The notes under the pieces were generated by a model. That model made no database searches and was not told the DNA's origin. It was given only the letters and a program-made list of their open reading frames with translations. A program made the translations under genes and the position numbers. From Malacoraja senta (taxonomy: Eukaryota), in NCBI GenBank assembly GCA_038087875.1, contig CM075977.1:229338001-229402000 (forward strand): 64,000 bases of DNA, in the 5' to 3' direction. Shown one piece after another: positions 1 through 64,000 of this stretch. Positions within the stretch are counted from its first letter, which is position 1. The number at the start of each line of letters is the position of its first letter.

Positions 1-237
1 GCCTGACCCACTGCATTACTCCAGCACTGTGTTTTAATCAAGGTTCCAGCATCTGCAGTTCCTTGTGGTTTCCATATTATTTATCTGACGATTCAAGGCT
101 ATAGAAAAATATACTTATTTCAACATACGGCCAATGAAAGAACATTTCTAGCCAATCTGAAAAGAAGTGTTTATTCTGCTTGGTATTCTGTCCTTTTTAT
201 TAATTTCACAAGCAAGCTCTCAATGCACCTGTCACAG

Positions 238-280
238 GGATCACAATCCTGATAATAATCACGCAATGATGCCACAATGA
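238..280 (+). other. Putative terminal exon of an upstream gene-A paralogue lying mostly outside the window
   Basis: Copy of 10729-10771 (cag|G GAT CAC ... CAA TGA). It depends on the uncertain gene A exon-4 model. Confidence 0.3.
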
Positions 281-399
281 ACAATTGTAAACATGAAATA
301 TTTCAAAAAACTGCTTTTTGCTCCAACAATTATACTGTGGACATCGTTTCATTGAGTGGTACAAAGAGTGAAATGGAACATGTGACGATGTTGTGGCTG

Positions 400-890
400 T
401 GCTGGAAAGAGCACAGAGATGATTCACCAGGTAGTGTGCCTTGGTGACTTTCATCTGGTGGATCCAACATCCAGCATCATGAAGTACTTTGAGAGGCTGG
501 TGGTTGCGTACACTAGCTCCAGCCTCCCACACAGCCTTGATCCACTGCAAATCAGCTACTGCTGCAACAGGTCAATGCCATCTCCCTCGACTTTCACTCT
601 TCCCTGCAACATGTAGATAACATAGACACCTACATCCAACTACTAATTGTTGAGCATAGCTCTGCCTTCAACACCATAATGCCATCCAAATTCATCTCAA
701 AACTGCTGGACTTTGGAATCTGCACCCTCCTCGGCAACTGCAACCTTGACTTCTTAACTATAGACTGCCATCAGCAAGGATAGGCAACAAAACATCCTGC
801 TTATTAATTCTCCACTCCTGTGCCTTGCAAGAATATGTTCTAAGCCCCTTAATATACACAATTGTGCAGCTAAACTGCTACAACTCCATT
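400..890 (+). mobile_element. Degenerate Rex1/Babar-type LINE RT fragment (copy at about 10890-11390)
   Basis: Translation IMKYFERLVVAYTSSSLPHSLDPLQISYCCNRS matches the MKCFERLV...LDPLQFAYR RT motif. Stops and frameshifts are present. Confidence 0.7.
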
Positions 891-1099
891 TATACTGAAC
901 TGAAAAGAACCTTTGTTGGGACAACGTTATTCACATGGATGGTCTGAAAGCTTCTGGGTCAGATACCGCAGACATTTAAATTAGTGTTGTGAGGGTTGAT
1001 TCTCTGAGAACACAAACAGAGTCTTGGACTCCTGCAGTTATACAGTGCATGCACAGAAACAGGCCCTTCAGACCTACTTGCCCATGCTGACCAAGCTGC

Positions 1100-3200
1100 C
1101 CTATATACACTGGTCCCATCTGCCCATGTTTGGCCCATATCCCTCTAAACATTTCCTGTCCATGCACCTGGCCAAATGTCTTTTAAATGTTATCTGCCTC
1201 GACTTCCTCTGGCAGCTCGTTTCATATACCCACTGCGCTCTGTGTGAAAAACTTTAGCTCAGATTCTTATTAAATCTTTCCCCTCTCACCTTAAACCTAT
1301 GTCCTCTGGTTCATGATTTCCCTACTTTCGGTAAAACATTGTGTCCACCTATTCTATCTTTTCCCCTCATGCTTTTATACACTTCTATAAGATCACCACT
1401 CATCCTCCTGCGCCCCATGGATTAAAGTTCTAGCCAGCTCAACCTCTCCCTATAGTTCAGGCCCTCAAACCTGGCAACATCCTCGTAAATCTTCTCTGCA
1501 CTCCTTTCAGTCTAACAACATCTTTCCTATAGCAGCGTGACCAAAACTGAACACAAGACTCCAAATGTGGCCTCACCAGCATCTTGTACAACAGTAACAT
1601 AACATCCCAACTTCTGTACTCAATATCCTGACTGATGAAGGCCAATGTGCCAAAAGCCTTCTTGACCTCCCTATCTATCTGTGACACCACGTTCAAGGGG
1701 GTGGGAGATTGCAACCGTCACGTGGTCCACCCTGTTTCGACTAATGCAATCAACCCGACGTGCACAAAGAAGTTCAAATAGAACAAGTTGACCTGCAACT
1801 TTAGGCTGTGCACGCCATAGGCAAGAATAAGACCACTTTCAAGGAACAATGTGCCTGCGCTCCCAGTTCCCTCTGCTCTACAACACTCCCCGGAGCCCAG
1901 CCAAAATATCCCAAGTACTGATAGACAGAACAATTATGCCCATTACCATGTTTAATATGCTATGTAACAAAATAATCAAACTGGAGCCTTTGTTGATCCC
2001 TTTCACAAAGATGCAAAATAACTGAACATAAGTATAACAGCATGGAAGCAGGACCTTCAAACATGTTATATAGAATGGCACAACAAAGGAACAGGTCCAT
2101 CAGACCAGTGTCTGCGCCAAACATGATCAAAAGACAAACTGATCTCATCTGCTTAAATATGATCCCAATATTCCCCTTCCCTGCATATCTATGTGCTTAT
2201 TTAAAAGCTTCTTAAACGCCACTATCGTACCTGCCTCCACCACCATCCCAGGCAGCGCACTCCAGGCATCCTCATGGTAAAAAACCTGCCCTGCATGTCT
2301 CCCTTAAACTCAACGCCTCAGACTTCAAACCTATGCCCTCCAGCCTTAGAAATCTCGAGCCTGGAGAAAAGGTCCTGACTGTCTTTCCTATCTGTGCTTC
2401 CCATAATGTTATACCTCTATCGGCTTTCCACAACCTTTGATGCTCCAGAGAAAACAATCCAAGTTTGTCCAAGTGCTCCTTTTAGCCTATGCACTATAAT
2501 CCAGACACCATTCTGGTTCCTCTTCTGTACCTTCTCCAAAGACTTCACATCCTTCCTGTATTGGGAAGACCAGAATTGCACACAATCCTCAAAATATGGC
2601 CTTACCAAAGTACAACCTGACTTCCTGGCTCTTTAGTCAGTGCCCCGACCAATGAAGGCAAGCGTATCATACGCCTTCTTTACCACTCTCTCTACTTGTG
2701 TTGCCACTTTCATTGAACTATCAACTCGGACCCCAAGGTCCGTCTGCACATCAATTCTGTTAAGGGTCTTACCACTAACTGTAAACTTCCCCCTTATGCA
2801 CCACCTCCCAAAGTGCAACACTTGGTTTAAACTCCATCTGCCATTTCTCTGCCCATATCTGTAACTGATCTATTTCGCACTGTATCATTGGACAGCCTTC
2901 CTCATTGTCCAAAAATCCACACATTTTGCTGTCTTCTGCAAACTTGCTAACCAACCTGTCTACATTTACATCCATGTTCTTTACATATATCACTAACAAC
3001 AGGTTTATCTCCTGTAAACCTTGTCGTTCACACCTAAGGGCTACGCTCACTAGTATTTGATTTTTCCATCCTGGGAAAAAGGTTCTGATTACTCTATCTA
3101 TACATCTCATCATTTTATATTCTTCTATCAGGTTTTCCCACAACCTCTAGCATTCCAGAGAAAACAATCCAAGTCCATAAGACCAAAGTTCACGACAAAT
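1100..3200 (-). mobile_element. Cluster of decayed CR1-type LINE 3' fragments (copy at about 11590-13400)
   Basis: ORF fragments such as KKAFGTLAFISQDIEYRSWDV, LVRPHLESCVQFWS and SKFAEDSKM are CR1 RT C-terminal motifs. Confidence 0.85.
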
Positions 3201-3634
3201 ATAGGTAGGAGTGGAATGAGGCCATTCGGCCCATTGAGACTGCTCTATCGTTCAATCATGACGGACTCTAATGAGAATCTCATTCTCCTGCTTTCTCCTG
3301 CTTTTCTCCTGCTTTCTCCTCATAACCTTTGACACCCTTCACCTTCAAGAACTTGTCTGAATCAAATCAAGACGTTCCTTCAGAGAAGAGTCTGAAGAAG
3401 AGTCCCGACTCAAAACGTCTTTTATCTATGTGCTCCAGAGATGACTCTTGAATGAATATGACCCACTGAGTTACTCCAGCACTTTGTGTCTTTATTTGTA
3501 AACCTGCATCTGTAGTTCCTTGCTTCTACCAATATCGTAACTTTGACATTATCTGCTAATTTCAACATCACGTTATCTAATGTTTTATTTTTTTGTAACA
3601 TCCTGCTGCTGTTTGTTTCTGCTGCAACAGGGTG

Positions 3635-3687
3635 ATTGCAACATTTTATTTCACCTCACCCCCAACTCCATCAAATTTGGTTATAAA
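3635..3687 (+). promoter_or_regulatory. Gene A proximal promoter: C/EBP-like ATTGCAAC (3635-3642) and TATA box TATAAA (3682-3687)
   Basis: TATAAA lies 74 nt before the ATG at 3761. A similar arrangement occurs upstream of genes B and C. Confidence 0.55.
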
Positions 3688-3760
3688 CACAGGTCTTAAA
3701 CTGACAGCAGATACACCTGCAGAACCAGAGAGACGTGTCAGGGAGAACTGGAATCCAAGA

Positions 3761-3824
3761 ATGAATTGTGGTGCTACTGTTGCAATCCTGCTGCTGTTTG
3801 GACATTGTGAAGCTTTCTCTCAGG
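3761..3824 (+). CDS. CXC chemokine-like gene A, exon 1 (signal peptide MNCGATVAILLLFGHCEAFSQ)
   Basis: ATG, hydrophobic core, 64 nt ending in phase 1 at G|gttaag. Clear nucleotide similarity to gene C exon 1. Confidence 0.8.
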
Positions 3825-4034
3825 GTTAAGGGAAGCATCTGCAAAGGTAGAAAAGGACAATCAAGAGAATTCTTACAGAAAGATATTCCCATACTTCTTA
3901 ATTGGAATGCCATGGCAACGGAAGCATAAAACTTCTTGGCCAAGTAGTAGTACTTATTCATCTGGCTAATTGGCTTCATTTAAAGCGAGAGATTTCATTT
4001 TATAAACAGACCATTGGCTAAATAATCTTAGAAA

Positions 4035-4235
4035 CAAGGAACTGCAGTTGGTGTTGTACAAAAATATATACAAAGTGCTGTGGTAACTCAGCAGGATTAG
4101 GCAGCATGTCTGGAGAACATGGATAGGTGACGTTTTAGGTTGGGACCTGAAGATAGGCCCTGATCCTGAAACGTCACCTATCCATGTTCTCCCAAGATGC
4201 TGCCTGATCCAGCTTGTCCCAGCTGACTCTTCCAC
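4035..4235. repeat. Short fold-back interspersed repeat of probable Penelope origin (other copies at about 3370-3530, 10370-10560, 19290-19430, 33340-33500, 37380-37480, 51813-52008, 56240-56320, 57050-57150)
   Basis: Recurrent gtaactcagcgggtcaggcagcatctctggag arm and ctgaagaagggt...acccgaaacgtc motif, often in inverted pairs. Confidence 0.6.
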
Positions 4236-5153
4236 AGCAACTACTAGAGTAAAGGACAATTAGACATGTTGTTTTCAGGATGAAGCATTAAACAGTCTTC
4301 TCAGGCACATATAAAAGTTTGCATGTCACTCATTGAAAAAAAATTGTCTGTGTCCAGAACAAAATTTATGCTCATGATTTTAAAAAATCTGATAATCTTG
4401 TCATTTAAATTATTTCATGTTGTACATAAAACAGCTGCGTAAAGCCTACACTGCAAATTGTTATAATGCACATTTTGATATCCTTAGGTTTATTGAAAGG
4501 TAAAGTTAAATTGGAAGAAGAAAGGATATGTCATCTTATAATGCTTGCTACCATCTCAGGCAATTTCCAACAAACTGTTTTTCACCTGATAGATTTGTGC
4601 TGGCACTGAGCTCAACTGCAGTGACGAATGCAAAAGTTTAACGCAGGATTCAAAATAGTAAGATTAAACGAGAACTTGCCAGTTTGAAGTTTGATCTGTA
4701 TTTTATGAGGAGTTACGATGAGGGATTACGTGAAGAACCCGTCCAGCACGCATGCGCGACATACTTCAAAGCAGCGGTGTGGAATCACAGGAACACAATA
4801 ATTGAAATAAACATAGTAAAGAAAAGGAGAACTAAGATACCAGTTGATCTCTATAATTGAGGGTGGGAGCGGAGGGCACGTAATCCCTCATCGTAACCCC
4901 TCATAAAATACAGATCAAACTTCAACTGGTAAGTTCTCGTTTAATCTTACTATTTTACTTCGGAGTCACGAGAGTGACTACGTGAAGATTTTAAAGCTCT
5001 GTGATTTCAAACCGTGTAACAGTTCATACTTCACTCGCTGCCGAAGTCATTCAAGGGATGAAATATGTTATCGTAATCAACCATGAATCTGTTGTAAACA
5101 ATAATGGTATTTTTTAAACAATAACTAAAGAAAAATGCTCCCCCGGGCTTAAA

Positions 5154-6134
5154 TTATATATTTGCAGATTCTAAAACTCTTTCTGCAAATAATACTGGTT
5201 CTGCTAGAGGCTTGTTGTAGAATGTTTGGAAAGTTTTCTCCATGGACCACCCCGCTGTAGCCAGGTCCAGTGGCACGTCCATCCTTTTACCCGCTAATGT
5301 GGATGCTGCCCTGGTGGAGTGAGATGTATATACGTCAGTATCTACTCCAGCGGCTCCCAGTACCTGCTTGAGCCATCTTGAGATAGTTTGGCTCGACACC
5401 CGACCATGAGGTTTCTTGTGGCTGACCCATAAGGCTTTTTCTCTCCCTCGGGAATCTCTTGTTGTGTTGATGTAAGTGAGTAAGTGAGTCATGACACATA
5501 ACCGTGGGTCAGGTGGGTATGCCCAGAAATCCATAACTAGGCCTGAAGTTCCTAGCCTGTTCTGCTTTACCAGCTCCTGAATGGTGAATGAGACACGGTC
5601 TGGTGTTATAACCATGTTGTCCAGTCGCAGTAAGTGGAGGGACTGGACTCTTTGTGCTGAGACTAGTGCCATCAGCATTACCGTTTTCAGGGTTAGCTGT
5701 TCCAGGGTGAGAGACCTGGCTGGTGACCATCCCCTTCAGTATGTCAGGACCACACTGACATCCCAGATTTGGGTGTACCTAGGTCTAGGGGGGCTGGAGT
5801 TGAATATACCTCTCATGAGTTTGATCACCAGCGGGTGAGACCCTATGGCCTGTTGTCCTGGTGCCTGTTTTAAGTAGGCTGACAGAGCACTTCTGGCAGT
5901 ATTGATGGCGCTGTAGCTCAGTCCTTCATTATGGTGAAGGCCGGCCAGGAACTCCAGTACATTGGTTATGGTTGTAGATGAGTATGTTGTCCCAGTATTG
6001 GAGCAGTATCTTTCCCACTTCCTGATGCTCGATAGGTATTGTTTCCTGGTGGACATACGGTGGGACGCTGTCATCGTGTTGATGGTCCTGTCAGACAATC
6101 CCAGGCCCAGCAGTGGTGTTTTCATAATCTGCAA
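5154..6134 (-). pseudogene. DIRS tyrosine recombinase, split into two ORFs
   Basis: SHSTRAAS...AGWS...FQTFYNKP catalytic motifs (5154-5678) and an N-terminal core-binding region (5736-6134). Confidence 0.88.
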
Positions 6135-8142
6135 CCCAGTAGGTTAATTTTGTCATGGCATGGATAACTTATGCCTGATACCGGGTGAGTCAATAGGTCT
6201 GGGCTACTGGGAAAGGTCATAGGAGTTTCGATGACCATGTCGAGGACCACTGGGAACCATGGCTGTGTAGGCCAGTCAGGTACTATCAAAATACCTGAAG
6301 CAGAGTCCATCTGTATTTTGCATAGTACCCTACTGATGAGGCAGAAGGCGGAAAGGCATAAAATAAATCGTTTCCCCAGTTCAGCGCGAATGCATCTATC
6401 GCTGCTGCCTCAGGGTCTGGTTCCCAAGCGACATACATTGGTACCTGGTGATTTAGTCTGGATGCAAAGAGATCGATATCTGGTGTGCCATATTGCTTTG
6501 TAATTTTAGCAAAAGCTTTAGGATTTAACATCCATTCGGTGTTATCATTGAATTTGCATGACCTGGTGTCTGCCACTGTATTTAGCTTACCTGGTAGGTA
6601 AGTTGCTGATAGCCAAATATGTCTATCGACACAGCCAGATTATGTTGACCAAATTGTCACATGATATCGATTTTATTCCGCCCATATGGTTAATATAGGC
6701 CACCACCGTGGTATTATCAATCTGTAAACGAACATGCAAATGGTGCATATTCGTAGAATATGCTTTTAAACCATAAAACGCACCCAACATTTCCAAATAA
6801 TTTATGCCCAGTGTTTGTAGTAAAGATGATTCTAGGTTAGTCCATCTACCACCTGTGCTGGATATGGTATTAGTTGCTCCCCAGCCTTGAGCACTGGCAT
6901 CTGTTTGTATAGTTAACGTTGGGTTATTGATGATGATAGGGCTGGAACTATGCCAAATGTGCTCTATCCACCATTGTAACTCTGATGTTGCTTCAATGGG
7001 TAATTTCATGGTTCGGTCAAAGTGACCTGCATGTCGTTTTAACGCCTGTACTTTTGCCATTTGTAAGTTTTGATAGTGCAGATGTCCAAATTGTGTAGCT
7101 GGAAATGCTGCTACCATTTTGCCAATTACTCTTGCCACTTGTCGGATGGTTGGTCGATCGCTAACCATTAAATTGTTACACGTCTGTGCCAATTCTGCTG
7201 CTTTATCTTTTTGGCAATGTTACAGACATGTGGACTGAGTTAATTGTGAATCCCAGATAGTCCATAGTTGTGGATGGCGTCAACTTAGATTTATCTGGAT
7301 GTAAGACAAATCCCAGGGTTTCAAACAATTGTTTGGTAGCTAATACAGCTGATTTAGCCAATTCCATGGTTTTGCCTACTATTAGAATATCATCAAGATA
7401 TGCCATGACAATATGTCTCTGTTTTCTTAATGTTGCCAAGGCTGGTTTTAATATCTTGGTAAATAGTCTTGGGGCTGATGTTAACCCATTAGGCAACGCT
7501 TTAAACTGCCATAGTTGCCCCATCCAGGTAAATTTCAGGTATCTGCGATGATCCTTTTGAATGGGTACTGTACAGTATAGTAGGCATCTTTTAAATCAAT
7601 GCTTGTCATAAAGTATCCTTTGGAAATCATTTGTTTGGCAGTTACAAATGTTTCCATTTTGAAATGTATATACTTAACAAAGATATTTAGTGAGGTTAAG
7701 TCAATGATGATGCGATATCCACCATCTTTTTTGTTTTTGGTAAATATATTTGAGACAAATTCCAAAGGTTCATGTTTGGATTTCTCAAGTAACCCTTTGT
7801 AAGTAACCTCACCAGTTCTGCTTGACCCTCTAGTTTTTCTTTGACTGAGAGGGTAAAGACCCTTTGGGGTGCATGCTGAACTGGTGGCATATTTTCTTGA
7901 ATGAACTCTATTTTGTATCCACGAATACTGTTAAGTATATAACTATCATTCGTGATAGACCTCCATGCTTCCATGAACAGATGTAATCTCCCCCCTGTTA
8001 GTAAAGTTCCCCCACTTTTTATATGCTGGTAGGAACCAGACCCACCTACCTCCATAGTTATGGGAGTGTTCCTTTCTTCGGTTTCTTCATCCGTCGTTAT
8101 GCTGCTGGATGTACTGCTGGTTGGGGGTGGCGCATTTTCCAT
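6122..8142 (-). pseudogene. DIRS pol: RT, RNase H and DNA adenine methyltransferase-like domain, frameshifted
   Basis: IDLKDAYY, LPNGLTSAP, MAYLDD; IQTDASAQGWG, NYLEM, IDNTTVVAYIN; IDLFAS...FYAFPP. These lie in successive frames. Confidence 0.88.
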
Positions 8143-9041
8143 GGGGTCCGCTCTGGGCCCTGGCCTAAAAAAGGCTTTCGGGGATGGTATGCGGACCCCG
8201 AGCTTTCACCAGTCCCATAAGTTTGACGTCGACTGGTGGACGCGGTGGGGTACTGCCGTCTGGGTTGTGTGGGTCTGCTCGTTCCGGGGCCTGCCCTCAT
8301 GAGGCCGAATGATTTGGACTCTTCCTCCAGGTCTTTTACTTGTTTTGACAAGTCCTTACCAAATAGCAGGATCTGTGGCTCTGAGGCCGGTGTTTTGCAC
8401 AGTGCTGCAAATTTGGAATTGAGGGCAGGTCTTATTATCTCCTTGCGGAGGTTGTTTATCTCATATTGGGTGTTACACAGCAGAGCCAGAGTGTCTTGCT
8501 GGTTGGTGGTCATAACCACCCCATCCACGGAACGAGCATAGGATGTTATCCCTGTCGTCAGGAGCTTGAGGATACGCTGTAATTTTAGCTCCTGGATCCG
8601 GATACTCTGTCCAACGTACCCCCAGATTTGGCTGTTAACGGCCGGTACGTTGAGTGAACTGCAGTTCTCCAGAGGCGAGTAGAGTTCTAGTGCCTCATTG
8701 ACTACCTGTTCTTGTATGGGTTTGAGGGACAGGTAGTCAATGCTGGCCACCAGTTTTGGCTGCAACGGCCACCCTGTGCGTGGTGTAGCCACGTAGCGAT
8801 TCACCAAACCCAGCAGCTCTTCCTGGTCCTGTACCCCAAGCGTACTCCCGACATCTTCGGCCATTGACCCCTGTTCCTGACCAGCCCAGCCCTGGTCGCC
8901 AACGCTGACCTCGGCTGAGGGGGAAGCGATGGCCAGTGTATTGTAAGGCACTGGTACGGGAGTACCTGAATTCCCTTGGCGAGACTGCTCCAGCTCCCGA
9001 AGCAAGTCTCGCTGGAGCATTTGCTCCATGAGCCTTTCCAT
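8097..9041 (-). CDS. DIRS ORF1 (Gag-like), 314 aa open
   Basis: Long ORF upstream of and overlapping pol. Homologous to 25529-26017 in the second DIRS (VPAVNS.IWG, LFG.DL.KQVKDL.EE). Confidence 0.75.
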   Translation of the reverse strand: MERLMEQMLQRDLLRELEQSRQGNSGTPVPVPYNTLAIASPSAEVSVGDQGWAGQEQGSMAEDVGSTLGVQDQEELLGLVNRYVATPRTGWPLQPKLVASIDYLSLKPIQEQVVNEALELYSPLENCSSLNVPAVNSQIWGYVGQSIRIQELKLQRILKLLTTGITSYARSVDGVVMTTNQQDTLALLCNTQYEINNLRKEIIRPALNSKFAALCKTPASEPQILLFGKDLSKQVKDLEEESKSFGLMRAGPGTSRPTQPRRQYPTASTSRRQTYGTGESSGSAYHPRKPFLGQGPERTPWKMRHPQPAVHPAA

Positions 9042-9711
9042 GCGGCTCAGGTGGCTACTTCTGCCGCTCGTCGTCCTCGAGTCTTCCTCGTCGGAGTTAT
9101 CAGAGATTACCGGCCGGTCAGTTTTTCGTTTTGATTTACCTCCAGTCCGCTGCTGTTGTTCAGGCTGCGCTAGCGGTACTGGGCTCGGCTCGGTATCAAT
9201 GATTGTGGACCGCAGCGTGTGCGGTCCAATTGCCGCCTCTCGCCCCCCACTGATGGGACACTCCTGTTCTGTTGGAGTCGAACGGGGGCCGGTATTTTTT
9301 CCCTTGCCGTGCTTTGCACATTTTCCAGCTTTTCGATCTGGAGTTTACAAAGCAGAGCAAAGCTTCCTAATTACGACCTCAGAGTAAGTACTTACCTGAT
9401 GGTCCGCTTTTTTAAGCTTGTAACGGCAGCGCCTGCACTCCCGTTCGTCGCTGTTGCTCTGCGTGAACGCTAATGACGCGCATGCGTGCTGGTCGGGTTC
9501 TTCACGTAGTCACTCACGTGACTCCGAAGTAAAATTTAAGGACAAAAAGACATTAAATGCATTGTGATTCCAATAATGAGGTCGCTGCTTCCAAGTTACA
9601 TGTACTGTAACAAAATGATAATTAATTTTCACTGCACATCACATGTATACAAATACTGTGTAAATCACCATTTAAAGAATCATTTTTTACAACATTTAAT
9701 TTATTTTGCAG

Positions 9712-9844
9712 TTGTTCCTGTAAATGAAGATGAGGATGCACACTGTCGGTGTCCTGGCTATCATAAGAACAAGATACCCGGGATTTACATAACACAAATT
9801 GATATCTTTCCCAAGAGTAGAAGTTACAGAACAACAGAAATCAT
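9712..9844 (+). CDS. Gene A exon 2: (V)VPVNEDEDAHCRCPGYHKNKIPGIYITQIDIFPKSRSYRTTEI(I); CxC motif, Cys3 position is Tyr
   Basis: ttattttgcag| acceptor, AT|gtaaga donor, 133 nt, phase 1 to phase 2. CRC motif and TEII exon end are typical of CXC chemokines. Confidence 0.9.
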
Positions 9845-10083
9845 GTAAGAATTGATTTAATTAGAATTAAACTTGTCACACTTATATTTCCATGGTGGTT
9901 TTGCTGATCATTTGAAGAAATTGAGTAAACGCATTTATATGGGCAGATCATCTGAAGTAGAAAAGACAATCAGAAGAATCCTTACAGAAGGCTAATCCCA
10001 TACTTCTTAAATAAGCCCGTGGCAATGTAAACGTAAAATTTCAAGTTATCAAAAAGATGTAAAATGTCCCCTTTCCGTTTCAG

Positions 10084-10182
10084 AGCACAGATTTATCCAA
10101 AATACAAGAGGAAGCCAATTTGTGTGGAGAGGACGGCTCCTTGGCTAAAGATATTAATCGAAGATTTATTAGCAAATACAAA
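10084..10182 (+). CDS. Gene A exon 3: AQIYPKYKRKPICVERTAPWLKILIEDLLANT; contains Cys4 and the APW motif
   Basis: ctttccgtttcag| acceptor, phase 2. Ends at AA|gtaaag, or reads through to K-stop at TAA 10184-10186. Confidence 0.88.
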
Positions 10183-10728
10183 GTAAAGAAAATAAGGACT
10201 TCATTTGCTGAAATGGTATTATACATTGTGAAATGTTCTTTTTGCTACAACTTCACTGTTAAATGATTTTCATTCTGGAAACATGATTTCCAGAATTGTA
10301 CCTCCAATATAAGTGTTTCATTTCATTAATAGCTTTCTAAAACTAACTATCAATAGGTAATGGGGACACAAGGAACTGCACATGCTAGTATCTTGAGCAA
10401 ACACAAAATGCCGGAGTAACTCATGAGTTGGGTTAGGAAAGTCAGGGGCGCCACCCAAATCATTGGCTATCCATTTCCTCCACAGATGCTGCCTGACCCA
10501 CTGCATTACTCCAGCACTGTGTGTTTTAATCAAGGTTCCAGCATCTGCAGTTCCTTGTGGTTTCAATATTGTTTATCTGACAGTTTATGGCAGTAGAAAA
10601 ATATACTAATTTCAACATACGGCCAAAGAAAGAAAATTTCTATCCAATCTGAAAATAAGTGTTTACTCTGCTTGGTGCTCTGTCCCTTTATTAATTTCAC
10701 AAGCAAGCTCTCAATGCACCTGTCACAG

Positions 10729-10771
10729 GGATCACAATCCTGATAATAATCACGCAATGATGCCACAATGA
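10729..10771 (+). CDS. Putative gene A exon 4: (K)DHNPDNNHAMMPQ*
   Basis: cacag| acceptor in phase 2 and AATAAA at 10796-10801. An alternative acceptor near 10703, or read-through of exon 3, cannot be excluded. Confidence 0.35.
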
Positions 10772-13639
10772 ACAATTGTTAACATGAAATATTTAAATAA
10801 ACTGCTTTTTGCTCCAACAATTATACTGTGGACATCGTTTCATTGAGTGGTACAAAGAGTGAAATGAAACATGTGACGATGTTGTGGCTGTGCTGGAAAG
10901 GGCACAGAGATGAATCACCAGGTAGTGTGACTTGGTGACTTACATCTGGTCGATCCAACATCCAGCATCATGAAGTACTTTGAGAGGCTGGTGGTTGCGT
11001 ACACTAGCTCCAGCCTCCCACACAGCCTTGATCCACTGCAAATCAGCTACTGCCGCAACTGGTCAATGCCATCTCCCTCGCCCTGCACTCTTCCCTGCAA
11101 CATGTAGATAACATAGACACCTACATCCAACTACTAATTGTTGAGCATAGCTCTGCCTTCAACACCATAATGCCATCCAAATTCATCTCAAAATTGCTGG
11201 ACTTTGGAATCTGCACCCTCCTCGGCAACTGGATCCTTGACTTCTTAACTATAGACTGCAATCAGCAAGGATACGCAACAAAACATCCTGCTTATTAATT
11301 CTCCACTCCTGTGCCTTGCAAGAATATGTTCTAAGCCCCTTAATATACACAATTGTGCAGCTAAACTCTGCTACAACTCCATTTATACTGAACTGACAAG
11401 AACCTTTGTTGGGACAAAGTTATTCACATGGATGGTCTGAAAGCTTCAGGGTCAGATACCGCAGACACTCAAATTAGTGTTGTGAGGTTGGATTCTCTGA
11501 GAACACAAACAGAGTCTTGGACTCATGCAGTTATACAGTTCATGCACAGAAACAGGCCCTTCAGCCCTACTTGCCAATGCTGACCAAGCTGCCCTATATA
11601 CACTGGTCCCATTTGCCGATGTTTGGCCCATATCCCTCTAAACATTTCCTGTCCATGTACTTGGCCAAATGTCTTTTAAATGTTATCTGCCTCGACTTCC
11701 TCTGGCAGCTCGTTTCATATACCCACTGTGCTCTGTGTGAAAAACTTGCAACTCAGATTCTTAGTAAATCTTTCCCCTCTCACCTTAAACCTATGTCCTC
11801 TGGTTCATGATTTCCCTACTTTCAGTAAAACATTGTGTCCACCTATTCTATCTTTTCCCCTCATGATTTTATACACTTCTATAAGATCACCACTCATCCT
11901 CCTGCACCCCATGGAATGACGTTCTAGCCAGCTCAACCTCTCCCTATAGTTCAGGCCCTCAAATCCGGGCAACATCCTCGTAAATCTTCTCTGCACTCCT
12001 TTCAGTCTAACAACATCTTTCCTATAGTAGCGTGACCAAAACTGAACACAAGCCTCCAAATGTGGCCTCACCAGCATCTTGTACAACAGTAACGTAACAT
12101 CCCAACTTCTGTACTCAATATCCTGACTGATGAAGGCCAATGTTCCAAAAGCCTTCTTGACCTCCCTATCTATCTGTGACACCACATTCAAGGGGGTGGG
12201 AGATTGCAACCATGACGTGGTCCACCCTGTTTCGACTAATGAAATCAACCCGACGTGCACAAAGAAGATCAAATAGAACAAGTTGACCTACAACTTTAGG
12301 CTGTGCACGCCATAGGCAAGAAGAAGACCACGTTCAAGTAACAATGTGCATGCGCTCCCAGTTCCCTCTGCTCTACAACACTCCCCGGAGCCCAGCCAAA
12401 ATATCCCAAGTACTGGTAGACAGAACAATTATGCCCATTACCATGTTTAATATGCTATGTAACAAAATAATCAAACTGGAGCCTTTGTTGATCCTTCACA
12501 AAGATGCTAAATAACTGAACATGCATATGACAGCATGGAAACAGGACCTTCAAACATGTTATATAGAACGGCACAACAAAGGAACAGGTCCATCAGACCA
12601 GTGTCTGCGCCAAACATGATCAAAAGACAAACTGATCTCATCTGCGTAAATATGATCCCAATATCCCCCTTCCCTGCTTATCTATGTGCGTATCTAAAAG
12701 GTTCTTAAACGCCACTATCGTACCTGCCTCCACCACCATCCCTGGCAGCGCACTCCAGGCATCTTCATGGTAAAAAAAACTGCCCCGCTTGTCTCCCTTA
12801 AACTCAATGCCCCGGACTTCAAACCTATGCCCTCCAGCCTTAGAAATCTCGAGCCTGGAGAAAAGGTCCTGACTCACTTTCCTATCTGTGCTTCCCATAA
12901 TGTTATACCTCTATCAGCTTTCCACAACCTCTGATGCTCCAGAGAAAACAATCCAAGTTTGTCCAAGTGCTCCTTTTAGCCTATGCACTATAATCCAGAC
13001 ACCATTCTGGTTCCTCTTCTGTACCCACTCCAAATCCTTCACATCCTTCCTGTATTGGGAAGACCAGAATTGCACGCAATCCTCAAACTATGGTCTTACC
13101 AAAGTACAACCTGATTCCTGACTCTTTAGTCCGTGCCCCGACCAATGAAGGCAAACGTATCATACGCCTTCTTTACCACTCTCTCTACTAGTGTTGCCAC
13201 ATTCATTGAGCTATCAACTCGGACCCCAAGGTCCCTCTGCACATCAATTCTGTTAAGGGTCTTACCACTAACTGTAAACTTCTCCCTTATGCACCACCTC
13301 CCAAAATGCAACACTTGGTTTAAACTCCATCTGCCATTTCTCTGCCCATATCTGTAACTGATCTATTTTGCACTGCATCATTGGACAGCCTTCCTCATTG
13401 TCCTGTAAGTATTTCATTGTTCCATCGTTGGTTCTTTAGGATCACTGATTTGCTGAGTCCAGTGGAAGCGTTTAAATCTTTTTGTTCAGGCACAATGGAC
13501 ATTCTGCATCAGAGCAAAGCATTAAAATATCTTAACTAAAAATTGAACATATCATAACTAACAGAACAAAACACTATGGAATTAGTACTGAAAGACTAAA
13601 GACTGAACATGACGTTTATGGACACACTGAACATAGAGT

Positions 13640-13890
13640 GATGAGGATGTATCAAGCACCTCGCACCAGGAAAGGATCATTGTTCACAGTTCTATCCAGA
13701 CTCCTGTCAGTTGTAACATTAATCTCACAAACTGTTCCTGGACACCGCATTGAACCAAACTGCTCGCACACTACTAAATGCAGTAGACGAGGTATGTGGA
13801 GGCGCGTATGGACTTCTCTCTCACCTGGACGGGCTGCTGTGGTTCCTGGAGAGAAGTGAGAGAGGAGATGTAGGGACATGTGTTATGTGA
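13640..13890 (-). mobile_element. Penelope-like GIY-YIG endonuclease remnant (copy at about 30020-30270)
   Basis: Minus-strand frame CPYISSLTSLQEPQQPVQVREKSIRASTYLVYCI* resembles the N-terminal part of the PLE GIY-YIG domain. Confidence 0.55.
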
Positions 13891-13971
13891 ACCTGTCATT
13901 TAAGCAACAATAGATAATTATTAGAGACAGTTCACAGAATGTTCACTTGGATATGGATTGTCTTATTAGAG

Positions 13972-15095
13972 AAACATAGAAACATAGAAACATAGAAAAT
14001 AGGTGCAGGAGTAGGCCATTCGGCCCTTCGAGCCTGCACCGCCATTCAATATGATCATGGCTGATCATCCAACTCAGTATCCCGTACCTGCCTTCTCTCC
14101 ATACCCCCTGATCCCTTTAGCCACAAGGGCCACATCTAACTCCCTCTTAAATATAGCCAATGAACTGGCGTCAACTACCCTCTGTGGCAGAGAGTTCCAG
14201 AGATTCACCACTCTCTGTGTGAAAAAGTTTTTCCTCATCTCGGTCTTAAAGGATTTCCCCCTTATCCTTAAGCTGTGACCCCTTGTCCTGGACTTCCCCA
14301 ACATCGGGAACAATCTTCCTGCATCTAGCCTGTCCAACCCCATAAGAATTTTGTACGTTTCTATAAGATCCCCTCTCAATCTCCTAAATTCTAGCGAGTA
14401 TAAGCCAAGTCTATCCAGTCTTTCTTCATATGAAAGTCCTGACATCCCAGGAATCAGTCTGGTGAACCTTCTCTGCACTCCCTCTATGGCTATAATGTCC
14501 TTCCTCAGATTTGGAGACCAAAACTGTACGCAATACTCCAGGTGTGGTCTCACCAAGACCCTGTACAACTGCAGTAGAACCTCCCTGCTCCTATACTCAA
14601 ATCCTCTTGCTATGAAGGCCAACATACCATTCGCTTTCTTCACTGCCTGCTGCACCTGCATGCCTACTTTCAATGACTGGTGTACCATGACACCCAGGTC
14701 TCGCTGCACCTCCCCATTTCCTAATCGGCCACCATTTAGATAATAGTCTGCCTTCCCGTTTTTGCCACCAAAGTGGATAACCTCACATTTATCCACATTA
14801 TACTGCATCTGCCAAACATTTGCCCACTCCCCGAGCCTATCCAAGTCACCTTGCAGTCTCCTAGCATCCTCCTCACAGCTAACACTGCCCCCCAGCTTAG
14901 TGTCATCCGCAAACTTGGAGATGTTGCTTTCAATTCCCTCGTCCAGATCATTAATATAAATTGTAAATAGCTGGGGTCCCAGCACTGAGCCTTGCGGTAC
15001 CCCACTAGTCACTGCCTGCCATTGTGAAAAGGACCCGTTTACTCCTACTCTTTGCTTCCTGTTTGCCAGCCAGTTCTCTATCCACATCAATACTG
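13972..15095 (-). mobile_element. Young 5'-truncated CR1-type LINE, specific to unit B
   Basis: 338-aa uninterrupted RT C-terminus (SKFADDTK) and (ATAGAAAC)n tail. Empty site in unit C at about 30350 (tgtgagaaaggttg). Confidence 0.92.
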
Positions 15096-15669
15096 AAGGT
15101 TGAAACGGGTAGGGGTGTGCTCATTGTAACTTAAAATATAAGAGGTGATCACACTGAAACATAAAAATCCTGAGGGGGTTTGGCAGCTGTATGTTGGAAG
15201 GATGATCCAGCTTGTAGTAAAGTCTGGGACCAAAACACATCAACACAGAATAAGGTGCAGGCGTCATTTATGAATGAGACAAGGAAGAATATCTTCTCTC
15301 AAAAATTGGTGACTTATCTGAATTCCTTATCCCAGGAAAGGCTGAATCTTTGAATATATTCAAAGTGGAGACCAATTTATAATCAGTAAAAGAATCGAGT
15401 GCAATGGGACAGCGTGGGAGAGCAGATTTGGAATGTTGGATTAGCCATAGTTTTATTGAGCATGAGAGAGGCTCAAGTGCTGAATGGCCTGCTCCTGTTC
15501 CAATTTCCTATGGTTTCCATCACACTATTAACTTGTTTTCAGCTTCTTTTAAAAAAAATGTCTATTTTGATTTGATCTACAAATTGCAACATATCTGCTT
15601 ATTATTAATTTGACTATCTTGATGTAATCAGTGTTTTCTGTTGCACCAATGACTGGCCTTTGCAAATTC

Positions 15670-15705
15670 ATTATATTGAGCAACCCTAGTTATTCGGTAT
15701 ATAAA
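15670..15705 (+). promoter_or_regulatory. Gene B promoter: ATTGAGCAAC and TATAAA (15700-15705)
   Basis: Paralogous to the gene C promoter. Confidence 0.5.
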
Positions 15706-15780
15706 TGCAGGGGAAATAGAAGGCACCAAGAAAAACCAACTGAATCAGAAAGGCAAGGCTCGGGAAGACTGGAATCCGAC

Positions 15781-15843
15781 AGTTCTACAGTGTTAGTGTT
15801 ACACTCCTGCTGCTGTTTGCAATTGGTGCAGCTTTGCCTATGG
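15781..15843 (+). pseudogene. Gene B exon 1 with lost start codon (ATGAAC replaced by GTTC relative to gene C)
   Basis: Reads YSVSVTLLLLFAIGAALPM then G|gtgaga. There is an in-frame TGA upstream with no intervening ATG. The only in-frame ATG is at 15840-15842. Confidence 0.8.
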
Positions 15844-16312
15844 GTGAGAAAAATACCCTACATCTTGTCATTTATAGTCTTTAAGCTTTATAGCTGTAAT
15901 TAGATTTTTGATTAATTCAGCCAGTTGAATGAACTGTTGAAGACAGTTCACCGAATGTTCACTTGGATAATATTAGATATGGATTGTCTTATAATAAATG
16001 GTTGAAGCTGGTGGGTCTGTTCTCATTGTAACTTAAAAAATGAGCGGTGATCACACTGAAACATAGAATCCTGAGGGGGTTTGGCTGATTCTGATCCAAA
16101 GACAGTGTGTGTTTTCCAGGTTGTTCTATTTGATGTTCAGTCTTGCAGGTTACTATGTGTCCAGATGGAACTTGATGTGTCCTTCCTCGGTCTTAGAATA
16201 GGCCTTGTTATAACAGTGCAGAAGGCCCAAAAAGAGGCCACATTGTGAACACTGAAAGTAATAAAACAAATTTTAAGGAATACATTTTTACAACATGTCA
16301 TTTGTTTTACAG

Positions 16313-16445
16313 CAGCTCGTTTAAATATCAAAGAAGGAGCACATTGTAGGTGCAGTAAGTATGCAAAAAATTCCATGTCCAAGGATAATATTTATAAAAT
16401 TGAAATCTTCACCAGGAGCACAATGTGCAAATACACGGAAATCAT
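16313..16445 (+). CDS. Gene B exon 2: (A)ARLNIKEGAHCRCSKYAKNSMSKDNIYKIEIFTRSTMCKYTEI(I)
   Basis: ttttacag| and AT|gtaaga, 133 nt, Cys1, Cys2 and Cys3 intact. Confidence 0.88.
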
Positions 16446-16694
16446 GTAAGAATTATTCATACATTTAAATTTTCATGTTTATATTTCAATGGGTGGGATT
16501 CGTGATAATGTGGAGTAATTGTATGAATTACATTTTTATCTGCAGATCATCTGCCACATGTGAAAGGAACAAACAAGAGAACTCTGACAAACATTTTTTA
16601 ATTAAATGATGTTGCAATTTATCCCCCCCCCCCCGCACCTCCTCAAAAAAAATCTAATAACTAGAAAGATTAAATGTCTCCCTTTTTCTTTCAG

Positions 16695-16791
16695 AGCGCA
16701 TCAGATTTCACCACATGAGAAAGTTTGTTTGAAAGGGAAGACTTCCTGGGTGAAGATGCTTATTAATGAGTTACTTACCAAAACTGCATAG
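16695..16791 (+). CDS. Gene B exon 3: AHQISPHEKVCLKGKTSWVKMLINELLTKTA*
   Basis: tttctttcag| acceptor, Cys4 and Trp present. Stop TAG TAG where gene C has ATG CAG, so the protein is 5 aa shorter. Confidence 0.88.
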
Positions 16792-17077
16792 TAGGATACA
16801 TTTTGAAGGGCTTCATTGCCACAATGGTATCCTGAGGTGATGAAACAGGTTTTATACCTACAAATGTTTTTATGGTGAAGTGATTTTAATTCTAAATAAA
16901 ATGGATTGTATCTCTGATATGATTTAAGCATCAAATACATGGCATTCTAAAATGTATTTGTCTGTTCCTAAATATAATGCCAAATCTTCTATCTTCCCTT
17001 TCAGGGAACGTCTCCAATATTAAATCATAGAATGAGGTTCACAGCAGATCATTCAGCCCAAATGTCTTTGCTGGTTA

Positions 17078-18256
17078 AGAAGATTCAATTGTTGGGTATT
17101 AATGGTGGAGTAGCAAGATGGATTCAACAGTGGCTGAATGGGAGATGCCAGAGAGTAATTGTGGATGGCTGTTTGTCAGGTTGGAGGCCGGTGACTAGTG
17201 GGGTGCCTCAGGGGTCTGTGTTGGGTCCACTGTTGTTTGTCATGTACATCAATGATCTGGATGAAGGTGTGGAAAATTGGATTAGTAAGTATGCAGATGA
17301 TACTAAGATAGGTGGTGTTGTGGATAATGAAGTAGATTTTCAAAGTCTACAGAGAGATTTAGGCCATTTGGAAGGGTGGGCTGAAAGATGGCAGATGGAG
17401 TTTAATGCTGACAAATGTGAGGTGCTACATCTCGGCAGGACAAATCAAAATAGGACGTACACGGTAAATGGTAGCGAATTGAGGAATGCAGTTGAACAGA
17501 GGGATCTAGGAATAACTGTGCATAGTTCCCTGAAGGTGGAATCTCATGTAGATAGGGTGGTAAAGAAAGCTTTTGGTGTGCTGGCCTTTATAAATCAGAG
17601 CATTGAATATAGAAGTTGGGATGTAATGTTAAAATTGTACAAGGCATTGGTGAGGCCAATTCTGGAGTATGGAGTACAATTTTGGTCGCCTAATTATAGG
17701 AAGGATGTCAACAAAATAGAGAGAGTGCAGAGGAGATTTACTAGAATGTTGCCTGGGTTTCAGCAACTAAGTTACAGAGAAAGGTTGAACAAGTTAGGTC
17801 TTTATTCTTTGGAGCGCAGAAGGTTAAGAGGGGACTTGATAGAGGTCTTTAAAATTATGAGCGGGTTAGACAGAGTGGACGTGGATAAGCTTTTCCCATT
17901 GAGAGTAGGGAAGATTCAAACAAGGGGACATGACTTGAGAATTAAGGGACAGAAGTTTAGGGGGAACATTAGGGGGAACTTCTTTACTCAGAGAGTGGTA
18001 GCTGTGTGGAATGAGCTTCCAGTGGAAGTGGTGGAGGCAGGTTCGATGTTATCCTTTAAAAATAGATTGGATGGGTATATGGATGGGAAAGGAATGGAGG
18101 GTTATGGTCTGAGTGCAGGTAGATGGGACTAGGGGGAAGTATTTATTTTTAATTTTAAAAAAAATTTAAAAAAAAAATGTTTGGCACGGACTTGAAGGGC
18201 CGAGATGGCCTGTTTCCGTGCTGTTATGGTTATATGGTTATATGGTTATATGGTTA
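17078..18256 (+). mobile_element. Young 5'-truncated CR1-type LINE downstream of gene B
   Basis: Uninterrupted RT C-terminus to the stop at 18132 and (ATGGTTAT)n tail. TGGTTA occurs on both sides (17072-17077, 18251-18256). Empty site at 32329-32334. Confidence 0.93.
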
Positions 18257-19872
18257 TGTAAAAGTGATATTCAAGTACTCTCACCTCTAGCTCTTCAACT
18301 CCCAACCACCACCAAAACTCCACCACCATTTCAGGTATTCTCAAAGCCATGCAAATTTCTCTGCTTTGAAAGTTCTTCCAACTAACTATTTATTGATAGT
18401 TACCATTAAATCTGCTTCCACTGCCTTTTCAGAGAAACTCCAGATTAACAGCTCTTTTCCTTGTGTTTCTTCTGCAAATTTCTCCACATCAGTGCCCTCA
18501 AGTCAATGATGCTTTTGCCACGAGCAACATTTCCATCATATTCTCCATTTTATATTTCATGATATACTGGATATTGGATATACAGTATGCTCCAAACCTC
18601 ACCTTCACTCCACCTATGCCCTGTTAAATAATCCAAGCTTCTCCATTTTCTCAATAAAATAGAGATTCCAAAAACATGGCTTCGTTCTTGTAAATCAACT
18701 TTGTGGGACTTTGATTTTGGACGTAATTTGGTGCCAAGAACTGGAAGGATTACATCAGCGAGAAACCTATGAAAGGATTATCATAGTCCCTTGCTTTTTT
18801 TATTCTGTGATGAGATGGACAAAGAGCTGAATCCCTGTTTCCTTTTTTTAATGGCAGTCATTGGCACATCAGGATGGAGGTGATTGAGCTTTCCTGATCT
18901 GATGACATTGTAAATCCAGGGGCACAGTAGTATACCCGACTCCGCTTTTTCCAGACACATCTTTCCAGCCACTGCTCCATTCTTTTCAGGGTCTCTATTA
19001 TTCTGTCATTCACCTTTTCTCTGTCGGTAACACAAGGAACATTAAATTAGAGTAACCAGAGTAATGTGGATAAATGGTCTTTAGTTTAAGAGCATACTTC
19101 ATATTATTTTAAACTATAAGCAGCATGGTACAGCAAGAAATGTGTCTGTCGAGAGCTTGCTATATTATATGTATCAGAAATTGTGTGCGTTCAACTTTTG
19201 TTAATAAACTGCTTTGAATCCAATAATCGTATCCTGGTCATCATTTTAAAGAGACACAGGGAGAATGATACGGAACACCAAAGCTAAGTTAAGTCAATTA
19301 GATTTATAGAACACACAAACAGGCTGAATGAGTCTGAAGATGGGTCTTGACCCGAAACATCACCTATTCTTTTCTCCAGAATTGCTGCCTGACCCAATGC
19401 ATTTTGCAACTCCAGCATTTTGTATCTATGTTCGACAGAAACAGGCAAATCAGCATACCATGTCCATGATATCCAGTACTCATCTATATTAATGCCATTT
19501 ACTAGTACTTTGTCTGTGACCTTCTATGCATTGGCAATACAAGTGCTTATCCAGAAGCTTCTATAATGTTGTGAGAAACCTATCCACGCCACCCACTGTG
19601 GTAAAATGTGTTAAACATTTGTAACATCTTCTGCGTGACTATGATTTTCCTCAGTTTTGTTCCAACCGCTTATCTCTTACTCACAATTTACTCTATCATC
19701 CCCTCCACAAGTCCAAGGTAGTGCAAGAAGTGGTCTTTAGTGTTCTGTTGCCGAGGTAGGATTAGATTTGTTCAGGTCAGTTCAAGAACCTGACGATGTA
19801 AGAGAGTATCTATTCCTGAACCTGGTGGTGCGGGACTTCAGGCTTCTGGACCTCCTGCCTGACAGTAGCAGC

Positions 19873-20610
19873 CAGGCACGGAAATTGCTATCAAAATATG
19901 AGGGGGACCGGGGGACAGGGGACACACAATATCTTGGCGGCCGCACGCGCATACTCACACACACGAGCGAGGCTTCAGAGGCCCTGTGAACGGTAATTTC
20001 AGCTCAATCCTGCGCTAAATGCAGCTCAACTGTGCCTGTCTCACCTGGTCATGCCTGGACTGATGACATATTTCCCGTAAATCTAGGCAGGGCTGTAGGT
20101 TAACCTGGCGGGATAGGCAGAGTTGAGCTGGATTTAGCGCTGCTTCTCTGCGCTGGCTGTGGGCCTGGGGGCACCTCTCCCTTCTGACCCGACGTCTCTG
20201 GCCACCCTCGGGTGTGGGGGGGCTCTCGGGTGTGGACGGGGATGGTCCAGTGGCGGTTCGGCAGCGATTGCAGCGCCGGAGACCGGGATCGATCCTGGCT
20301 GTGGATGAGGCACAGGTCTGTGTCCAGGGCTGCCGAGAGTGTTTTGGCACGCCTCCATCCTCCAATCACCGCGCTCTATCCTCAGTCCCACCCCCCCTAC
20401 TTCCGCCTCTGACCGACACCTCCGTCCTCCAATCATCGCACTGAATCATCATGGTCCCACCCCCATTGCCTGCTGACCGACATCTCTCTCGTCCAATCGG
20501 CGCCCTCGATCAGCAGTCCCACTCCCACTGTCACGGAAAGCGGAGATTTCAACGGGTTTAATAATCACAGGGACATGTCCCCCCTGGCCCCCCTGGGATT
20601 TCCACCCCTG
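19873..20610. mobile_element. Non-autonomous hAT-type DNA element inserted in a Rex1/Babar remnant
   Basis: Imperfect TIRs CAGGCACGGAAAT / ATTTCCACCCCTG. 8-bp TSD gtagcagc / gtagcaac. Single-copy empty site at 34407-34414. Confidence 0.82.
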
Positions 20611-21419
20611 GTAGCAACAATAAGAGGGCGTGGCCAAGATGGCCGGGATCCTTGATGTTAGCAACACATCATGCAGATACGTTCGATGGAGGGGGGGGGG
20701 GGGTTGGGGGGGGTTGTACCTGTCATGGACGGCAACTCTTTCATTCCTGTGCGATAGAATTGCCATACCAGGCCATGATGCGACCAGTCACAATACTTTC
20801 TACAGTGTTTCTGTGGAATTGTGTTGGAGTATATAGTGACATGCCAGATCTCTTTAAACTTTGAAAAAAGTAGGGTTGTTGGCCCTTCATGATTCCATCT
20901 ACGTGCTGGGCCCAGGACACGTTATCTGAGATGTTAACACCCCCGGAATTTGTGTAATATCTCATAACTATCAGGATTAAATTCCATTTGTAATTCAATC
21001 TGATATGCTAGCACCAGCTACTCTGCTGCCTTTAACTCTATGACAATCCATTGCCCAGCAAATTTAAAACACCTTGATCTGAAAGATCAAAGCTAATGTT
21101 GTATATTCCCTGGATGAGATGTGTCAGTCTTCCAAGCTATTACAAGTGTTATTTTTAACAGACCTTTTATACTATTAATAGGAACATATAGCGCTGATGG
21201 AATGTGTAGAGCGAATGTGCCTCAGACAGCTTGGTGACAGAACATAAAGTAAAACAGTTGGCTCAGTCTTTCCTTACCATTCATTCATACCATTTAAAAT
21301 TCTGTTTCCAGTAACTTTTCAATCAATGAATTGCAGATCACAACCAGTTCATCTTAAAAAAAATATTTCCTCATGCTGCCTCACATTCTTTTCTCAGTGA
21401 TCTGATCATGTAAGATTTT

Positions 21420-22460
21420 GACTCATGGAAGCACAAGGAGGTCTTAAAGCCTCTTCATCCTTCTCCATTATTCAATAAACATCCTGCACTCCAAGGAACA
21501 AAGTCCCAACCTCCTTACAGCTCAGGCCCCTCAGTCCCAGCAACATACTCACTCATCTTCTCTGTACTCTCCATCCAGCCCAATGACATCCCTGTGACCA
21601 AGACTGAACACAGCGCTCCAAATGTGGCCCCACAACGTCCTGTACAACTAAATACCCTGAACGCCAAGGGCCAATGTAGAACAAGCCCTCTCCATCATCC
21701 TACCGACCTATAACACAACCTCCAGGGAACCATGCACCAGCACCCTACATCCCTTGCTCCACCACGGCCCCAGGGCACACATACATCATGAAGGTCCCAT
21801 CTCAACCCGACATCCCAAAATCCCAAAACACCCCTCATCCACCTGCACCAAACTCCATCAGCTATTCCTCAGCCCATTCACCCAGCTGATCAAGATCCCA
21901 CTGCAATCCTTGACAACCACCTTCACTGTCCACAACACCACCTACTTTAGTGTCATCTGCAAACTGCATGCTAAAACTGTCAATAGTTTATCAAACATAT
22001 TTTTCTTTCGCAATAAATTATCTGCTGAAGGAACTCCCAGCATCTGTGGGATGGAGGGGAGTAGTCATCGACGATTCTAACCAGTAGTGTCTAGGACCAG
22101 GCATCATAGCCTCAGAATAAAATTACGTTTCTTTAGGAAGTAGATAAGGAGGAATTTCTTTAGTCAGAGGGTGGTGAATCTGTGAAATTCATTGCCACAG
22201 AGGGCTGTGGAGGCCAGGTCAATTTTTAAGGCAGAGATAGATAGATTCTTGATTAGTATGCATGTCAGGGGTTATGGGGAGAAGGCATGAGAATGGGGTT
22301 GAGGGGGAGAGATAGATCAATTCACGTAAACCTCCTCTGGACCCTCTCCAACACCAGCACATCTTTCTTCAGATATGGGACCCAAAACTGCTCACAATAA
22401 TCCAAAGGCAGTCTTACTGCTCAGTCTTTTATAAAGCCTCAGCATTGCATCCCTGTTTTT
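21420..22460. mobile_element. Mixed decayed CR1-type fragments in both orientations
   Basis: gaccaagactgaacacagcgctccaaatgtggcc (minus) and aatttctttagtcagagggtggtgaatctgtg (plus) CR1 motifs. Confidence 0.7.
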
Positions 22461-23249
22461 GTATTCTAGTCCTCTTGAAATAAATGCAACATTGCATTTG
22501 CCTTTCTTACTACTGATTCTCCAATTTCTCAATATAACTAATGTATAAATTCAAGCATACCATCTACCTTTGTGCACCATTCCAAACTTGCCCTGCCAGA
22601 GACGTGTGTCCCCTCCTTCAGTCCTGCCTCCTACTGTAATGTCACTACTTCAGTTACAGTATGTTGTCCCTCTTCATACTCAAATATTTCTCTTCACATT
22701 TCTGTCCATGAGATTACACTCACCATGTCCGCACACTTCACCAGCCTGTCTCTGATTCTTGTCCCTCCCACAGTTTACACTATTATATGTTTCCATGTTG
22801 TCTGACAAACCAACCCTTCACCCAACTCTGTGCCTTGTCATCACGTTAAATTCACATACAAACTGATTGTCCTTGTCGCAAGAGACACAATGCTGTTAAT
22901 AATGATGCAGTGATAGTGCACTGAAAAGGCCGCTTGTCCTATCGTGTGTCTGTCAGCTCTGTGAGCGTCCATCTACACATCAATCATACGACCCTCAGCA
23001 ACTCTTTTTGGTAAATTATCCAAGATCTCAATCAAGCAAAGGCCAGCATTTATTTCCACCTCTAACTAAACTTGATCCACGGTATGATGAAGATATTCCC
23101 AAGATAGTGGAGGGTCGGGGGTTCTAATATTTAGACCCTGTGATGATGAATAAAGATTGAGTAATTTGGGATGCAATATAATTCTGCTGCAGCTTCTGAA
23201 GGCCCACAAAGACTTCCCCAAGACCCTCCTCAGTACAGTTTTGTTTATT

Positions 23250-23775
23250 GTCACATGTACCGAGGTACAGTGAAAAGCTTTTGTTGCGTGCTATCCAGTC
23301 AGCAGGAAGACAAAACATGATTGCAATTGAGCCATTTACAGTGTATAGATACATGATAAGGGAATAATGTTTAGTGCAAGGTGAAGCCAGCAAAGTCCGA
23401 TCAAGGATAGTCCAAGGGTCACCAATGAGGTAGGTAGTTCAACACTGCTCTCTGGTTGTGGTAGGATGATTCACTTGCCTGATAACAACTGGGAAGAAAT
23501 TGTCCCTGAATCTGGAGGTGTGCGTTTTACACATCTATAGATTTTGCCTGATCGAAAAGTGGAGAAGAGGGTGTGGCCAGGGTGCAACTGGTCCTTGATT
23601 ATGCTGCTGGCCTTGCCAAGGCAGCGCGAGGTATAAATGGAGTCAATAGAAGGAAGGATGGATTGTGTGATGGTCTGAGCTGGGCTCTGTCCACACTTGG
23701 CTGCAATTTCTTGCGGTCTTGGATGGAGCTGTTCCCAAACCAAGCTGTGATCCATCCTGATAAAATGCTTTCTAG
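23250..23775 (-). mobile_element. Rex1/Babar-type LINE 3' end; a plus-strand copy (24400-24677 + 28745-28890) is split by the second DIRS
   Basis: CLGKASSIIKDQLHPGHTLF...SGKIYR and TSRFRDSFFPAVIRQL C-terminal motifs. Confidence 0.72.
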
Positions 23776-24677
23776 TCATCACAATTCCCTTTAAGTATTA
23801 CTGAATGTTTTTAAATTGTGAGAATTCTGCTCAATATAATGTCCCTGCCCTCGTTCACCAATGATAGAGTACACATTGTGGTGGTGACCCCATGAGTTAG
23901 CACTCAAACTGTTTTTGATTTCACAACACAATTAGAACTGGTTGTTGCACAACATTTCACAACCTGTATTCATGTGCCATCCCTTCTCATGAGTTTATCT
24001 CCATCTTTAATATGTTTATTTGATTTCCATTGTCAAATCTTGCATCAAAGCAGACTGTACATTGAATATTACTGCCCTCAGTAATTTGCAATCTTTCAGT
24101 AATTGTCAGCACACGGCTCCTTAGTACACTCAGCGCTACTATCTGGAAAAAACCCAAAAATATTTGTGAGTTGATCCTATATTATTCCACATAATTAAGT
24201 GGAGAAAGAGCATGAAATTAGCTGTAATCCCGGCCCCATTTACTTTGCATACAGTAGGCTGATTGGTTGCTCCTGGATCCACACAGTTTACTTCACTGGA
24301 GCAATATCTTAATCTGTTCATCTATCAATGTTTATATCTGCGTGCAATTAGTGCTCCACTAAATAAGTTCTTAATTAGTGATCGCAGACTAGACCATCAC
24401 ACAATCCACCATCTATTCCATTGGCCCTATCTAAATTTCATGCTGCCTTGGCAAAGCCACCAGCATAATTAAGGACGAGTCTCATTCCCTCTTCTCCCAT
24501 CAGGGAAAGGGTACAGAAGTGTGAAAATGCATACTTCTAGATTCAGGGACAGTTTCTTCCCAGCTGTTATCAGGCAATTGACCAATCACCAACTGGAGAG
24601 CTGCCCTGACCTACCATCTACCTCATCGGACAACCCCAGACTATCTTTAGTCGGATTTTATCGGACTTTATCTTGCA

Positions 24678-27600
24678 TTTTACTTTGGAGTCACATAAGT
24701 GACTACATGAAGAAGCCCGCCAGCCCACATGCGCGTCAATACGTCTAACGCATGGCGCAACGACTGGCTGCGAGGAGCGTCGCTCCTCCAGCGGTAAGTT
24801 TCAAACCCTGCAGGTAAGTTTTAAACTTATTTTCAGGTTTTATTTTTGGTTGCAGGAATCTCTTTTACAGAGTTTCCTGCTGGATATGGAAATCCGGTGC
24901 AAAATCCAGACGGGCCGCGGGGAAACTGGCTACGGAGGACCGCGGGAGTGCGGGAAGCCGGTGGCCGGCGAGTTCGCTACCCGAGTCGCTGACAGTGCGG
25001 TCGGCGACTTCAGACTTTGGCAACCCCGAAAGGGTGTACAGCCAAACGGTAGTCTGAGAGGCCTGTGGACTTGGACAAGTCAGGCCAGGAGGGTTCCCCT
25101 CCGTCAAACATGGGTAGCGTCCTCAGGCGTTTATCCCAGATGGAGCATGGATAGCGTCCTCGGGCGTTCATCCCAGATGGAGCATGGATAGCGTCCTCGG
25201 GCGTTCATCCCACAGAGGATGCTCCATCATGATATGCTCCGTGAAACGGTGCCATATCAGCGCAGGTCTCCTCAGGGGCCTGCGGCAGCGCCTGTTTCAG
25301 GGCTGCTTAAAAATCTCCCTCTCTGTGGAGGGGAGTGCCAGGGGTCAGTGTATGGCTGACTCCGAATTCGGAAGTATGTCCGTGGAACATACTGGAATGC
25401 ATGCGTGAGGTTCAAGAATTATCTGCCATGGCATCAAGGTTTGCGATACCCTCGCAAACAAAGGAGCCGCTGCAAGAAGAGTTGGCTTCCAGCATCAACT
25501 ACCTCACATCACATCATTACAGGAACAGGTGACGGCTGCAAAATACAATACACCTGTAAATTGTGCATTCCTGAAAGTGCCGGCAGTGAACAGCGCTATC
25601 TGGGGAGACATTGGAAGGGGCGTCACGGCATTTGCCAGATCTGAGGATGGCGGGCCCTTATCGGACGACCAGCAGGATGCCCTGGCGTTGATGTGCAATG
25701 CACACTTCGAAATGAACTGCTTTCAGAAGAACGCCATCAGCCCTGCCTTAAATCCCAAATTTGCAGGCTTATGTAAGGCCAGCAATGTCCAGCCGCCGAA
25801 TCTTCTCTTCGGGGAAGACCTACCTAAACAGGTAAAAGACCTGGATGAGGAAGCAAAAGCTGTCGGACTAATCAAGGTACCAACGACGAGCAAAGCTTCA
25901 CCATTTCGGCGACAACACCCCTACGCCTCCATCGGCAGTAAGCAGTTCACTGTAGCTGGTGGCAGCTCGAAAGCTGATTCTCTGGGCAGAGGTCTTTTAT
26001 GCCAAGGCCACCGGTAACCATGGAGGTAGGTGGGTCTGGTTCTTTCCAAAACATGGGGTGTGTGGACCATTTACAAGTTTACAATATACATCAAGTTGAG
26101 CATTTATTCATTCCAAACAAAAAGGTTTGGATATACAGGCAGATATCCAAACAAGTAAAATATCTGAATGAGGAAGCAAAAGCTGTCGGGTTAATTAAAG
26201 CACCCAAGACGAGCAAAGCTTCACCGTTTCAGCGACGACACCCTGCGCCTCCAAAAAAGAAAGATGGAGGATGTCGGATCATCCTTGATCTAACTTACAC
26301 TTAACTCACATGTGCAGTATAGACATTTTAAAATGGAAAACTTCGTTACTGTCTAACAACTAATTCCCAAAGGATGCTTTATGGCATGCATCAATCTCAA
26401 AGATGCATACTATTCAGTTCCCATTCACAGGGATCACCGGAGATATTTGAAATTTAGCTGGATGGGGCAACGATAGCAGTTTAAAGCGTTGCAAAATGGG
26501 CTAACTTCAGCTCCCAGGTTATTTACCAAATTACTAAAGCCAGTGCTTGGGCTGCTCAGAGCTCAAAAACACATTGTTATGGCCTAACTGGATGATATTC
26601 TAAAATGCTGTATTTGGCTAAATTAGCTGTTTCAGCCGCAAAACTAATATTTGAGAAATTGGGGGTTTCTCATCCATCCAGTTAAATTTAAGTTGATACC
26701 AACTAGAGTTATTGATTATTTGAGATTTACCTTTAACTCTATTAATATGTCTGTGACTCCGCCCTGGGGCAAGAGATTAGAATTAATAGAAGCCTGTAAC
26801 AACCTTGTTGTTATGAAGCAGCCTTCTATTCGTCAGGTGGCTAGTGTAATTGGCAATATAGTGGCTGTTTTTCCAGCTGCGCAATTTGGGCCTTTGCATT
26901 ATCAGAACTTACAACGTGCAAAGGAGCAAGCTCTCAAGTACCATTTAGGTCATTGTTAACAGACCTATGCTATTACCAGCTGAAGCTATCAGAGTTACAA
27001 TGGTGGACGAACAGTATTCAGCATTGCTCCACTAACATTTTGGTCAGTAAACCTTCAGTTATATTATAAACTGATGCTAGTGCTCAAAGATGGGAAATTA
27101 CTAATATCATCTCTATTTACGGAGGCGGATGGGATGTGCATGAGTTACCAATTCTTCAGTTATATGGTATCAACTACCTAGAGATACTGGGGGCATTCTA
27201 TGGGTTAAAGGCTTATTGTGCGAATATGTATAATCTGCATGCTCAACTACAAGTTGATAACACTACGGTGGTGGCATATATTAATCACATGGGTGGAATC
27301 AAGTCAGTATCCTGTGATAGTTTACCTAACCTCATTTGGCGCTGGTGTATCGTCACATAAATTTAATGACAACACAGAATAGATGTTGGATCACAAAGTA
27401 TTTAATGACATCGTTGCTCGATATGGAACACCGAATATCGATTTGTTTGCATCTAGGCTCAATCACCAGTTGCAAAACTATGTGGCATGGCAGCCAGACC
27501 CAGGGGCAGTGGCAATAGATGCATTCTCGCTACACTGGGGAGGAATGTTCTTTTATGCCTTTCCTCCATTTTGCCTCATCAGTCGGGTCTTGCAAAAAAT

Positions 27601-28744
27601 CCAGCAAGATTCCGCTTCAGGCATTTTCGTAGTGCCTGACTGGCCTATGCAGCCATGGTTCCCGCTGATGTTGGGAATGATTATAGAACCTTATATGGTT
27701 ATCTCTAAACACAAAAATTTGCTGGTTCATCCCGTGACTCGGGAAGTCATCCTCTGCATGATAGAATCAATTTATTGACTTGCAGACTCTCAGAAGACCG
27801 TTCCTGGGGTTCGGGTTGTCAGACCGAACCATGGACATGCTCACTGTCGCTTGGAGGGATAGCACCAAAAAGCAGTACATTTCCTCATCAGGAGATGGGA
27901 AGTGTTTTGTTTAAATGCTAATATAACATATAATACGGTACGGATAACTGATGTCTTGGAGTTCATTTTCAAATGGGTCTTTGACAAAAAATTAAGATAG
28001 TGCCATTAACTGTGCCTTCTCATCATATTTGCTGCAGGGATCGGGACCTACTCTGTCTCCAGATGGTTTAGATATGTATTGGATTGTACAGGAGTGAACA
28101 CTGATGTTATTAAATCTCACTCCACCAGGGCTGCGATAACATCAGCAGCAACGTTCATGGAGGTTCCGCTGGACCGCATCCTAGCGACAGCAGGATGGTC
28201 GAATGAGTGGACTTTCCATACCTTTTATAATAAACCGATTGCCAGGCCGGGTTTGTTTGCCAACTAAATTTTAAGTTCTATTCAATAATGTGCTTATTAT
28301 TTGCTTATTATTAGCATCAACATGTTTTAAATCTATGTCATGTCTGAATGCATTATCTTTTCAATCATTTCTGGTCAACTAATGCAGTGTGTTGCATGGA
28401 CTCGTGTTCACGGCATGAAATCACAGAGCTTTGAAATCTTCACGTAGTCACTCACGTGACTCCGAAGTAAAATAGGAAGATTAAATGAGAACTTACCAGT
28501 TTGAAGTTTGATCTTTATTTTATGAGGAGTTATGATGAGGGATTCTCATAAAGGTCATGTGGTAGTTCTTGTTTCTCGAATCTTCCTATAATCAGTTCAA
28601 CAACTGTTTCTGTGATTTCACACGGCTGCTTTGAAGGTTGACACGCATGCGGGCTGGCGGGCTTCTTCACGTAATCCCTCATCGTAACTCCTCATAAAAT
28701 AAAGATCAAACTTCAAACTGGTATGTTCTCGTTTAATCTTCCTA
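24678..28744 (+). mobile_element. Second DIRS1-type element (about 4.1 kb, degenerate, internal deletion in YR)
   Basis: Termini related to the first DIRS. ICR at 28438-28545. Gag-like 25529-26017, RNase H 26651-27360, MT-like 27383-27778, YR HSTRAA 28079-28267. Inserted without TSD at cttgca|ctaaat. Confidence 0.9.
25109..25212 (+). repeat. 37-bp tandem repeat, about 3 copies, inside the second DIRS
   Basis: catggatagcgtcctcgggcgttcatcccagatggag units start at 25109, 25146 and 25183. Confidence 0.9.
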
Positions 28745-28898
28745 CTAAATGTTATTCCCTTTACCCTGTATTTGTACAATGTGCACAGCTCGATTATAAT
28801 CATGTATTGTTTTTCCACAGACTGGATAGCGTGCAACAAAAAGCTTTTCACTGTACCTCAGTACACATGACAATAAACTAGACTAAACTAAATATTAC

Positions 28899-29218
28899 TA
28901 TGCGGCATGGTGGTGCAGCAGTAGAGTTGCTGCCTTACAACTATTGCAGTTGGAGACCTGGGTTTGATCTACGGGTGCTATCTGTATGGAGTTTGTATGT
29001 TCTCCCCATGACCACGTGGGCTTTCTCCAAGATCATCGGTTTCTTCCCATACTCCAAAGATGTACAGGTTTGTAGGTTAATGGCTTAGTATAAATGTAAA
29101 TTATCCCTACTGTGTGTAGGATAGCATTATTGTGCGGGGATTGCTGGTCGGTGCGGACTCGGTGAGCCGAAGGGCCTGTTTCCACGCTGTATCTCTAAAC
29201 TAAACTAAACTAAAGTAA
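28899..29218 (+). mobile_element. tRNA-derived V-SINE with CR1-like tail (others: 39125-39444 minus, 40463-40765 plus, 54481-54890 plus and interrupted, about 56540-56800 plus)
   Basis: A and B boxes (ggtggtgcagc, ggttcgatcc), V-domain ctccggtttcctcccacactccaaag, tail gggccgaagggcctgtttcc plus (CTAAA)n. Confidence 0.8.
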
Positions 29219-30918
29219 AGAGTATTTTAAGTGGCTTTTGGATAGGCACATGGATATACAGGAAGTGGGGGGATGCAGATTATGTACAGGCACCATCCTA
29301 AATTCCAAAGGATACCCATGAATCGAGTGGTACATAAAGGCTGGCACTGCCAATGACACTCATGCAACATGCTTCAACAGGACAAATGTCTGACAGGAAG
29401 TACACAGGACTACATTTTATGAAAGCATCTTCTCAATGTGCATCCACAGACTGTGTGTGATGCTTGAGGAAGCAATCAATATACGGATCAGTCTGCAATG
29501 ATGAAATGTAGATCCCACCAATGGATCTCAACAGTGGAACCAAAACAGCTCACACATTTCAGCCCAAATAGAAAATACATCAGATTTTCCCCATAAATGT
29601 TACTTAGAGGGATCACACAATCCACAGTAACGTACATGATCGTTTATTTTAAGATCTGTTTTAGTTGCACTAAGGACATGAGTGTTTTTTATTTTGCACT
29701 AGAATTGTAGTTATAAACTTATTTATTATATATTATCAATGTGTATTGTGTTTAAGGTCTGTTATGCTGCTGCGAGTATGTATTTCATTGTTCCATCGTT
29801 GGTTCTTTAGGATCACTGAATTCTCAATGATTTGCTGAGTCCAGTGGAAGCGTTTAAAACTTTTTGTTCAGGCACAATGGACATACGGCATCAGAGCAAA
29901 GCATTAAAATATCTTAACTCAAAATTGAACGTTTCATAACTAACAGAACAAAACACTATGGAATTAGTACATAAAGACTAAAGACTGAACATGACTTTTA
30001 TGGATACACTGAACATAGAGTGATGAGGATGTATCAAGCACCTCGCACCATTAAAGGATCATTGTTCACAGTTCTGTCCAGACTCCTGTCAGTTGTAACC
30101 TTAATCTCACAAACTGTTTCTGGACACCGCATTGAGCCAAACTGCTCGCATACTACTAAATGCAGTAGACGAGGTTTGTGGAGGCGCATATGGACCTCTC
30201 TCTCACCTGGACGGGCTGCTGTGGTTCCTGGAGGGAAGTGAGAGAGGAGATGTAGGGACATGTGTTATGTGATCCTGTTATTTAAGGAACAATAGATAAT
30301 TATTAGAGACAGTTCACAGAATGTTCACTTGGATATGGATTGTCTTGTGTGAGAAAGGTTGAAACGGGTGGGGCGGTACTCATTGTAACTTAAAAAATAA
30401 GAGGTGATCCCACTGAAACATAAAAATCCTGAGGGGGTTTGGCAGCCAGGTGTTGGAAGGATGATCCTGCTTGTAGTAAAGTCTGGGACCAAAACACATC
30501 AATGCAGAATAAGGAGGAGTCTTTTATGAATGAGACAAGGAAGAATATCTTCTCTCAAAAATCGGTGACATTTGAATTCCTTATCCCAGGAAAGGCTGAA
30601 TCTTTGAATATATTCAAAGTGGAGAAAAAATTATAATCAGTGAAAGAATCGAGTGTAATGGGACAGGGTGGGAGAGCAGATTTGGAACGTTGGATTAGCC
30701 ATAGTTTTATTAAGCATGAGAGAGGCTCAAATGGTGAATGGCCTGCTCCTGCTCCAATTTCCTATGGTCTCCATGACATCATTAAAAAAATTTCAGCTCC
30801 TTTTAAAAAAAAATGTCTATTTTGATATGATCTACAAATTGCAACATATCTGCTTATTATCAATTTGACTATCTTGATGTAATCAGCGTTTTCTGTTGCG
30901 CCTTTGCAAATTCATTAT

Positions 30919-30949
30919 ATTGCGCAACCCTATTTATTCGGAATATAAA
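30919..30949 (+). promoter_or_regulatory. Gene C promoter: near-palindromic C/EBP site ATTGCGCAAC (30919-30928) and TATAAA (30944-30949)
   Basis: 9/10 match to the ATTGCGCAAT consensus, 15 nt before the TATA box. Confidence 0.6.
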
Positions 30950-31030
30950 TGCAGAGGAAATAGAAGGCACCAAGAAAAACCAACTGAATCAGAAAGGCAA
31001 GGCAAGGCTCGGGAAGACTGGAATCCGACA

Positions 31031-31094
31031 ATGAACTACAGTGTTAGTGTTACACTCCTGCTGCTGCTTGGAATTTGTGCAGCTTTGTCTATGG
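31031..31094 (+). CDS. CXC chemokine-like gene C, exon 1 (MNYSVSVTLLLLLGICAALSM)
   Basis: ATG, hydrophobic core, 64 nt, G|gtgaga donor. Confidence 0.9.
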
Positions 31095-31569
31095 GTGAGA
31101 AAAATACCCTACATCTTGTCATTTATAGTCTTAAGCTTTATAATTGTTGTTAGATTTTTGATTAATTCAGCCAGTTGAATGAACTATGGAAGACAGTTCA
31201 CCGAATGTTCACTTGGATAATATTAGATATGGATTGTCTTATAATAAATGGTTGAAGCGGGTGGGTCTGTACTCATTTAAAACCACACACCTAAAAATGA
31301 GCGGTAATCACACTGAAACATAGAATCCTGAGGGGGTTTGGCAGGTTCTGATTCAAAGACAGTGTGTGTTTTCCAGGTTGTTCTATTTGATGTTCAGTCT
31401 TGCAGGTTACTATGTGTCCAGATGGAACTTGATGTGTCCTTCCTTGGTCTTAGAATAGGCCTTGTTATAACAGTGCAGAAGGCCAAAGAAGAGGCCACAT
31501 TGTGAACACTTAAAGTCATAAAACTAATTTTAAGGAATATATGTTTACAACATGTCATTTGTTTTACAG

Positions 31570-31702
31570 CGGCTCATTTAAATATCAATGAAGGAGCACA
31601 ATGTATGTGCAGCACATATGAAACAAATTCCACGTCCGTGGTTGATATTTATAAAATTGAAATCTTCATGGCGAACGAAAAGTGCAACTACACGGAAATC
31701 AT
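31570..31702 (+). CDS. Gene C exon 2: (A)AHLNINEGAQCMCSTYETNSTSVVDIYKIEIFMANEKCNYTEI(I)
   Basis: ttttacag| and AT|gtaaga, 133 nt, CMC and Cys3 present. Confidence 0.92.
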
Positions 31703-31951
31703 GTAAGAATTGTTCATGCATTTAAATTTTCATGCTTATATTTCAATGGGTGGGATTCGTGATAATGTGGAGCAATTGTATTAATTACATTTTTATCTGC
31801 AGATCATCTGCCACATGTGAAAGGAACAAACAAGAGAACTCTGACAAACATTTTTTAATTAAATGATGTTGCAATTTATCCCCCCCCCCCCCCACCTCCT
31901 CAAAAAAAATCTAATAACTAGAAAGATTAAATGTCTCCCTTTTTCTTTCAG

Positions 31952-32063
31952 AGCTCATCAGATTTCACCACCTGAGAAAGTTTGTTTGAGTGGGAAGACT
32001 TCCTGGGTGAAGACGCTTATTATTGACTTACTTAACAAAACTGCAATGCAGGATACATTTTGA
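31952..32063 (+). CDS. Gene C exon 3: AHQISPPEKVCLSGKTSWVKTLIIDLLNKTAMQDTF*
   Basis: tttctttcag| acceptor, Cys4, TGA stop, AATAAA at about 32150. Confidence 0.92.
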
Positions 32064-33692
32064 AGGGCTTCATTGCCACAATGGTATCCTGAGGTGATGA
32101 AACAGGTTTTATACCTACACATGTTTGTATGGTGGTGATTTTAATTCTAAATAAAAAGGATTGTATCTCTGATATGATTTAATCATCAAATACATGACAT
32201 TCTAAAATGTATTTGTCTTTTCCTAAATATAATGCCAAATCATGTATCTCTTCCCTATAAGGGAAAGTCTCCAATATTAAATCATAGAATGAGGTTCACA
32301 GCAGATTATTCAGCACAAATGTCGTTGCTGGTTATGTAAAAGTGATATTCAAGTACTCTCACCTATAGCTCTTCAACTCCCAACCACCACCAAAACTCAC
32401 CACCATTTCAGGTATTTTCAAAGCCATGCAAATTTCTCTGCTTAAAAGTTCTTCCAACTAACCCTTTATTGAAAGTTACCATTAAATCTGCTCCACTGCC
32501 TTTTCAGAGAAACTCCAGATTAACAGCTCTTTTCCTTGTGTTTCTTTTGCAAATTTCTCCACATCCGTGCCCTCTAGTCAATGATGCTTTTGCCATGAGC
32601 ACACTTTCATCTTCTCCATTTTATATTTCATGATATACTGGATATTGGATATACAGTATGCTTCAAACCTCACCTTCACTCCACCTCTGCCCTGTTAAAT
32701 AATCCAAGCTTCTCCATTTTCTCAATAAAATAGAGATTCCAAAAACATGGCTTTATTCTTGTAAATCAGCTTTGTGGGACTTTGATTTTGTTCGTAATTT
32801 GGTGCCATGAACTGGAAGGATTACATCAGCTAGAAACCTATGAAAGATTTATCATGGTTCCTTGCTTTTTTTAATTCTATGATGAGATGGGCAAACTGCA
32901 GAATCCCTGTTTCCTTTTTTAATGGCAGTCATTGGCACATCAGGATGGAGGTGATTGAGCTTTCCTGATCTAATGACATTGTAAATCCAGGGGCACAGTA
33001 CTATACCCAACTCCGGTTTTTCCAGACACATCTTTCCAGCCACTGCTCCATTCTTTTCAGGGTCTCTATTACTTTGGCATTCACCTTTTCTCTGTCGGTA
33101 ACACAAGGAACATTAAATTAGAGTAACCAGAGTAATGTGGATAAATGGTCTTTAGTTTAAGAGCATACTTCATATTATTTTAAGCTATAAGCAGCATGGT
33201 ACAGCAAGAAATGTGTCTGTCGAGAGCTTGCTATATTATATGTATGAAAAATTGTGTGCGTTCAAGTTTTGCTAATAAACTGCTTTGAATCCAATAATCG
33301 TATCCTGGTCATCATTTTAAAGAGACACAGGGAGAATGATACGGAACACCAAAGCTAAGTTAAGTCAATTAGATTTATAGAACACACAAACAGGCTGACT
33401 GAGTCTGAAGATGGGTCTTGACCCGAAACATCACCTATTTCTTTTCTCCAGAATTGCTGCCTGACCCAATGCATTTTGCAACTCCAGCATTTTGTATCTA
33501 TGTTCGACAGAAACAGGCAAATCAGCATACCATGTCCATGATATCCAGTACTCATCTATATTAATGCCATTTACTAGTACTTTGTCTGTGACCTTCTATG
33601 CATTGGCAATACAAGTGCTCATCCAGAAGCTACTATAATGTTGTGAGAAACCTATCCACGCCATCCAGTGTGGTAAAATGTGTTAAACATTT

Positions 33693-34161
33693 AATAATAA
33701 TAATAATTCATTTTATTTACTGGCGCCTTTCTAAACCCAAGTACACCTTACAAGGCATAGAATCACAAAAATACAAAACACATAATCGGAATAAATTAAA
33801 TATAAAAACACCACAGTACACAAATCAAGGACAGAATTCAATTTCAAAAGCACAAAAAGAAAATAAGAAACACAATTTGAGGAGAGAGCAGCTGCGACCA
33901 ATTCGCGCCAGCGTCCACTCTCCCCTCCGACCGCCATCTTGCACACAGACTAACAGGCACAGCACACAAAAATCATCCCCCCACAATGACCACCACTGTG
34001 GGGAAGGCACAATGTCCAGTCCCCAGCCCCAGTTCTCCCCAGAGTCAGGCCCAATGAGGCCTCCACAGTTGCCTCTACGGAGGCCCGATGTTCCTGGCCG
34101 TCGGGAGAGTCCTCGCAGTGGCTGGAACGGCTGGAGTCGATGGCACCTGAAGCCGACAGGT
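33693..34161 (-). mobile_element. L2-tailed SINE or 5'-truncated L2, specific to unit C
   Basis: Reverse strand ends tgtaaggtgtacttgggtttagaaaggcgccagtaaataaaatgaattattattatt. Empty site in unit B at about 19620 (aaacattt|gtaacatc). Confidence 0.65.
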
Positions 34162-34468
34162 GTAACATCTTCTGCGTGACTACGCTTTTCCTCAGCTTTG
34201 CTGTAACCGCTTACCTCTTACTCACAATTTACTCTATTTATCCCCTGCACAAGTCCAAGGTAGTGCAAGAAGTAGTCTTTAGTGTTCTGTTGCAGAGGTA
34301 GGATTAGATTTGTTCAGGTTAGTTCAAGAATGTGACGATGTAAGAGAGTAACTATTCCTGAACCTGGTGGTGCGGGACTTCAGGCTTCTGGACCTCCTGC
34401 CTGACAGTAGCAGCAATAAGAGGGCATGGCCGAGATGGCCTGGATCCTTGATATTAGGCAACACCTGA

Positions 34469-34668
34469 NNNNNNNNNNNNNNNNNNNNNNNNNNNNNNNN
34501 NNNNNNNNNNNNNNNNNNNNNNNNNNNNNNNNNNNNNNNNNNNNNNNNNNNNNNNNNNNNNNNNNNNNNNNNNNNNNNNNNNNNNNNNNNNNNNNNNNNN
34601 NNNNNNNNNNNNNNNNNNNNNNNNNNNNNNNNNNNNNNNNNNNNNNNNNNNNNNNNNNNNNNNNNNNN
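34469..34668. other. Assembly gap, 200 N
   Basis: Run of N with a round fixed length. Confidence 0.99.
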
Positions 34669-35548
34669 ACACCTGCCATAAGTCAGAATGAACTTATTTC
34701 ACACATTTCACTGTACCAATTGGTACATGACAAATAAATGTATCTTGAATGAAAGGACATAGGGTGACATCTTACAATATTTAAACAATAAATATAGTGA
34801 GGAGCAGCAGAAAACTACAAAGCAGAAAACAGATGTGTGGGTAGTTAACTTCCCAATGAGAAATAGCGTAAGTTCTGAGTTATCGAGGCACTAAAGAACT
34901 CATCAACAAATGACTGAAAACTTTAAGTCCATTCAAAACTAACCTTTTGAATAAAGGCATTGTCTACTGTAACTTAAAACTATCCCTAACCTTTTCCAAA
35001 TCCCTCACCTATTGTGCAAGGTTTGTTGATCTGAGTTAGATATTAAAGTTCATCTCAAAACTTTACTCAGAGATATAATTTTATAGCATATTCACAATTC
35101 TAACGGACAAGATCATCTGAATTAATGTTCAGCTACTACACACCATGTTACATACGACGCCTTATTGATGCCACTGAGTTTCATAGAACCTACACACCAT
35201 CTGACAAATCCTTCTTTGCAGTGGTCTCATCTGCACAAGGAAAGTCACACGACCAGCCCTTGCATGGCCATTAATGTTAACATTAAAGTCATCATCTCAC
35301 TCTCACATTCTGCGCACCCCAATGTACAGCAGTTTTCCAAGGCTAGAGTTAGTTGGAAGGTACTTTGTGACAATAGACAATAGACAATAGACAATAGGTG
35401 CAGGAGTAGGCCATTCGGCCCTACGAGCCAGCACCCTCCCCATTCAATGTGATCATGGCTGATCATCCACAATCAGTACCCCGTTCCTGCCTTCTCCCCA
35501 TATCCCCTGACTCTGCTGTTTTTAAGAGCCCTATCTAGCTCTCTCTTG

Positions 35549-36854
35549 CAAGAGCGGAACTCACTATCAAAACATGGAGGGGATGGGGGACACAATTTTT
35601 TGGCGGCTCAACTGCTTGTCTCACCGGGTTAACTACAGCCCTGCCTGGACCTGACGGGACACCAGCACTGCTTCTCCGCGCTGGCCATATTTCCCGCAAG
35701 TCCATCCATCCCTGAAGGTGGAACCTCATGTAGATAGGGTGGTAAAGAAAGCTGGCCTTTATAAATCAGAGCATTGGATATACAAGTTGGGATGTCATGT
35801 TAAAATTGTACATGGCATTGGTGAGGCCAATTCTGGAGTATGGTGTACAATTTTGGTCGCCTAATTATAGGAAGGATGTCAACAAAATAGAGAGAGTACA
35901 GAGGAGATTTACTAGAATGTTGCCTGGGTTTCAGCAACTAAGTTACAGAGAAAGGTTGAACAAGTTAGGTCTTTATTCTTTGGAGCGCAGAAGGTTAAGA
36001 GGGGACTTGATAGAGGTCTTTAAAAGATGAGCGGGTTAGACAGAGTGGACGTGGATAAGCTTTTTCCATTGAGAGTAGGGAAGATTCAAACAAGGGGACA
36101 TGACTTGAGAATTAAGGGACAGAAGTTTAGGGGTAACATTAGGGGGAACTTCTTTACTCAGAGAGTGGTAGCTGTGTGGAATGGGCTTCCAGTGGAAGTG
36201 GTGGAGGCAGGTTCGATTTTATCCTTTAAAAATAGATTGGATGGGTATATGGACGAGAAAGGAATGGAGGGTTATGGTCTGAGTGCAGGTAGATGGGACT
36301 AGGGGGAAGTTTTTTTTGTTGTTTTTTTTTAAATTAAAAAAAAATGTTCGGCACGGTCTTGAAGGGCCGAGATGGCCTGTTTCTATGCTGTAACGGTTAT
36401 ATGGTTATATGGTTATATGGTTGTACGTTCACCTGGCGGGACAGGCTGAGTTGAGCTGGGTTTAGTGCTGTTTCTCTGCGCTGGCTGTGGGCCTGGGGGC
36501 ACAGCTCGTGTCTGACTCCCGACGTCTCTGGCCACCCGTGGGGGGGGAGGGGCACTCGGGACAGCGCCGGAGACACGGCCGGGATCGATCCTGGCTGTGG
36601 ATGAGGCGCAGGTCTGTGCCACGTCTCCCTCCTCCAACCACCGCGCTCTATCCTCAGTCCCACCTCCCCCCCACCCCCCACTCCTCCCTCCGCCAATCAT
36701 CGCGCCCTCGATCATCAGTCCCACCCCCACTGTCTCGCGGAAAGCGGATATTTTAAAATACGGATCACAAAAACTTGGGGGGGTTGTCCCCCACCTCTCA
36801 AAACATGGGGGGGACGTGTCCCCTCTGCCCCCCCCCCCGGGTTTTCTGCCCCTG
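35549..36854. mobile_element. Second hAT-type non-autonomous element, related to 19873-20610
   Basis: CAAGAGCGGAA...TTCTGCCCCTG ends and 8-bp TSD ctctcttg / ctctctta. Internal similarity to 20070-20560. Confidence 0.78.
35709..36421 (+). mobile_element. 5'-truncated CR1, same young family as 17078-18256, nested in the hAT element
   Basis: Near-identical to 17528-18256, including the (ATGGTTAT)n tail. Confidence 0.9.
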
Positions 36855-39800
36855 CTCTCTTAAAAGCATCCAGAGAACCTGCCTCCACCACCCTCTGAGG
36901 CAGAGAATTCCATAGACTCACCACTCTCTGTGAGAAAAAGTGTTTCCTCGTCTCCGTTCTAAATGGTTTACTCCTTATTTTTAAACTGTGGCCCCTGGTT
37001 CTGGACTCCCCCAACACCGGGAACATGTTTCCTGCCTCTAGCGTGTCCAAGCCCTTAACAATCTTATATGTTTCAATGAGATACCCTCTCATCCTTCTAA
37101 ACTCCAGAGTGTACAAGCCCAGCTGCTCCATTCTATCAGCATATGACAGTCCCCCAATCCTGGGAATTAACCTTGTAAACCTACGCTGCACTCCCTCAAT
37201 AGCAAAAATGTCCTTCCTCAAATTAGGGGACCAAAACTGCACACAATACTCCAGGTGTGGTCTCACGAGGGCTCTGTACAACTGCTCGGCTGGTCTCGCA
37301 GAATCAGTTGTTTTAACTGACTTCCAACACCAGACCACGCACTCTGCAACTTGCAGTACAGCATGTGGTAGATATCCCACTTTACAATTAAAAACACAAA
37401 ATACAGGATTAACTCAGTTGGTCAGGCAGCATCTCCGGAGAACATGGACAGGTGACATTTCAGATCAGGACCCTTCTTTAACCTGGCAATTATAGAGTCA
37501 GCATTTGCCAACATCTGGGAGGTGGTTATAATTATAGTCATACAGTGTGGAAAGATGCTCTTCGGCCCCACTCGCCCACACCGACCAATATGGTATAAGG
37601 TAGAAAGAGGAGGAAGAGGAGGCGCAGGAACAGTAGGAGGTGAGGAGAAGGTAGTGAAGGAGGAGATGGAAGAAGATGATATCGGGAGCCCCATTTTTTT
37701 GTTGGAATGTCAGACTGATAGCATCCTAACGTGCAGCACAAGTTTATTACCTCTTCCTCTGGCAAACATTTTTAACAATCCAGTAATCTGAAAGAGGACA
37801 GATTGTTCACATGCGCTGGCACCTTCTAAGCCTTTATGAATCTAGTCATGAAGCCTTGATCTGAAATTGCACAGTAGAAGTCTGAACTCCAACTATAGCA
37901 TTCAACCTTTTAGTGCCCTCTACTTGTGCAGACATCTCTGACACCCAACACTACAGCATGGTTGGCTCCAAGTGGCTTCCACTTCCATGCTGGAGAGGAT
38001 AGACATAAGGCTCTGCACAAAGGCATGTGAATGGTTTGGAGCGGAACTCCCTGTATCCCTTAATGTTAAATGCAGTTTTAGGACAATGTTAGGACAATGC
38101 TCGAAGCATCTTAATGTGCATAGATTGGATTATCAAAGTCCTCATCCAAGCTTTGCAGAACAGAACGTGTGTAACCTCATCGTCTGGGGAATTCTACGTA
38201 ACCTCGCCTGTTTGCAGGATTGACTGATAGCTATCAGAATTTATAATGAGAAATAACTATGCTGTGAAATTATAAAGGTGATCAAAGAGGGGGGGGGGAG
38301 GGGTTGTCATGGCATGATTATTTCATTATTATAAAGGTATGTATTCCAATAACTATCAAGGGAATCGTGGACACAAATGAATCGTAGTTCAAAGGCCTAA
38401 ATTCATCTCCAGTGGAATGTTCATCTTCATTGGTCTAAAAAACAACTGGCACCCTTCACTCTCAACAGCACTATTTTTTCTGATACTGAAGGCTCTAAAG
38501 CAGCATTATATAAACGGACAGGCACAATCCCTCTGTATTCATTGGGGCAGTGCTGTACACTTATGCACAAACATAAATCAACCCATACTATGATCCTGGT
38601 AACAATATCAGCTTCACGAGCTAGTGCTGAATCACCGATAATTTCACGAGCTAGTGCTGAAACACCGATAATATCTGCAAACACATGAATAGTTTCATGT
38701 TCATCAGCTGAGAAATGAGCAATGAGAAACTATTTGAGAAAAGAGTGGATATTCCAACACATTATCCACTCCTGGTTTTGAAGGTCTTCTTTTATCAACC
38801 TATCACACAGGATATCCTCACACCAGATAGTCCACACATACAAGAGCGATCTCTGAAATCGCCAAGAAATACCTCAGGCAAGTGTCTCTATTGCCCTTGT
38901 TCAAAGTGAAGGTCACCACCTCCCTGAAATGCAGCCTCACAATTCTGCAGCTGGTCTCTACTTATAAATCACTGCGGCATAATAAAGGTAAAAATAAACA
39001 ACCTTTATGGTGGGGAATTTTTGACTTTTTGGCTGATGTGACTTTATCATTCAGAGGGGAATCTGCATTTGCAGCATTTCACATAGCTCAGAGCAGGCAT
39101 TTGTGATCTAACTGAAACCATACCATGTTAGTTTTTAGTTTTAGTTTTAGAGATGCAGCGTGGAAACAGGCGTTTCGGCCCACTGAGTCCGCGCCGACCA
39201 GCGATCCCTGTACACTAGCACCATCCTACACACTAGGGATAATTTACGATTTTTACTGAAGCCAATTAACCTACAAACTTGTACCTCTTTGGAGTGTGGG
39301 AGGAAACCGGAGCACCCGGAGAAAACCCACACGATCACAGGGAGAACACACAAACTCCATACAGACAGCACCCATAGTCAGGATCGAACCCGGGTCTCTG
39401 GCACTATAATGCAGTCATTCTACCGCTGCACCACCGTGCCGCCCTAAAAGAAATGTCCTTGTACTAGGAAGATGCCTCCTCCACACACTATTCTACTCCA
39501 GAAAGTGTAGGTTTCTCTGATCCCAGGATATATCAACCCCTTCCCTTCCAACCCAGCAGCAGAGAATTCAATCTTTCCTTGTGAACATTCCCCGCTGGCT
39601 GGAAAATTTCTCCTTGCATTGTGGCATGACTCTTTAAAGGAAGTCAGAGGTGTAAGGATATATGGCAGAAGCACGAAGTTTGGGTGATAACGGCTTGTCT
39701 GCATGAAGAAGCACAGCAGCATTTCATAAGAGAAATCATCCCATAGTTTTCATGCAGGCACCAATAAACGCACTCTCGTCAGACATGCTCAAAGCCGCAT

Positions 39801-40158
39801 CACAGAGATGGCTAATATTGATTTAACACTGAAAAATATTGTTGCAAATTCATTTCTAAGCTATTATTTTTACCATAACTTTTCTTTTATTTCTTTAAAA
39901 CCCAGTAAATTTCTTCAATAGATTTATTTTTAGTTTCCTCATATCCCTATTGGGAGGATTCAAGCAATATTTTTAACTACTCTGCGGTTTTCTGATTTGC
40001 ATTTAAAATGGAACCGAAAATAATATGAAGCTAATTAAAGAAACAAATTCAAAAAACAGGCAAAACACTTTGGTCTTTCATTTTGTTTGAGCACTCTGAT
40101 CAGATTAAGTGGAGAGCTACAAGACAAAAGGAAGATCATAGAAGGTGAAGCTCCAGTT

Positions 40159-40222
40159 ATGAAGAACAAACAAATGCTGAAGCCTTTTGCAGCAATTCTG
40201 CTTTTCACAATTCTTGCAGCAG
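40159..40222 (+). CDS. Gene D putative exon 1 (MKNKQMLKPFAAILLFTILAA)
   Basis: ATG, basic n-region and hydrophobic h-region, exactly 64 nt, G|gtgtgt phase-1 donor. Joining to 52203 gives an A-D-A cleavage-type motif. The pairing across 12 kb is inferred. Confidence 0.65.
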
Positions 40223-43200
40223 GTGTGTTGTTTAATTATTACATTTTTCATTGTGCAATGTGATGAGTAAATATTTCCTGTTTTCTTAGCAATAGAAACC
40301 TCAAAAGTACAAAAACAAAAACATATTGAAGACATTTTCTTCCTAAATAATGAGAAACAACAACAATGAGTTGATTGTTTGTGGAGACATTGGTACAAGC
40401 ATGTGCAGAAATCATTGATTAGACTAGTTGTGAATTGATTTGTAGACTGTACTACTACTAGAGAGGCACAGTGGTGCAGCTGGTAGAGCTGCTGCCTCAC
40501 AACACCAGGTTCGATCCTGACCTTGGGTGCTGTCTGTGTGGTGTTTGCATGTTCTTTCTGTGATCGCTCGGATTTCCTCTCGGTGTTCTGGTTTTCCCCC
40601 ACATTCCAAAGACGTGCGGGTTTGTATGTTAATTTGCCTCTGTAAATTGTCCCTAATGTGTAGAGAGTGGATGAGAAAGTGGGATAACATAAAACTTGTG
40701 ATAGTCGATATATCGATAGTCAGCATGGACTCGGAAGGCTGAAGGGCCTGTTTCCATGCTATATCGTCTGCTCATGCAGTCTCTTTGCAGATGAATATGA
40801 TCACCTCAGCATGCAGCGGTCCCATTGATTTATGAATGATAACATTGTTCTTGCTGTGTATTCCATGGCCATGAATGTGCATCTTTGGCATATCTTGGCT
40901 TTTTAAAATAAAAGTTACTAATTATGTAATTCCTCACAAACTTGAGCAACCACTTGAAATGAGTTTCTGTGACAGAGGTTTCAGTTTCTACTCACCATAA
41001 ATTAACTACAGATTACCATTAGTTCCAGTGTCAATCTGTAACACATGAACCTAAAGAAAGGGAATATTACCACCTCATCAATTGAGGGGCTAGGATTCTT
41101 TATCTCCATTTAGTTATTTAAGCAAAGTGTCATAACAGGTCCTAAAGCATTCCATATTGATATCCATACCCAAGCAGATAGGCCACTGTTATATTGGGCC
41201 TCCTTGAGGATTAATTAAGACTTTTTGAAATAAATAAAACAAAAAATCAACTAAAAAACTCAATGAAAAGATTAAAAATTCAAGTAAAATGCAATTGTTG
41301 AATATAAATGTATAAATAAATGGTCAGATTCACAAAAAATGATTACAAATTTTAAAATCACATATAAAGCAAATTTAATAATGAAGTTCTGTTTCTTAAA
41401 ACTACTACATTTCAAATACTCCAAAATACATTATTTCATGATTTAATTCAAATTGTAAAATAATTTATATAATTTTTCAGAGCTCTGCTATCACCACATT
41501 ATTTTAGATGGGATAAACCAGATTACCACAAATCCGTCAGCTTAGATAATGTTTTGGTCCCTTTGTTTGTGATGAATGTTTATGGCATGTTGGTGTCACT
41601 GGGAAAGCCAGCACTCATCTGCCAGAAGTTACAGAGATCTGTGAAAGAGAGTGATTGAGCAACTACTGTTCACATTCTATGTCCATTTAGATATCAAGTA
41701 AAATCTCCACATTCGTACTTGCTACATTGCTATGTAGCAATGTTGGTTGTGATGAGGGTGCAGGGGCTTCAGGAAAACAGGCAAGAACTGATTGTGGCAA
41801 CATGTACATTTGTACACTTTGGTAGAAAAAATTGAAAGCCAGTCTTTTTAAGTAATTAAAGATTGAATGACGTGATAGAGGAATCTGAGTGACCATTTAC
41901 ATGAATTACTAAAAGATAGCATGCAGGCACAACATGTATTGAGTTATGTTGGCTTTTATTGCAAGAGGATTAGAGTACAAAAATACAAATGGCTTAAAAC
42001 AATTATCTAGGCTTACTCAGGCCACACTTAAAATATTGTGTACAAGCCTGCCTAATTTAGGAAGGGTAGATTCGCCATACAGAAAATGCAACAAAGGTTC
42101 ACCAGGCTGATTCTAATGAGAGAGGTTGTGTTGTACGAGGTTTGATGAAACAGATTGGGACCAGGCTCTCTTACATCAATCTCTTAGATTAATGAGAATA
42201 AGAGATGATCTCACTGATACATATGAAATCTTTATGAGACTTGACAGGATATATTTAGGGATTGTTTCCCTTGACTGGGGAGGCTAAAACCAAGGTTTGA
42301 TCATTCAGGTATCAGATGACAAAAAAATCACCCAGAATATAATAACCGTTAGGAATTCTCTATCCAAGGAATCTGTGGAAGAGAGTCACAGAGAGCAATA
42401 GATGTCTAGATATTAAGGGAATGAGGTTGGTACAAGAAAACAATGTTGAGGGGAAAGAACAGCAATGACCTTAACGAACAACAGGGGCACAAGTGTACGT
42501 AAGGCCGACTCCAGTTTCTTTTTCCTATGTTCTTAACATTTTAATAAACATTTTCTCTTTCAGAGGATCTTTAAATGGTTTTACTCATGGGTCATATAGA
42601 GCAATTTACCATTTGTAACGAAGACTTGAATAAAGTTATTATTTTCTGAATAAACCGAGGTATATTATTTTGCACAGTGACACCTGCTATGTGGTAGATA
42701 GTTCTGATATCTGTAATAAATGTTGCAAACACTAATTTCTCATTAAACTACGCTGATGAGGTCTGGGCATTCAGGGATGGTGTTTACAATCATCTAGAAT
42801 TCTGCTCACCTGATTTTCCTTTCCCATTGTCTGTTCTTGCCAGCCACTGCCAACCCCAGCGCACCAATATCCTTTTATTAAAGATCATCGATCCTTTGTA
42901 TTTTGCTCTTATTAGCAATAGGTTGAGAACATGCAGTTGATGAGCATAACTGTCTCTTCTTTTTTTTTAAATATTATTATTTTATTAGAAGTACAATCGT
43001 ATGGCACCAAAGTGCCTAATATATATTTTCATAATACATTTTATGTACAGCTTCTTATATTTTTTATTATAATAAAGAAGAATAAGAAAAAGAAATTAGA
43101 TAATAAAGTATAGAAAAATGTGAGATATATAGTGTGTGAAGAAGAAGAAAAAAGAATGAAAGGAGAAAGTTAAAGAAAAGAAAATGTGGAAAAGAGAGTA

Positions 43201-44658
43201 AATTTTTTTTAAAAAGTAAGGAGATCATTATTTATAATCTTGACCATCCCCCACCCAGTCCCGAGACAGTTAGCTTTTACAATTGTGTTGCACCATATGA
43301 TTCCAAAAAGACGACAAATGGAGACCAACTCGTTATGAATTGGTCTGATTTATCTATTAGGAGGAATCGCATTTCCTCAAGATGTGCAGTGTCCAACATG
43401 CTTGCAATCCACATTTTGAGCGTTGGTATTGGTGTATTTTTCCAAAATTTAAATATTAATTTTTTTGCTATTATTAAACCATAATTATAAAATAAATTTT
43501 GAGATGAATTCAATTTATTCCCATTTTCCATTACTCCAAATATAATCAATTCAGTATTAGGTTCCATTCTTATCTTAAATAATTTTGTAAATATTTCAAA
43601 AATATCACTCCAAAATCTATAAAGTTTTATGCAGGAAACAAAAGAGTGTGTTATAGTTACGTTTTGGGATAAACACTTATCGCAAATGGGGGATATATTT
43701 GGATAGAATTTATTCAATCTTGTTTTTGAATAATATAATCTATGTAAAATTTTAAATTGAATTAAATTATGTCTTGCATTAATCGAACATTTGTGAATGT
43801 ATATCAAATACTTTTCCCATGTAACCTTCGTAATTTTTATCGTTAATTCCCGTTCCCACTCTTCTCTAAGTACCTCTGTCGATGGTAGGTCTATATTTAA
43901 AATACTATTATATAAATATGATATAAATTTTTGTGAGTCAGCTTTAATATTCATTGCTTCTTCCAATAAGTCAGGAGTTATTTTTTGATATCCTTGTATG
44001 TATTTCTTCATGAAATCGCAAATCTGAAGATATTTAAAATAATGGTTGTTTTTCAATTTAAATTTTAATTGTAATTGTTGGAATGATAATAAATTTCCCA
44101 TTTCATATATATCCCCGATCCTTTTAATCCCTAAACTTTCCCATTGATTATATGTTTTATCAATAAGAGATGGTTTAAATAAAGGATTATTCGTTATTGG
44201 CATTAACAATGATAGGTTTCTTAATTTTAAGGATAATTTTATTTGTTTCCATATTCTTATTGTATCATGTATAATTGGGTTCTTTTTATATATTGTATTG
44301 TTCCATTTTTTCGGGGAGAAGAGGATCGTTCCTATATTACAAGGAAAACAATCCTCTTTCTCCATTTTTATCCATTCTGTCTGTTGGGTAGAACTGTCCA
44401 ACCAATAAATTATATTCTCAATATGCACTGCCCAATAATAATACAAAAAATTCGGGAGTGAAAGTCCCCCGACATCTTTTGGTTTACATAAAAGGCCTGT
44501 CTCACGAGTCTGCGGTCATTGGCGGCGAAACAGGAACTATCTACCGCTCCTGGGCCGCCAGAGACCGCGGGCTCGGTCAAACGCACAATTCCAGGGCCGT
44601 GCGGCGTTGTTCCCAACACCGCACGGTGCTAAATAAAAACCAACACTGTCCAAAAATA

Positions 44659-47600
44659 CAGTGGCTTGCAAAAGTATTCATACCCCTTGAACTTTTCCAC
44701 ATTTTGTCACGTTACAACCACAAACGTAAATGTATTTTATTGGGATTTTATGTGATAGACCAACACAAAGTGGTGCATAATTGTGAAGTGGAAGGAAAAT
44801 GATACATGGTTTTCAAATTTTTTTACAAATCAAAAACTGAAAAGTGTGGCGTGCAAAAGTATTCAGCCCCTCTGAGTCAATACTTTATAGAACCACCTTT
44901 CGCTGCAATTACAGCTGCAAGTCTTTTGGGGTATGTCTCTACCAGCTTTGCACATCTAGAGACTGACATTTTTGCCCATTCTTCTTTGCAAAATAGCTCA
45001 AGCTCAGTCAGATTGGATGGAGAGCGTCTGTGAACAGCAATTTTCAAGTCTTGCCAGAGATTCTCAATTGGATTTAGGTCTGGACTTTGACTGGGCCATT
45101 CTAACACATGAATATGCTTTGATCTAAACCATTCCATTGTAGCTCTGGCTGTATGTTTAGGGTCGTTGTCCTGCTGGAAGGTGAACCTCCGCTCCAGTCT
45201 CAAGTCTTTTGCAGACTCTAACAGGTTTTCTTCCAAGATCGCCCTGTATTTGGCTCCATCCATCTTCCCATCAACTCTGACCAGCTTCTCAGAAAATAAT
45301 AGCAAAAACATTAGCCAATAGATTAAGCAAGTATGTTAGTAGACTAATACATGAGGATCAAACAGGATTTATACCTAAGAGACACTCATTTAATAATTTG
45401 AGACGTTTGCTTAACATAATGCATTCACATAAATCTTATGACCAAGAGTTAGCTATCATCTCACTGGACGCAGAAAAAGCGTTTGATCAAGTAGAATGGG
45501 ACTATATGATCAAAGTATTGCAAAAATTCCAATTGGGAGAAAACTTTATTGCATGGATAAAACTACTATATAACAAACCTACGGCTAGAATACTAACTAA
45601 TAATATATTATCTTCAAAATTCGAATTATCTAGGGGCAACAGACAAGGATGTTCACTATCACCGCTGTTATTTGCTTTGGTAATTGAACCCCTTGCTGAA
45701 AAAATAAGAACACACTCGAATATTCACGGTTATAACACAAAATATTCAAACAACAAACTATCCCTATATGCTGATGATGTACTACTGTACATCACAAAAC
45801 CACAAATTAGTATACCAAATATATTAAACTTAATTGAGGACTTTGGATCCTTTTCAGGATATAGAATAAATTGGAACAAAAGTGAAATTATGTCGATTAA
45901 ACCAAAAGATTCAACACATCTCAGGAAATTCCCTTTTAAAATAGCTATGGAAAAATTCAAATATTTAGGAATTGAGATTACTAGAAATTACCATGATATG
46001 TTTAAAGCTAATTATAATCCCCTACTTAAGAAATTAAATAATCTGATTAAATTTTGGAAAACACTTCCGATGTCCTTAATAGGTAGGATAAATGCTATAA
46101 AAATGATTTTCTTACCACAAATCCTTTACCTATTTCAATCAATACCTATATATCTCCCAAAAAAGTTTTTCAAAAAACTGGACTCAGACATTACAAATTT
46201 TATATGGGATTACAAATCCCACAGAATACAAAGAACACACCTTAACAAACGAAAAGAGTTGGGGGGTCTAGCGCTCCCTAACTTTATGTATTATAACTGG
46301 GCAGTAAATATTAAAAATATGATTCACCTGCTGGACAATTCTGCCCAGCAGGTGGACTGGATTATAATGGAAAAAGGGGATTGCTCCCCGAATAATATAG
46401 GAGCGATTATTCTCTCTCCAATAAACTTGAATAATAAAAATTATAATAAAAATCCAATTATATATAGCACTATTAGAACATGGAAGCAAATAAAACAGAA
46501 TCTAAAATTAAGAAACCTATCTCTCTTAATACCAATAGTCAATAACCCATCGTTTAAACCTTCAATCATAGATAAAGCATTTATACAATGGGAAAGAATG
46601 GGAATTAAAACGCTCGAAGATCTGTATGAATTAGAAAAATTACTATCATTCCAACAACTACAACTGAAATATAATTTGAAAAATAATCAATATTTTAAAT
46701 ATATACAAATCTGTGACTATTTGAAAACACACACAAAAGATTATTATAATATGCCTTCCGACTTACTAGATGAAGCAATGAAGACAAAGGCGGAATCAGC
46801 TAATTTAATATCATACTTATATAATATCATCTTAAATATAGAAATACCCACAACAGATGGAATTAGAAGAGATTGGGAACAAGATCTAGGTATAAAAATT
46901 TCAAAAGAGAGTTGGGATAATCATTTATTACAGGTGCATAAATGCTCGATCAACGTACGACATACGCTTATCCAATTTAAAACATTACATAGATTATATT
47001 ATTCAAAAACCAAACTAAATAAAATCTTTCCTAACGTCTCACCAATCTGTGATAAATGTATATGTCAAGAAGCTACCATAGCACATTCTTTTGTTTTTTG
47101 TACAAAAATCCAAAAATTCTGGTTTGAAATATTTGATATTTTTTCAAAATTAATCAAAATAAAACTGGTACCAAAACCAGAATGGATTATTTTTGGAATA
47201 TCGGAAGGTATTCCTGAATTAAACGTGTATCAGAAGAATTTACTCAATTATGGGCTAATAATGGGAAAAAAGCTTATACTTAAATTCTGGAAAAATGCGC
47301 CCACACCAACAATAAAAATGTGGACATCAAATATGTTGGAAACATTACATCTGGAAGAGATGAGATTCCTCCTAGTAGGCAAAGCAGATCAATTTCAAAA
47401 GACGTGGTCTACGTTTTTGGACCTATTACAAGCATGAGGTGCAATAGTAATTTAGAAAAACAAATAAATAAATAAAAGGTATCTGGACCTGGTAATGGGA
47501 GGTAAAATAAAAATAGACTTGGTTGGTAGTTCCTTCTCTATGAAGTATGGTATAAGAGTCATAATAGAGCGATTGTTCCTTCTTTCTTTCTCTTTTTTTT

Positions 47601-48852
47601 CTAGGGTCTATTTTCTAACTTTACTTCCTTCTCTAACCTCTTTTCTAAGGGGCTTTCTTTTCCCAACACTCTTTTGCACTTCACAACCTTTGCGCACTTT
47701 CTTCACTTTTCTTACTTCTTTCTTTTTCTTTCTTAAAGTTTAAAAAAGTGAAGCGGTACAAAAAATGTATTAATATATACGTGTTGTACATTACTGTAAT
47801 CTACCGTACTTCTAAAAAATAAAAAATATTAAAAAAAAAAATAAAAAAAAACTCTGACCAGCTTCCCTGTCCCTGCTGAAGAAAAGCATCCCCACAGCAT
47901 GATGCTGCCACCACCATGTTTCACAGTGGGGATGGTGTGTTCAGGGTGATGTGCAGTGTTAGTTTCCGCCACAAATAGCGTTTTGCATTTAGGCCCAAAA
48001 CTTCAATTTTGGTCTCATCTGCCCAGAGCACCATCCTCCACATGTTTGCTGTGTCCTCCACATGGCTTGTGGCAAACTGCAAACGGGACTTCTTATGGCG
48101 TTTTTTCCAACAATGGCTTTCTTGTTGCCACTCTTCCATAAAGGGCCGATTTGTGGAGTGCACGACTAATAGTTGTCCTGTGGACAGATTCTCCCACCTG
48201 AGCTGTGGATCTCTGCAGCTCCTCCAGAGTTACCATGGGCCTCTTGGCTGCTTCTCTGATCAATGCTCTCCTTGCCAGGCCTGTCAGTTTAGGTGGACGG
48301 CCATGTCTTGGTAGGTTTGCAGTTGTGCCATACTCTTTCCATTTTCGGATGATGGATTGAACAGTGCTCCGTGAGATGTTCAAAGCTTGGGATATTTTTT
48401 TATAACCTAACCCTGCTTTAAACTTCTCCACAACTTTATACCTGACCTGTCTGGTGTGTTCCTTGGGCTTCATGATGCTGTTTGTTCACTAATGTTCTCT
48501 AACAAACCTCTGAGGCCTTCACAGAACAGCTGTATTTATACTGAGATTAGATTACACACAAGTGGACTCTATTTACTAATTAGGTGACTTCTGAAGGCAA
48601 TTGGTTGCACTGGATTTTATTTAGGGGTATCAGAGTAAAGGGGGCTGAATACTTTTGCACGCCACACTTTTCAGTTTTTTATTTGTAAAAAAATTTGAAA
48701 ACCATGTATCATTTTCCTTCCACTTCACAATTATGCGCCACTTTGTGTTGGTCTATCACATAAAATCCCAATAAAATGCATTTACGTTTGTGGTTGTAAC
48801 GTGACAAAATGTGGAAAAGTTCAAGGGGTATGAATACTTTTGCAAGCCACTG
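44659..48852 (-). mobile_element. Tc1-family (DD34E) transposon with long IR/DR termini, split by an L1
   Basis: TA TSDs and about 212-bp TIRs starting CAGTGGCTTGCAAAAGTATTCA with an internal direct repeat. Paired-like HTH (48093-48473), WADETK, QQDNDPKH and SPDLNPIENLW motifs. Confidence 0.95.
45289..47850 (+). mobile_element. Inner 5'-truncated L1 with a 679-aa open ORF2 segment (45398-47437)
   Basis: Poly-A tail and 16-bp TSD AACTCTGACCAGCTTC (45273-45288, 47850-47865). RT and CxxC...H domains are uninterrupted. Confidence 0.95.
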
Positions 48853-51800
48853 TATGTTCCTACCGCACAGCCGCCGCCAGTGAGGCACGAGTGCGGCACG
48901 GCCGCCACCACAGCCGCCGCCAGTGAGGCACGAGCGCCGTGAGTCGAACCTGCACCGCCACAGCCTCCGCCAGTGAGGCACGTGTGCGGCATGGCCGCCG
49001 CCACAGCCGCCGCCAGTGAGGCACGTGTGCGGCACGGCCGCCGCCACAGCCGCCGCCAGTGAGGTACGTGTGCGGCACAGCCGCCGACAGTGAGGTACGT
49101 GTGTGGCACGGCCGCCGCCACAGCCCCGTGATCCGAAAGACGTCATCAGCCGAAACCGCAAGCTCGTTGAACCGGCCGTACTTGGCCCCCCGCGCAGCAT
49201 CCGTGCGGCGCTCTCGTGGTTGCCGTGCGGTCCCCTCTTCCGGCGACGCCGCGCTTCACCGCCAATGACCGCAAACCCGTGGGACAGAGCCTTAAGTGTT
49301 TTTTTTTAATTCTATGTGATTTATAATCCCAAATAAAATGAGTAATATTAGAGTCTAATTTTTTTTTAAAGTATTTTGGTATATATACTGGTATAGATTG
49401 AAATAGGTATAATAATTGTGGTAGAAAGATCATTTTTATAGCATTTATTCTACCTATTAATGATAAAGGAAGTGTTTTCCAAAATGTAATCAGTATATTA
49501 AGTTTATTTAATAAAGGTATAAAATTAGTATTGAATAATGCTTTATATTTTCTAGTAATCTGAATACCCAATTATTTAAATTTTTCTGTTGCTATTTTAA
49601 AGGGGAACTTCAATAAGTGTGTGGATTCTTGAGGTTTTAACGTCATGATTTCACTTTTATTCCAACTTATTCTATATCAAGAAAAGGACCCAAATTCCTT
49701 TATTAAATTTAATATATTTGGTATGCTCGTTTGTGACTTTGTAATATATAAAAGTATATCGTCTGCATATAATGAAATGTTATTATTTGAGTCCCTAGTA
49801 TTATAGCCCTGAATATTAGGATGAATTCTTATACTTTCAGCCAAAGGTTCTATCACAAGGGCAAATAGCAGGGGTGATAACGCACATCCCTGCCTATTAC
49901 CCCTTGATAATTGAAACTTTTGAGATAACATATTATTAGTTAATATTCTTGCCATCGGTTTACCATACAATAATTTTACCCATGTAATAAAATTCTCTCC
50001 CATATTAAATTTTTGCAGTACTTTGTATAAGTACTGCCACTCTACCTGATCAAATGCTTTCTCTGCGTCCAAAGAAATAATTGATATATCTTCTTCCTCC
50101 ACTTTATGTGAGTACATTATATTAAACAGGCGTCTCAAATTATTAAATGAATATCTTTTGGGTATAAACCCCGTTTGATCAGGGTTTATCAATTTACTAA
50201 TATATTTGCTTAATCTTTTTGCTAAAGTCTTTGCTAAAATTTTCTGGTCTGTATTTAAAAGTTATATAGCTCTATATGAGCCCGGATCCTCTAAATCTTT
50301 TTTTTTTTTTTTTGGAATAAGCGTAATAGTTGATTCTGCTAATGTTTCAGGTAGTTTATTTTCTTTAAAAGCTTGAGTATATAAATTATATACATAAGGA
50401 GTTGTTATCTCATGAAATTTTTTATAAAATTCATTACTAAAACCATCTGGTCCCGGTGTCTTGCCATTTTTCAACGATTTTATTGTTTCACCTATTTCTT
50501 CAATTGTAATTTGAGCACCAAGTTCCTCTTGTTCCAAAAGGTCAAGTTTTGGAAGATTACAGTTATCTAAAAAAAATTTAATTTTACTATCTTCTATTTT
50601 AGTTTTAGATGTATATAAATTTTAATAAAATTGAGCAAATCTTTTATTAATATCTTTAGATAGTATTAGTAATTCACCTTTCTCTGATTTCATTTTAGTT
50701 ATAGTATTTTCCTTTCCTTGTTTTTTCAATTGACGAGCTAAAAGCTTATGTGGTTTGTCACCAAACTCAAAATGTTCCTGTTTTGTAATTTTGTAATCTT
50801 ATTACTCTTGCCGATAAAATTCGATTAAGTTTAAATTTCAGTAATATTATCTTATTATGTTTATCTGTAGTGGAGTCTTTAGCATTATCTAACTCTAACT
50901 GTCTAATTTCTTGTTCTAACAACATTCTGTCTTATTCTTTTTATTTTGAAAAATTTGATATGAAATTATAATTCCTCTAATAAATGCCTTAAAAGTTTCC
51001 CATAATAAAGAAGGCGAAGTACCTGGTATATCATTTGTATCAAAAAAAAGTTTCATTTGTTGTTTTAAATATTGATAACCTTGTGTGTCATTTAAAATAT
51101 GTGTATTAAACCTCAAAAAAAAAATCTTACCCGGCATTCCCTCGAATTTTACTGACAATGTCAATGCAGAGTGATCAGAAATACTACTAATGTGGTATGT
51201 TGAATTAATTGTATGTGGCATTAATTTCATATCCACTAAAAAATAATCAATTCTTGAATAAGTTTTATGTACCGAAGAGTAAAACGAGTATTCCCTTCCA
51301 ACTGGATTAGCAGATCTCCATACATCTGTTATATTAGTATTTTTTATATATGTATTTAGAAGTTCACTAGTCTTAGATTTTAAATTACTCCTCTTTTGTT
51401 TTACTGATTTGTCTAGATATGAATCTAAAACACAATTGAAGTCCCCCCCCCTATTATCACATTCTGGTAATTAAACTCTGATATCTATAATTTTATCAAA
51501 AAATTTGGGGTTGTCAAAATTCGGTGCGTAAATATTTATCATAGTTAGTGGGGTTGCATAAATTTCTCCCGAGACTCTAATATACCTTCCCTCTTTATCT
51601 GATATAGTATTCTTTAATTTAAAAGGTATACCTTTTCGAATGAGAATAGCCGTACCTCTAGATTTAGAAGTAAATGACGAATAGTATGTTTGACCTATCC
51701 ACTTCGCCTTTAATCTCATTTGTGTTTGTTGTTTCATGTGAGTTTCCTGTAAAAACATTATGTCGCTGTTCATAGATTTTAGTTGAACTGTCTTAACTGT

Positions 51801-52202
51801 CTTAACTGTATATAGACACAAAGAGCTGGAGTAACTCAGCGGGTCAGGCAGCATCTCTGGAGAAAAAGGACGTGTGACTTTTCGGGTTGGGACCCTTCTT
51901 CAGACTGTTGTTTCAGTCTGAAGAAGGTACCCGACCCAAAACGTCACCTATCCTATTTCTCCAGAAATGCTGCCTGACCCACTAAGTTACTCAGGCACTT
52001 TGTGTCTATCTTTGGTATAAACCAACACCTGCAGTTCTTTGTTTCTATATCTTATCTTTACATTCATTGTTTTTTCTGTACTTGCAAGCCAATTAACAGA
52101 TACATTCAATTTGCACCTGGATTTGCTGGACATTATAACTTCCACACTTATAATAAATGCTACTGATTCAGAAAGCTAATAACCACGTCTATTTTCTTAC
52201 AG

Positions 52203-52329
52203 CTGATGCTGAAAGCCACCTTCTAGTTAAATCACAATGTAAATGCGTGACTGTCACATCCAAAACAGTTGTTTCTGAATTGCCTAATGGGGCACGCGTG
52301 GAGCAGCTCATGAGGGATATACACATTGT
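52203..52329 (+). CDS. Gene D exon 2: (A)DAESHLLVKSQCKCVTVTSKTVVSELPNGARVEQLMRDIHI(V); CxC present, no Cys3
   Basis: tattttcttacag| acceptor, GT|gtaagt consensus donor, 127 nt, phase 1 to phase 2, open frame. Confidence 0.8.
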
Positions 52330-53222
52330 GTAAGTAAATGCATTTTCTTATGTGAATGTATCCACATGGTTGAAAACAAGAAAAGACTAATTATTGGAGA
52401 CTGCAGGCAATTTTGTGCTGTGGTTCATCGAATCGATATCACAAAAAGGAGGCAATCAATACATCAGTCAGAGTCAGACCATAACACAACACAACCCCTA
52501 ACAACCATTCTGATTCCTTTCTTGAGTTATTTCCTGCTTGCTCTATATTCCCCGAAGACCCTGTCTGATTACATCTTCCTGAACCTTACACATGTTTCCT
52601 TTTACTTTTTGACCAATTTTGCAACCTCTCTTCTCACCCAAGATTCTCTTACTTTGCCACCTTTCTCCCTCCTCCTTGCTGGAACATGCTGATCCTCAAC
52701 TCTGATCAACTGATATTCTTTAGCTAAATACCAAATATCTGATGTGGACTTCTCCATAAATGCTGCTCCCAATATACTCTCCGAAGCTCCTGCCGAATAA
52801 TGTTATACTCTGCCTTATCCAAATTTAGTACTTTTGCCCCTAGGTCCCGACTTTTCCCTCTTCATAACTATCTTAAAACTTATGGAGTTGTGATCACAGT
52901 TCCTAAAATGTTCTTCCACAGAAACACCTGGCCAGGCTCATTTCCCAATACAGGTCCAGTATGGTCCCTCCACTAGTTGAACAATCCGCAAATTGGTTTA
53001 AGAAACCCTTTTGGATACACCTTACAAATTCTGCCCTGTCCTAATCTTTTGCACTAAGGAAATCCCAGTCAATATTGGGGAAATAAAAGTCACTCATTAT
53101 AACAACCCCATTCTTATTGACTCTTCCCATAGTCTGTCTACATATCTGTTCCTCTATCTCCTGCTGGCTATTGCGAGGGCTATAGTATAATTATACAATT
53201 ATACAATACAATTAAACAATTT

Positions 53223-54020
53223 ATTTATTGTCATTTGAACCTCAAGTATGAAGTTCAAACAAAATTTGGTTTCTGCAGTCATACAACAAGAAAAGAACCA
53301 AGACACACAACCAACACAATTTACACAAACATCCATCACAGTGAATCTCCTCCTCACTGTGATTGAAGGCAAAGTCTTGTCTCTCCCCTGTGTTCCATTC
53401 TTCTCCCGATGTTAAAGCCCCGGTGGGCGATAGCAAGTCCCGCGGCAGTTAAAGCCGCGCCGGGCGATGTAAGGCCCCGCTCCGGGTCTTAATGTTGGAG
53501 CCCCCGGCGGGCGATGGCAAGTCCCGTGCCGGGCGATGTAAGGCCCCGCTCCGGGTCATTTCCAACCCCGCAACTCGGGCGGGAGAAGCTGCCATTGCGG
53601 GAGCTCCGAAAAGCGGTCTCCCACCAGGGACCCGCGAGCTCCCGATGTCACCGTCCACCGGACCTGCGGCTGGAGCCCCCGAGCTCCGGAGTCGGGTCGC
53701 AGCCGCGCGCCGCCACAACTCTCCATGCTCCGAAGCCGTCCAGCCCCACGATGGTAGGTCCGCAGGCTCCACGACTGGAGCCCCCAGGTCGTTCCGGTTG
53801 GAGGCCGCTCCACGGTGCTAGGCCCCAACGACAACGGAGACCCGACAGGGAAAAGGTCAGGTCCCCCGTACAGGGAAGAGATTTTAAAAGTTTCCACCCC
53901 CCACATATACACAGCTAAAAACAATATAAAAACCACAACAAACTTATACATTCAACTGGACAAAAATAAAAAAGAGATGGACGGACTGCAGAGGCTGCTG
54001 CGAACGTCGGTCGCGCCACC
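53223..54020. repeat. GC/CpG-rich interspersed repeat with an internal direct duplication; unclassified
   Basis: Abrupt GC-rich block with repeated gccgggcgatgtaaggccccgctccgggtc. Confidence 0.5.
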
Positions 54021-55182
54021 CAAATCCCATCAGAGTGATTGCGTGTTTCTTATTTTTAAGCTTTACTCATATTGCCTCAGTGGATGAGCCCTCTGTGTCT
54101 TCTCTGAGTGCCACTGTGACATTCTCTCTGATTAGTAATGCAACTCCTCCACTTCTTTACCTCCCTCTCTATTACGTCTGAAACATCAAAACCCTGAAAA
54201 CATTGTGCTGTCAGTCCTGTCCCTCTCGCAACCAAGTCTCCATAATGGCCACAACATTATAATTCCATGCCACTACGAGATGCATTATCCTGACATGCTC
54301 CAATTTTTCGTGGGTGCTTATTTCTCTAACTAAACTGAACACTGTTGCTGCACAAAGATAAAAACTGAAAATAGTGGTATCCATAGTTAAGATTACCACA
54401 GAGAACTGAACATGTCTTCACTGAATGAAGAGTTAGCTGTTGTTTTGTTTGCTGGGTGGGCAATTCATATGAAAAGTAGTAGGGGTGGCACAGTAGTAGA
54501 GTTGCTGCCTTACAGCGCTAGTGACCTGCATTCGATCCTGATTATGGGTGCTCTCTCTGTGGAGTTTGTACGTTCTCCCTGTGACCATGTGGGTTTTATC
54601 CAGGTGCTCTGGTTTCCTCTCACACTCCAAAGATGTACAGGTTTGTAAATTATTCCGTATGTTGTAAGAAATTGTCTTTTTTTATTTATTTTTTTATTTT
54701 ATTTATTAGAAGTGAGTACATTACATTTTGATGGTACCTTTTTACAGGTTCCCAGAATTATTAAAAAAATAAAAATAAAAATAAAAAAAATAAAAAAATT
54801 GTCACTAGTATGTAGGATATTGTTAATACAGTATATGGGGTGATCGCCGGTTGACACGGACTCGGTGGGCTGAAGGGCCTGTTTTCTAAAGTAATGTCTA
54901 GTGACTATAAGAAGTACTAGGTCATGGAAAAGAATAGATGCTATCTAATCATCTGTGAAAGACTAATCCATCCCTGAACGTCCTAACATAATGCAATCCC
55001 TTTCCATTTCATTCCTCCTATTTTGCGTGAAAGACAACTTCCTGGAATAATTTCCAAGAGATAATCAATTTACACGCTGACTTAAAAGTTCACTGCATAT
55101 TATTTTCTGGAGCAACCTTATATCATCCAAAACAGACTCAGTTTCAACTTGGTATAGGCTTAATACACGGTGATGTTTGTTA

Positions 55183-55786
55183 AGGCTCTGTCTTACCTGT
55201 TTGCGGTCATCGGCGGTGAAGCGCGGCGTCGCCGGTAGCGGGGACCGCGCGGCAACGGCAAGAGCGCCGAGCCTATCCACTGGAGCGCCGCACGGATGCT
55301 GCGCGGGGGCCGAGTAATTCAAACACGGCGGGTCCCACGTGCTTGCGGTAAGTTAAAAAAAGGGCGGGCCGACTGCGATGACGTCGGCCCGCCGCACGTG
55401 ACTCACGAGCGGCGGCTGTGGCAGTGGCCGTCCTGATCGCGGTGCTGTAGCGGTGGCTGTGCCTGCGGCCATGCCGCACACGTGCCTCACTGGCGGAGGC
55501 ACGTGCCTCACTGGCGGAGGCTGTGGCAGTGGAGGTTTGACGCACGGCGGTCGAGCCACACTGGCGGCGGCCTGTGCGGGCGGCCGTGCCGCACTCGTGC
55601 ATCACTGGTGGAGGTTGTGCGGTAAGATTATAGTTTTCAACATTGTCGGTTTTATTTTAGCACCGTGCGGTGTTGGGAACACCGCCGCACGGCCCTGGAA
55701 TTGTACGTTCTCACGAGTGCGCGGTCTATGGCGGCAGATTCTTCCCGTTTCGCCGCCAATGACCGCAGACTCGTGAGACAGGCCTT
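55183..55786. mobile_element. Uninterrupted 604-bp copy of the Harbinger-type MITE, opposite orientation
   Basis: TTA TSD (55180-55182, 55787-55789) and the same TIRs. Shows the empty TA site where Tc1 sits in the other copy. Confidence 0.82.
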
Positions 55787-56066
55787 TTACTTAACGGGTA
55801 CATCATTATGCAGGATGCCCTTCTTTTCTATTGCTGCAGTACTTACTACTTGGCCATAGGCAATAATCTTCAAATGATTATTTTAATTCATGACTTTCTT
55901 CCTTCAATTACTGATATTGCCTACCCACATCAACAATTATGTGGTTGGACAATCACAGCTGTCCATGCTGTCAGCTGTAAGCTGTCCATGTGCAGAATTA
56001 CTTCATGGCATTTGGCTGCCAATTTCTGGTAATGTTAAAATGGTCTTAATTGTTATTTTATTGCAG

Positions 56067-56147
56067 AGTTCCCACGAGGAGCAGAGAGAACATTTCAGAT
56101 CCAACCTCCCCTATTCGGAACAAGTTTGTCTACAAAATTTCAGATTT
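56067..56147 (+). CDS. Gene D exon 3: VPTRSRENISDPTSPIRNKFVYKISD; no Cys4
   Basis: ttattttattgcag| acceptor, phase 2. Aligns ungapped with the chemokine R-E-x-C-L-D-P-x-A-P-W motif. TT|gtatga phase-2 donor. Confidence 0.7.
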
Positions 56148-58424
56148 GTATGATTTATATTTTTCTCTCTTTTTTTTGCAATATATAATTAGAGCTTAGT
56201 GTTTATGAAAGAACTCCAGATGCTGTAAAAATCGAAGGTAGACAAAAATGCTGGAGAAACTCAGCAGGTGAGGCAGCATCTATGGAGCGAAGGAATAGGT
56301 GACGTTTCAGGTCGAGATCCTTTTAATTAGAGCAGGTTTCAGAACACAGCCTACACCTGGCATCTGTTAACTTCTATGTATTTGTGTGTCACGTTGCTTT
56401 TTTTTTCGTATGGCCGTAAGGTAATTCGCATACCACTTTGGTACACGTGACAATAAAAGACCTTTGAAACTTTTATGCTACAATCAGGCCTCCTTGAGCC
56501 ATTTCTGAATATTCAGTAACAACTGAATAACTCAGGCTGAACGGTGGCGTCATTAGTAGAGCGGCTGTCTTCTGCTCCTGTGATCTTCGACCCAGACCTC
56601 GGGTGCTGTTTCATGGAGTTTGTACTATTTCTCTGTGACTAAGTGGGATCCTGAGTATTCTGGTTTCCTCCACGTTTATAAGTCATGAAGGTTGGCGGGT
56701 TACCAGGCCATTCTCTATTACCGCTAATGTGTAGATGAGTGGTAGAATCTGAGGAAGCGTTAATAGTGAATGTGGGGAGAATAAAATGAATTAGTGTTAA
56801 ATAATTAGGATTTGTGTAAAAATGGATGCTTAATGGTTGCTGCTGACTTGGTGAGCCAAAAGACCTATTTCCCTGCTGTTTTTCAATATGACTCCATAAT
56901 TGTATGAAAGCTTCAGTTGGATATTTTGGCAAAAAGGAGACCTAAAGGTATATTCAGATTTGTTTTGGTTTTTAATATTGCCAGAGGAACCATCTTCTCA
57001 GATAAGTGAATGGGTAAAATAGTCAAAACAACTGAGGAAATCATCAGAAAAAGACACAAAATGCAGGAGTAACTCAGCGGGTCAGGCAGCATCTCTGGAG
57101 AACATGGATGTGATGTTTTGGGTCAGGAGCCTTCTGCAGACCTTCTTGTCTCTACAAGGAAATTAGCAGAATGTTTTCATAATGAGGGTTATTAAGATTT
57201 GTGATACATCATTATACATAATGTGAAAGAGCAACTTCCAATAACAATAGAAACTATATTTAAAGAGGACTAATTTGCAGAGTTTGGGAGAAAAAGCTGG
57301 AAGTGGAAATGAACTTCACATTTATTTTGAGACATCACAACATGGCAGTCTGAATGATTTCCAATGTTCCAAAGTTGTGCTCAATGGCATATTGACTATA
57401 GTGAAAGGACAACCAAATAAGTGGTGATATGTGGTTTAGATTAAAACCAGAATTTTCCTAACAGTTCATGTTTCCATGGCTCAGATATAACTGATGGAAG
57501 CTTGGTGGACGTTTCCTTTAAATGCATAAGGGAATCTTTTATATATTTGATAAATAATTCCAAGACAATTCTTTGTCATGTTTTCATTCATTTTGCATTG
57601 GTTTGACGTATCGACTTCAGGTGAAATGATAGGGAACACCTAAATTTACACAGTTAAATCCTTTTATGGCTTTCTTCCAATGTAAGTATGACATAGGATA
57701 TTGAGGCACTGGTAAGGAAAATGGAGCCATATTTCAGGTGTAGGCATCTGGGATCAAGTGAATATCTTGAGGAGTATAAGAGATGTAGGACTATACTGAA
57801 GAAGGAAATCAGGAGGGCAAGAAGAGGAACTGAATAGTAAGTTTGTGGACTACATCAATATTGGTGCTGTAGTGGATAATGAAGACAGTTATCTAAGATT
57901 TCAACAGGAGCTGGATGATTTGGAGGAGGGAGCCAAGGAATTGCAGATGGAATTTAACTTTGACAAGTGCCTATTGCAAGTTAAACCTGGGCATGATATA
58001 CACAGTAAATGGTAGGACCCTGGAGAGTATAGTAGAATGCAGGGGCTTAGTTACACGTACATAATTCCCTGAAAGTGGCAACACAGATAGAAAGGGGGGG
58101 GGGTGAAGGTGTTTGGCACACTTCTCTTCATTGGTTAGGGGCTATTTCCATTGACTATAGAAATGTGGACGTCATATTACAGTTCTATAAGAGAACAAGC
58201 TACCAGAATGAGTTGTAGAGGTGGATATAGTTACAATGTTTAAAAACATTTGGACAGATAAGTGGGTAGAAAAGATTCAGAGGGATAGGGGAAACTGGGC
58301 TAGCTCAGTTTGAATGTTGGTCAGCATGAGGGAGTTGGGCTGAAGGGCATATTTATGTGTGGCATAGCTCCATGACTGTGTTAATGAGAAATATATCTTT
58401 GATTGATCATATATTTTGTTGCAG

Positions 58425-58521
58425 CTGCAAGAATTGCAACCAAAAGCCAACTTTACCTGGTGAACCCCAATGCAAACCCCCACCTCCCCCTGCAGACACC
58501 TGCTACGGCCGTGACATCTAG
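58425..58521 (+). CDS. Gene D putative exon 4: (F)CKNCNQKPTLPGEPQCKPPPPPADTCYGRDI*
   Basis: atattttgttgcag| acceptor, phase 2 matches exon 3, TAG stop, AATAAA at 58728-58733. Confidence 0.62.
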
Positions 58522-60711
58522 TGAATGCCAATACCGTAAAAACACCATGGGAACCAAATGGATGCTGTGTGGAATCCCAAACGCCACTGGAATCCACAGC
58601 CTACAGCGCCCTCTACTGAAACATGATTCCGCCTCCATGTCAGATGTTTTTCCCATAACGACATTGTGTTTCTTAATGCATTTTTAGCTTTATATAGTTG
58701 CATTTGCTTTTTTATCTTCATTGAACAAATAAAATGCTTCCTTGCTTCAAAACTTGTTTTGTGCAAATCCCGTTCTTTGACTTGTAGCATCATTTCTAAT
58801 TTGTCATAGTTTGCTTTTACTTTTTTTGATGACAAACAAAATGAAGGCCACATGTCAATGCAGCAGACCACCACTCAGTAGGTTTTGTGGAAACGGGAGT
58901 TCCAGAAATATCTTAACATATGGGCCTGAATTCTGTAATCAGCAGCAAAGCAAAAACACCCACTATTCCAGGGAATTGCTGGTAAGTAGTGTCTTCAAGC
59001 GGACAGATACTCATAAGTCACAAACAGAATGCAAAAGGTGCAATTTTTGAAAAGTACTTCAAACAACATGCAGAGCACAAATGCATCAGAGAAGAGTCAG
59101 TGAATTTTATAAATATTTTTAAAATATTGTTTTCATTATTCCTATGTATTCATGGAACGAGCTGCCAGAGGAGGTTGTTGAGGCAGATATTATAACAACA
59201 TTTAAATACATTTGGACAGGCTGATGGATAGGAAAGGCTTAGAAGGATATGGGCCAAACACAGAGGTGAGACTAGTGTGGATGGGGCATCTTGGTCGACA
59301 TGGACAACGTGGGCCAAAGGGCCTGTGTTTATGCTGTATGATTGACTATATGACTCTAAGAGATGAACAGTGGAGGATATGGAAGAGGACATAATTAGGC
59401 ACACAAACTCTGTTATCACCCGTGTTATATTCCACATGTGTGGAGATGCTGCGAATACTCTCAAATTCATGGTGTATAATACAAAATGTCAAAAGTGTAG
59501 TCATCGATGTAACAGTAAAGTACAGGTTGAAGGTGGAGTAGTGGAAAGAGCCAGGCCAGTTGTGGAGGGGGAGGGGGAGGGGGAAATGAAGGAGGCCAGA
59601 AAGAGTTAGGCCAGTGATGGAGGAGGGGGCAAAGGAGCTCTGACAGAGATGAAGGAGAGGGAGAGTCAGGCCAGGAAATAAGGAAGGTGAAAGAACCAGA
59701 CTAGGATTAGAGTAAAAGGAAAGTGCCAGGTCAGGGATAGTGGAGGGGGGAGGTTCGGAGATACTCAAGGGGTCTGTCTCCCAGGTGCAGGAAAGTTGAC
59801 ATTTTCAATTGAAGTTTTCCTTTCCCCTGGATCCCTATGAATTACTTAAAATCTTAAACTAAAAAGCAACATTTTAAGGAACAATATTTCTGCATTATTA
59901 TTGTGTACGAGCCTTAGATGTTGTTCACCTTACCAAGCAGGAACAAACTTCCAATTCCTGATTTGTGTGTTTTGACATATGAATATTTTTAGTTTAGTTT
60001 AGAGATACAACATGCAAACAGACCCGATTAGCAAGTTTGCTGATCACACTAAAATAGGTGGTACCATGGACAGTGAAGTTGGTTATTAAGAATCACAGCA
60101 CGATCTTGATCAGCTGGGCAAGTGGTGCAAGGAATGGCTAATGGAGTTTAATTCAGATTTACAAGGACATTGCCAAGACCCGAAGGGCTGAGCTATAGGG
60201 AGAGGTTGGGGAGGCTAGGACTTTAATCCTTGGAGCACAAGAGGCTGAGGGCTGATTTGAGAGAACTGTTTAAAATCATACGGGGAAGAACTTTAATGGC
60301 ATTGACGTGCAGAGACCTTGGAGTCCAAGTTTATCTATATTACTAAAAGTAAGATCTTGACCGCTTTTGACTCACGGCGATGTGATTTCCGAAGAACGCC
60401 GCCACTTACGGCCATCATCTTTGGCCACCTCGCTCAGAGCCCCCCTCCGCAGGAGTGGACCAGAGGATTTTTCCTATCGATGAAAAATCAGAGAGATATT
60501 AATGTTTTTTAAAATTCGCCATTCTCTCTGCTGCCCCTGCTGGTGGGAGGGGGAGGGACTATAAAACCCGGAAGTGGTGTGCCTCACTCAGTCTCTGCAA
60601 AATGCAGGAAGTGAGAGGGTCACGTCTCTCTGAGCTCTGAATAACACTTAACACATGTCTACTCAACTGTGAGTGCCCTTAATGTGGTTTGAAAATGAAA
60701 ATATGGTTGGT

Positions 60712-61010
60712 TTGAAGTAAAAAGGCATTGCAAAGGGTTGTTTGGAGGGTTTGGGTTGAAGTAAAAAGGCACTGCAAATGGTTGTTTGGGGGTTTTGGGT
60801 TGAAGTGAAAAGGCACTGCAAATGGTTGTTTAGGGGTTTTGGGTTGATGTGGAAAGGCACTGCAAATGGTTGTTTGGGGGTTTTGGGTTGAAGTGAAAAG
60901 GCACTGCAAATGGTTGTTTGGGGGTTTTGGGTTGATGTGAAAAGGCACTGCAAATGGTTGTTTGGGGGTTTTGGGTTGAAGTGAAAAGGCACTGCAAATG
61001 GTTGTTTGTC
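60712..61010. repeat. 44-bp minisatellite, about 6.5 copies, inside the Helitron
   Basis: gggttgaagtgaaaaggcactgcaaatggttgtttgggggtttt at 60753, 60797, 60841, 60885, 60929, 60973. Confidence 0.95.
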
Positions 61011-61399
61011 TAAACTTGACAACCTGTTTGCACTATTTTGATTTTAGATAAAACGCTACCACTTACGGCTGTGATTTTTGGCCATCTTACTCAGTCCCCC
61101 TCCGCTCATCAGGTGCAGAGGATTCTTCCCATCAATGAAAAATAAAAGTGATATTAGTGTTTAAAAAATGTTGAGAATCTCTCTCCTGTCAATCACGCCA
61201 TGAAGGCCACACCTTTTCTGGTGGGAGGGGGAGGGATTATAAAACCCGGAAGTGTGGGTGTGGCTCAGTCTCTGCATGATGGGGGAGGGAGAGGTCATGA
61301 CTCTGTCTGAGCTGTGAATCAACTGAACACACTGAATGTCTACTGAACTGTGAGTGTGGTGTTTTGTGTGGTTTTATGATGGTTTTATGGTGGTTTCAC

Positions 61400-61890
61400 C
61401 CTGTTTGAAATGGTATGAAACTGCATTTGAATGTGGTGGCCTTGCACCCTGCATGAAATGGTATGAAACTGCATTTGAATGTGGTGTCGTTGCACACTGC
61501 ATGAAATGGTATGAAACTGCATTTGAATTTGGTGGCCTTGCACCCTCCTTGAAATGGTATGAAACTGCACTTGAATTTGGTGGCCTTGCACCCTGTTTGA
61601 AGTGGCATGAAACTGCACTTGAATTCGGTGGCCTTGCACCCTGCTTGAAGTGGTTGGAAACTGCACTTGAATTCGGTGGCCTTGCACCCTGCTTGAAGTG
61701 GTAGGAAACTGAACCTGAATTTGGTGGCCTTGCACCCTGCTTGAAGTGGTATGAAACCTCACTTGAATTTTGTGGACTTGCACCCTGAGGCAAGAAACTG
61801 CACTTGAATTTGGTGGCCTTGCACCCTGCTTGAAATGGGAGGAAAATGGATTTGAATTTGGTGGACTTGCACTCTGCTTGAAATGGAATT
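61400..61890. repeat. 48-bp minisatellite, about 10 copies, inside the Helitron
   Basis: tgaaatggtatgaaactgcacttgaatttggtggccttgcaccctgct units. These produce the 16-aa periodic spurious ORFs. Confidence 0.95.
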
Positions 61891-62185
61891 TCAAGAGCCG
61901 TGAGTCAACTGCCAGCCCACCAGCCGTGAGAGAGCTGTCAGCACATCAGGCTTGAGGGACTGAGCTGCCACCGCAAGAATCCATTTGGCCCACAATGTCC
62001 ATCGTAGCCCTCTGGAGACCAGTTGTCCCTGCATCCAACAACATCCATACCAGCGCTCCAGAAAGCTCCCCCCCCCCCACCCCCACTGGCCACCAATATT
62101 GGAATTGGCAGAGAGGTGGAATATTGCGTCGGGGTACCAGCCCTCCCATGTGAACATGGGACCCAACGGTTCCCACTTAGTCTAG

Positions 62186-63220
62186 TACACAGTAAATGTT
62201 AGGACCCTAGAAAGTATTGTAGAATGCAGGGGCTTAGAGTTACAGGTATATAGTTCCCTGAAAGTGGCAACACAGATAGAAAGGGGGGTGGAGATGAAGA
62301 AGGAGTTTGGCACACTTCCCTTTATTGGTTAGGGGCATTAACTATAGAAATTTGGACGCCATGTTGCAGTTCTATAAGAGAACGAGCTACCAGAATGAGT
62401 TCTAGAGGTGGATATAGTTAAAATGTTTAAAAACATTTGGACAGATAAGCAGATAGAAAAGGTTCAGAGGGATAGGGGAAACTGGGCTAGCTCAGTTTGA
62501 CATGTTGGTTAGCATGAGGGAGATGGGCTGAAGGGCATATTTATGTGCGGCATAGCTCTATGACTGCGTTAATGAGAAATATATCTTTGATTGATCATAT
62601 ATTTTGTTGCAGCTGCAAGAATTGCAACCAAAAGCCAACTTTACCTGGAGAACCCCAATGCAAACCCCCACCTCCCCCTGCAGACACCTGCTACGGCTGT
62701 GACATCTAGAGAATGCCTATTCCGTAAAAACACCATGGGAACCAAATGGATGGTGCGTGGAATCCCAAACGCCACTGGAATCCACAGCCTACAGCGCCCT
62801 CTACTGAAACATGATTCCGCCTCCATGTCAGATGTTTTTCCCATAACGACATTGTGTTTCTTAATGCATTTTTAGCTTTATATAGTTGCATTTGCTTTTT
62901 TATCTTCATTGAACAAATAAAATGCTTCCTTGCTTCAAAACTTGTTTTGTGCAAATCCCGTTCTTTGACTTGTAGCATCATTTCTAATTTGTCATAGTTT
63001 GCTTTTACTTTTTTTGATGACAAACAAAATGAAGGCCACATGTCAATGCAGCAGACCACCACTCAGTAAGTTTTGTGCGAACGGGAGTTGCAGAAATATC
63101 TTAACATATGGGCCTGAATTCAGCAGCAAAGCAAAAACACCCACTATTCCAGGGAATTGCTGGTAAGTAGTGTCTTCAAGCGGACAGTTACTCATAAGTC
63201 ACAAACAGAATGCAAAAGGT
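62186..63220 (+). repeat. About 1-kb duplication of 57999-59040 (CR1 remnant, gene D exon 4 and 3' UTR), offset 4188
   Basis: Colinear from tacacagtaaatg to cagaatgcaaaaggt. Confidence 0.95.
62613..62709 (+). CDS. Duplicate of gene D exon 4: (F)CKNCNQKPTLPGEPQCKPPPPPADTCYGCDI*
   Basis: Same acceptor, frame, stop and AATAAA. Two coding differences (GGT/GGA silent, CGT/TGT Arg to Cys). Confidence 0.45.
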
Positions 63221-64000
63221 AGCAATGTTACAAAATTTTGAGATTTTAAAAATAAAGTCTGCAATTTATCCCATCAGATAAAGCATAAAAAGAAGTTTAA
63301 TTTGACACTTAATTCACTTTCATATCTTCAGTATTAAAAAAGTTATGGCCATTATCATACTCAGAAATTAGCATCTAGTTCCCTATTGCTTTTCCATTGA
63401 CTTAACACAAAAGCTGTGATCGGGGACAGTTAAAAGCCCATAACTTTCTTAAAAATTATGATAACTGAAAGAAATTTTCAGTTATTATAGATTGAAGCAT
63501 TCTGAAACAAATATGAAACAATCTTACTTCGAAGACATGAAAGTAAAGCATATAATTAGTTAGTTACCTAATTGTAGCTAATTACAAAATTCAATTACTA
63601 GATCTAAACATCTATCAATTTCTTAAGAATAGATTAACATTTTTAAATAGCCTAAGTGTCCAAATAACATTCACACAATAATTCACAATATAACATAATT
63701 TTTAAATCTAATTTTCATGAATTACAGGCCAAATGGAAGGAATTGAATGTTTAATACCTGTAAATTAATGGGCATTTAATTCATCTTGCGAGTGAGGTTT
63801 TCTGGAACGCGATCTTTTGGAACGTTGATTTGCGGTGAATTTAACCCCGTATTGGCATGACAAATACTGCCGTTAATTCGGGGAATAAAATCACCGTGTC
63901 GCATGAAAAAATGTGAATTAAAGGCTTCTTAAGAAGCACTTTTATACATTTAAAGAAACCACTTTCGTTTACCTGTCCCGTGTGTGAAATCTGTCCCCGT
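63221..64000. repeat. AT-rich block, probably an unclassified interspersed repeat running off the window
   Basis: Starts abruptly where the duplication ends, with no coding signal. Repeat status is by recognition only. Confidence 0.35.

What the first reader, a model, noticed from the sequence alone, without database searches (positions are those of the whole stretch)
3761..62709. Hidden tandem cluster of divergent ELR-negative CXC chemokine-like genes, each atypical in a different way
Seen in sequence: four same-strand genes share a phase-1 signal exon, a CxC exon ending in (E/H)-I-I/V at phase 2, and a DP/AP-W-type exon 3. A lacks Cys3, B lacks its ATG, C is acidic and has glycosylation sequons, and D lacks Cys3 and Cys4. 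A duplicated flank at 1-2910 implies a further copy upstream. None has ELR (residues before CxC are DAH, GAH, GAQ, KSQ). Inference: a lineage-specific birth-and-death immune gene family that automated annotation would probably miss.
Basis: partly seen in the sequence, partly recalled or inferred. Interest (0 to 1): 0.8.

Follow-up and report, generated by a model that had tools for sequence, protein, structure and literature searches.

The report
Skate chemokine genes beside J chain

Summary
The four same-strand genes with a CxC exon and matching intron phases are real. Only three of them (A, B, C) are CXC chemokine genes.

**Gene D is the immunoglobulin J chain gene.**
- Kawasaki et al. 2024 (PMC10801876) showed that JCHAIN derives from a CXCL gene, shares its exon phases and CXC position, and lies downstream of a CXCL cluster in sharks and rays.
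- The shared architecture is therefore a rediscovery of known biology.

**Gene A.**
- It has annotated relatives in other skates, named "CXCL13-like" or "interleukin-8-like".
- All of those relatives keep Cys3; A alone has Tyr there.
- A also carries a 5.1-kb transposon in intron 1.

**Genes B and C.**
- They are a young duplicate pair of a second subtype.
- A profile search of a library built from about 15 billion proteins found no match to this subtype.
- B has lost its ATG.
- C is intact, acidic (pI 5.1) and has three N-glycosylation sequons.
- B and C exons differ about three times more than their introns (P about 1e-7). This points to diversifying selection.

**Assembly gap.** It lies between genes and touches no exon.

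**Verdict:** new members of a known kind; modest interest.

The parts
1..2910 (+). Copy of the 3' flank of gene A (matches 10491-13403). It implies another A-type gene ending about 300 bp before the window starts.
   Evidence: 95.5% identity over 2.9 kb. In Leucoraja erinacea locus L003 the matching flank directly follows the A-type gene P0004 and runs on into an A-type exon 1.
3761..3824 (+). Gene A exon 1 (signal peptide, 21 codons plus 1 base, phase 1). A TATAAA box lies 79 nt upstream.
   Evidence: matches exon 1 of P0004 in L003
4603..9686 (.). 5.1-kb mobile-element insertion in intron 1 of A. It has inverted repeats near both ends and a tyrosine-recombinase ORF (5154-5678, minus strand), so it is DIRS-like.
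   Evidence: Absent from the orthologous intron in L003. Pfam Phage_integrase 22.7 bits, below the 27.1 cutoff. Inverted repeats 4719-4762/9473-9516 and 4937-4988/9499-9550.
9712..9844 (+). Gene A exon 2 (133 nt, phase 1 in, phase 2 out): DAH-CRC, with Tyr at the Cys3 position.
10084..10186 (+). Gene A exon 3 with Cys4, the APW motif and the TAA stop. The product is 99 aa.
   Evidence: An HMM built from the A-type proteins of other skates scores the spliced product at 180 bits.
15781..15843 (+). Gene B exon 1 remnant. The start codon is destroyed (CAATGAAC in C reads CAGTTC in B).
16313..16445 (+). Gene B exon 2 (GAH-CRC, Cys3 present).
   Evidence: Pfam IL8 16.8 bits on this exon alone
16695..16791 (+). 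Gene B exon 3 (Cys4, SWV motif, TAG stop).
   Evidence: Pfam IL8 13.8 bits on this exon alone
31031..31094 (+). Gene C exon 1 (signal peptide). A TATAAA box lies 87 nt upstream.
31570..31702 (+). Gene C exon 2 (GAQ-CMC, Cys3 present, sequons NST and NYT).
   Evidence: Pfam IL8 14.8 bits
31952..32063 (+). Gene C exon 3 (Cys4, SWV motif, sequon NKT, TGA stop). The product is 102 aa and the mature pI is 5.1.
   Evidence: The A-type HMM scores the spliced product at 69 bits; 9,000 shuffles reach at most 10 bits.
34469..34668 (.). Assembly gap in repeat-rich DNA between genes.
51674..51737 (+). This is the least certain part of the model.
   Evidence: A similar ORF ending at a GT donor is kept in L003.
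52203..52329 (+). JCHAIN exon 2: 12 residues, then CKC, ending HI-V in phase 2.
   Evidence: Pfam Ig_J_chain 21.9 bits, profile positions 2-37. Seven of the nine PDB hits, all weak (E 0.005-1), are J chains.
56067..56147 (+). JCHAIN exon 3 (81 nt, phase 2 in and out) with the conserved RENISDPTSP..FVY glycosylation block.
   Evidence: Found by a phase-aware exon scan. Pfam Ig_J_chain 38.1 bits, E=1.8e-9, positions 41-66, cutoff 27. All 8 PDB hits are J chains, E=1.4e-7.
58425..58521 (+). JCHAIN exon 4: CKNC, a proline-rich stretch, two more Cys, then the stop. It is short and divergent.
   Evidence: Phase-2 acceptor, and CKNC lines up with human CKKC straight after FVY.LSD. No Pfam or PDB match of its own.
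62613..62709 (+). Second copy of JCHAIN exon 4, with one residue changed (R to C), inside a 1-kb duplication (57999-59044 matches 62186-63226).
   Evidence: 94% identity

Best explanation
The window is part of the CXCL-cluster/JCHAIN region of a skate genome. The skate is about 6% diverged from Leucoraja erinacea at the DNA level.

**The genes.** Three compact genes lie head to tail on the + strand. Each has a TATA box and three coding exons, with intron phases 1 and 2, and each encodes an ELR-negative CXC chemokine.
- A belongs to a subtype that NCBI annotates in other skates as CXCL13-like or interleukin-8-like.
- B and C are a young duplicate pair of a second subtype, not seen in public protein sets.
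- 19.6 kb downstream lies the four-exon immunoglobulin J chain gene.

**Why D looks like a chemokine gene.** D shares the chemokine gene layout (signal exon in phase 1, CxC at the same place in exon 2, phase-2 junction). JCHAIN arose from a neighbouring CXCL gene in the ancestor of jawed vertebrates. This is the published conclusion, not mine.

**How the family changes.** The chemokine family turns over by tandem duplication, transposon insertion and decay.
- B is a pseudogene because it has no start codon.
- A is probably impaired or decaying. It has a single TGC-to-TAC change that removes Cys3, leaving Cys1 unpaired, and a 5-kb insertion in intron 1.
- C is the intact copy and has diverged from B under diversifying selection.

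**Shown:** the gene models, the family assignments, the lesions and the excess divergence of exons.
**Inferred:** which copies work, and selection as the cause of the excess.
For: **D is JCHAIN.**
- Pfam Ig_J_chain hits on exon 2 (21.9 bits, positions 2-37) and exon 3 (38.1 bits, positions 41-66, above the cutoff).
- PDB hits are J chains: all 8 for exon 3 and 7 of the 9 weak hits for exon 2.
- Four exons with phases 1-2-2, one NIS sequon, and a basic mature protein of pI 8.6, as reported for cartilaginous-fish J chains (PMC10801876).

**A, B and C are chemokines.**
- A profile of their exon 2 retrieved one credible match from 1.84 billion cluster representatives, P0001 (E=5e-11). The only other match was a weak hit to 15 residues of a 1,558-aa protein, not examined further.
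- P0001 is 'interleukin-8-like' from Rhinoraja longicauda and scores 37.8 bits on Pfam IL8.
- Its relatives P0003 and P0004 are annotated 'CXCL13-like'.
- An HMM of these three proteins scores A at 180, C at 69 and B at 67 bits. 9,000 shuffled controls reach at most 10 bits.
- PDB sequence hits of P0004 and P0001 are all chemokines: all CXC for P0001, and CXC plus the viral chemokine vMIP-II for P0004.
- The top 50 Foldseek hits of the P0004 model are all CXC chemokines, with CXCL13 first.
- 98 of 100 ESM-Atlas hits are IL8-family clusters.

**Orthology and layout.** L003 is 92-94% identical to the window over kilobases, and intron 1 of the A-type gene there lacks the insertion.

**Selection.**
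- B versus C: exons 40/293 differences, non-coding DNA 51/1164, Fisher P=9e-8; dN 0.168 against an intron divergence of 0.044.
- A versus the L. erinacea gene: exons 26/233, non-coding 105/2192, P=2e-4.
Against: - The full-length spliced products of A, B and C were not run against Pfam or folded, because they have no reference in the tools. On single exons the IL8 scores are below the cutoff, and A's exons give no hit.
- The structural model is of an orthologue and has low confidence (pLDDT 58).
- There is no expression data, so the calls 'intact' and 'pseudogene' rest on sequence only.
- dN/dS for B versus C is 1.58 and is not significant on its own (P=0.34). dS (0.106) also exceeds the intron divergence, so exon-limited gene conversion from an unseen paralogue cannot be excluded.
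- JCHAIN exon 1 is weakly supported, and exon 4 has no detectable similarity to other J chains.
- The linkage of C to D crosses an assembly gap.
Confidence: 0.85

Rival explanations
1. One reading: all four are chemokine-like genes of one lineage-specific family. D would be a chemokine that lost Cys3 and Cys4 and gained a Cys/Pro-rich tail by splicing exon 2 directly to the terminal exon.
For: Exon 2 spliced to the exon at 58425 stays in frame, because the skipped exon is 81 nt. D shares the exon-1 length, the phases and the CxC position with A, B and C.
Against: - A perfectly placed 81-nt exon with good splice sites encodes the most conserved J-chain block and scores 38.1 bits on Ig_J_chain.
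- Exon 2 itself hits Ig_J_chain, not IL8.
- The A-type chemokine HMM gives D no score above the shuffled controls.
- The literature explains the shared architecture (PMC10801876).
Confidence: 0.03
2. A, B and C all work, and their oddities are adaptations. A would be a single-disulfide chemokine with a free Cys1 that could form covalent dimers. B would be translated from a non-AUG start or an unseen upstream exon. C would be an acidic, glycosylated variant.
For: - The reading frames and splice sites of all three are intact, and TATA boxes and polyA signals are present.
- B keeps all four Cys and a basic pI of 9.6. In-frame CTG codons lie in its signal region.
- Chemokines with one disulfide (XCL1) are known (my own knowledge).
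Against: - All other A-type copies seen in three skates that cover the site keep Cys3, so the loss is recent and single.
- B has also lost the signal-peptide Cys and changed two other conserved signal residues.
- A young pseudogene would still look intact elsewhere.
Confidence: 0.15
3. The excess exon divergence between B and C comes from gene conversion of the exons by a third, unseen paralogue, or from homogenisation of the introns. It would not come from positive selection.
For: Synonymous divergence (0.106) is also above intron divergence (0.044), although it rests on only 4.5 synonymous changes. The family is tandemly repeated and rearranged.
Against: - 18 of the 27 residues that differ between B and C match no A-type copy, so the A-type genes are not the donor.
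- The same exon excess appears in the between-species comparison of A with the L. erinacea gene.
- Introns 1 and 2 and both flanks all show similarly low divergence.
Confidence: 0.2
4. The lesions in A and B (Cys3 to Tyr, the ATG loss) are assembly or sequencing errors.
For: The Cys3 change is a single G-to-A base. The region is duplicated and could be mis-polished. This is inference only.
Against: The ATG loss combines a 2-bp deletion with a substitution outside any homopolymer. Both genes carry many other private substitutions.
Confidence: 0.05

Closest known systems
CXCL cluster A with jchain downstream in cartilaginous fishes (Kawasaki, Ohta, Castro, Flajnik, PNAS 2024, PMC10801876)
   Same: - Same-strand CXCL genes are followed by jchain.
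- The genes share the phase 1-2(-2) layout, with the signal/mature boundary at the exon 1/2 junction and CXC at the same place in exon 2.
- The J chain is basic and has a lineage-specific C-terminus.
   Different: - The CXCL genes here end in exon 3, giving three coding exons, whereas the paper describes four as usual.
- They lack the ELR motif that the paper lists for CXCL8-like genes. B and C do keep the Glu and WV motifs.
- I could not see the paper's datasets, so I cannot say whether this species or these exact genes are listed.
Skate proteins XP_078268758.1 'interleukin-8-like' and 'C-X-C motif chemokine 13-like' (Rhinoraja longicauda, Leucoraja erinacea; P0001, P0003, P0004)
   Same: - A matches them end to end (180 bits on an HMM built from the three) and has the same 99-aa, three-exon layout as P0001 and P0003 (P0004 is modelled as 96 aa).
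- Locus L003 is 92-94% identical in DNA to the window.
   Different: - A has Tyr in place of Cys3 and a 5.1-kb insertion in intron 1.
- B and C are far more distant from these proteins: 67-69 bits on the same HMM, against 180 for A. They form a second subtype with no counterpart found in public protein sets.
Mammalian CXCL13, CXCL6 and CXCL8 (solved structures)
   Same: CXC motif, four-Cys pattern, the TEII and W motifs, and a three-strand-plus-helix topology. The best PDB matches are CXCL13 for P0004 and CXCL6 then CXCL13 and PF4 for P0001.
   Different: Only 25-36% identity. The best match changes with the query, so one-to-one orthology to any mammalian CXCL is not established. No ELR motif.
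Tetrapod immunoglobulin J chain (e.g. PDB 6kxs chain J)
   Same: CKC near the N-terminus, the RENISDPTSP-R-FVY block, CK(K/N)C after it, and four exons with phases 1-2-2.
   Different: - The mature protein is about 101 aa against 137.
- It is basic rather than acidic.
- The C-terminal hairpin with its Cys pair is missing. In mammals this hairpin contacts the secretory component (my own knowledge). The paper notes that the elasmobranch C-terminus is unique.

Membership tests
CXC chemokines (Pfam IL8, PF00048) | Significant match to the IL8 domain model | tested here: inconclusive
   - Window exons alone fall below the 21.3-bit cutoff: B exon 2 16.8, B exon 3 13.8, C exon 2 14.8, A none. The spliced proteins could not be submitted.
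- Indirect evidence is strong. The close relative P0001 scores 37.8 bits. An HMM of the three annotated skate chemokines scores A at 180, C at 69 and B at 67 bits, against at most 10 for 9,000 shuffles.
CXC chemokines (Pfam IL8, PF00048) | CXC motif plus Cys3 and Cys4 (two disulfides, 1-3 and 2-4) | tested here: met
   Met for B and C. Not met for A, which has Tyr at Cys3; the other A-type copies that cover this site keep it.
CXC chemokines (Pfam IL8, PF00048) | Secretory signal peptide on a separate exon joined in phase 1, and a phase-2 junction after exon 2 | tested here: met
   Met for A and C. B has the exon but no start codon.
CXC chemokines (Pfam IL8, PF00048) | Chemokine fold (N-loop, three beta strands, C-terminal helix) | tested here: inconclusive
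   Only the orthologue P0004 could be modelled, at pLDDT 58. Strands 45-51, 61-66 and 73-76 are followed by helix 82-94. The top 50 Foldseek PDB hits are all CXC chemokines, best E=3.8e-3.
ELR+ CXC chemokines (CXCL8-type) | Glu-Leu-Arg directly before CXC | tested here: not met
   DAH, GAH and GAQ precede CXC.
CXCL13 orthologues | Grouping with CXCL13 rather than with other CXCLs | tested here: inconclusive
   P0004 matches CXCL13 best (30.9 bits), but P0001 matches CXCL6 best (37.8 bits). No tree could be built for lack of a broad CXCL sequence set.
CXC chemokines (function) | Binding to a CXCR receptor and chemotaxis | not testable with these tools
   Needs experiments.
Immunoglobulin J chain (Pfam Ig_J_chain, PF15097) | Significant match to the J-chain model | tested here: met
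   Exon 3 alone scores 38.1 bits, E=1.8e-9, against a cutoff of 27. Exon 2 scores 21.9 bits on the adjoining profile positions. PDB hits are J chains: all 8 for exon 3 and 7 of 9 weak hits for exon 2.
Immunoglobulin J chain (Pfam Ig_J_chain, PF15097) | Four exons with intron phases 1-2-2 and linkage to a CXCL cluster | tested here: met
   Exons of 64, 127, 81 and 97 nt with phases 1-2-2, lying 19.6 kb downstream of CXCL gene C. The join crosses the assembly gap.
Immunoglobulin J chain (Pfam Ig_J_chain, PF15097) | Conserved N-glycosylation block, and Cys residues at CxC and CxxC | tested here: met
   RENISDPTSP..FVY, CKC and CKNC are present.
Immunoglobulin J chain (Pfam Ig_J_chain, PF15097) | Tetrapod-type C-terminal half (all eight Cys, acidic protein) | tested here: not met
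   Six Cys, pI 8.6, and a 31-residue exon-4 product with no Pfam or PDB match. This fits the published description of elasmobranch J chains (PMC10801876).

The most novel reading that the evidence does not exclude
B and C represent a skate-specific CXC chemokine subtype that no public annotation holds. After a recent duplication, C was driven by positive selection to reverse its charge (pI 9.6 in B, 5.1 in C) and to gain three N-glycosylation sites. That would give a chemokine-like protein with altered binding to glycosaminoglycans or receptors, for example a decoy or antagonist, next to the J-chain gene.
Probability: 0.3. Interest if true: 0.45.

Novelty: new member of a known kind. Interest (0 to 1): 0.3.

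Why it matters
- **Correction.** It fixes a tempting misreading. The 'chemokine without its partner cysteines' is the J chain, the protein that joins IgM subunits.
- **Independent confirmation.** A reader working from raw sequence grouped D with the chemokine genes by architecture alone. That supports the 2024 proposal that JCHAIN is a co-opted CXCL gene.
- **Annotation.** The report gives exon-level models for three skate CXCL genes and for JCHAIN. It also identifies a CXCL subtype missing from public protein sets.
- **Evolution.** It gives a clean example of exons diverging faster than introns in an immune gene pair. This can be tested with RNA-seq and population data.

Tried and rejected
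- **Word-index protein searches.** Searches with the exon-2 stretches of C and A found no candidate. P0001 shares several 5-residue words with A and still was not returned, so these blanks say little.
- **PDB searches with single chemokine exons or the three-sequence exon-2 profile.** They gave only noise: MAP kinase, AimR.
- **ESM-Atlas look-up of C exon 2.** It was uninformative, with scores of 0.66.
- **JCHAIN exon 4.** It has no Pfam or PDB match.
- **Polarising the B/C differences with A-type outgroups.** Unresolved: 5 derived in C, 4 derived in B, 18 ambiguous.
- **More chemokine or J-chain exons.** tblastn found none in the window. It found no B/C-type or J-chain exons 2-4 in the 22-23 kb loci from the two other skates.
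- **Long ORFs between the genes.** They are retroelement fragments (RVT_1, zf-RVT), not host genes.
- **Apparent reshuffling of the B/C duplication around the gap.** It is explained by a LINE fragment (17078-18250, RVT_1) inserted in copy B, with a second copy of the element at 35709-36422.
- A vertebrate-wide CXCL phylogeny, Pfam scans and structure prediction of the spliced window proteins. There was no reference for spliced sequences and no homology searches remained.
- **Supplementary datasets of PMC10801876.** They are not held.

Full report
**1. What the DNA is.**
- The window is vertebrate-like: 41% G+C, CpG depleted, with one run of 200 N at 34469-34668.
- It contains recent segmental duplications:
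  - 1-2910 matches 10491-13403 at 95.5%.
  - A block around 13405-19872 matches 29776-34414 at 92-96%.
  - 57999-59044 matches 62186-63226 at 94%.

**2. Checking the observation.**
- Six-frame translation finds exactly four CxC exons on the + strand, preceded by DAH, GAH, GAQ and KSQ.
- Each has an AG acceptor in phase 1 and a GT donor in phase 2.
- For A, B and C I built three-exon models:
  - A: 3761-3824, 9712-9844, 10084-10186 (99 aa).
  - B: about 15781-15843, 16313-16445, 16695-16791.
  - C: 31031-31094, 31570-31702, 31952-32063 (102 aa).
- All three have a TATA box 79-87 nt before the start site, or before the former start site in B. PolyA signals follow the stops.
- The stated oddities hold:
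  - A has Tyr where Cys3 should be.
  - B has lost its ATG, and no in-frame ATG follows the upstream stop apart from the last codon of exon 1, which lies after the signal peptide.
  - C is acidic (mature pI 5.1, against 9.6 for B and 9.1 for A) with sequons NST, NYT and NKT.

**3. Gene D is the J chain gene.**
- Pfam placed D's exon 2 in Ig_J_chain (21.9 bits, profile positions 2-37), not in IL8. Most of its weak PDB hits (7 of 9) are J chains.
- A phase-aware scan of the 6-kb 'intron' found an 81-nt exon at 56067-56147 with good splice sites. It encodes the RENISDPTSP..FVY block.
- That exon scores 38.1 bits on Ig_J_chain (E=1.8e-9, positions 41-66, cutoff 27). It hits eight J chains and nothing else in the PDB (E=1.4e-7).
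- With exon 1 at 51674-51737 and exon 4 at 58425-58521, the gene has four exons in phases 1-2-2 and encodes 122 aa. The mature protein is basic (pI 8.6), with six Cys and one NIS sequon.
- Exon 4 begins CKNC, where human J chain has CKKC. Otherwise it has no detectable relatives.
- The missing Cys pair is, from my own knowledge of the human disulfide map, the pair in the C-terminal hairpin that contacts the secretory component. The paper below states that the elasmobranch C-terminus is unique.
- A second copy of exon 4 lies at 62613-62709.

**4. This is known biology.**
- Kawasaki, Ohta, Castro and Flajnik (PNAS 2024, PMC10801876) reported four points:
  - JCHAIN is a co-opted CXCL gene.
  - It shares the 1-2-2 phases, the signal/mature boundary at the exon 1/2 junction, and the CXC position.
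  - In sharks and rays it lies downstream of a CXCL cluster.
  - Cartilaginous-fish J chains are neutral or basic.
- As in the paper, sequence methods see no link. My A-type chemokine HMM gives D nothing above the shuffled controls.

**5. A, B and C are CXC chemokines.**
- Single exons score below the IL8 cutoff. Spliced proteins have no reference in the tools, so I did not submit them.
- A profile of the three exon-2 peptides, searched against 1.84 billion cluster representatives, returned one credible match, P0001 (E=5e-11). The only other match was a weak hit to 15 residues of a long protein, which I did not examine.
- P0001 is XP_078268758.1, 'interleukin-8-like', from Rhinoraja longicauda. 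It scores 37.8 bits on Pfam IL8.
- Its relatives P0003 (same species) and P0004 (Leucoraja erinacea) are annotated 'CXCL13-like'.
- An HMM of these three proteins scores spliced A at 180 bits, C at 69 and B at 67. 9,000 shuffles reach at most 10 bits.
- PDB sequence hits of P0004 and P0001 are all chemokines (all CXC for P0001; CXC plus the viral chemokine vMIP-II for P0004), led by CXCL13 and CXCL6 respectively.
- A low-confidence model of P0004 (pLDDT 58) has three strands and a C-terminal helix. Its top 50 Foldseek matches are all CXC chemokines.
- 98 of 100 ESM-Atlas hits are IL8-family clusters.
- Assignment to one mammalian CXCL is not possible from these data.

**6. Comparison with other skates.**
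- The L. erinacea locus L003 is 92-94% identical to the window over kilobases. The R. longicauda loci are 84-88% identical. The window therefore comes from a skate closer to L. erinacea.
- L003 runs [A-type gene P0004][flank matching window 1-2910][A-type exon 1 matching 3761-3824].
- The other A-type copies found that cover the Cys3 site (three annotated, one unannotated inverted copy and two exon-2 fragments) all keep Cys3. A's loss is a private TGC-to-TAC change.
- A's intron 1 is 5.9 kb long because of a 5.1-kb insertion that L003 lacks. The insertion has inverted repeats and a tyrosine-recombinase ORF.
- Copy number and orientation differ between the species, which fits birth-and-death evolution.
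- No B/C-type protein exists in the library built from about 15 billion proteins. That subtype is unannotated in that library.

**7. Rapid exon evolution.**
- Between B and C, exons differ at 40 of 293 sites (exon 2: 18%). Introns and flanks differ at 51 of 1164 sites (intron 2: 2.4%). Fisher P=9e-8.
- dN is 0.168 and dS is 0.106. The ratio of 1.58 is not significant alone, but dN is nearly four times the intron divergence (P=3e-7).
- A against the L. erinacea gene shows the same pattern: 26/233 against 105/2192, P=2e-4.
- Diversifying selection is the simplest reading. Exon-limited gene conversion from an unseen paralogue is not excluded.
- Outgroup polarisation could not say which of B or C changed more.

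**8. The assembly gap.**
- It lies 2.4 kb after C's stop codon and 17 kb before JCHAIN exon 1, among retroelement fragments. No exon or frame touches it.
- Copy-B sequence matching the left edge does not continue on the right edge, so continuity cannot be shown.
- Only the order and distance of C relative to JCHAIN depend on the join. The published synteny makes that order plausible.

**9. Verdict.**
- The region is the known CXCL-JCHAIN neighbourhood, with three new family members of which one or two are decaying.
- The young B/C pair and the charge reversal of C are the only mildly novel points.

Noticed in passing
L003:3050-4699 (Leucoraja erinacea), matching window 50103-51746: About 5 kb upstream of the L. 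erinacea A-type chemokine gene lies a stretch 82% identical to the JCHAIN upstream region plus exon 1 of the window. The similarity stops exactly at the exon-1 donor. It keeps an ATG-initiated ORF of the same length, but no J-chain exons 2-4 follow within 5 kb. It may be a partial duplicate of the JCHAIN promoter and exon 1 placed before a CXCL gene, or a repeat that supplied exon 1.
   Followed up: partly
L003:21392-21857 (minus strand) and L003:15839-15901: L. erinacea has an unannotated inverted A-type copy (exons 2 and 3, Cys3 present) and a lone A-type exon 1. The cluster is therefore arranged differently in that species.
   Followed up: partly
L003:11430-11440 versus window 9704-9712: The exon-2 acceptor CAG of the window gene reads CATG in L. 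erinacea. This probably explains why the NCBI model P0004 uses a downstream acceptor and is 3 residues shorter.
   Followed up: no
window 60707-61008 and 61346-61962: Tandem repeats with 44-nt and 48-nt units lie between the two copies of JCHAIN exon 4.
   Followed up: no
window 43277-47437 and 46247-50246: Two diverged LINE-like elements in opposite orientation (72-78% identical, with a 215-bp stretch at 98.6%) fill most of the space between gene C and JCHAIN. They carry RVT_1 and zf-RVT ORFs.
   Followed up: partly
window 15955-16000 and 31205-31250: A short ATG-initiated ORF ending at a phase-1 GT donor sits in intron 1 of both B and C. It is a weak candidate for an alternative first exon and has no convincing signal peptide.
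   Followed up: no
L001 and L002 (Rhinoraja longicauda CM130163.1, 128.1 Mb and 121.3 Mb): Two A-type chemokine genes lie 6.8 Mb apart on one chromosome. This fits the two CXCL clusters per chromosome reported for sharks and rays.
   Followed up: no

What the first reader, a model, noticed from the sequence alone, without database searches (positions are those of the whole stretch)
16313..32063. Exons of paralogues B and C diverge about 7-fold faster than the intron between them
Hand count: exon 2 differs at 24/133 nt (18%), giving 17 amino-acid changes and only 2 purely silent codons. The adjacent 249-nt intron 2 differs at 6 nt (2.4%), and the last 112 nt of intron 1 at about 7. Exon 3 has 6 replacements plus the stop change against 1 silent codon. 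All four Cys, the KIEIF core and TEII are spared. Loss of constraint alone cannot make an exon outrun its introns. Inference: strong positive selection, like the exon-over-intron acceleration described for toxin gene families, or exon-limited gene conversion from a more distant paralogue.
Basis: partly seen in the sequence, partly recalled or inferred. Interest (0 to 1): 0.8.

Follow-up and report, generated by a model that had tools for sequence, protein, structure and literature searches.

The report
Fast-evolving skate chemokine gene copies
Four recently duplicated CXC chemokine genes beside the skate J-chain gene have changed their mature-protein exons about three times faster than their introns, almost entirely by amino-acid-changing substitutions. 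This is the mark of positive selection known from venom toxins and host-defence peptides.

Summary
B exon 2 (16313-16445) and C exon 2 (31570-31702) differ at 24/133 nt (18.0%), and intron 2 differs at 6/249 (2.4%). The "7-fold" is flattered by an unusually quiet intron. Against 3.9 kb of aligned non-coding DNA (4.85%), exon 2 is 3.7-fold faster and exons 2+3 are 3.0-fold faster. Exon 2 is still the single highest 133-nt window in the whole B-C alignment.

The genes are three-exon, ELR-less, CXCL8-like CXC chemokines (Pfam IL8, 31.9 bits). The genome holds only four copies of this subfamily: B, C and two outside the window (L002, L004). All six pairs show the same excess (2.4- to 3.7-fold, P 1e-4 to 3.5e-11).

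The excess is non-synonymous. About 66 replacements are inferred on the tree against 18 expected at the non-coding rate, while silent changes number about 7 against 4.7 expected. Omega is 2.35 (P about 0.03-0.04), and M2a beats M1a (P 0.026).

Coding and non-coding trees agree, and no donor paralogue exists, so exon-limited conversion is not supported. Changes concentrate in the N-terminus, N-loop, 30s loop and 40s loop. Copy B has lost its start codon.

Verdict: a real case of diversifying selection and a new member of a known kind. The scan has no earlier report of this on other DNA.

The parts
13405..19872 (+). Duplicated block carrying gene B. It is homologous to 29776-34414, with two B-specific insertions at about 13975-15095 and 17078-18250.
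   Evidence: Self-BLAST of the window. Block identities are 93.3%, 91.7%, 95.8% and 93.7%.
15700..15843 (+). Gene B TATA box (15700) and exon 1. The start codon is lost through a 2-bp deletion plus substitutions at about 15778-15786. There are four replacement changes in the former signal peptide. No in-frame ATG remains except the last codon of the exon.
   Evidence: Four-way alignment and in-frame scan. B has 7 private changes in this 146-nt piece, against 1-2 in the other copies.
15844..16312 (+). Gene B intron 1 (phase 1), GT..AG.
   Evidence: B-C divergence is 25/468 = 5.3%.
16313..16445 (+). Gene B exon 2 (133 nt). It encodes the N-terminus, the CXC motif, the N-loop, strand 1, the 30s loop and the start of strand 2. 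It is the hypervariable exon.
   Evidence: Pfam IL8 hit on the translation. B-C divergence is 24/133 = 18.0%.
16446..16694 (+). Gene B intron 2 (phase 2), 249 nt.
   Evidence: B-C divergence is 6/249 = 2.4%.
16695..16791 (+). Gene B exon 3 coding part, with stop codon TAG at 16789-16791. A polyadenylation signal lies at 16895.
   Evidence: B-C divergence is 10/97 = 10.3%.
29776..34414 (+). Duplicated block carrying gene C. It ends near the assembly gap at 34469-34668.
31031..31094 (+). Gene C exon 1 coding part (ATG at 31031, signal peptide). The TATA box is at 30944.
   Evidence: The donor at 31094 is used by a spliced contig from a related species (run X25).
31570..31702 (+). Gene C exon 2 (133 nt).
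   Evidence: A 256-nt contig of run X1 matches 31463-31718 with no difference. Both splice junctions, 31094|31570 and 31702|31952, are implied by the X25 contig.
31703..31951 (+). Gene C intron 2.
31952..32063 (+). Gene C exon 3 coding part. The B-type TAG is replaced, so the frame runs five codons further to TGA at 32061-32063. A polyadenylation signal lies at 32150.
   Evidence: The X25 contig runs unspliced through the stop to 32103.
9712..9844 (+). Exon 2 of the more distant 'A-type' CXC chemokine paralogue in the window (locus L011). It is used here only as a possible conversion donor and as an outgroup.
   Evidence: It is 44% identical to B exon 2 at protein level, and its third Cys is replaced by Tyr.

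Best explanation
B and C are two of four young tandem or dispersed duplicates of a three-exon, ELR-less, CXCL8-like CXC chemokine gene in the chemokine cluster beside the skate J-chain gene. After duplication, the part encoding the secreted mature protein (exons 2 and 3) fixed amino-acid replacements about 3.6 times faster than neutral DNA changes. The signal-peptide exon (except in B), the introns, the promoter and the 3' UTR drifted at the background rate.

The most likely cause is positive diversifying selection on the chemokine's interaction surfaces: the N-terminus, N-loop, 30s loop and 40s loop. In CXCL8 and CXCL10 these bind the receptor and glycosaminoglycans. The selection would come from receptor or ligand re-tuning after duplication, from conflict with pathogens, or both.

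Shown here: the rate excess, that it is non-synonymous, that the gene trees agree, and that no donor exists. Inferred: the selective agent and the biochemical consequence. One consequence that can be seen is that C has become acidic (pI 5.1) with three N-glycosylation sequons, while the other three copies stay basic (pI 9.2-9.6).
For: - Rate excess in every pair: exons 2+3 are 8.7-18.1% divergent against 3.0-5.4% for 2.1 kb of non-coding DNA. The ratio is 2.4-3.7, with P from 9e-5 to 3.5e-11.
- Sliding windows: exon 2 is the unique maximum over 4.1 kb of B-C alignment.
- The excess is non-synonymous. pN over non-coding is 2.4-3.9 (P 3e-4 to 2e-10), while pS over non-coding is 1.3-2.9 and mostly not significant. 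On the tree there are about 66 non-synonymous changes against 18.4 expected (P 8e-18), and 7.2 synonymous against 4.7 expected (P 0.2).
- Codon models: omega = 2.35, LRT against 1 gives P = 0.039, and M1a against M2a gives P = 0.026 with 76% of sites at omega 3.5. The simulated null gives a one-sided P of about 0.025-0.03.
- Coding and non-coding ML trees have the same topology, ((B,L002),(C,L004)), with support 91 and 100. Tree lengths are 0.348 and 0.103.
- Variable residues cluster in the N-loop (11/13), 30s loop (5/6) and 40s loop (6/6), against 10/37 in strands and helix. With the N-terminus and the X of the CXC motif added to the loops and the four Cys counted with the core, the test is 28/36 against 10/39 (P 8e-6). 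The Cys scaffold is untouched.
- Substitution spectrum: kappa is 1.0 in coding DNA and 2.2 in non-coding DNA, so this is not simply more of the same mutations.
- The pattern holds across species. In runs from two related organisms, contigs over exon 2 differ by about 12%, against about 3-5% for intron 1 and the promoter. A spliced contig from a third organism aligns in exon 1 and the 3' part but fails to align in the variable parts of exons 2 and 3.
- The neighbouring A-type subfamily also shows dN > dS (ratio of means 1.87; 92 of 105 pairs).
Against: - The codon-model tests are only modestly significant (P about 0.03), because there are just 75 codons in 4 sequences.
- Many codons carry two or three changes, and multi-nucleotide mutations are known to inflate such tests.
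- dS is nominally 1.5 times the non-coding rate, so some exon-specific rise in mutation, or an older exon age, cannot be excluded.
- Copy B, which has one of the longer coding branches (shorter only than L004's, and 4.6 times its own non-coding branch), has no start codon. At least its most recent evolution cannot have been selected at the protein level.
- No expression data exist for this species, no orthologue set could be assembled, and there is no polymorphism data.
- The structural mapping rests on alignment to CXCL10 and CXCL8 and on identical Cys spacing, not on a model.
Confidence: 0.7

Rival explanations
1. The exons are older than the introns. The non-coding DNA of the four copies has been homogenised by gene conversion (concerted evolution), and selection for diversity has kept conversion tracts out of, or purged them from, the mature-peptide exons. 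The exons therefore only look fast.
For: - dS in the exons is nominally higher than non-coding divergence (1.3-2.9-fold by pair, 1.5-fold on the tree).
- Intron 2 is more similar between the neighbours B and C (2.4%) than between the sister copies B and L002 (4.4%).
- One long concordant run, C with L002 over most of exon 3, is significant in a Sawyer-type runs test (17 sites, P < 0.0002).
Against: - The dS excess is not significant (P 0.2).
- Non-coding divergence is even along 3.9 kb, with no patchwork of near-zero tracts.
- The non-coding tree pairs copies 70 kb apart (B, L002) and 0.93 Mb apart in opposite orientation (C, L004), rather than the adjacent B and C. It equals the coding tree.
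- The intron 2 signal for B+C is one indel-shifted patch next to a poly-C run.
- By the counts of private changes, the C-L002 run in exon 3 should consist almost wholly of changes private to B or L004. That fits C and L002 simply keeping the ancestral exon 3.
- This rival also needs diversifying selection.
Confidence: 0.12
2. The exons have been hit by an exon-focused mutational process combined with relaxed constraint, not by selection. Candidates are clustered multi-nucleotide mutation or transcription-linked hypermutation.
For: - Many adjacent or same-codon double changes: 4-11 adjacent pairs among 20-41 coding differences.
- B, a copy without a start codon, also has a long coding branch and 7 private changes in exon 1.
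- dS is slightly raised.
Against: - A mutational process would raise silent and replacement sites alike, giving omega near 1. Observed omega is 2.35 and the excess is essentially all non-synonymous.
- Adjacent differences are also common in the non-coding DNA (3-22 pairs per comparison).
- Introns only tens of bases from the hot segments are quiet, and known transcription-linked hypermutation does not respect splice sites (established knowledge, not tested here).
- The four Cys and the strand cores are spared.
Confidence: 0.08
3. This is exon-limited gene conversion from a more distant paralogue. Exon 2 of B or C was overwritten by a diverged donor.
For: - The cluster holds at least 19 more distant CXC paralogues that could act as donors.
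- Two sites in exon 2 group B with C against the tree, and there the other two copies (L002 and L004) carry the A-type letter or, at one site, differ from each other.
Against: - A DNA search of the whole genome finds only four copies of this subfamily.
- No copy comes close to another in exon 2. The minimum is 13/133 differences, between B and L002.
- B-type exons are only 56-61% identical to any A-type exon 2, and the longest exact shared run is 8-14 nt.
- Exon 2 supports the same tree as the flanks: 6 of 8 informative sites.
Confidence: 0.04
4. This is an artefact: mis-assembly, collapsed haplotypes or a wrong gene model.
For: An assembly gap lies just after block C (34469-34668). The cluster contains a 55.6-kb repeat whose copies have identical exon 2 sequences, and this could be an assembly duplication.
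Against: - C exon 2 with its flanks is reproduced exactly by a contig of run X1. That run may be the sample the window was assembled from, so this support may not be independent.
- The copies differ by 3-5% in non-coding DNA and by large insertions, far above allelic levels.
- Splice sites are canonical, and both junctions are matched by a spliced contig from a related species.
- Full-length C passes the Pfam IL8 threshold.
Confidence: 0.02

Closest known systems
Accelerated evolution of snake-venom phospholipase A2 and other toxin multigene families (Nakashima et al. 1993 and 1995, as cited in PMC6062510; habu genome, PMC6062510)
   Same: Young tandem duplicates encode small secreted disulfide-rich proteins. 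The mature-peptide exons diverge faster than the introns and UTRs, KA/KS is above 1, and the Cys scaffold and signal peptide are conserved.
   Different: These are immune chemokines of a cartilaginous fish, not venom components. The excess is about 3-fold. The selective agent is presumably receptors or pathogens rather than prey.
Trappin (WAP host-defence peptide) multigenes of pig, cow and armadillo (PMC2831891)
   Same: These are recently duplicated host-defence genes whose coding regions evolved much faster than the non-coding exons, introns and flanks, with dN/dS 1.8-1.9. The test design, coding against non-coding distance, is the one used here.
   Different: The protein fold and the animal lineage differ. 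In pig and armadillo, dS was accelerated as well, whereas here dS is not clearly raised.
Positive selection in mammalian GRO chemokines CXCL1-3 (PMC5627130)
   Same: These are CXCL8-cluster CXC chemokine paralogues that diversify after duplication, with selected sites on interaction (glycosaminoglycan-binding) surfaces.
   Different: That case was inferred from orthologue and paralogue protein-coding alignments and has no exon-over-intron contrast. The skate genes lack ELR, have three exons, and include a charge-reversed member.
Chondrichthyan CXCL 'cluster A' next to JCHAIN (Kawasaki et al. 2024, PMC10801876)
   Same: The genomic setting is the same: CXCL8-like genes upstream of jchain. The genes share phase 1 and phase 2 introns, the signal/mature boundary at the exon 1/2 junction, the CXC motif in exon 2, and the Glu and WV motifs.
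   Different: That paper describes synteny and gene structure, not evolutionary rates. The genes here have three exons rather than four and carry EGA in place of ELR.

Membership tests
CXC chemokine (Pfam PF00048, IL8) | Profile match above the curated threshold | tested here: met
   Full-length C scores 31.9 bits against a cut-off of 21.3, E = 1.6e-7. Exon 2 alone scores 14.8-16.8 bits. The best solved relatives are CXCL10 (E 8e-4) and IL-8 (E 4e-3).
CXC chemokine (Pfam PF00048, IL8) | Four conserved Cys with a C-X-C pair, and CXCL8-like spacing to the third and fourth Cys | tested here: met
   All four copies have C-x-C, 24 residues to Cys3 (23 in the L004 copy, which has a one-codon deletion) and 16 residues to Cys4. 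Human CXCL8 has 24 and 15 (from memory of the sequence, consistent with the alignment).
CXCL gene structure as defined in PMC10801876 | Intron phases 1-2, signal/mature boundary at the exon 1/2 junction, CXC encoded in exon 2 | tested here: met
   Phases were read from the sequence. Both junctions are reproduced by a spliced contig.
CXCL gene structure as defined in PMC10801876 | Four exons | tested here: not met
   The stop codon lies in exon 3 in all four copies and in the A-type copies. The spliced contig runs unspliced past the stop. The paper says 'most', not all, CXCL genes have four exons.
CXCL8-like (ELR+) chemokines | ELR motif before the first Cys, plus the conserved Glu (TEI) and the WV motif | tested here: inconclusive
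   Glu (TEII) and WV (SWVK) are present, but ELR is replaced by E-G-A in all four copies. The genes are therefore CXCL8-like by position and two motifs, but not ELR+.
'Accelerated evolution' class of secreted-protein multigenes | Coding divergence exceeds intron and flank divergence between recent duplicates | tested here: met
   The ratio is 2.4-3.7 in all six pairs, with P from 9e-5 to 3.5e-11. Tree length is 0.348 against 0.103.
'Accelerated evolution' class of secreted-protein multigenes | dN/dS above 1 | tested here: met
   Omega is 2.35, with P 0.039 by LRT and about 0.03 by simulation. M2a beats M1a at P 0.026. Significance is modest because the genes are short.
'Accelerated evolution' class of secreted-protein multigenes | Conserved signal peptide and Cys scaffold around variable loops | tested here: met
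   Exon 1 differs by 1.4-2.0% among C, L002 and L004. The Cys are invariant, and the loops are variable at 28/36 positions against 10/39 in the core. B's exon 1 is the exception because it is degenerate.
Exon-limited gene conversion | A donor paralogue that nearly matches the divergent exon, with tract ends in the introns | tested here: not met
   There are only four copies. The closest exon 2 pair differs at 13/133 nt. No A-type tract is shared. The trees are congruent.

The most novel reading that the evidence does not exclude
The chemokine cluster from which the J chain was co-opted may still be a toxin-like diversity generator. On this reading, its young duplicates are driven apart so fast at the protein level that sequence similarity decays within a few per cent of neutral divergence: 17 of 43 full exon-2 codons are replaced at about 5% neutral divergence, and one copy has reversed its charge and gained three glycosylation sites. 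This would give a directly observable mechanism for how J chain lost recognisable similarity to CXCL genes. It would also mean that skates run a lineage-specific, rapidly re-tuned set of chemokine ligands, possibly including a decoy or antagonist (C).
Probability: 0.2. Interest if true: 0.6.

Novelty: new member of a known kind. Interest (0 to 1): 0.45.

Why it matters
Cases where exons evolve faster than their introns are textbook for venom toxins and a few host-defence peptides. They are seldom documented for chemokines, and I found no report for a cartilaginous fish in five literature searches.

The case is clean. It has four young copies, an internal neutral yardstick, and congruent trees. 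It points to strong, ongoing adaptive diversification of neutrophil-type chemokines at the base of the jawed vertebrates.

It sits immediately next to JCHAIN, a gene recently shown to be a co-opted CXCL (PMC10801876). It therefore offers a testable model for how members of this cluster diverge beyond recognition.

It also flags specific residues, in the N-loop, 30s loop and 40s loop, for receptor-binding, glycosaminoglycan-binding and antimicrobial assays.

Tried and rejected
- **Profile search.** A search of 1.84 billion representative proteins with the four exon-2 peptides found only one irrelevant bacterial repeat protein.
- **Word-based homologue search.** A search with the 102-aa C precursor found nothing. 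No orthologue set could be built, and the look-up of encoding contigs was not usable.
- **RNA runs.** None is on record for this stretch. Expression in this species is therefore untested, and the one spliced contig comes from a run only guessed to be RNA, from a related organism.
- **Structure prediction.** The loop and strand mapping therefore rests on alignment.
- **Conversion from A-type paralogues.** Rejected.
- **Conversion among the four copies as the source of B-C exon 2 divergence.** Rejected.
- **The BC|DE signal in intron 2.** It is one indel-shifted patch beside a poly-C run.
- **First bootstrap script.** It timed out. The faster rewrite gave the result.
- **Naming.** My working labels D and E in scripts mean loci L002 and L004.

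Full report
**What is there**

The window is G000:C1:229338001-229402000 of a 1.94-Gb genome. Self-comparison shows that 13405-19872 and 29776-34414 are copies of one block, 92-96% identical.

Each block carries a small gene with canonical GT..AG introns.
- Gene B has exon 1 ending at 15843, exon 2 at 16313-16445 and exon 3 at 16695-16791.
- Gene C has ATG at 31031, exon 1 ending at 31094, exon 2 at 31570-31702 and exon 3 at 31952-32063.

C encodes a 102-aa precursor that passes the Pfam IL8 threshold (31.9 bits against 21.3). Its best solved relatives are CXCL10 and IL-8. The genes show these features:
- a C-x-C pair
- CXCL8-like Cys spacing
- TEII and WV motifs
- intron phases 1 and 2
- the signal/mature boundary at the exon 1/2 junction

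These are the features listed for CXCL genes of the JCHAIN-linked cluster in cartilaginous fish (PMC10801876). Two features differ: E-G-A stands where ELR would be, and the stop lies in exon 3, giving three exons rather than four.

A 407-nt contig from a related organism, in a run guessed to be RNA, lies on exon 1 up to 31094, on the middle of exon 2, and on exon 3 through the stop to 32103. The lengths fit junctions 31094|31570 and 31702|31952 exactly. The gene model is therefore supported by a spliced product.

**Check of the observation**

Every count reproduces:
- exon 2 differs at 24/133 nt (18.0%), with 17 replacements and 2 silent codons
- intron 2 differs at 6/249 nt (2.4%)
- exon 3 has 6 replacements, 1 silent codon and the stop shift
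- the four Cys, KIEIF and TEII are spared

Intron 2 is, however, the quietest piece of non-coding DNA. Intron 1 is 5.3%, the 3' flank 5.3% and the 5' flank 8.3%. All 3,918 aligned non-coding sites give 4.85%. Intron 2 is not significantly below that figure (P = 0.067).

The fair excess is 3.7-fold for exon 2 and 3.0-fold for exons 2+3. It is still highly significant (P = 1.4e-7). Exon 2 is the single highest 133-nt window in the 4.1-kb alignment, with 24 differences against a maximum of 16 elsewhere.

**A fuller alignment**

Protein and DNA searches of the whole genome find exactly four copies of this subfamily:
- B and C, in the window
- L002, 70 kb upstream of B
- L004, 0.93 Mb upstream, on the other strand

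There are also at least 19 copies of a more distant "A-type" subfamily, 44-46% identical in exon 2.

In the four-way alignment, all six pairs show the same picture. Exons 2+3 are 8.7-18.1% divergent and 2.1 kb of non-coding DNA is 3.0-5.4% divergent. The ratio is 2.4-3.7, with P from 9e-5 to 3.5e-11.

**Selection or something else?**

- *Pairwise rates.* Pairwise dN/dS is 1.1-3.2 by Nei-Gojobori and higher by other methods.
It gives omega = 2.35 and an LRT against omega = 1 of P = 0.039. M2a beats M1a (P = 0.026), with 76% of codons at omega 3.5. Results are stable over three codon-frequency settings.
- *Simulated null.* In 200 data sets simulated at omega = 1, 2.5-3% were as extreme.
- *Comparison with the non-coding yardstick.* This is the stronger test. 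Non-synonymous differences per site are 2.4-3.9 times the non-coding rate (P 3e-4 to 2e-10), while synonymous differences are 1.3-2.9 times and mostly not significant.
- *Counts on the tree.* About 66 replacements are inferred where 18 are expected (P 8e-18). About 7 silent changes are inferred where 4.7 are expected (P 0.2).
- *Substitution spectrum.* Kappa is 1.0 in the exons and 2.2 in non-coding DNA.

The exons are therefore not simply mutating faster. Replacements are being fixed preferentially.

**Conversion tests**

- Maximum-likelihood trees of non-coding and coding DNA have the same topology, with support 100 and 91.
- Of the 30 informative sites, 21 support that topology, including 6 of the 8 in exon 2.
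- The closest exon 2 pair (B and L002) still differs at 13/133 nt, against 3.0% in non-coding DNA.
- B-type exon 2 is only 56-61% identical to any A-type exon 2, and the longest exact shared run is 8-14 nt.
- A Sawyer-type runs test finds one significant run, C with L002 across most of exon 3 (17 sites, P < 0.0002). By the counts of private changes, that run should consist almost wholly of changes private to B or to L004. It most simply means that C and L002 kept the ancestral exon 3. In no reading does it supply a donor for the B-C divergence.
- The non-coding tree pairs distant copies rather than the adjacent B and C. This argues against ongoing homogenisation of the introns.

**Where the changes fall**

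I mapped positions by Cys spacing and by the CXCL10 alignment.
- N-terminus: 5 of 10 positions vary
- N-loop: 11 of 13
- 30s loop: 5 of 6
- 40s loop: 6 of 6
- three strands and the helix: 10 of 37

With the X of the CXC motif added to the loops and the four Cys counted with the core, the test is 28/36 against 10/39 (P = 8e-6). In CXCL8-type chemokines these loops form the receptor-binding and glycosaminoglycan-binding surfaces. That statement is established knowledge and was not tested here. C has become acidic (pI 5.1) with three N-x-S/T sequons, while the other three copies are basic (pI 9.2-9.6).

**Beyond this genome**

In DNA contigs from two related organisms, the pieces over exon 2 differ from C by 11.6-12.4%. 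The pieces over intron 1 and the promoter differ by 2.8-5% (runs X3 and X7). Orthology is not established, so this is only qualitative support.

The A-type subfamily also shows dN > dS (ratio of means 1.87; 92 of 105 pairs). Its exons are 6.1-6.2% divergent against 3.4% for intron 2. Diversification therefore seems to be a property of the cluster.

**An unexplained point**

B has no start codon. A 2-bp deletion and flanking substitutions remove the ATG, and no in-frame ATG remains except the last codon of exon 1. Its former signal peptide carries four replacements. Yet B's coding branch is 4.6 times its non-coding branch.

Either the ATG loss is very recent and follows a period of selection, or B uses an unseen first exon, or some mutational component contributes. 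The reads tool was already spent on C, so the B lesion could not be checked against reads.

**Verdict**

The best reading is positive diversifying selection on the mature chemokine after recent duplication (confidence 0.7).

The pattern is the classical "accelerated evolution" of toxin and host-defence multigene families (PMC6062510, PMC2831891). Positive selection on CXC paralogues is known in mammals (PMC5627130). This is therefore a new member of a known kind. What makes it notable is its host, a cartilaginous fish, and its position beside JCHAIN.

Noticed in passing
window 15770-15843 (gene B exon 1): Gene B has lost its ATG through a 2-bp deletion plus substitutions, and carries four replacement changes in the signal peptide. 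No alternative in-frame start exists. It is probably a very young pseudogene, yet exons 2 and 3 are intact.
   Followed up: partly
G000:C1:229142000-229271000 (loci L005-L008, L012-L017, L020-L021): The upstream chemokine cluster contains a 55.6-kb tandem repeat whose paired A-type genes have identical exon 2 sequences. It is either a very recent segmental duplication or an assembly duplication.
   Followed up: no
loci L005-L023; window 9712-9844 (L011): Several A-type copies look disabled. The exon 2 acceptor AG is lost through a T insertion (L005-L008, L013-L015, L018, L019, L023). The third Cys is changed to Tyr (L011, L012, L016, L017). A premature stop lies four codons before the normal stop (L020, L021), and in L012 the last codon before the stop is itself a stop. 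As a group they nevertheless show dN/dS of about 1.9.
   Followed up: partly
L004 (G000:C1:228435519-228435644, minus strand): The fourth B-type copy lies 0.93 Mb away in inverted orientation, beside two A-type genes (L009, L010). It has a fifth Cys in the N-loop, a one-codon deletion in the 30s loop, and the longest coding branch.
   Followed up: partly
window 31031-32063 (gene C): C is the only acidic member (pI 5.1, against 9.2-9.6 for the others). It has three N-glycosylation sequons and a five-residue C-terminal extension caused by loss of the TAG. It could be a decoy or antagonist.
   Followed up: partly
window 17078-18250 and 35709-36422; also 13975-15095: B carries two insertions that are absent from C. 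One of them (17527-18255) is 94% identical to a sequence at 35709-36422, so it is probably a mobile element that has been active since the duplication.
   Followed up: no
window 60663-61058 and 61346-61962: There are two tandem-repeat arrays, with units of 44 nt (7 copies) and 48 nt (8 copies), near the duplicated segment 57999-59044 / 62186-63226 downstream of the J-chain gene.
   Followed up: no
window 30700-30813 and 31840-31953: Contig word depth in all three DNA runs jumps 20- to 1000-fold at these two places, the second of which is inside intron 2. These stretches therefore belong to high-copy repeats shared by the related species.
   Followed up: no

What the first reader, a model, noticed from the sequence alone, without database searches (positions are those of the whole stretch)
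31031..32063. Gene C: charge-reversed chemokine with three N-glycosylation sequons
Seen in sequence: after the signal exon, C has 6 K/R and 9 D/E (net -3), while B has 14 K/R and 6 D/E (net +8). C carries N-S-T, N-Y-T and N-K-T, and at each site B has a non-sequon (NSM, KYT, TKT). Established: most chemokines are basic and bind glycosaminoglycans through K/R patches. Inference: C may not be retained on GAGs and could act as a long-range, circulating or decoy ligand.
Basis: partly seen in the sequence, partly recalled or inferred. Interest (0 to 1): 0.7.

Follow-up and report, generated by a model that had tools for sequence, protein, structure and literature searches.

The report
Acidic, sequon-rich skate CXC chemokine
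Gene C is an intact, young copy of a skate chemokine gene whose surface changed fast from strongly basic to acidic and gained three sugar-attachment sites, but its expression, glycosylation and loss of matrix binding remain untested.

Summary
Gene C has three coding exons (31031-31094, 31570-31702, 31952-32063) and encodes a 102-aa CXC chemokine (Pfam IL8, four canonical Cys). The mature protein has 6 K/R and 9 D/E (pI 5.1) and three N-x-T sequons. Paralogue B has 14 K/R and 6 D/E (pI 9.6) and no sequon.

The contrast is not chance. Replacement divergence between B and C is about three times the non-coding divergence (P about 5e-6). No replacement falls in a beta-strand. K/R residues are replaced preferentially. 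Random drift from B never gave both features in 20,000 trials. None of the five other sequences compared (B and four A-type relatives) has a sequon, so the sequons look derived in C.

Three caveats apply:
- B, the "normal" comparator, has lost its start codon and is probably dead.
- Acidity is not unique here: a Rhinoraja cluster relative has pI 5.3.
- Known acidic chemokines still bind glycosaminoglycans.

The cluster lies next to the J chain gene, as published in 2024. No B/C-type protein was found in the libraries searched. I read C as a new variant of a known kind, of moderate interest. The scan's other notes concern this same window, not other DNA.

The parts
30920..30927 (+). Perfect C/EBP core palindrome TTGCGCAA in C's promoter. 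The same site reads TTGAGCAA in B.
   Evidence: Motif scan and B/C alignment. A role in regulation is inference only.
30944..30949 (+). TATA box, 87 bp upstream of the ATG and conserved in B.
31031..31094 (+). Exon 1 coding part: start codon (A at -3) and signal peptide, followed by a phase-1 donor GTGAGA.
   Evidence: It is 64 nt, the same length as exon 1 of gene A and of the J chain gene.
31570..31702 (+). Exon 2: mature N-terminus, the C-M-C motif, N-loop, strand 1, 30s loop and Cys3. It diverges 18% from B. It holds sequon 1 (31626-31634, NST) and sequon 2 (31686-31694, NYT).
31952..32063 (+). Exon 3: strands 2-3, Cys4, the W-V motif, the C-terminal helix, sequon 3 (32034-32042, NKT), a derived 5-aa tail (MQDTF) and the TGA stop.
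32150..32155 (+). AATAAA polyadenylation signal, 87 nt after the stop.
15780..16791 (+). Paralogue B, the comparator. Its ATG is lost at 15780-15785. The exon 1 homologue runs to 15843, exon 2 is 16313-16445, and exon 3 is 16695-16791 ending in TAG. Splice sites, TATA box and poly(A) signal are intact.
29776..36422 (.). The C-side copy of a segmental duplication. Its partner is 13405-19872, which holds B. Identity is 92-96%, and the B copy carries a repeat insertion at 13975-15095.

Best explanation
Gene C is an intact, recently duplicated CXC chemokine gene of a rajid skate. It lies in the CXCL8-like cluster just upstream of the J chain gene.

Shown: after the B/C duplication (about 5% neutral divergence), the exposed surface of the mature protein was rebuilt while the fold was kept. 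At least four ancestral basic residues were lost. Three N-x-T sequons arose, each through one amino-acid replacement (M22T, K40N, T73N). The stop moved, adding a 5-residue tail that contains Asp.

Inferred mechanism: the protein is secreted through its signal peptide and glycosylated at up to three sites. It folds with the two canonical disulfides. It has no basic cluster, and its glycans would sit on the N-loop, next to Cys3 in the 30s loop, and at the end of the C-terminal helix. It should therefore bind heparan sulfate weakly and diffuse rather than stay immobilised.

The sequon sites and most replacements lie on the parts of a chemokine that contact the receptor. Its receptor pharmacology has therefore probably changed too. 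The basic copy B lacks a start codon, so C is probably the only working gene of the B/C type in this genome.
For: - Family and fold: Pfam IL8 hit above cutoff. Best solved relatives are CXCL10 (E=0.002) and IL-8/CXCL6 (E=0.03). A model of the A-type relative P0004 matches IL-8, MIP-2, CXCL13 and IP-10 folds with target-normalised TM 0.76-0.89.
- Selection: divergence from B is 18% in exon 2, 5.3% in intron 1 and 2.4% in intron 2. dN=0.170 and dS=0.109. There are 27.5 replacement changes where 9.8 are expected at the non-coding rate of 5.4%, P=4.7e-6.
- Fold kept: 0 of 23 replacements fall in the 17 non-Cys strand positions, 4 in the helix and 19 in loops and termini, P=0.0007. All four Cys are kept.
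- Direction: 9 of B's 14 K/R are replaced against 14 of 57 other residues, P=0.009.
- Polarity: R13 and K19 are invariant in all four A-type proteins and in B. T22, N40 and N73 occur only in C. B's stop lies at the A-type position, four residues after the LL motif.
- Positions: the IL-8 alignment end points (C 12-73 to IL-8 7-67) put N20 at K15 (N-loop), N40 just after Cys3, and N73 at K67. K67 belongs to the core GAG-binding set K20/R60/K64/K67/R68 (PMC6095893).
- Gene integrity: ATG with A at -3, canonical splice sites, TATA box, C/EBP palindrome and AATAAA.
- B lacks an ATG.
Against: - No transcript evidence. Two runs hold 65% and 29% of the sampled words of 31031-32170, but their kind is only guessed. 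Exons plus UTR are only about 37% of that stretch, so the richer run holds intron sequence too.
- No orthologue of C was reached, so long-term conservation of the sequons is unknown.
- Sequon use is uncertain. From general knowledge of oligosaccharyltransferase, sites in very short proteins and near the C-terminus or cysteines are glycosylated less efficiently.
- Acidic CCL3 and CCL4 still bind GAGs (PMC7138053).
- B also lacks a basic residue at the position aligned with the conserved K64 of IL-8, so this clade's GAG site need not match IL-8's.
- The outgroups are distant (30-47% identity). They polarise only a few sites, and identical-residue matches split 5 for B and 5 for C.
- Clustered multi-nucleotide changes (8 of 15 nt in the 30s loop) could come from gene conversion by a paralogue outside the window.
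Confidence: 0.5

Rival explanations
1. Arms-race by-product. B/C-type chemokines are under diversifying selection on their receptor- and pathogen-facing loops, as many tandem chemokine paralogues are. The charge shift and sequons are side effects of that turnover. C remains an ordinary chemoattractant with no special diffusible or decoy role, and its sequons may be only partly used.
For: Replacements concentrate in the N-terminus, N-loop and 30s loop: 17 of 23 fall in 30 positions, P=0.0003. Charge is labile across the cluster, with pI from 5.3 to 9.6 among A-type proteins of three species. K40N both removes a charge and makes a sequon. Reviews note that chemokine glycosylation often leaves in vitro activity unchanged (PMC5104965).
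Against: Three sequons, all N-x-T, together with an 11-unit charge change never arose in 20,000 drift trials. No sequon occurs in the five other sequences compared.
Confidence: 0.25
2. C is not a working gene. It is unexpressed or decaying, and the exon differences come from gene conversion by an unseen paralogue or from changes on B's side.
For: There is no RNA proof. No B/C-type protein is annotated or present in 1.84 billion representative proteins or in the word-indexed library. Both neighbours A and B are damaged. Differences are clustered.
Against: The reading frame, start context, splice sites, promoter elements and poly(A) signal are intact. All four Cys and every strand residue are kept while the surface changed. 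Replacement divergence is about three times the neutral rate, which decay cannot produce.
Confidence: 0.12
3. C has left, or is leaving, classical chemokine signalling. It acts as a soluble antagonist or decoy, a heterodimer partner of basic chemokines, or has a new non-chemotactic role, as its neighbour the J chain once acquired.
For: The sequon at N40 directly follows Cys3, and N20 sits in the N-loop. These regions dock onto receptors in CXC chemokines (general knowledge). J chain arose from this same cluster, and its authors expected further examples of chemokines taking on new roles (PMC10801876).
Against: The canonical disulfide set, the W-V motif and the TEII Glu are all kept, unlike in J chain. 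There is no functional data.
Confidence: 0.13

Closest known systems
CXCL8-like 'cluster A' CXC chemokine genes next to jchain in cartilaginous fish (Kawasaki et al. 2024, PMC10801876)
   Same: C lies about 8 kb upstream of the J chain gene on the same strand. Exon 1 encodes the signal peptide, intron phases are 1 and 2, and the CXC motif is in exon 2. C has the W-V motif and the Glu of TEII.
   Different: There is no ELR motif: the residues before the first Cys read E-G-A-Q. The stop lies in the third exon, so there are three coding exons rather than four. The mature protein is acidic and carries three sequons.
Skate A-type proteins: XP_078268758.1 'interleukin-8-like' and a 'CXCL13-like' of Rhinoraja longicauda, and a 'CXCL13-like' of Leucoraja erinacea (P0001, P0003, P0004), plus gene A of this window
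   Same: Same cluster, same three-coding-exon layout, 64-nt first exon and the same stop position as B. Exon 2 is 30-33% identical and exon 3 32-47% identical to C. The P0004 model has a chemokine fold.
   Different: They form a separate clade and none has a sequon. Their pI ranges from 5.3 to 9.6. No B/C-type protein was found in the libraries searched.
Human CXCL10 and CXCL8 (solved structures 1lv9, 1ikl, 4xdx)
   Same: These are the best sequence matches in the PDB (E=0.002 and 0.03-0.05). Cysteine spacing between CXC and Cys3 is the same, and C has one extra residue in the 40s turn.
   Different: Both are basic and lack sequons in the chemokine domain (my own knowledge). C has Asp where IL-8 has the conserved GAG anchor K64, and Asn where IL-8 has K67.
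Acidic chemokines CCL3 and CCL4
   Same: Net acidic chemokines (PMC7138053).
   Different: They are CC class and keep a BBXB heparin motif in the 40s loop, so they still bind GAGs. C has no adjacent basic residues. CCL3 and CCL4 are not N-glycosylated (my own knowledge).
Immunoglobulin J chain, the neighbouring gene (40159-58521)
   Same: It descends from a CXC chemokine of this cluster and carries a conserved N-I-S sequon. Tetrapod J chains are acidic (PMC10801876).
   Different: J chain rewired its disulfides and gained a C-terminal extension. C keeps the chemokine disulfide set.

Membership tests
CXC chemokine (Pfam PF00048, IL8-like) | Profile match above the curated threshold | tested here: met
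   31.9 bits against a 21.3 cutoff, E=1.6e-7, residues 32-89
CXC chemokine (Pfam PF00048, IL8-like) | Four cysteines in the order C-x-C ... C ... C at canonical spacing | tested here: met
   Mature C12, C14, C39 and C56. There are 24 residues between CXC and Cys3, as in IL-8.
CXC chemokine (Pfam PF00048, IL8-like) | Chemokine fold: N-loop, three strands and a C-terminal helix | tested here: inconclusive
The A-type relative P0004 folds as a chemokine (pLDDT 74-77 in the core, target-normalised TM 0.76-0.89 to IL-8, MIP-2, CXCL13 and IP-10). C aligns to it with all strand residues unchanged relative to B.
CXC chemokine (Pfam PF00048, IL8-like) | Basic mature protein with clusters of K/R for GAG binding | tested here: not met
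   pI 5.14, net -3, six isolated Lys and no adjacent basic pair. This is typical of the family rather than defining: CCL3 and CCL4 are acidic members (PMC7138053).
JCHAIN-linked CXCL cluster gene structure (PMC10801876) | Signal/mature boundary at the exon 1-2 junction, intron phases 1-2-2, four exons, CXC in exon 2, linkage to jchain | tested here: inconclusive
   Phases 1 and 2, CXC in exon 2 and linkage are met. There is no third intron: the stop is in exon 3. NCBI's CDS for the A-type protein P0001 likewise ends in its third coding exon.
CXCL8-like subgroup | ELR motif before CXC, conserved Glu, and W-V motif | tested here: not met
   The Glu (TEII) and W-V are present, but ELR is absent (E-G-A-Q-C).
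N-glycoprotein | Sequons actually occupied by glycans | not testable with these tools
   Three N-x-T sequons, none with Pro at +1 or +3. Occupancy needs a PNGase F assay or mass spectrometry.
Expressed gene | Spliced transcripts | tested here: inconclusive
Pseudogene (applies to B, the comparator) | Loss of an element needed for translation | tested here: met
   A 2-bp gap plus substitutions remove the ATG. There is an in-frame stop upstream, and the only in-frame ATG is the last codon of exon 1. Whether the loss is fixed in the species is unknown.

The most novel reading that the evidence does not exclude
C is a naturally GAG-blind, glycan-shielded CXC chemokine that no longer acts as a matrix-presented attractant. 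It would work as a circulating antagonist or decoy, or as a partner of basic chemokines. That would make it a second, independent case, beside J chain, of a chemokine from this same cluster being recruited to a new soluble role.
Probability: 0.13. Interest if true: 0.7.

Novelty: new variant of a known kind. Interest (0 to 1): 0.4.

Why it matters
Chemokine gradients depend on basic surfaces that hold the protein on heparan sulfate. A natural paralogue that lost this charge and may carry three glycans would be a ready-made experiment on what GAG binding contributes in vivo. It sits in one of the oldest lineages with adaptive immunity. It also sits in the gene cluster that gave rise to the J chain, so it shows how quickly surface chemistry can be rebuilt there. 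If it is expressed and glycosylated, it would be, to my knowledge, an unusually glycan-rich member of a family whose N-glycosylation is little studied.

Tried and rejected
- Word-indexed protein search with spliced C found nothing.
- A profile of exon 2 from C, B and A against 1.84 billion representatives found only one A-type protein.
After that I sent it to no remote tool, so C itself was not folded.
- PDB searches with single exons found nothing.
- I looked for a C orthologue through 10-kb flanks of A-type genes in Rhinoraja (L001, L003) and Leucoraja (L002). These hold only A-type copies and repeats.
- I also tried the upstream flank of the Amblyraja radiata J chain gene (L004). A 7-kb insertion there means the flank stops at the equivalent of window 37547, about 5.5 kb short of C.
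- I rejected a haplotype or assembly duplicate as the origin of B and C. The copies differ by 5% in non-coding DNA and by a 1.1-kb repeat insertion.
- I rejected plain relaxed constraint, because replacement divergence exceeds the neutral rate.
- The supplementary gene tables of PMC10801876 are not held.

Full report
**What is there.** The window is vertebrate DNA (about 40% GC, spliced genes). I rebuilt that gene with exons 40159-40222, 52203-52329, 56067-56147 and 58425-58521, giving 122 aa. Its protein is 95% identical to the Amblyraja radiata J chain and 86% identical to the Raja eglanteria J chain. DNA of Leucoraja erinacea and A. radiata is 92-94% identical to the window. The window therefore comes from another rajid skate.

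**Gene model.** Gene C has three coding exons: 31031-31094, 31570-31702 and 31952-32063.
- Splice sites are canonical, with intron phases 1 and 2.
- A TATA box lies at 30944 and an AATAAA signal at 32150.
- The 102-aa product matches Pfam IL8 above threshold.
- It carries C-M-C, two further cysteines at canonical spacing, the TEII glutamate and a W-V motif.
- Its best solved relatives are CXCL10 and IL-8.

Mature C has 6 K/R and 9 D/E (pI 5.14). Its sequons are NST, NYT and NKT at residues 20, 40 and 73. Mature B has 14 K/R and 6 D/E (pI 9.58), and reads NSM, KYT and TKT at those sites.

**Is it more than chance?** B and C lie in a segmental duplication, 13405-19872 against 29776-36422.
- Non-coding divergence within the gene module is 5.4% (90 of 1656 positions).
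- Exon 2 differs by 18% and exon 3 by 9.8%. Introns 1 and 2 differ by 5.3% and 2.4%. This agrees with the scan's separate note on exon-versus-intron divergence.
- dN is 0.170 and dS is 0.109.
- There are 27.5 replacement changes where 9.8 would be expected even if every replacement were neutral (P=4.7e-6).

Decay cannot give this. It needs positive selection, or conversion from another paralogue.

**Where the replacements fall.**
- The 23 replacements avoid all 17 non-Cys strand positions. Four lie in the helix and 19 in loops and termini (P=0.0007). Secondary structure comes from a model of the A-type relative P0004, carried over through the family alignment.
- The four helix replacements (66, 69, 70, 73) align with R60, E63, K64 and K67 of IL-8. 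I extrapolated this from the alignment end points (C 12-73 to IL-8 7-67). R60, K64 and K67 belong to IL-8's core GAG-binding set (PMC6095893).
- Nine of B's 14 K/R are replaced, against 14 of 57 other residues (P=0.009).
- Random drift from B gave three or more sequons in 0.7% of trials, a net charge as low as C's in 0.5%, and both in none of 20,000.

**Which state is derived?** The only outgroups I could reach are A-type proteins: gene A of this window, two from Rhinoraja longicauda and one from Leucoraja erinacea.
- R13 and K19 are invariant in all four and in B. Positions 35 and 40 are mostly basic in them, and C has lost the basic residue at all four sites.
- T22, N40 and N73, which create the sequons, occur only in C.
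- B's stop is at the A-type position, so C's MQDTF tail is derived.
- These outgroups are distant. Identical-residue matches split 5 to 5. B-specific lysines at 7, 16, 24 and 58 face acidic or neutral residues in the outgroups, so part of the gap may be gain on B's side or in the B/C ancestor.

1. B has no start codon. A 2-bp gap and substitutions remove the ATG, an in-frame stop lies upstream, and the only in-frame ATG is the last codon of exon 1. B also lost the C/EBP palindrome that C keeps. B is probably a recent pseudogene or null allele, not a working basic partner.
2. Gene A of this window has Tyr where its Leucoraja and Rhinoraja relatives have Cys3. C is therefore the only one of the three chemokine genes here with every canonical feature.
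3. Acidity is not unique. The Rhinoraja 'interleukin-8-like' protein has pI 5.34 and its paralogue pI 6.46. The sequons are unique to C.
4. Acidic CCL3 and CCL4 still bind GAGs through a BBXB motif (PMC7138053). C has no adjacent basic residues, which favours weak binding, but this is inference.
5. Both B and C have an acidic residue where IL-8 has its conserved anchor K64. The GAG site of this clade need not match IL-8's.

**Mechanism.** Shown: an intact gene, a conserved fold core, and a surface remodelled faster than neutral, with directional loss of charge and gain of three N-x-T sites. Inferred: secretion, glycosylation, weak GAG retention, and altered receptor docking. By alignment, N20 lies in the N-loop and N40 directly after Cys3. 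From general knowledge, these are the regions that meet the receptor N-terminus and pocket. Also from general knowledge, small proteins and C-terminal sites are glycosylated less efficiently. C's five-residue tail moves N73 from 3 to 8 residues from the C-terminus, which may or may not matter. Reviews say the in vivo role of chemokine glycosylation is still unclear (PMC5104965).

**Comparison with what is known.** The cluster and its link to jchain were published in 2024 (PMC10801876). That paper places CXCL8-like genes next to jchain in cartilaginous fish. C fits this in position, intron phases and motifs, but it lacks ELR and a fourth exon. No B/C-type protein was found in the libraries searched, so this clade appears unannotated. 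I file C as a CXC chemokine and a new variant within that kind.

**What could not be done.**
- There is no read-level evidence. One run search gave two runs of guessed kind holding 65% and 29% of the sampled words. The first figure exceeds the exonic share of about 37%, so it cannot be pure mRNA.
- No orthologue of C was reached.

Noticed in passing
window 15780-15785: Paralogue B has lost its initiator ATG through a 2-bp gap plus substitutions relative to C, while its splice sites, TATA box and poly(A) signal are intact. It looks like a very recent pseudogene or null allele.
   Followed up: partly
window 9825-9827: Gene A (exons 3761-3824, 9712-9844, 10084-10186) has TAC (Tyr) where its Leucoraja and Rhinoraja relatives have Cys3. 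That leaves three cysteines in the mature protein.
   Followed up: partly
window 1-2910 and 10491-13403: A second segmental duplication, 95.5% identical, flanks gene A. The cluster is built from repeated modules.
   Followed up: no
window 13975-15095; L001 at many sites: A repeat element of about 0.6-1.1 kb is inserted in the B copy of the duplication. It recurs many times in the Rhinoraja, Leucoraja and Amblyraja loci and mimics synteny in BLAST tables.
   Followed up: no
L004 and L005 (Amblyraja radiata, downstream of jchain); window 57072-60110 and 62185-63226: The module holding the J chain terminal exon is tandemly repeated at least eight times in A. radiata. It appears about twice in this window.
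   Followed up: no
L004 2410-9486: A. radiata has a 7-kb insertion just upstream of jchain that is absent from the window.
   Followed up: no
L002 15839-15898 and 21392-21851: Leucoraja erinacea carries extra A-type exons, one copy inverted, next to the annotated 'CXCL13-like' gene. Copy number and orientation of the cluster differ between skate genera.
   Followed up: no
P0001, P0003 (Rhinoraja longicauda): These A-type proteins have five cysteines in the mature part and near-neutral to acidic pI (5.3 and 6.5). Charge is labile across this cluster.
   Followed up: partly
window 31611-31637: C's N-loop reads S-T-Y-E-T-N-S-T-S, with six Ser/Thr in nine residues, three of them new relative to B. 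It could also be a mucin-type O-glycosylation patch.
   Followed up: no

What the first reader, a model, noticed from the sequence alone, without database searches (positions are those of the whole stretch)
40159..58521. Gene D: a CxC protein that lost both partner cysteines and gained a Cys/Pro-rich tail
Seen in sequence: four exons (64/127/81/97 nt, phases 1-2-2) with canonical splice sites give an open 122-aa protein. It has a signal peptide, then QCKC, then Met (ATG 52310) at the Cys3 position and Ile (ATT 56092) at the Cys4 position. That Ile sits inside an N-I-S glycosylation sequon, and the conserved Trp is also Ile. The tail CKNC-x11-C-PPPPP-containing-x9-C brings the mature protein back to six Cys. 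Established: chemokine disulfides are C1-C3 and C2-C4; XCL lacks C1/C3 and zebrafish CX chemokines lack one N-terminal Cys. I know of no class that keeps C1/C2 while losing C3/C4. Inference: disulfides may be rewired to the tail, or this is a chemokine-derived protein with a new fold or function.
Basis: partly seen in the sequence, partly recalled or inferred. Interest (0 to 1): 0.9.

Follow-up and report, generated by a model that had tools for sequence, protein, structure and literature searches.

The report
Skate antibody J chain gene
"Gene D" is the skate version of the J chain, the small protein that ties IgM antibodies into pentamers; a 2024 paper already showed that J chain descends from CXC chemokines, so the odd chemokine-like features are real but known.

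Summary
Four exons (64/127/81/97 nt, phases 1-2-2, AG/GT at every site) give a 122-aa secreted protein with six Cys and an N-I-S sequon.

It is not a new chemokine class. It is immunoglobulin J chain (JCHAIN).
- Exon 3 alone passes the Pfam Ig_J_chain cut-off, and exon 2 hits the same profile colinearly.
- Both exons hit J chain in solved IgM/IgA structures.
- Seven skate proteins named J chain, from Amblyraja, Rhinoraja, Leucoraja and Raja eglanteria, are all 122 aa. They align without gaps and keep the same Cys, sequon and stop.

The six Cys are J chain Cys1-6. The CXC motif, 1-2-2 phases, CXCL linkage and rewired disulfides were published by Kawasaki et al. 2024 (PMC10801876).

The tail was shortened, not gained. 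Compared with sawfish, skates carry a 1-nt insertion that creates TAG just after Cys6. This removes about 54 residues and Cys7/8, and the lost coding sequence survives as a decayed relic in the 3'UTR.

A contig from a relative's run joins 56147>58425 exactly.

In this species the terminal exon is also duplicated.

Notes by the scan's first readers on this same window flagged the chemokine-like cluster and the exon duplication.

The parts
40159..40222 (+). JCHAIN exon 1: start codon and signal peptide (MKNKQMLKPFAAILLFTILAA plus 1 nt), GT donor
   Evidence: 20-21 of 21 residues are identical to other skate J chains.
52203..52329 (+). Exon 2 (127 nt): mature N-terminus with the CKC motif (J chain Cys1 and Cys2) and the first beta-hairpin
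   Evidence: Pfam Ig_J_chain 21.9 bits, profile positions 2-37. PDB 9ec7_J J chain. The whole-library search returned only a basking-shark J chain.
56067..56147 (+). Exon 3 (81 nt): the most conserved J chain block, RENISDPTSP, carrying the N-glycosylation sequon (human Asn49 equivalent)
   Evidence: Pfam Ig_J_chain 38.1 bits against a cut-off of 27. Human J chain residues 41-66, E 1.4e-7. The X3 contig covers 56077-56147.
58425..58521 (+). Exon 4a coding part (97 nt): F-CKNC...QC...PPPPP...DTCYGRDI plus TAG. Holds J chain Cys3-Cys6.
   Evidence: Aligns to every chondrichthyan J chain and, through sawfish, to human Cys69/72/92/101. The 56147>58425 junction lies in a relative's contig.
58522..58650 (+). 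3'UTR relic of the lost C-terminal coding region (the Cys7...Cys8 hairpin and acidic tail), broken by indels
   Evidence: tblastn 34.3 bits against the sawfish C-terminus; 0 of 150 shuffles exceeded 18.1 bits. The DNA alignment with Pristis exon 4 shows a 1-nt insertion and deletions of 7, 18, 5 and 12 nt.
58728..58733 (+). AATAAA, the likely polyadenylation signal for exon 4a
   Evidence: Read from the sequence. Usage was not tested.
62613..62709 (+). Exon 4b: duplicate of the terminal exon with an intact acceptor and ORF. It differs by one synonymous change and R120C, which adds a seventh Cys.
   Evidence: It lies in a 1.05-kb duplication (57999-59053 and 62186-63235, 93.6% identical). Only one copy is present in Leucoraja locus L002.
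9720..31703 (+). Upstream CXC chemokine-like genes on the same strand, with exon 2s at 9720-9845, 16318-16446 and 31575-31703. This is the CXCL cluster to which jchain is linked.
   Evidence: Regex and tblastn. Pfam IL8 scores 17.8 and 15.7 bits for the single exons, below the 21.3 cut-off, at profile positions 2-34.

Best explanation
Gene D is the immunoglobulin J (joining) chain gene of a skate. It lies downstream of, and on the same strand as, a cluster of CXC chemokine-like genes. The protein is secreted by antibody-producing cells. By homology with human J chain, Cys36 and Cys92 (J chain Cys2 and Cys3) bond to the penultimate Cys of IgM heavy-chain tailpieces. Cys34-Cys117 (Cys1-Cys6) and Cys95-Cys107 (Cys4-Cys5) form the intrachain bridges, and Asn72 carries the conserved glycan. 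Its role is to clasp the IgM tailpieces and fix the pentamer. The chemokine-like features (four exons, phases 1-2-2, CXC in exon 2, signal cleavage at the exon 1/2 border) are inherited from the CXCL ancestor of all J chains. Skates carry a shortened form. A 1-nt insertion directly after the Cys6 region made a TAG, which removed the C-terminal hairpin with Cys7-Cys8. In mammals that hairpin contacts the poly-Ig receptor. Shown here: identity, gene structure, Cys correspondence, the truncating insertion and conservation among skates. Inferred: the disulfide pairing, IgM binding and expression in this species.
For: Family identity. Pfam Ig_J_chain scores 38.1 bits for exon 3 alone (cut-off 27), with a colinear 21.9 bits for exon 2. 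Near-identical skate proteins score 78-84 bits full length. Both exons hit PDB J chains from IgM/IgA structures. An exhaustive search of 1.8 billion representatives with exon 2 returned one hit, a J chain.

Conservation among skates. Seven skate J chains are 122 aa and gapless against gene D, with 8-15 differences and identical Cys, NIS and stop. The Leucoraja locus has the same 64/127/81/97 exons, and Pristis has 64/127/81/259.

Cysteine map. Sawfish J chain aligns to human J chain over all eight Cys, and gene D aligns to its first six. The human disulfide map and Asn49 come from PMC8657937.

Truncation. The 1-nt insertion and later deletions are seen in the DNA alignment. The relic is significant against shuffles.

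Transcription, linkage and charge. A spliced contig joins 56147>58425 with the frame and stop kept. Three CXC-like exon 2s lie upstream, as PMC10801876 describes for chondrichthyans. The mature pI is 8.6-8.8, in line with that paper's neutral or basic cartilaginous-fish J chains.
Against: No RNA run from the window's own species was available. The junctions 40222>52203 and 52329>56067 therefore rest on protein colinearity with relatives, not on reads. The one spliced contig comes from a relative and has a depth of about 4. dN/dS is only moderately below 1: 0.58 against Leucoraja (15 changes) and 0.49 against Pristis. Exon 4 alone has no Pfam or PDB hit. The AlphaFold model of a near-identical skate protein was unusable at pLDDT 53.5, so nothing structural was tested. 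Association with skate IgM was not tested here. The spliced 122-aa protein has no reference, so it was not run through Pfam as one piece; single exons and 93%-identical proxies were used instead.
Confidence: 0.95

Rival explanations
1. It is a working but atypical CXC chemokine, a new class that keeps C1/C2, lacks C3/C4 and signals through a chemokine receptor.
For: It has a CXC motif in exon 2, 1-2-2 phases and a basic mature protein (pI 8.6-8.8). It is linked to CXC-like genes. [quoted passage not shown]
Against: No IL8-family Pfam hit appears even at E<=10 in near-identical proteins, while Ig_J_chain scores 78-84 bits. It is orthologous to proteins annotated or cloned as J chain. All six Cys map to J chain Cys1-6.
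Confidence: 0.02
2. It is a decaying J chain pseudogene. The frameshift and premature stop inactivated it, and what remains is drifting.
For: About a third of the ancestral coding sequence has been lost, and its remains decay in the 3'UTR. dN/dS is 0.5-0.6. Other skate genomes hold several jchain loci (three in Amblyraja, two in Rhinoraja), so redundancy is possible.
Against: The same 122-codon ORF, with all six Cys, the sequon, the splice sites and the stop, is intact at seven loci in four other genera. No long form was found in any skate. GenBank holds a Raja eglanteria J chain protein of this length (AAN62851). A spliced contig from a relative keeps the frame. The retained part is exactly the part that bonds to the heavy chains.
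Confidence: 0.04
3. The mature mRNA of this species uses the downstream duplicate terminal exon (4b, 62613-62709) instead of, or as well as, 4a. That would give a protein ending CYGCDI with a seventh, unpaired Cys.
For: Exon 4b keeps the acceptor, the ORF and the duplicated 3' region. No reads from this species were available to decide.
Against: Exon 4a comes first and carries its own AATAAA. All other skate J chains have Arg or Pro, not Cys, at position 120. Leucoraja has a single copy.
Confidence: 0.12

Closest known systems
Skate J chains: Raja eglanteria AAN62851, Leucoraja erinacea XP_055502907, Amblyraja radiata XP_032873082/873212/873228, Rhinoraja longicauda XP_078262610/078268268
   Same: All are 122 aa and align without gaps. 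They share the same six Cys, NIS sequon, PPPPP stretch and stop position, and are 88-93% identical. The Leucoraja gene has identical exon lengths.
   Different: They differ at 8-15 residues, so gene D is identical to none of them. Here intron 1 is about 12 kb against about 3 kb in Leucoraja. The terminal exon is duplicated only here.
Long J chains of other cartilaginous fish (Pristis pectinata, Mobula, Hypanus, Heptranchias, Pristiophorus)
   Same: Exons 1-3 are the same (64/127/81 nt in Pristis). Protein identity over the shared 122 residues is 67-81% (81% for Pristis and Mobula). The CKC and CKNC...C...DTCY pattern is the same.
   Different: They continue for about 54 residues with Cys7 and Cys8 and an acidic ...SMSDAP end. 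Their exon 4 is 259 nt against 97 nt here. Skates differ by a 1-nt insertion that creates TAG.
Human/mammalian JCHAIN (PDB 6kxs_J, 6ue7_D and others)
   Same: Same Pfam family, four exons with phases 1-2-2, the conserved RENISDPTSP block with the Asn49 glycan site, Cys1-6, and linkage to CXCL genes.
   Different: The human protein is acidic and has the C-terminal hairpin (Cys108-Cys133) that contacts pIgR. The skate protein is basic and lacks that hairpin.
CXC chemokines (CXCL8 family, Pfam PF00048)
   Same: Gene architecture, the position of the CXC motif, signal cleavage at the exon 1/2 border, and chromosomal neighbourhood (PMC10801876).
   Different: There are no C1-C3/C2-C4 disulfides and no detectable sequence similarity. 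The function differs: Ig polymerisation rather than receptor signalling.

Membership tests
Immunoglobulin J chain (Pfam PF15097, JCHAIN) | Sequence match to the family profile above the curated cut-off | tested here: met
   Exon 3 alone scores 38.1 bits against a cut-off of 27, and exon 2 adds a colinear 21.9 bits. Skate proteins 93% identical to gene D score 78-84 bits. The spliced gene D protein was not scanned as one piece because it has no reference.
Immunoglobulin J chain (Pfam PF15097, JCHAIN) | Conserved N-glycosylation block (R-E-N-I-S-D-P-T-S-P) | tested here: met
   RENISDPTSP is at residues 70-79 and is identical to human 46-55 in the alignment. PMC3743840 calls NISDP conserved in all vertebrates studied.
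Immunoglobulin J chain (Pfam PF15097, JCHAIN) | Cys2 and Cys3, which bond to the heavy-chain tailpieces, plus the Cys1-Cys6 and Cys4-Cys5 pairs | tested here: met
   Positions 36 and 92, and 34/117 and 95/107, align to the corresponding Cys of sawfish and human J chain. The bonds themselves were not tested.
Immunoglobulin J chain (Pfam PF15097, JCHAIN) | C-terminal hairpin with Cys7-Cys8 (the pIgR-contact region of tetrapod J chain) | tested here: not met
   It is absent because the ORF stops five codons after the Cys6 codon. The relic sits in the 3'UTR. The same loss is seen in all skate J chains. The eight-Cys set is also incomplete in J chains of other vertebrates (Xenopus, nurse shark, coelacanth; PMC3743840), so this is a lineage variant rather than grounds for exclusion.
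Immunoglobulin J chain (Pfam PF15097, JCHAIN) | Four exons, phases 1-2-2, linked to a CXCL cluster (downstream of cxcl genes in chondrichthyans) | tested here: met
   criteria from PMC10801876.
Immunoglobulin J chain (Pfam PF15097, JCHAIN) | Covalent component of polymeric IgM, expressed in plasma cells | not testable with these tools
   Reviews report this for nurse shark (PMC4279169; PMC6795676). It was not examined for skates here.
CXC chemokines (Pfam PF00048 IL8) | Four Cys forming C1-C3 and C2-C4 | tested here: not met
   There is no Cys between residues 36 and 92.
CXC chemokines (Pfam PF00048 IL8) | Sequence match to the IL8 profile | tested here: not met
   No IL8 hit at E<=1 for the exons or at E<=10 for full-length skate proteins. 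By contrast, the neighbouring exon 2s of genes B and C score 17.8 and 15.7 bits.
CXC chemokines (Pfam PF00048 IL8) | CXC motif in exon 2 of a four-exon 1-2-2 gene within a CXCL cluster | tested here: met
   This is the basis on which PMC10801876 assigns J chain to the CXCL lineage by descent.

The most novel reading that the evidence does not exclude
Skates carry a naturally minimal J chain. One inserted base just after Cys6 cut off the C-terminal hairpin in the ancestor of Rajiformes. The shortened protein has been kept in at least five genera, and a fossil of the lost coding sequence is still readable in the 3'UTR. In this species the terminal exon has also been duplicated, which offers an alternative end with an unpaired seventh Cys. 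I did not find the mechanism of truncation or the exon duplication described in the papers available here.
Probability: 0.45. Interest if true: 0.3.

Novelty: already known. Interest (0 to 1): 0.17.

Why it matters
The main value is a correct label. This is JCHAIN, not a new chemokine class, and the neighbouring atypical chemokine-like genes should be read as the CXCL cluster that flanks jchain in cartilaginous fish. There is also a small addition. Skates show that the first six Cys and about 100 residues have been kept intact across at least five genera. That fits the view that the C-terminal hairpin serves mucosal transport, which elasmobranch J chain is thought not to serve. A skate IgM/J chain structure would be a natural minimal model, and PMC10801876 itself says that a shark J chain structure 'might be revelatory'.

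Tried and rejected
Exon 4 alone gave no hit in Pfam or PDB. Its identity came only from full-length relatives.

Reads were limited. Read laying allows one call of 6 kb, so only the exon 3-4 interval was laid. Three of the four runs showed nothing but interspersed repeats, and one run gave the spliced contig. A second run search with exon 4 plus the 3'UTR found no RNA run of the same species.

The AlphaFold2 model of Amblyraja J chain, built with a 19-sequence family alignment, reached only pLDDT 53.5 and pTM 0.27. J chain folds on the Ig tailpieces. I therefore ran no fold search, because its matches would be meaningless.

Some sources were unavailable. The supplementary tables of PMC10801876 are not held. 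PMC4198949 and PMC4046329 are not held. I did not look up Hohman et al. 2003, so I could not check whether the skate truncation was discussed there.

The spliced 122-aa protein has no reference, so I did not type it into any database tool. Single exons and near-identical database proteins were used instead.

My first dN/dS run against Pristis used wrong exon 2 coordinates and was redone.

I rejected the reading 'new chemokine class' and the reading 'tail gained'.
Full report
Observation. Assembled in a script, they give 64/127/81/97 nt, with AG before each internal exon and GT after each donor. Phases are 1-2-2, the ORF is 369 nt and the protein is 122 aa, with Cys at 34, 36, 92, 95, 107 and 117. 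QCKC, Met at ATG 52310, Ile at ATT 56092 inside N-I-S, and the Cys/Pro-rich end are all present. If exon 3 were read through its donor, it would stop 17 codons later.

Identity. The exon 3 peptide alone matches Pfam PF15097 (Ig_J_chain) at 38.1 bits, above the curated cut-off of 27, on profile positions 41-66. The exon 2 peptide hits the same profile colinearly on positions 2-37 at 21.9 bits. Exon 4 alone hits nothing. Against solved structures, exon 3 aligns to human J chain 41-66 (VPLNNRENISDPTSPLRTRFVYHLSD) with E 1.4e-7. Exon 2 aligns to the N-terminus of J chains, including the CKC motif.

An exhaustive HMMER search of 1.84 billion representatives with exon 2 returned a single significant protein. 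The search for homologous proteins names it 'immunoglobulin J chain-like [Cetorhinus maximus]'. Using it as the query gave 14 cartilaginous-fish J chains, all carrying PF15097. Two of these are skate proteins of 122 aa. Cluster look-up added more: three loci in Amblyraja radiata, two in Rhinoraja longicauda, one in Leucoraja erinacea (XP_055502907) and Raja eglanteria AAN62851. All seven align to gene D without a gap and differ at 8-15 residues. They share the six Cys, the NIS sequon, the proline run and the stop position. Full-length skate proteins score 78-84 bits on Ig_J_chain and show no IL8/chemokine hit even at E<=10. Gene D is therefore the skate JCHAIN gene. Earlier notes of this scan also call this genome a skate. 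The window is 90-94% identical in non-coding DNA to the Leucoraja erinacea jchain locus, so it belongs to another skate species.

Splicing evidence. Only 6 kb could be laid, and only once, so I chose the exon 3-4 interval because exon 4 had no homology support of its own. In run X3 a 276-nt contig lies on 56077-56147 and continues at 58425-58621, which is the predicted junction exactly. Its ten differences keep the frame and the stop: I to L in exon 3, two synonymous changes and one Gly to Thr codon in exon 4, and the rest after the stop. It comes from a relative ('organism A'). It shares some variants with exon 4a and others with the duplicate 4b, as expected for an outgroup to a recent duplication. 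Everything else laid was interspersed repeat. No RNA run from the window's own species was offered. The other two junctions rest on gapless colinearity with the skate proteins, and on identical exon lengths in the Leucoraja (64/127/81/97) and sawfish (64/127/81/259) genes, all with AG/GT.

What the cysteines are. Sawfish J chain (176 aa) aligns to human J chain over its whole length: CKC to CKC, SDFCKDC to SDLCKKC, then Cys5, DTCY to ETCY, NKEC to RNKC and NPEC to PDAC. Gene D aligns to the first six of these. In human J chain the intrachain bridges are Cys12-Cys100, Cys71-Cys91 and Cys108-Cys133. Cys15 and Cys69 bond to the penultimate Cys of the IgA and IgM tailpieces, Asn49 carries the glycan, and the C-terminal hairpin contacts pIgR (PMC8657937). 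By homology, gene D should form Cys34-Cys117 and Cys95-Cys107, offer Cys36 and Cys92 to the mu chains, and carry a glycan on Asn72. This pairing is inferred and was not tested. An AlphaFold2 model of the Amblyraja protein with the family alignment was too poor to use (pLDDT 53.5). This is not surprising, since no structure of J chain without IgA or IgM has been reported.

The tail was shortened, not gained. Non-skate batoids (Pristis, Mobula, Hypanus, Narcine) and squalomorph sharks (Heptranchias, Pristiophorus) continue past DTCY for about 54 residues with two further Cys. Translating the skate 3'UTR recovers that lost sequence in pieces:
- In the coding frame, HGNQMDAVWNPKRHWNPQPTAPSTET matches sawfish NGRQMDAVLNPECLRHEQNHWIPEPTQPPIET at 34.3 bits, and none of 150 shuffles exceeded 18.1 bits.
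- In the +1 frame, SSECQYRKNTMG matches NKECLYHKINLG and HDSASMSD matches YDPSSMSD.

I fetched the sawfish and little-skate loci and aligned exon 4 DNA. Where sawfish reads GAC AAC AAA GAA TGC, the skates read GAC ATC TAG nGA ATG C. One inserted base creates TAG directly after codon 122. Downstream there are deletions of 7 nt and 18 nt (the 18-nt one spans the old Cys8 region), a 5-nt deletion found only in this window's species, and a 12-nt deletion at the ancestral stop. The long form occurs in sharks, in other batoids and in tetrapods, so the short form is derived. Its presence in Rajidae and Arhynchobatidae dates it to an early skate.

The retained 122 codons are under moderate constraint. 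dN/dS is 0.49 against sawfish (15 synonymous and 27 non-synonymous changes) and 0.58 against Leucoraja (5 and 10). No Cys, sequon or splice site is disturbed in any skate copy.

Context. Three CXC chemokine-like exon 2s lie upstream on the same strand, at 9720-9845, 16318-16446 and 31575-31703. The latter two give sub-threshold but colinear Pfam IL8 hits. This is the arrangement that Kawasaki, Ohta, Castro and Flajnik (PNAS 2024, PMC10801876) describe for chondrichthyans, with jchain downstream of cxcl genes. That paper argues from synteny that J chain is a co-opted CXCL chemokine. [quoted passage not shown] It also notes that cartilaginous-fish J chains are neutral or basic and that the elasmobranch C-terminus is 'unique'. 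Gene D's mature pI is 8.6-8.8.

Reviews state that pentameric shark IgM depends on J chain, and that the poorly conserved C-terminus argues against mammalian-style mucosal transport (PMC4279169).

Extra feature. A 1.05-kb segment containing the terminal exon is duplicated, at 57999-59053 and 62186-63235, with 93.6% identity. Copy 4b keeps the acceptor and the ORF but has R120C. Copy 4a comes first and has its own AATAAA at 58728-58733. The Leucoraja locus has one copy within 10 kb downstream. Which copy is used here is untested.

Verdict. The gene and its chemokine kinship are already known. The truncating insertion, the 3'UTR relic and the exon duplication are small additions that I could not find described in the papers available here.

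Noticed in passing
window 57999-59053 and 62186-63235: A 1.05-kb duplication contains the jchain terminal exon and its 3'UTR (93.6% identical). Copy 4b (CDS 62613-62709) is intact but has R120C. Leucoraja erinacea locus L002 has only one copy, so the duplication is young.
   Followed up: partly
window 40223-52202 (intron 1), especially 42044-52044: Intron 1 is about 12 kb here but about 3 kb in the Leucoraja jchain gene. Roughly 10 kb (42044-52044) has no counterpart in L002, so it is presumably inserted repeats.
   Followed up: no
proteins P0001-P0005, P0007 (galeomorph sharks: Cetorhinus, Mustelus, Rhincodon, Scyliorhinus, Hemiscyllium): Their J chains read C-K-L where batoids, squalomorph sharks and tetrapods read C-K-C. 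They lack the second Cys of the CXC motif (J chain Cys2, one of the two heavy-chain-bonding residues), and they also lack Cys8. Pristiophorus has L at the Cys3 position.
   Followed up: partly
protein P0012 (Narcine bancroftii): The electric-ray J chain ends early (...HWIPKTRRSI, 162 aa). This is an independent, smaller C-terminal shortening that keeps Cys7 and Cys8.
   Followed up: no
window 9720-9845, 16318-16446, 31575-31703 (+): Three CXC chemokine-like exon 2s lie upstream of jchain. The first (gene A) has CRC but lacks the Cys3 seen in B and C (SRSYRTTEIM against STMCKYTEIM).
   Followed up: partly
window 61388-61900: A minisatellite of about 48-bp units (82-88% identical copies) lies between the two exon 4 copies. 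A second repetitive block lies at 60383-61356.
   Followed up: no
window 54400-54900, 56230-56320, 57060-57110, 59150-59240: Very high-copy interspersed repeats, with word depths up to about 4e5 in the runs laid. They account for nearly everything laid on introns 2 and 3 and on the region downstream.
   Followed up: no
window 34469-34668: A 200-N assembly gap lies between chemokine-like gene C and jchain. It was left as it is.
   Followed up: no
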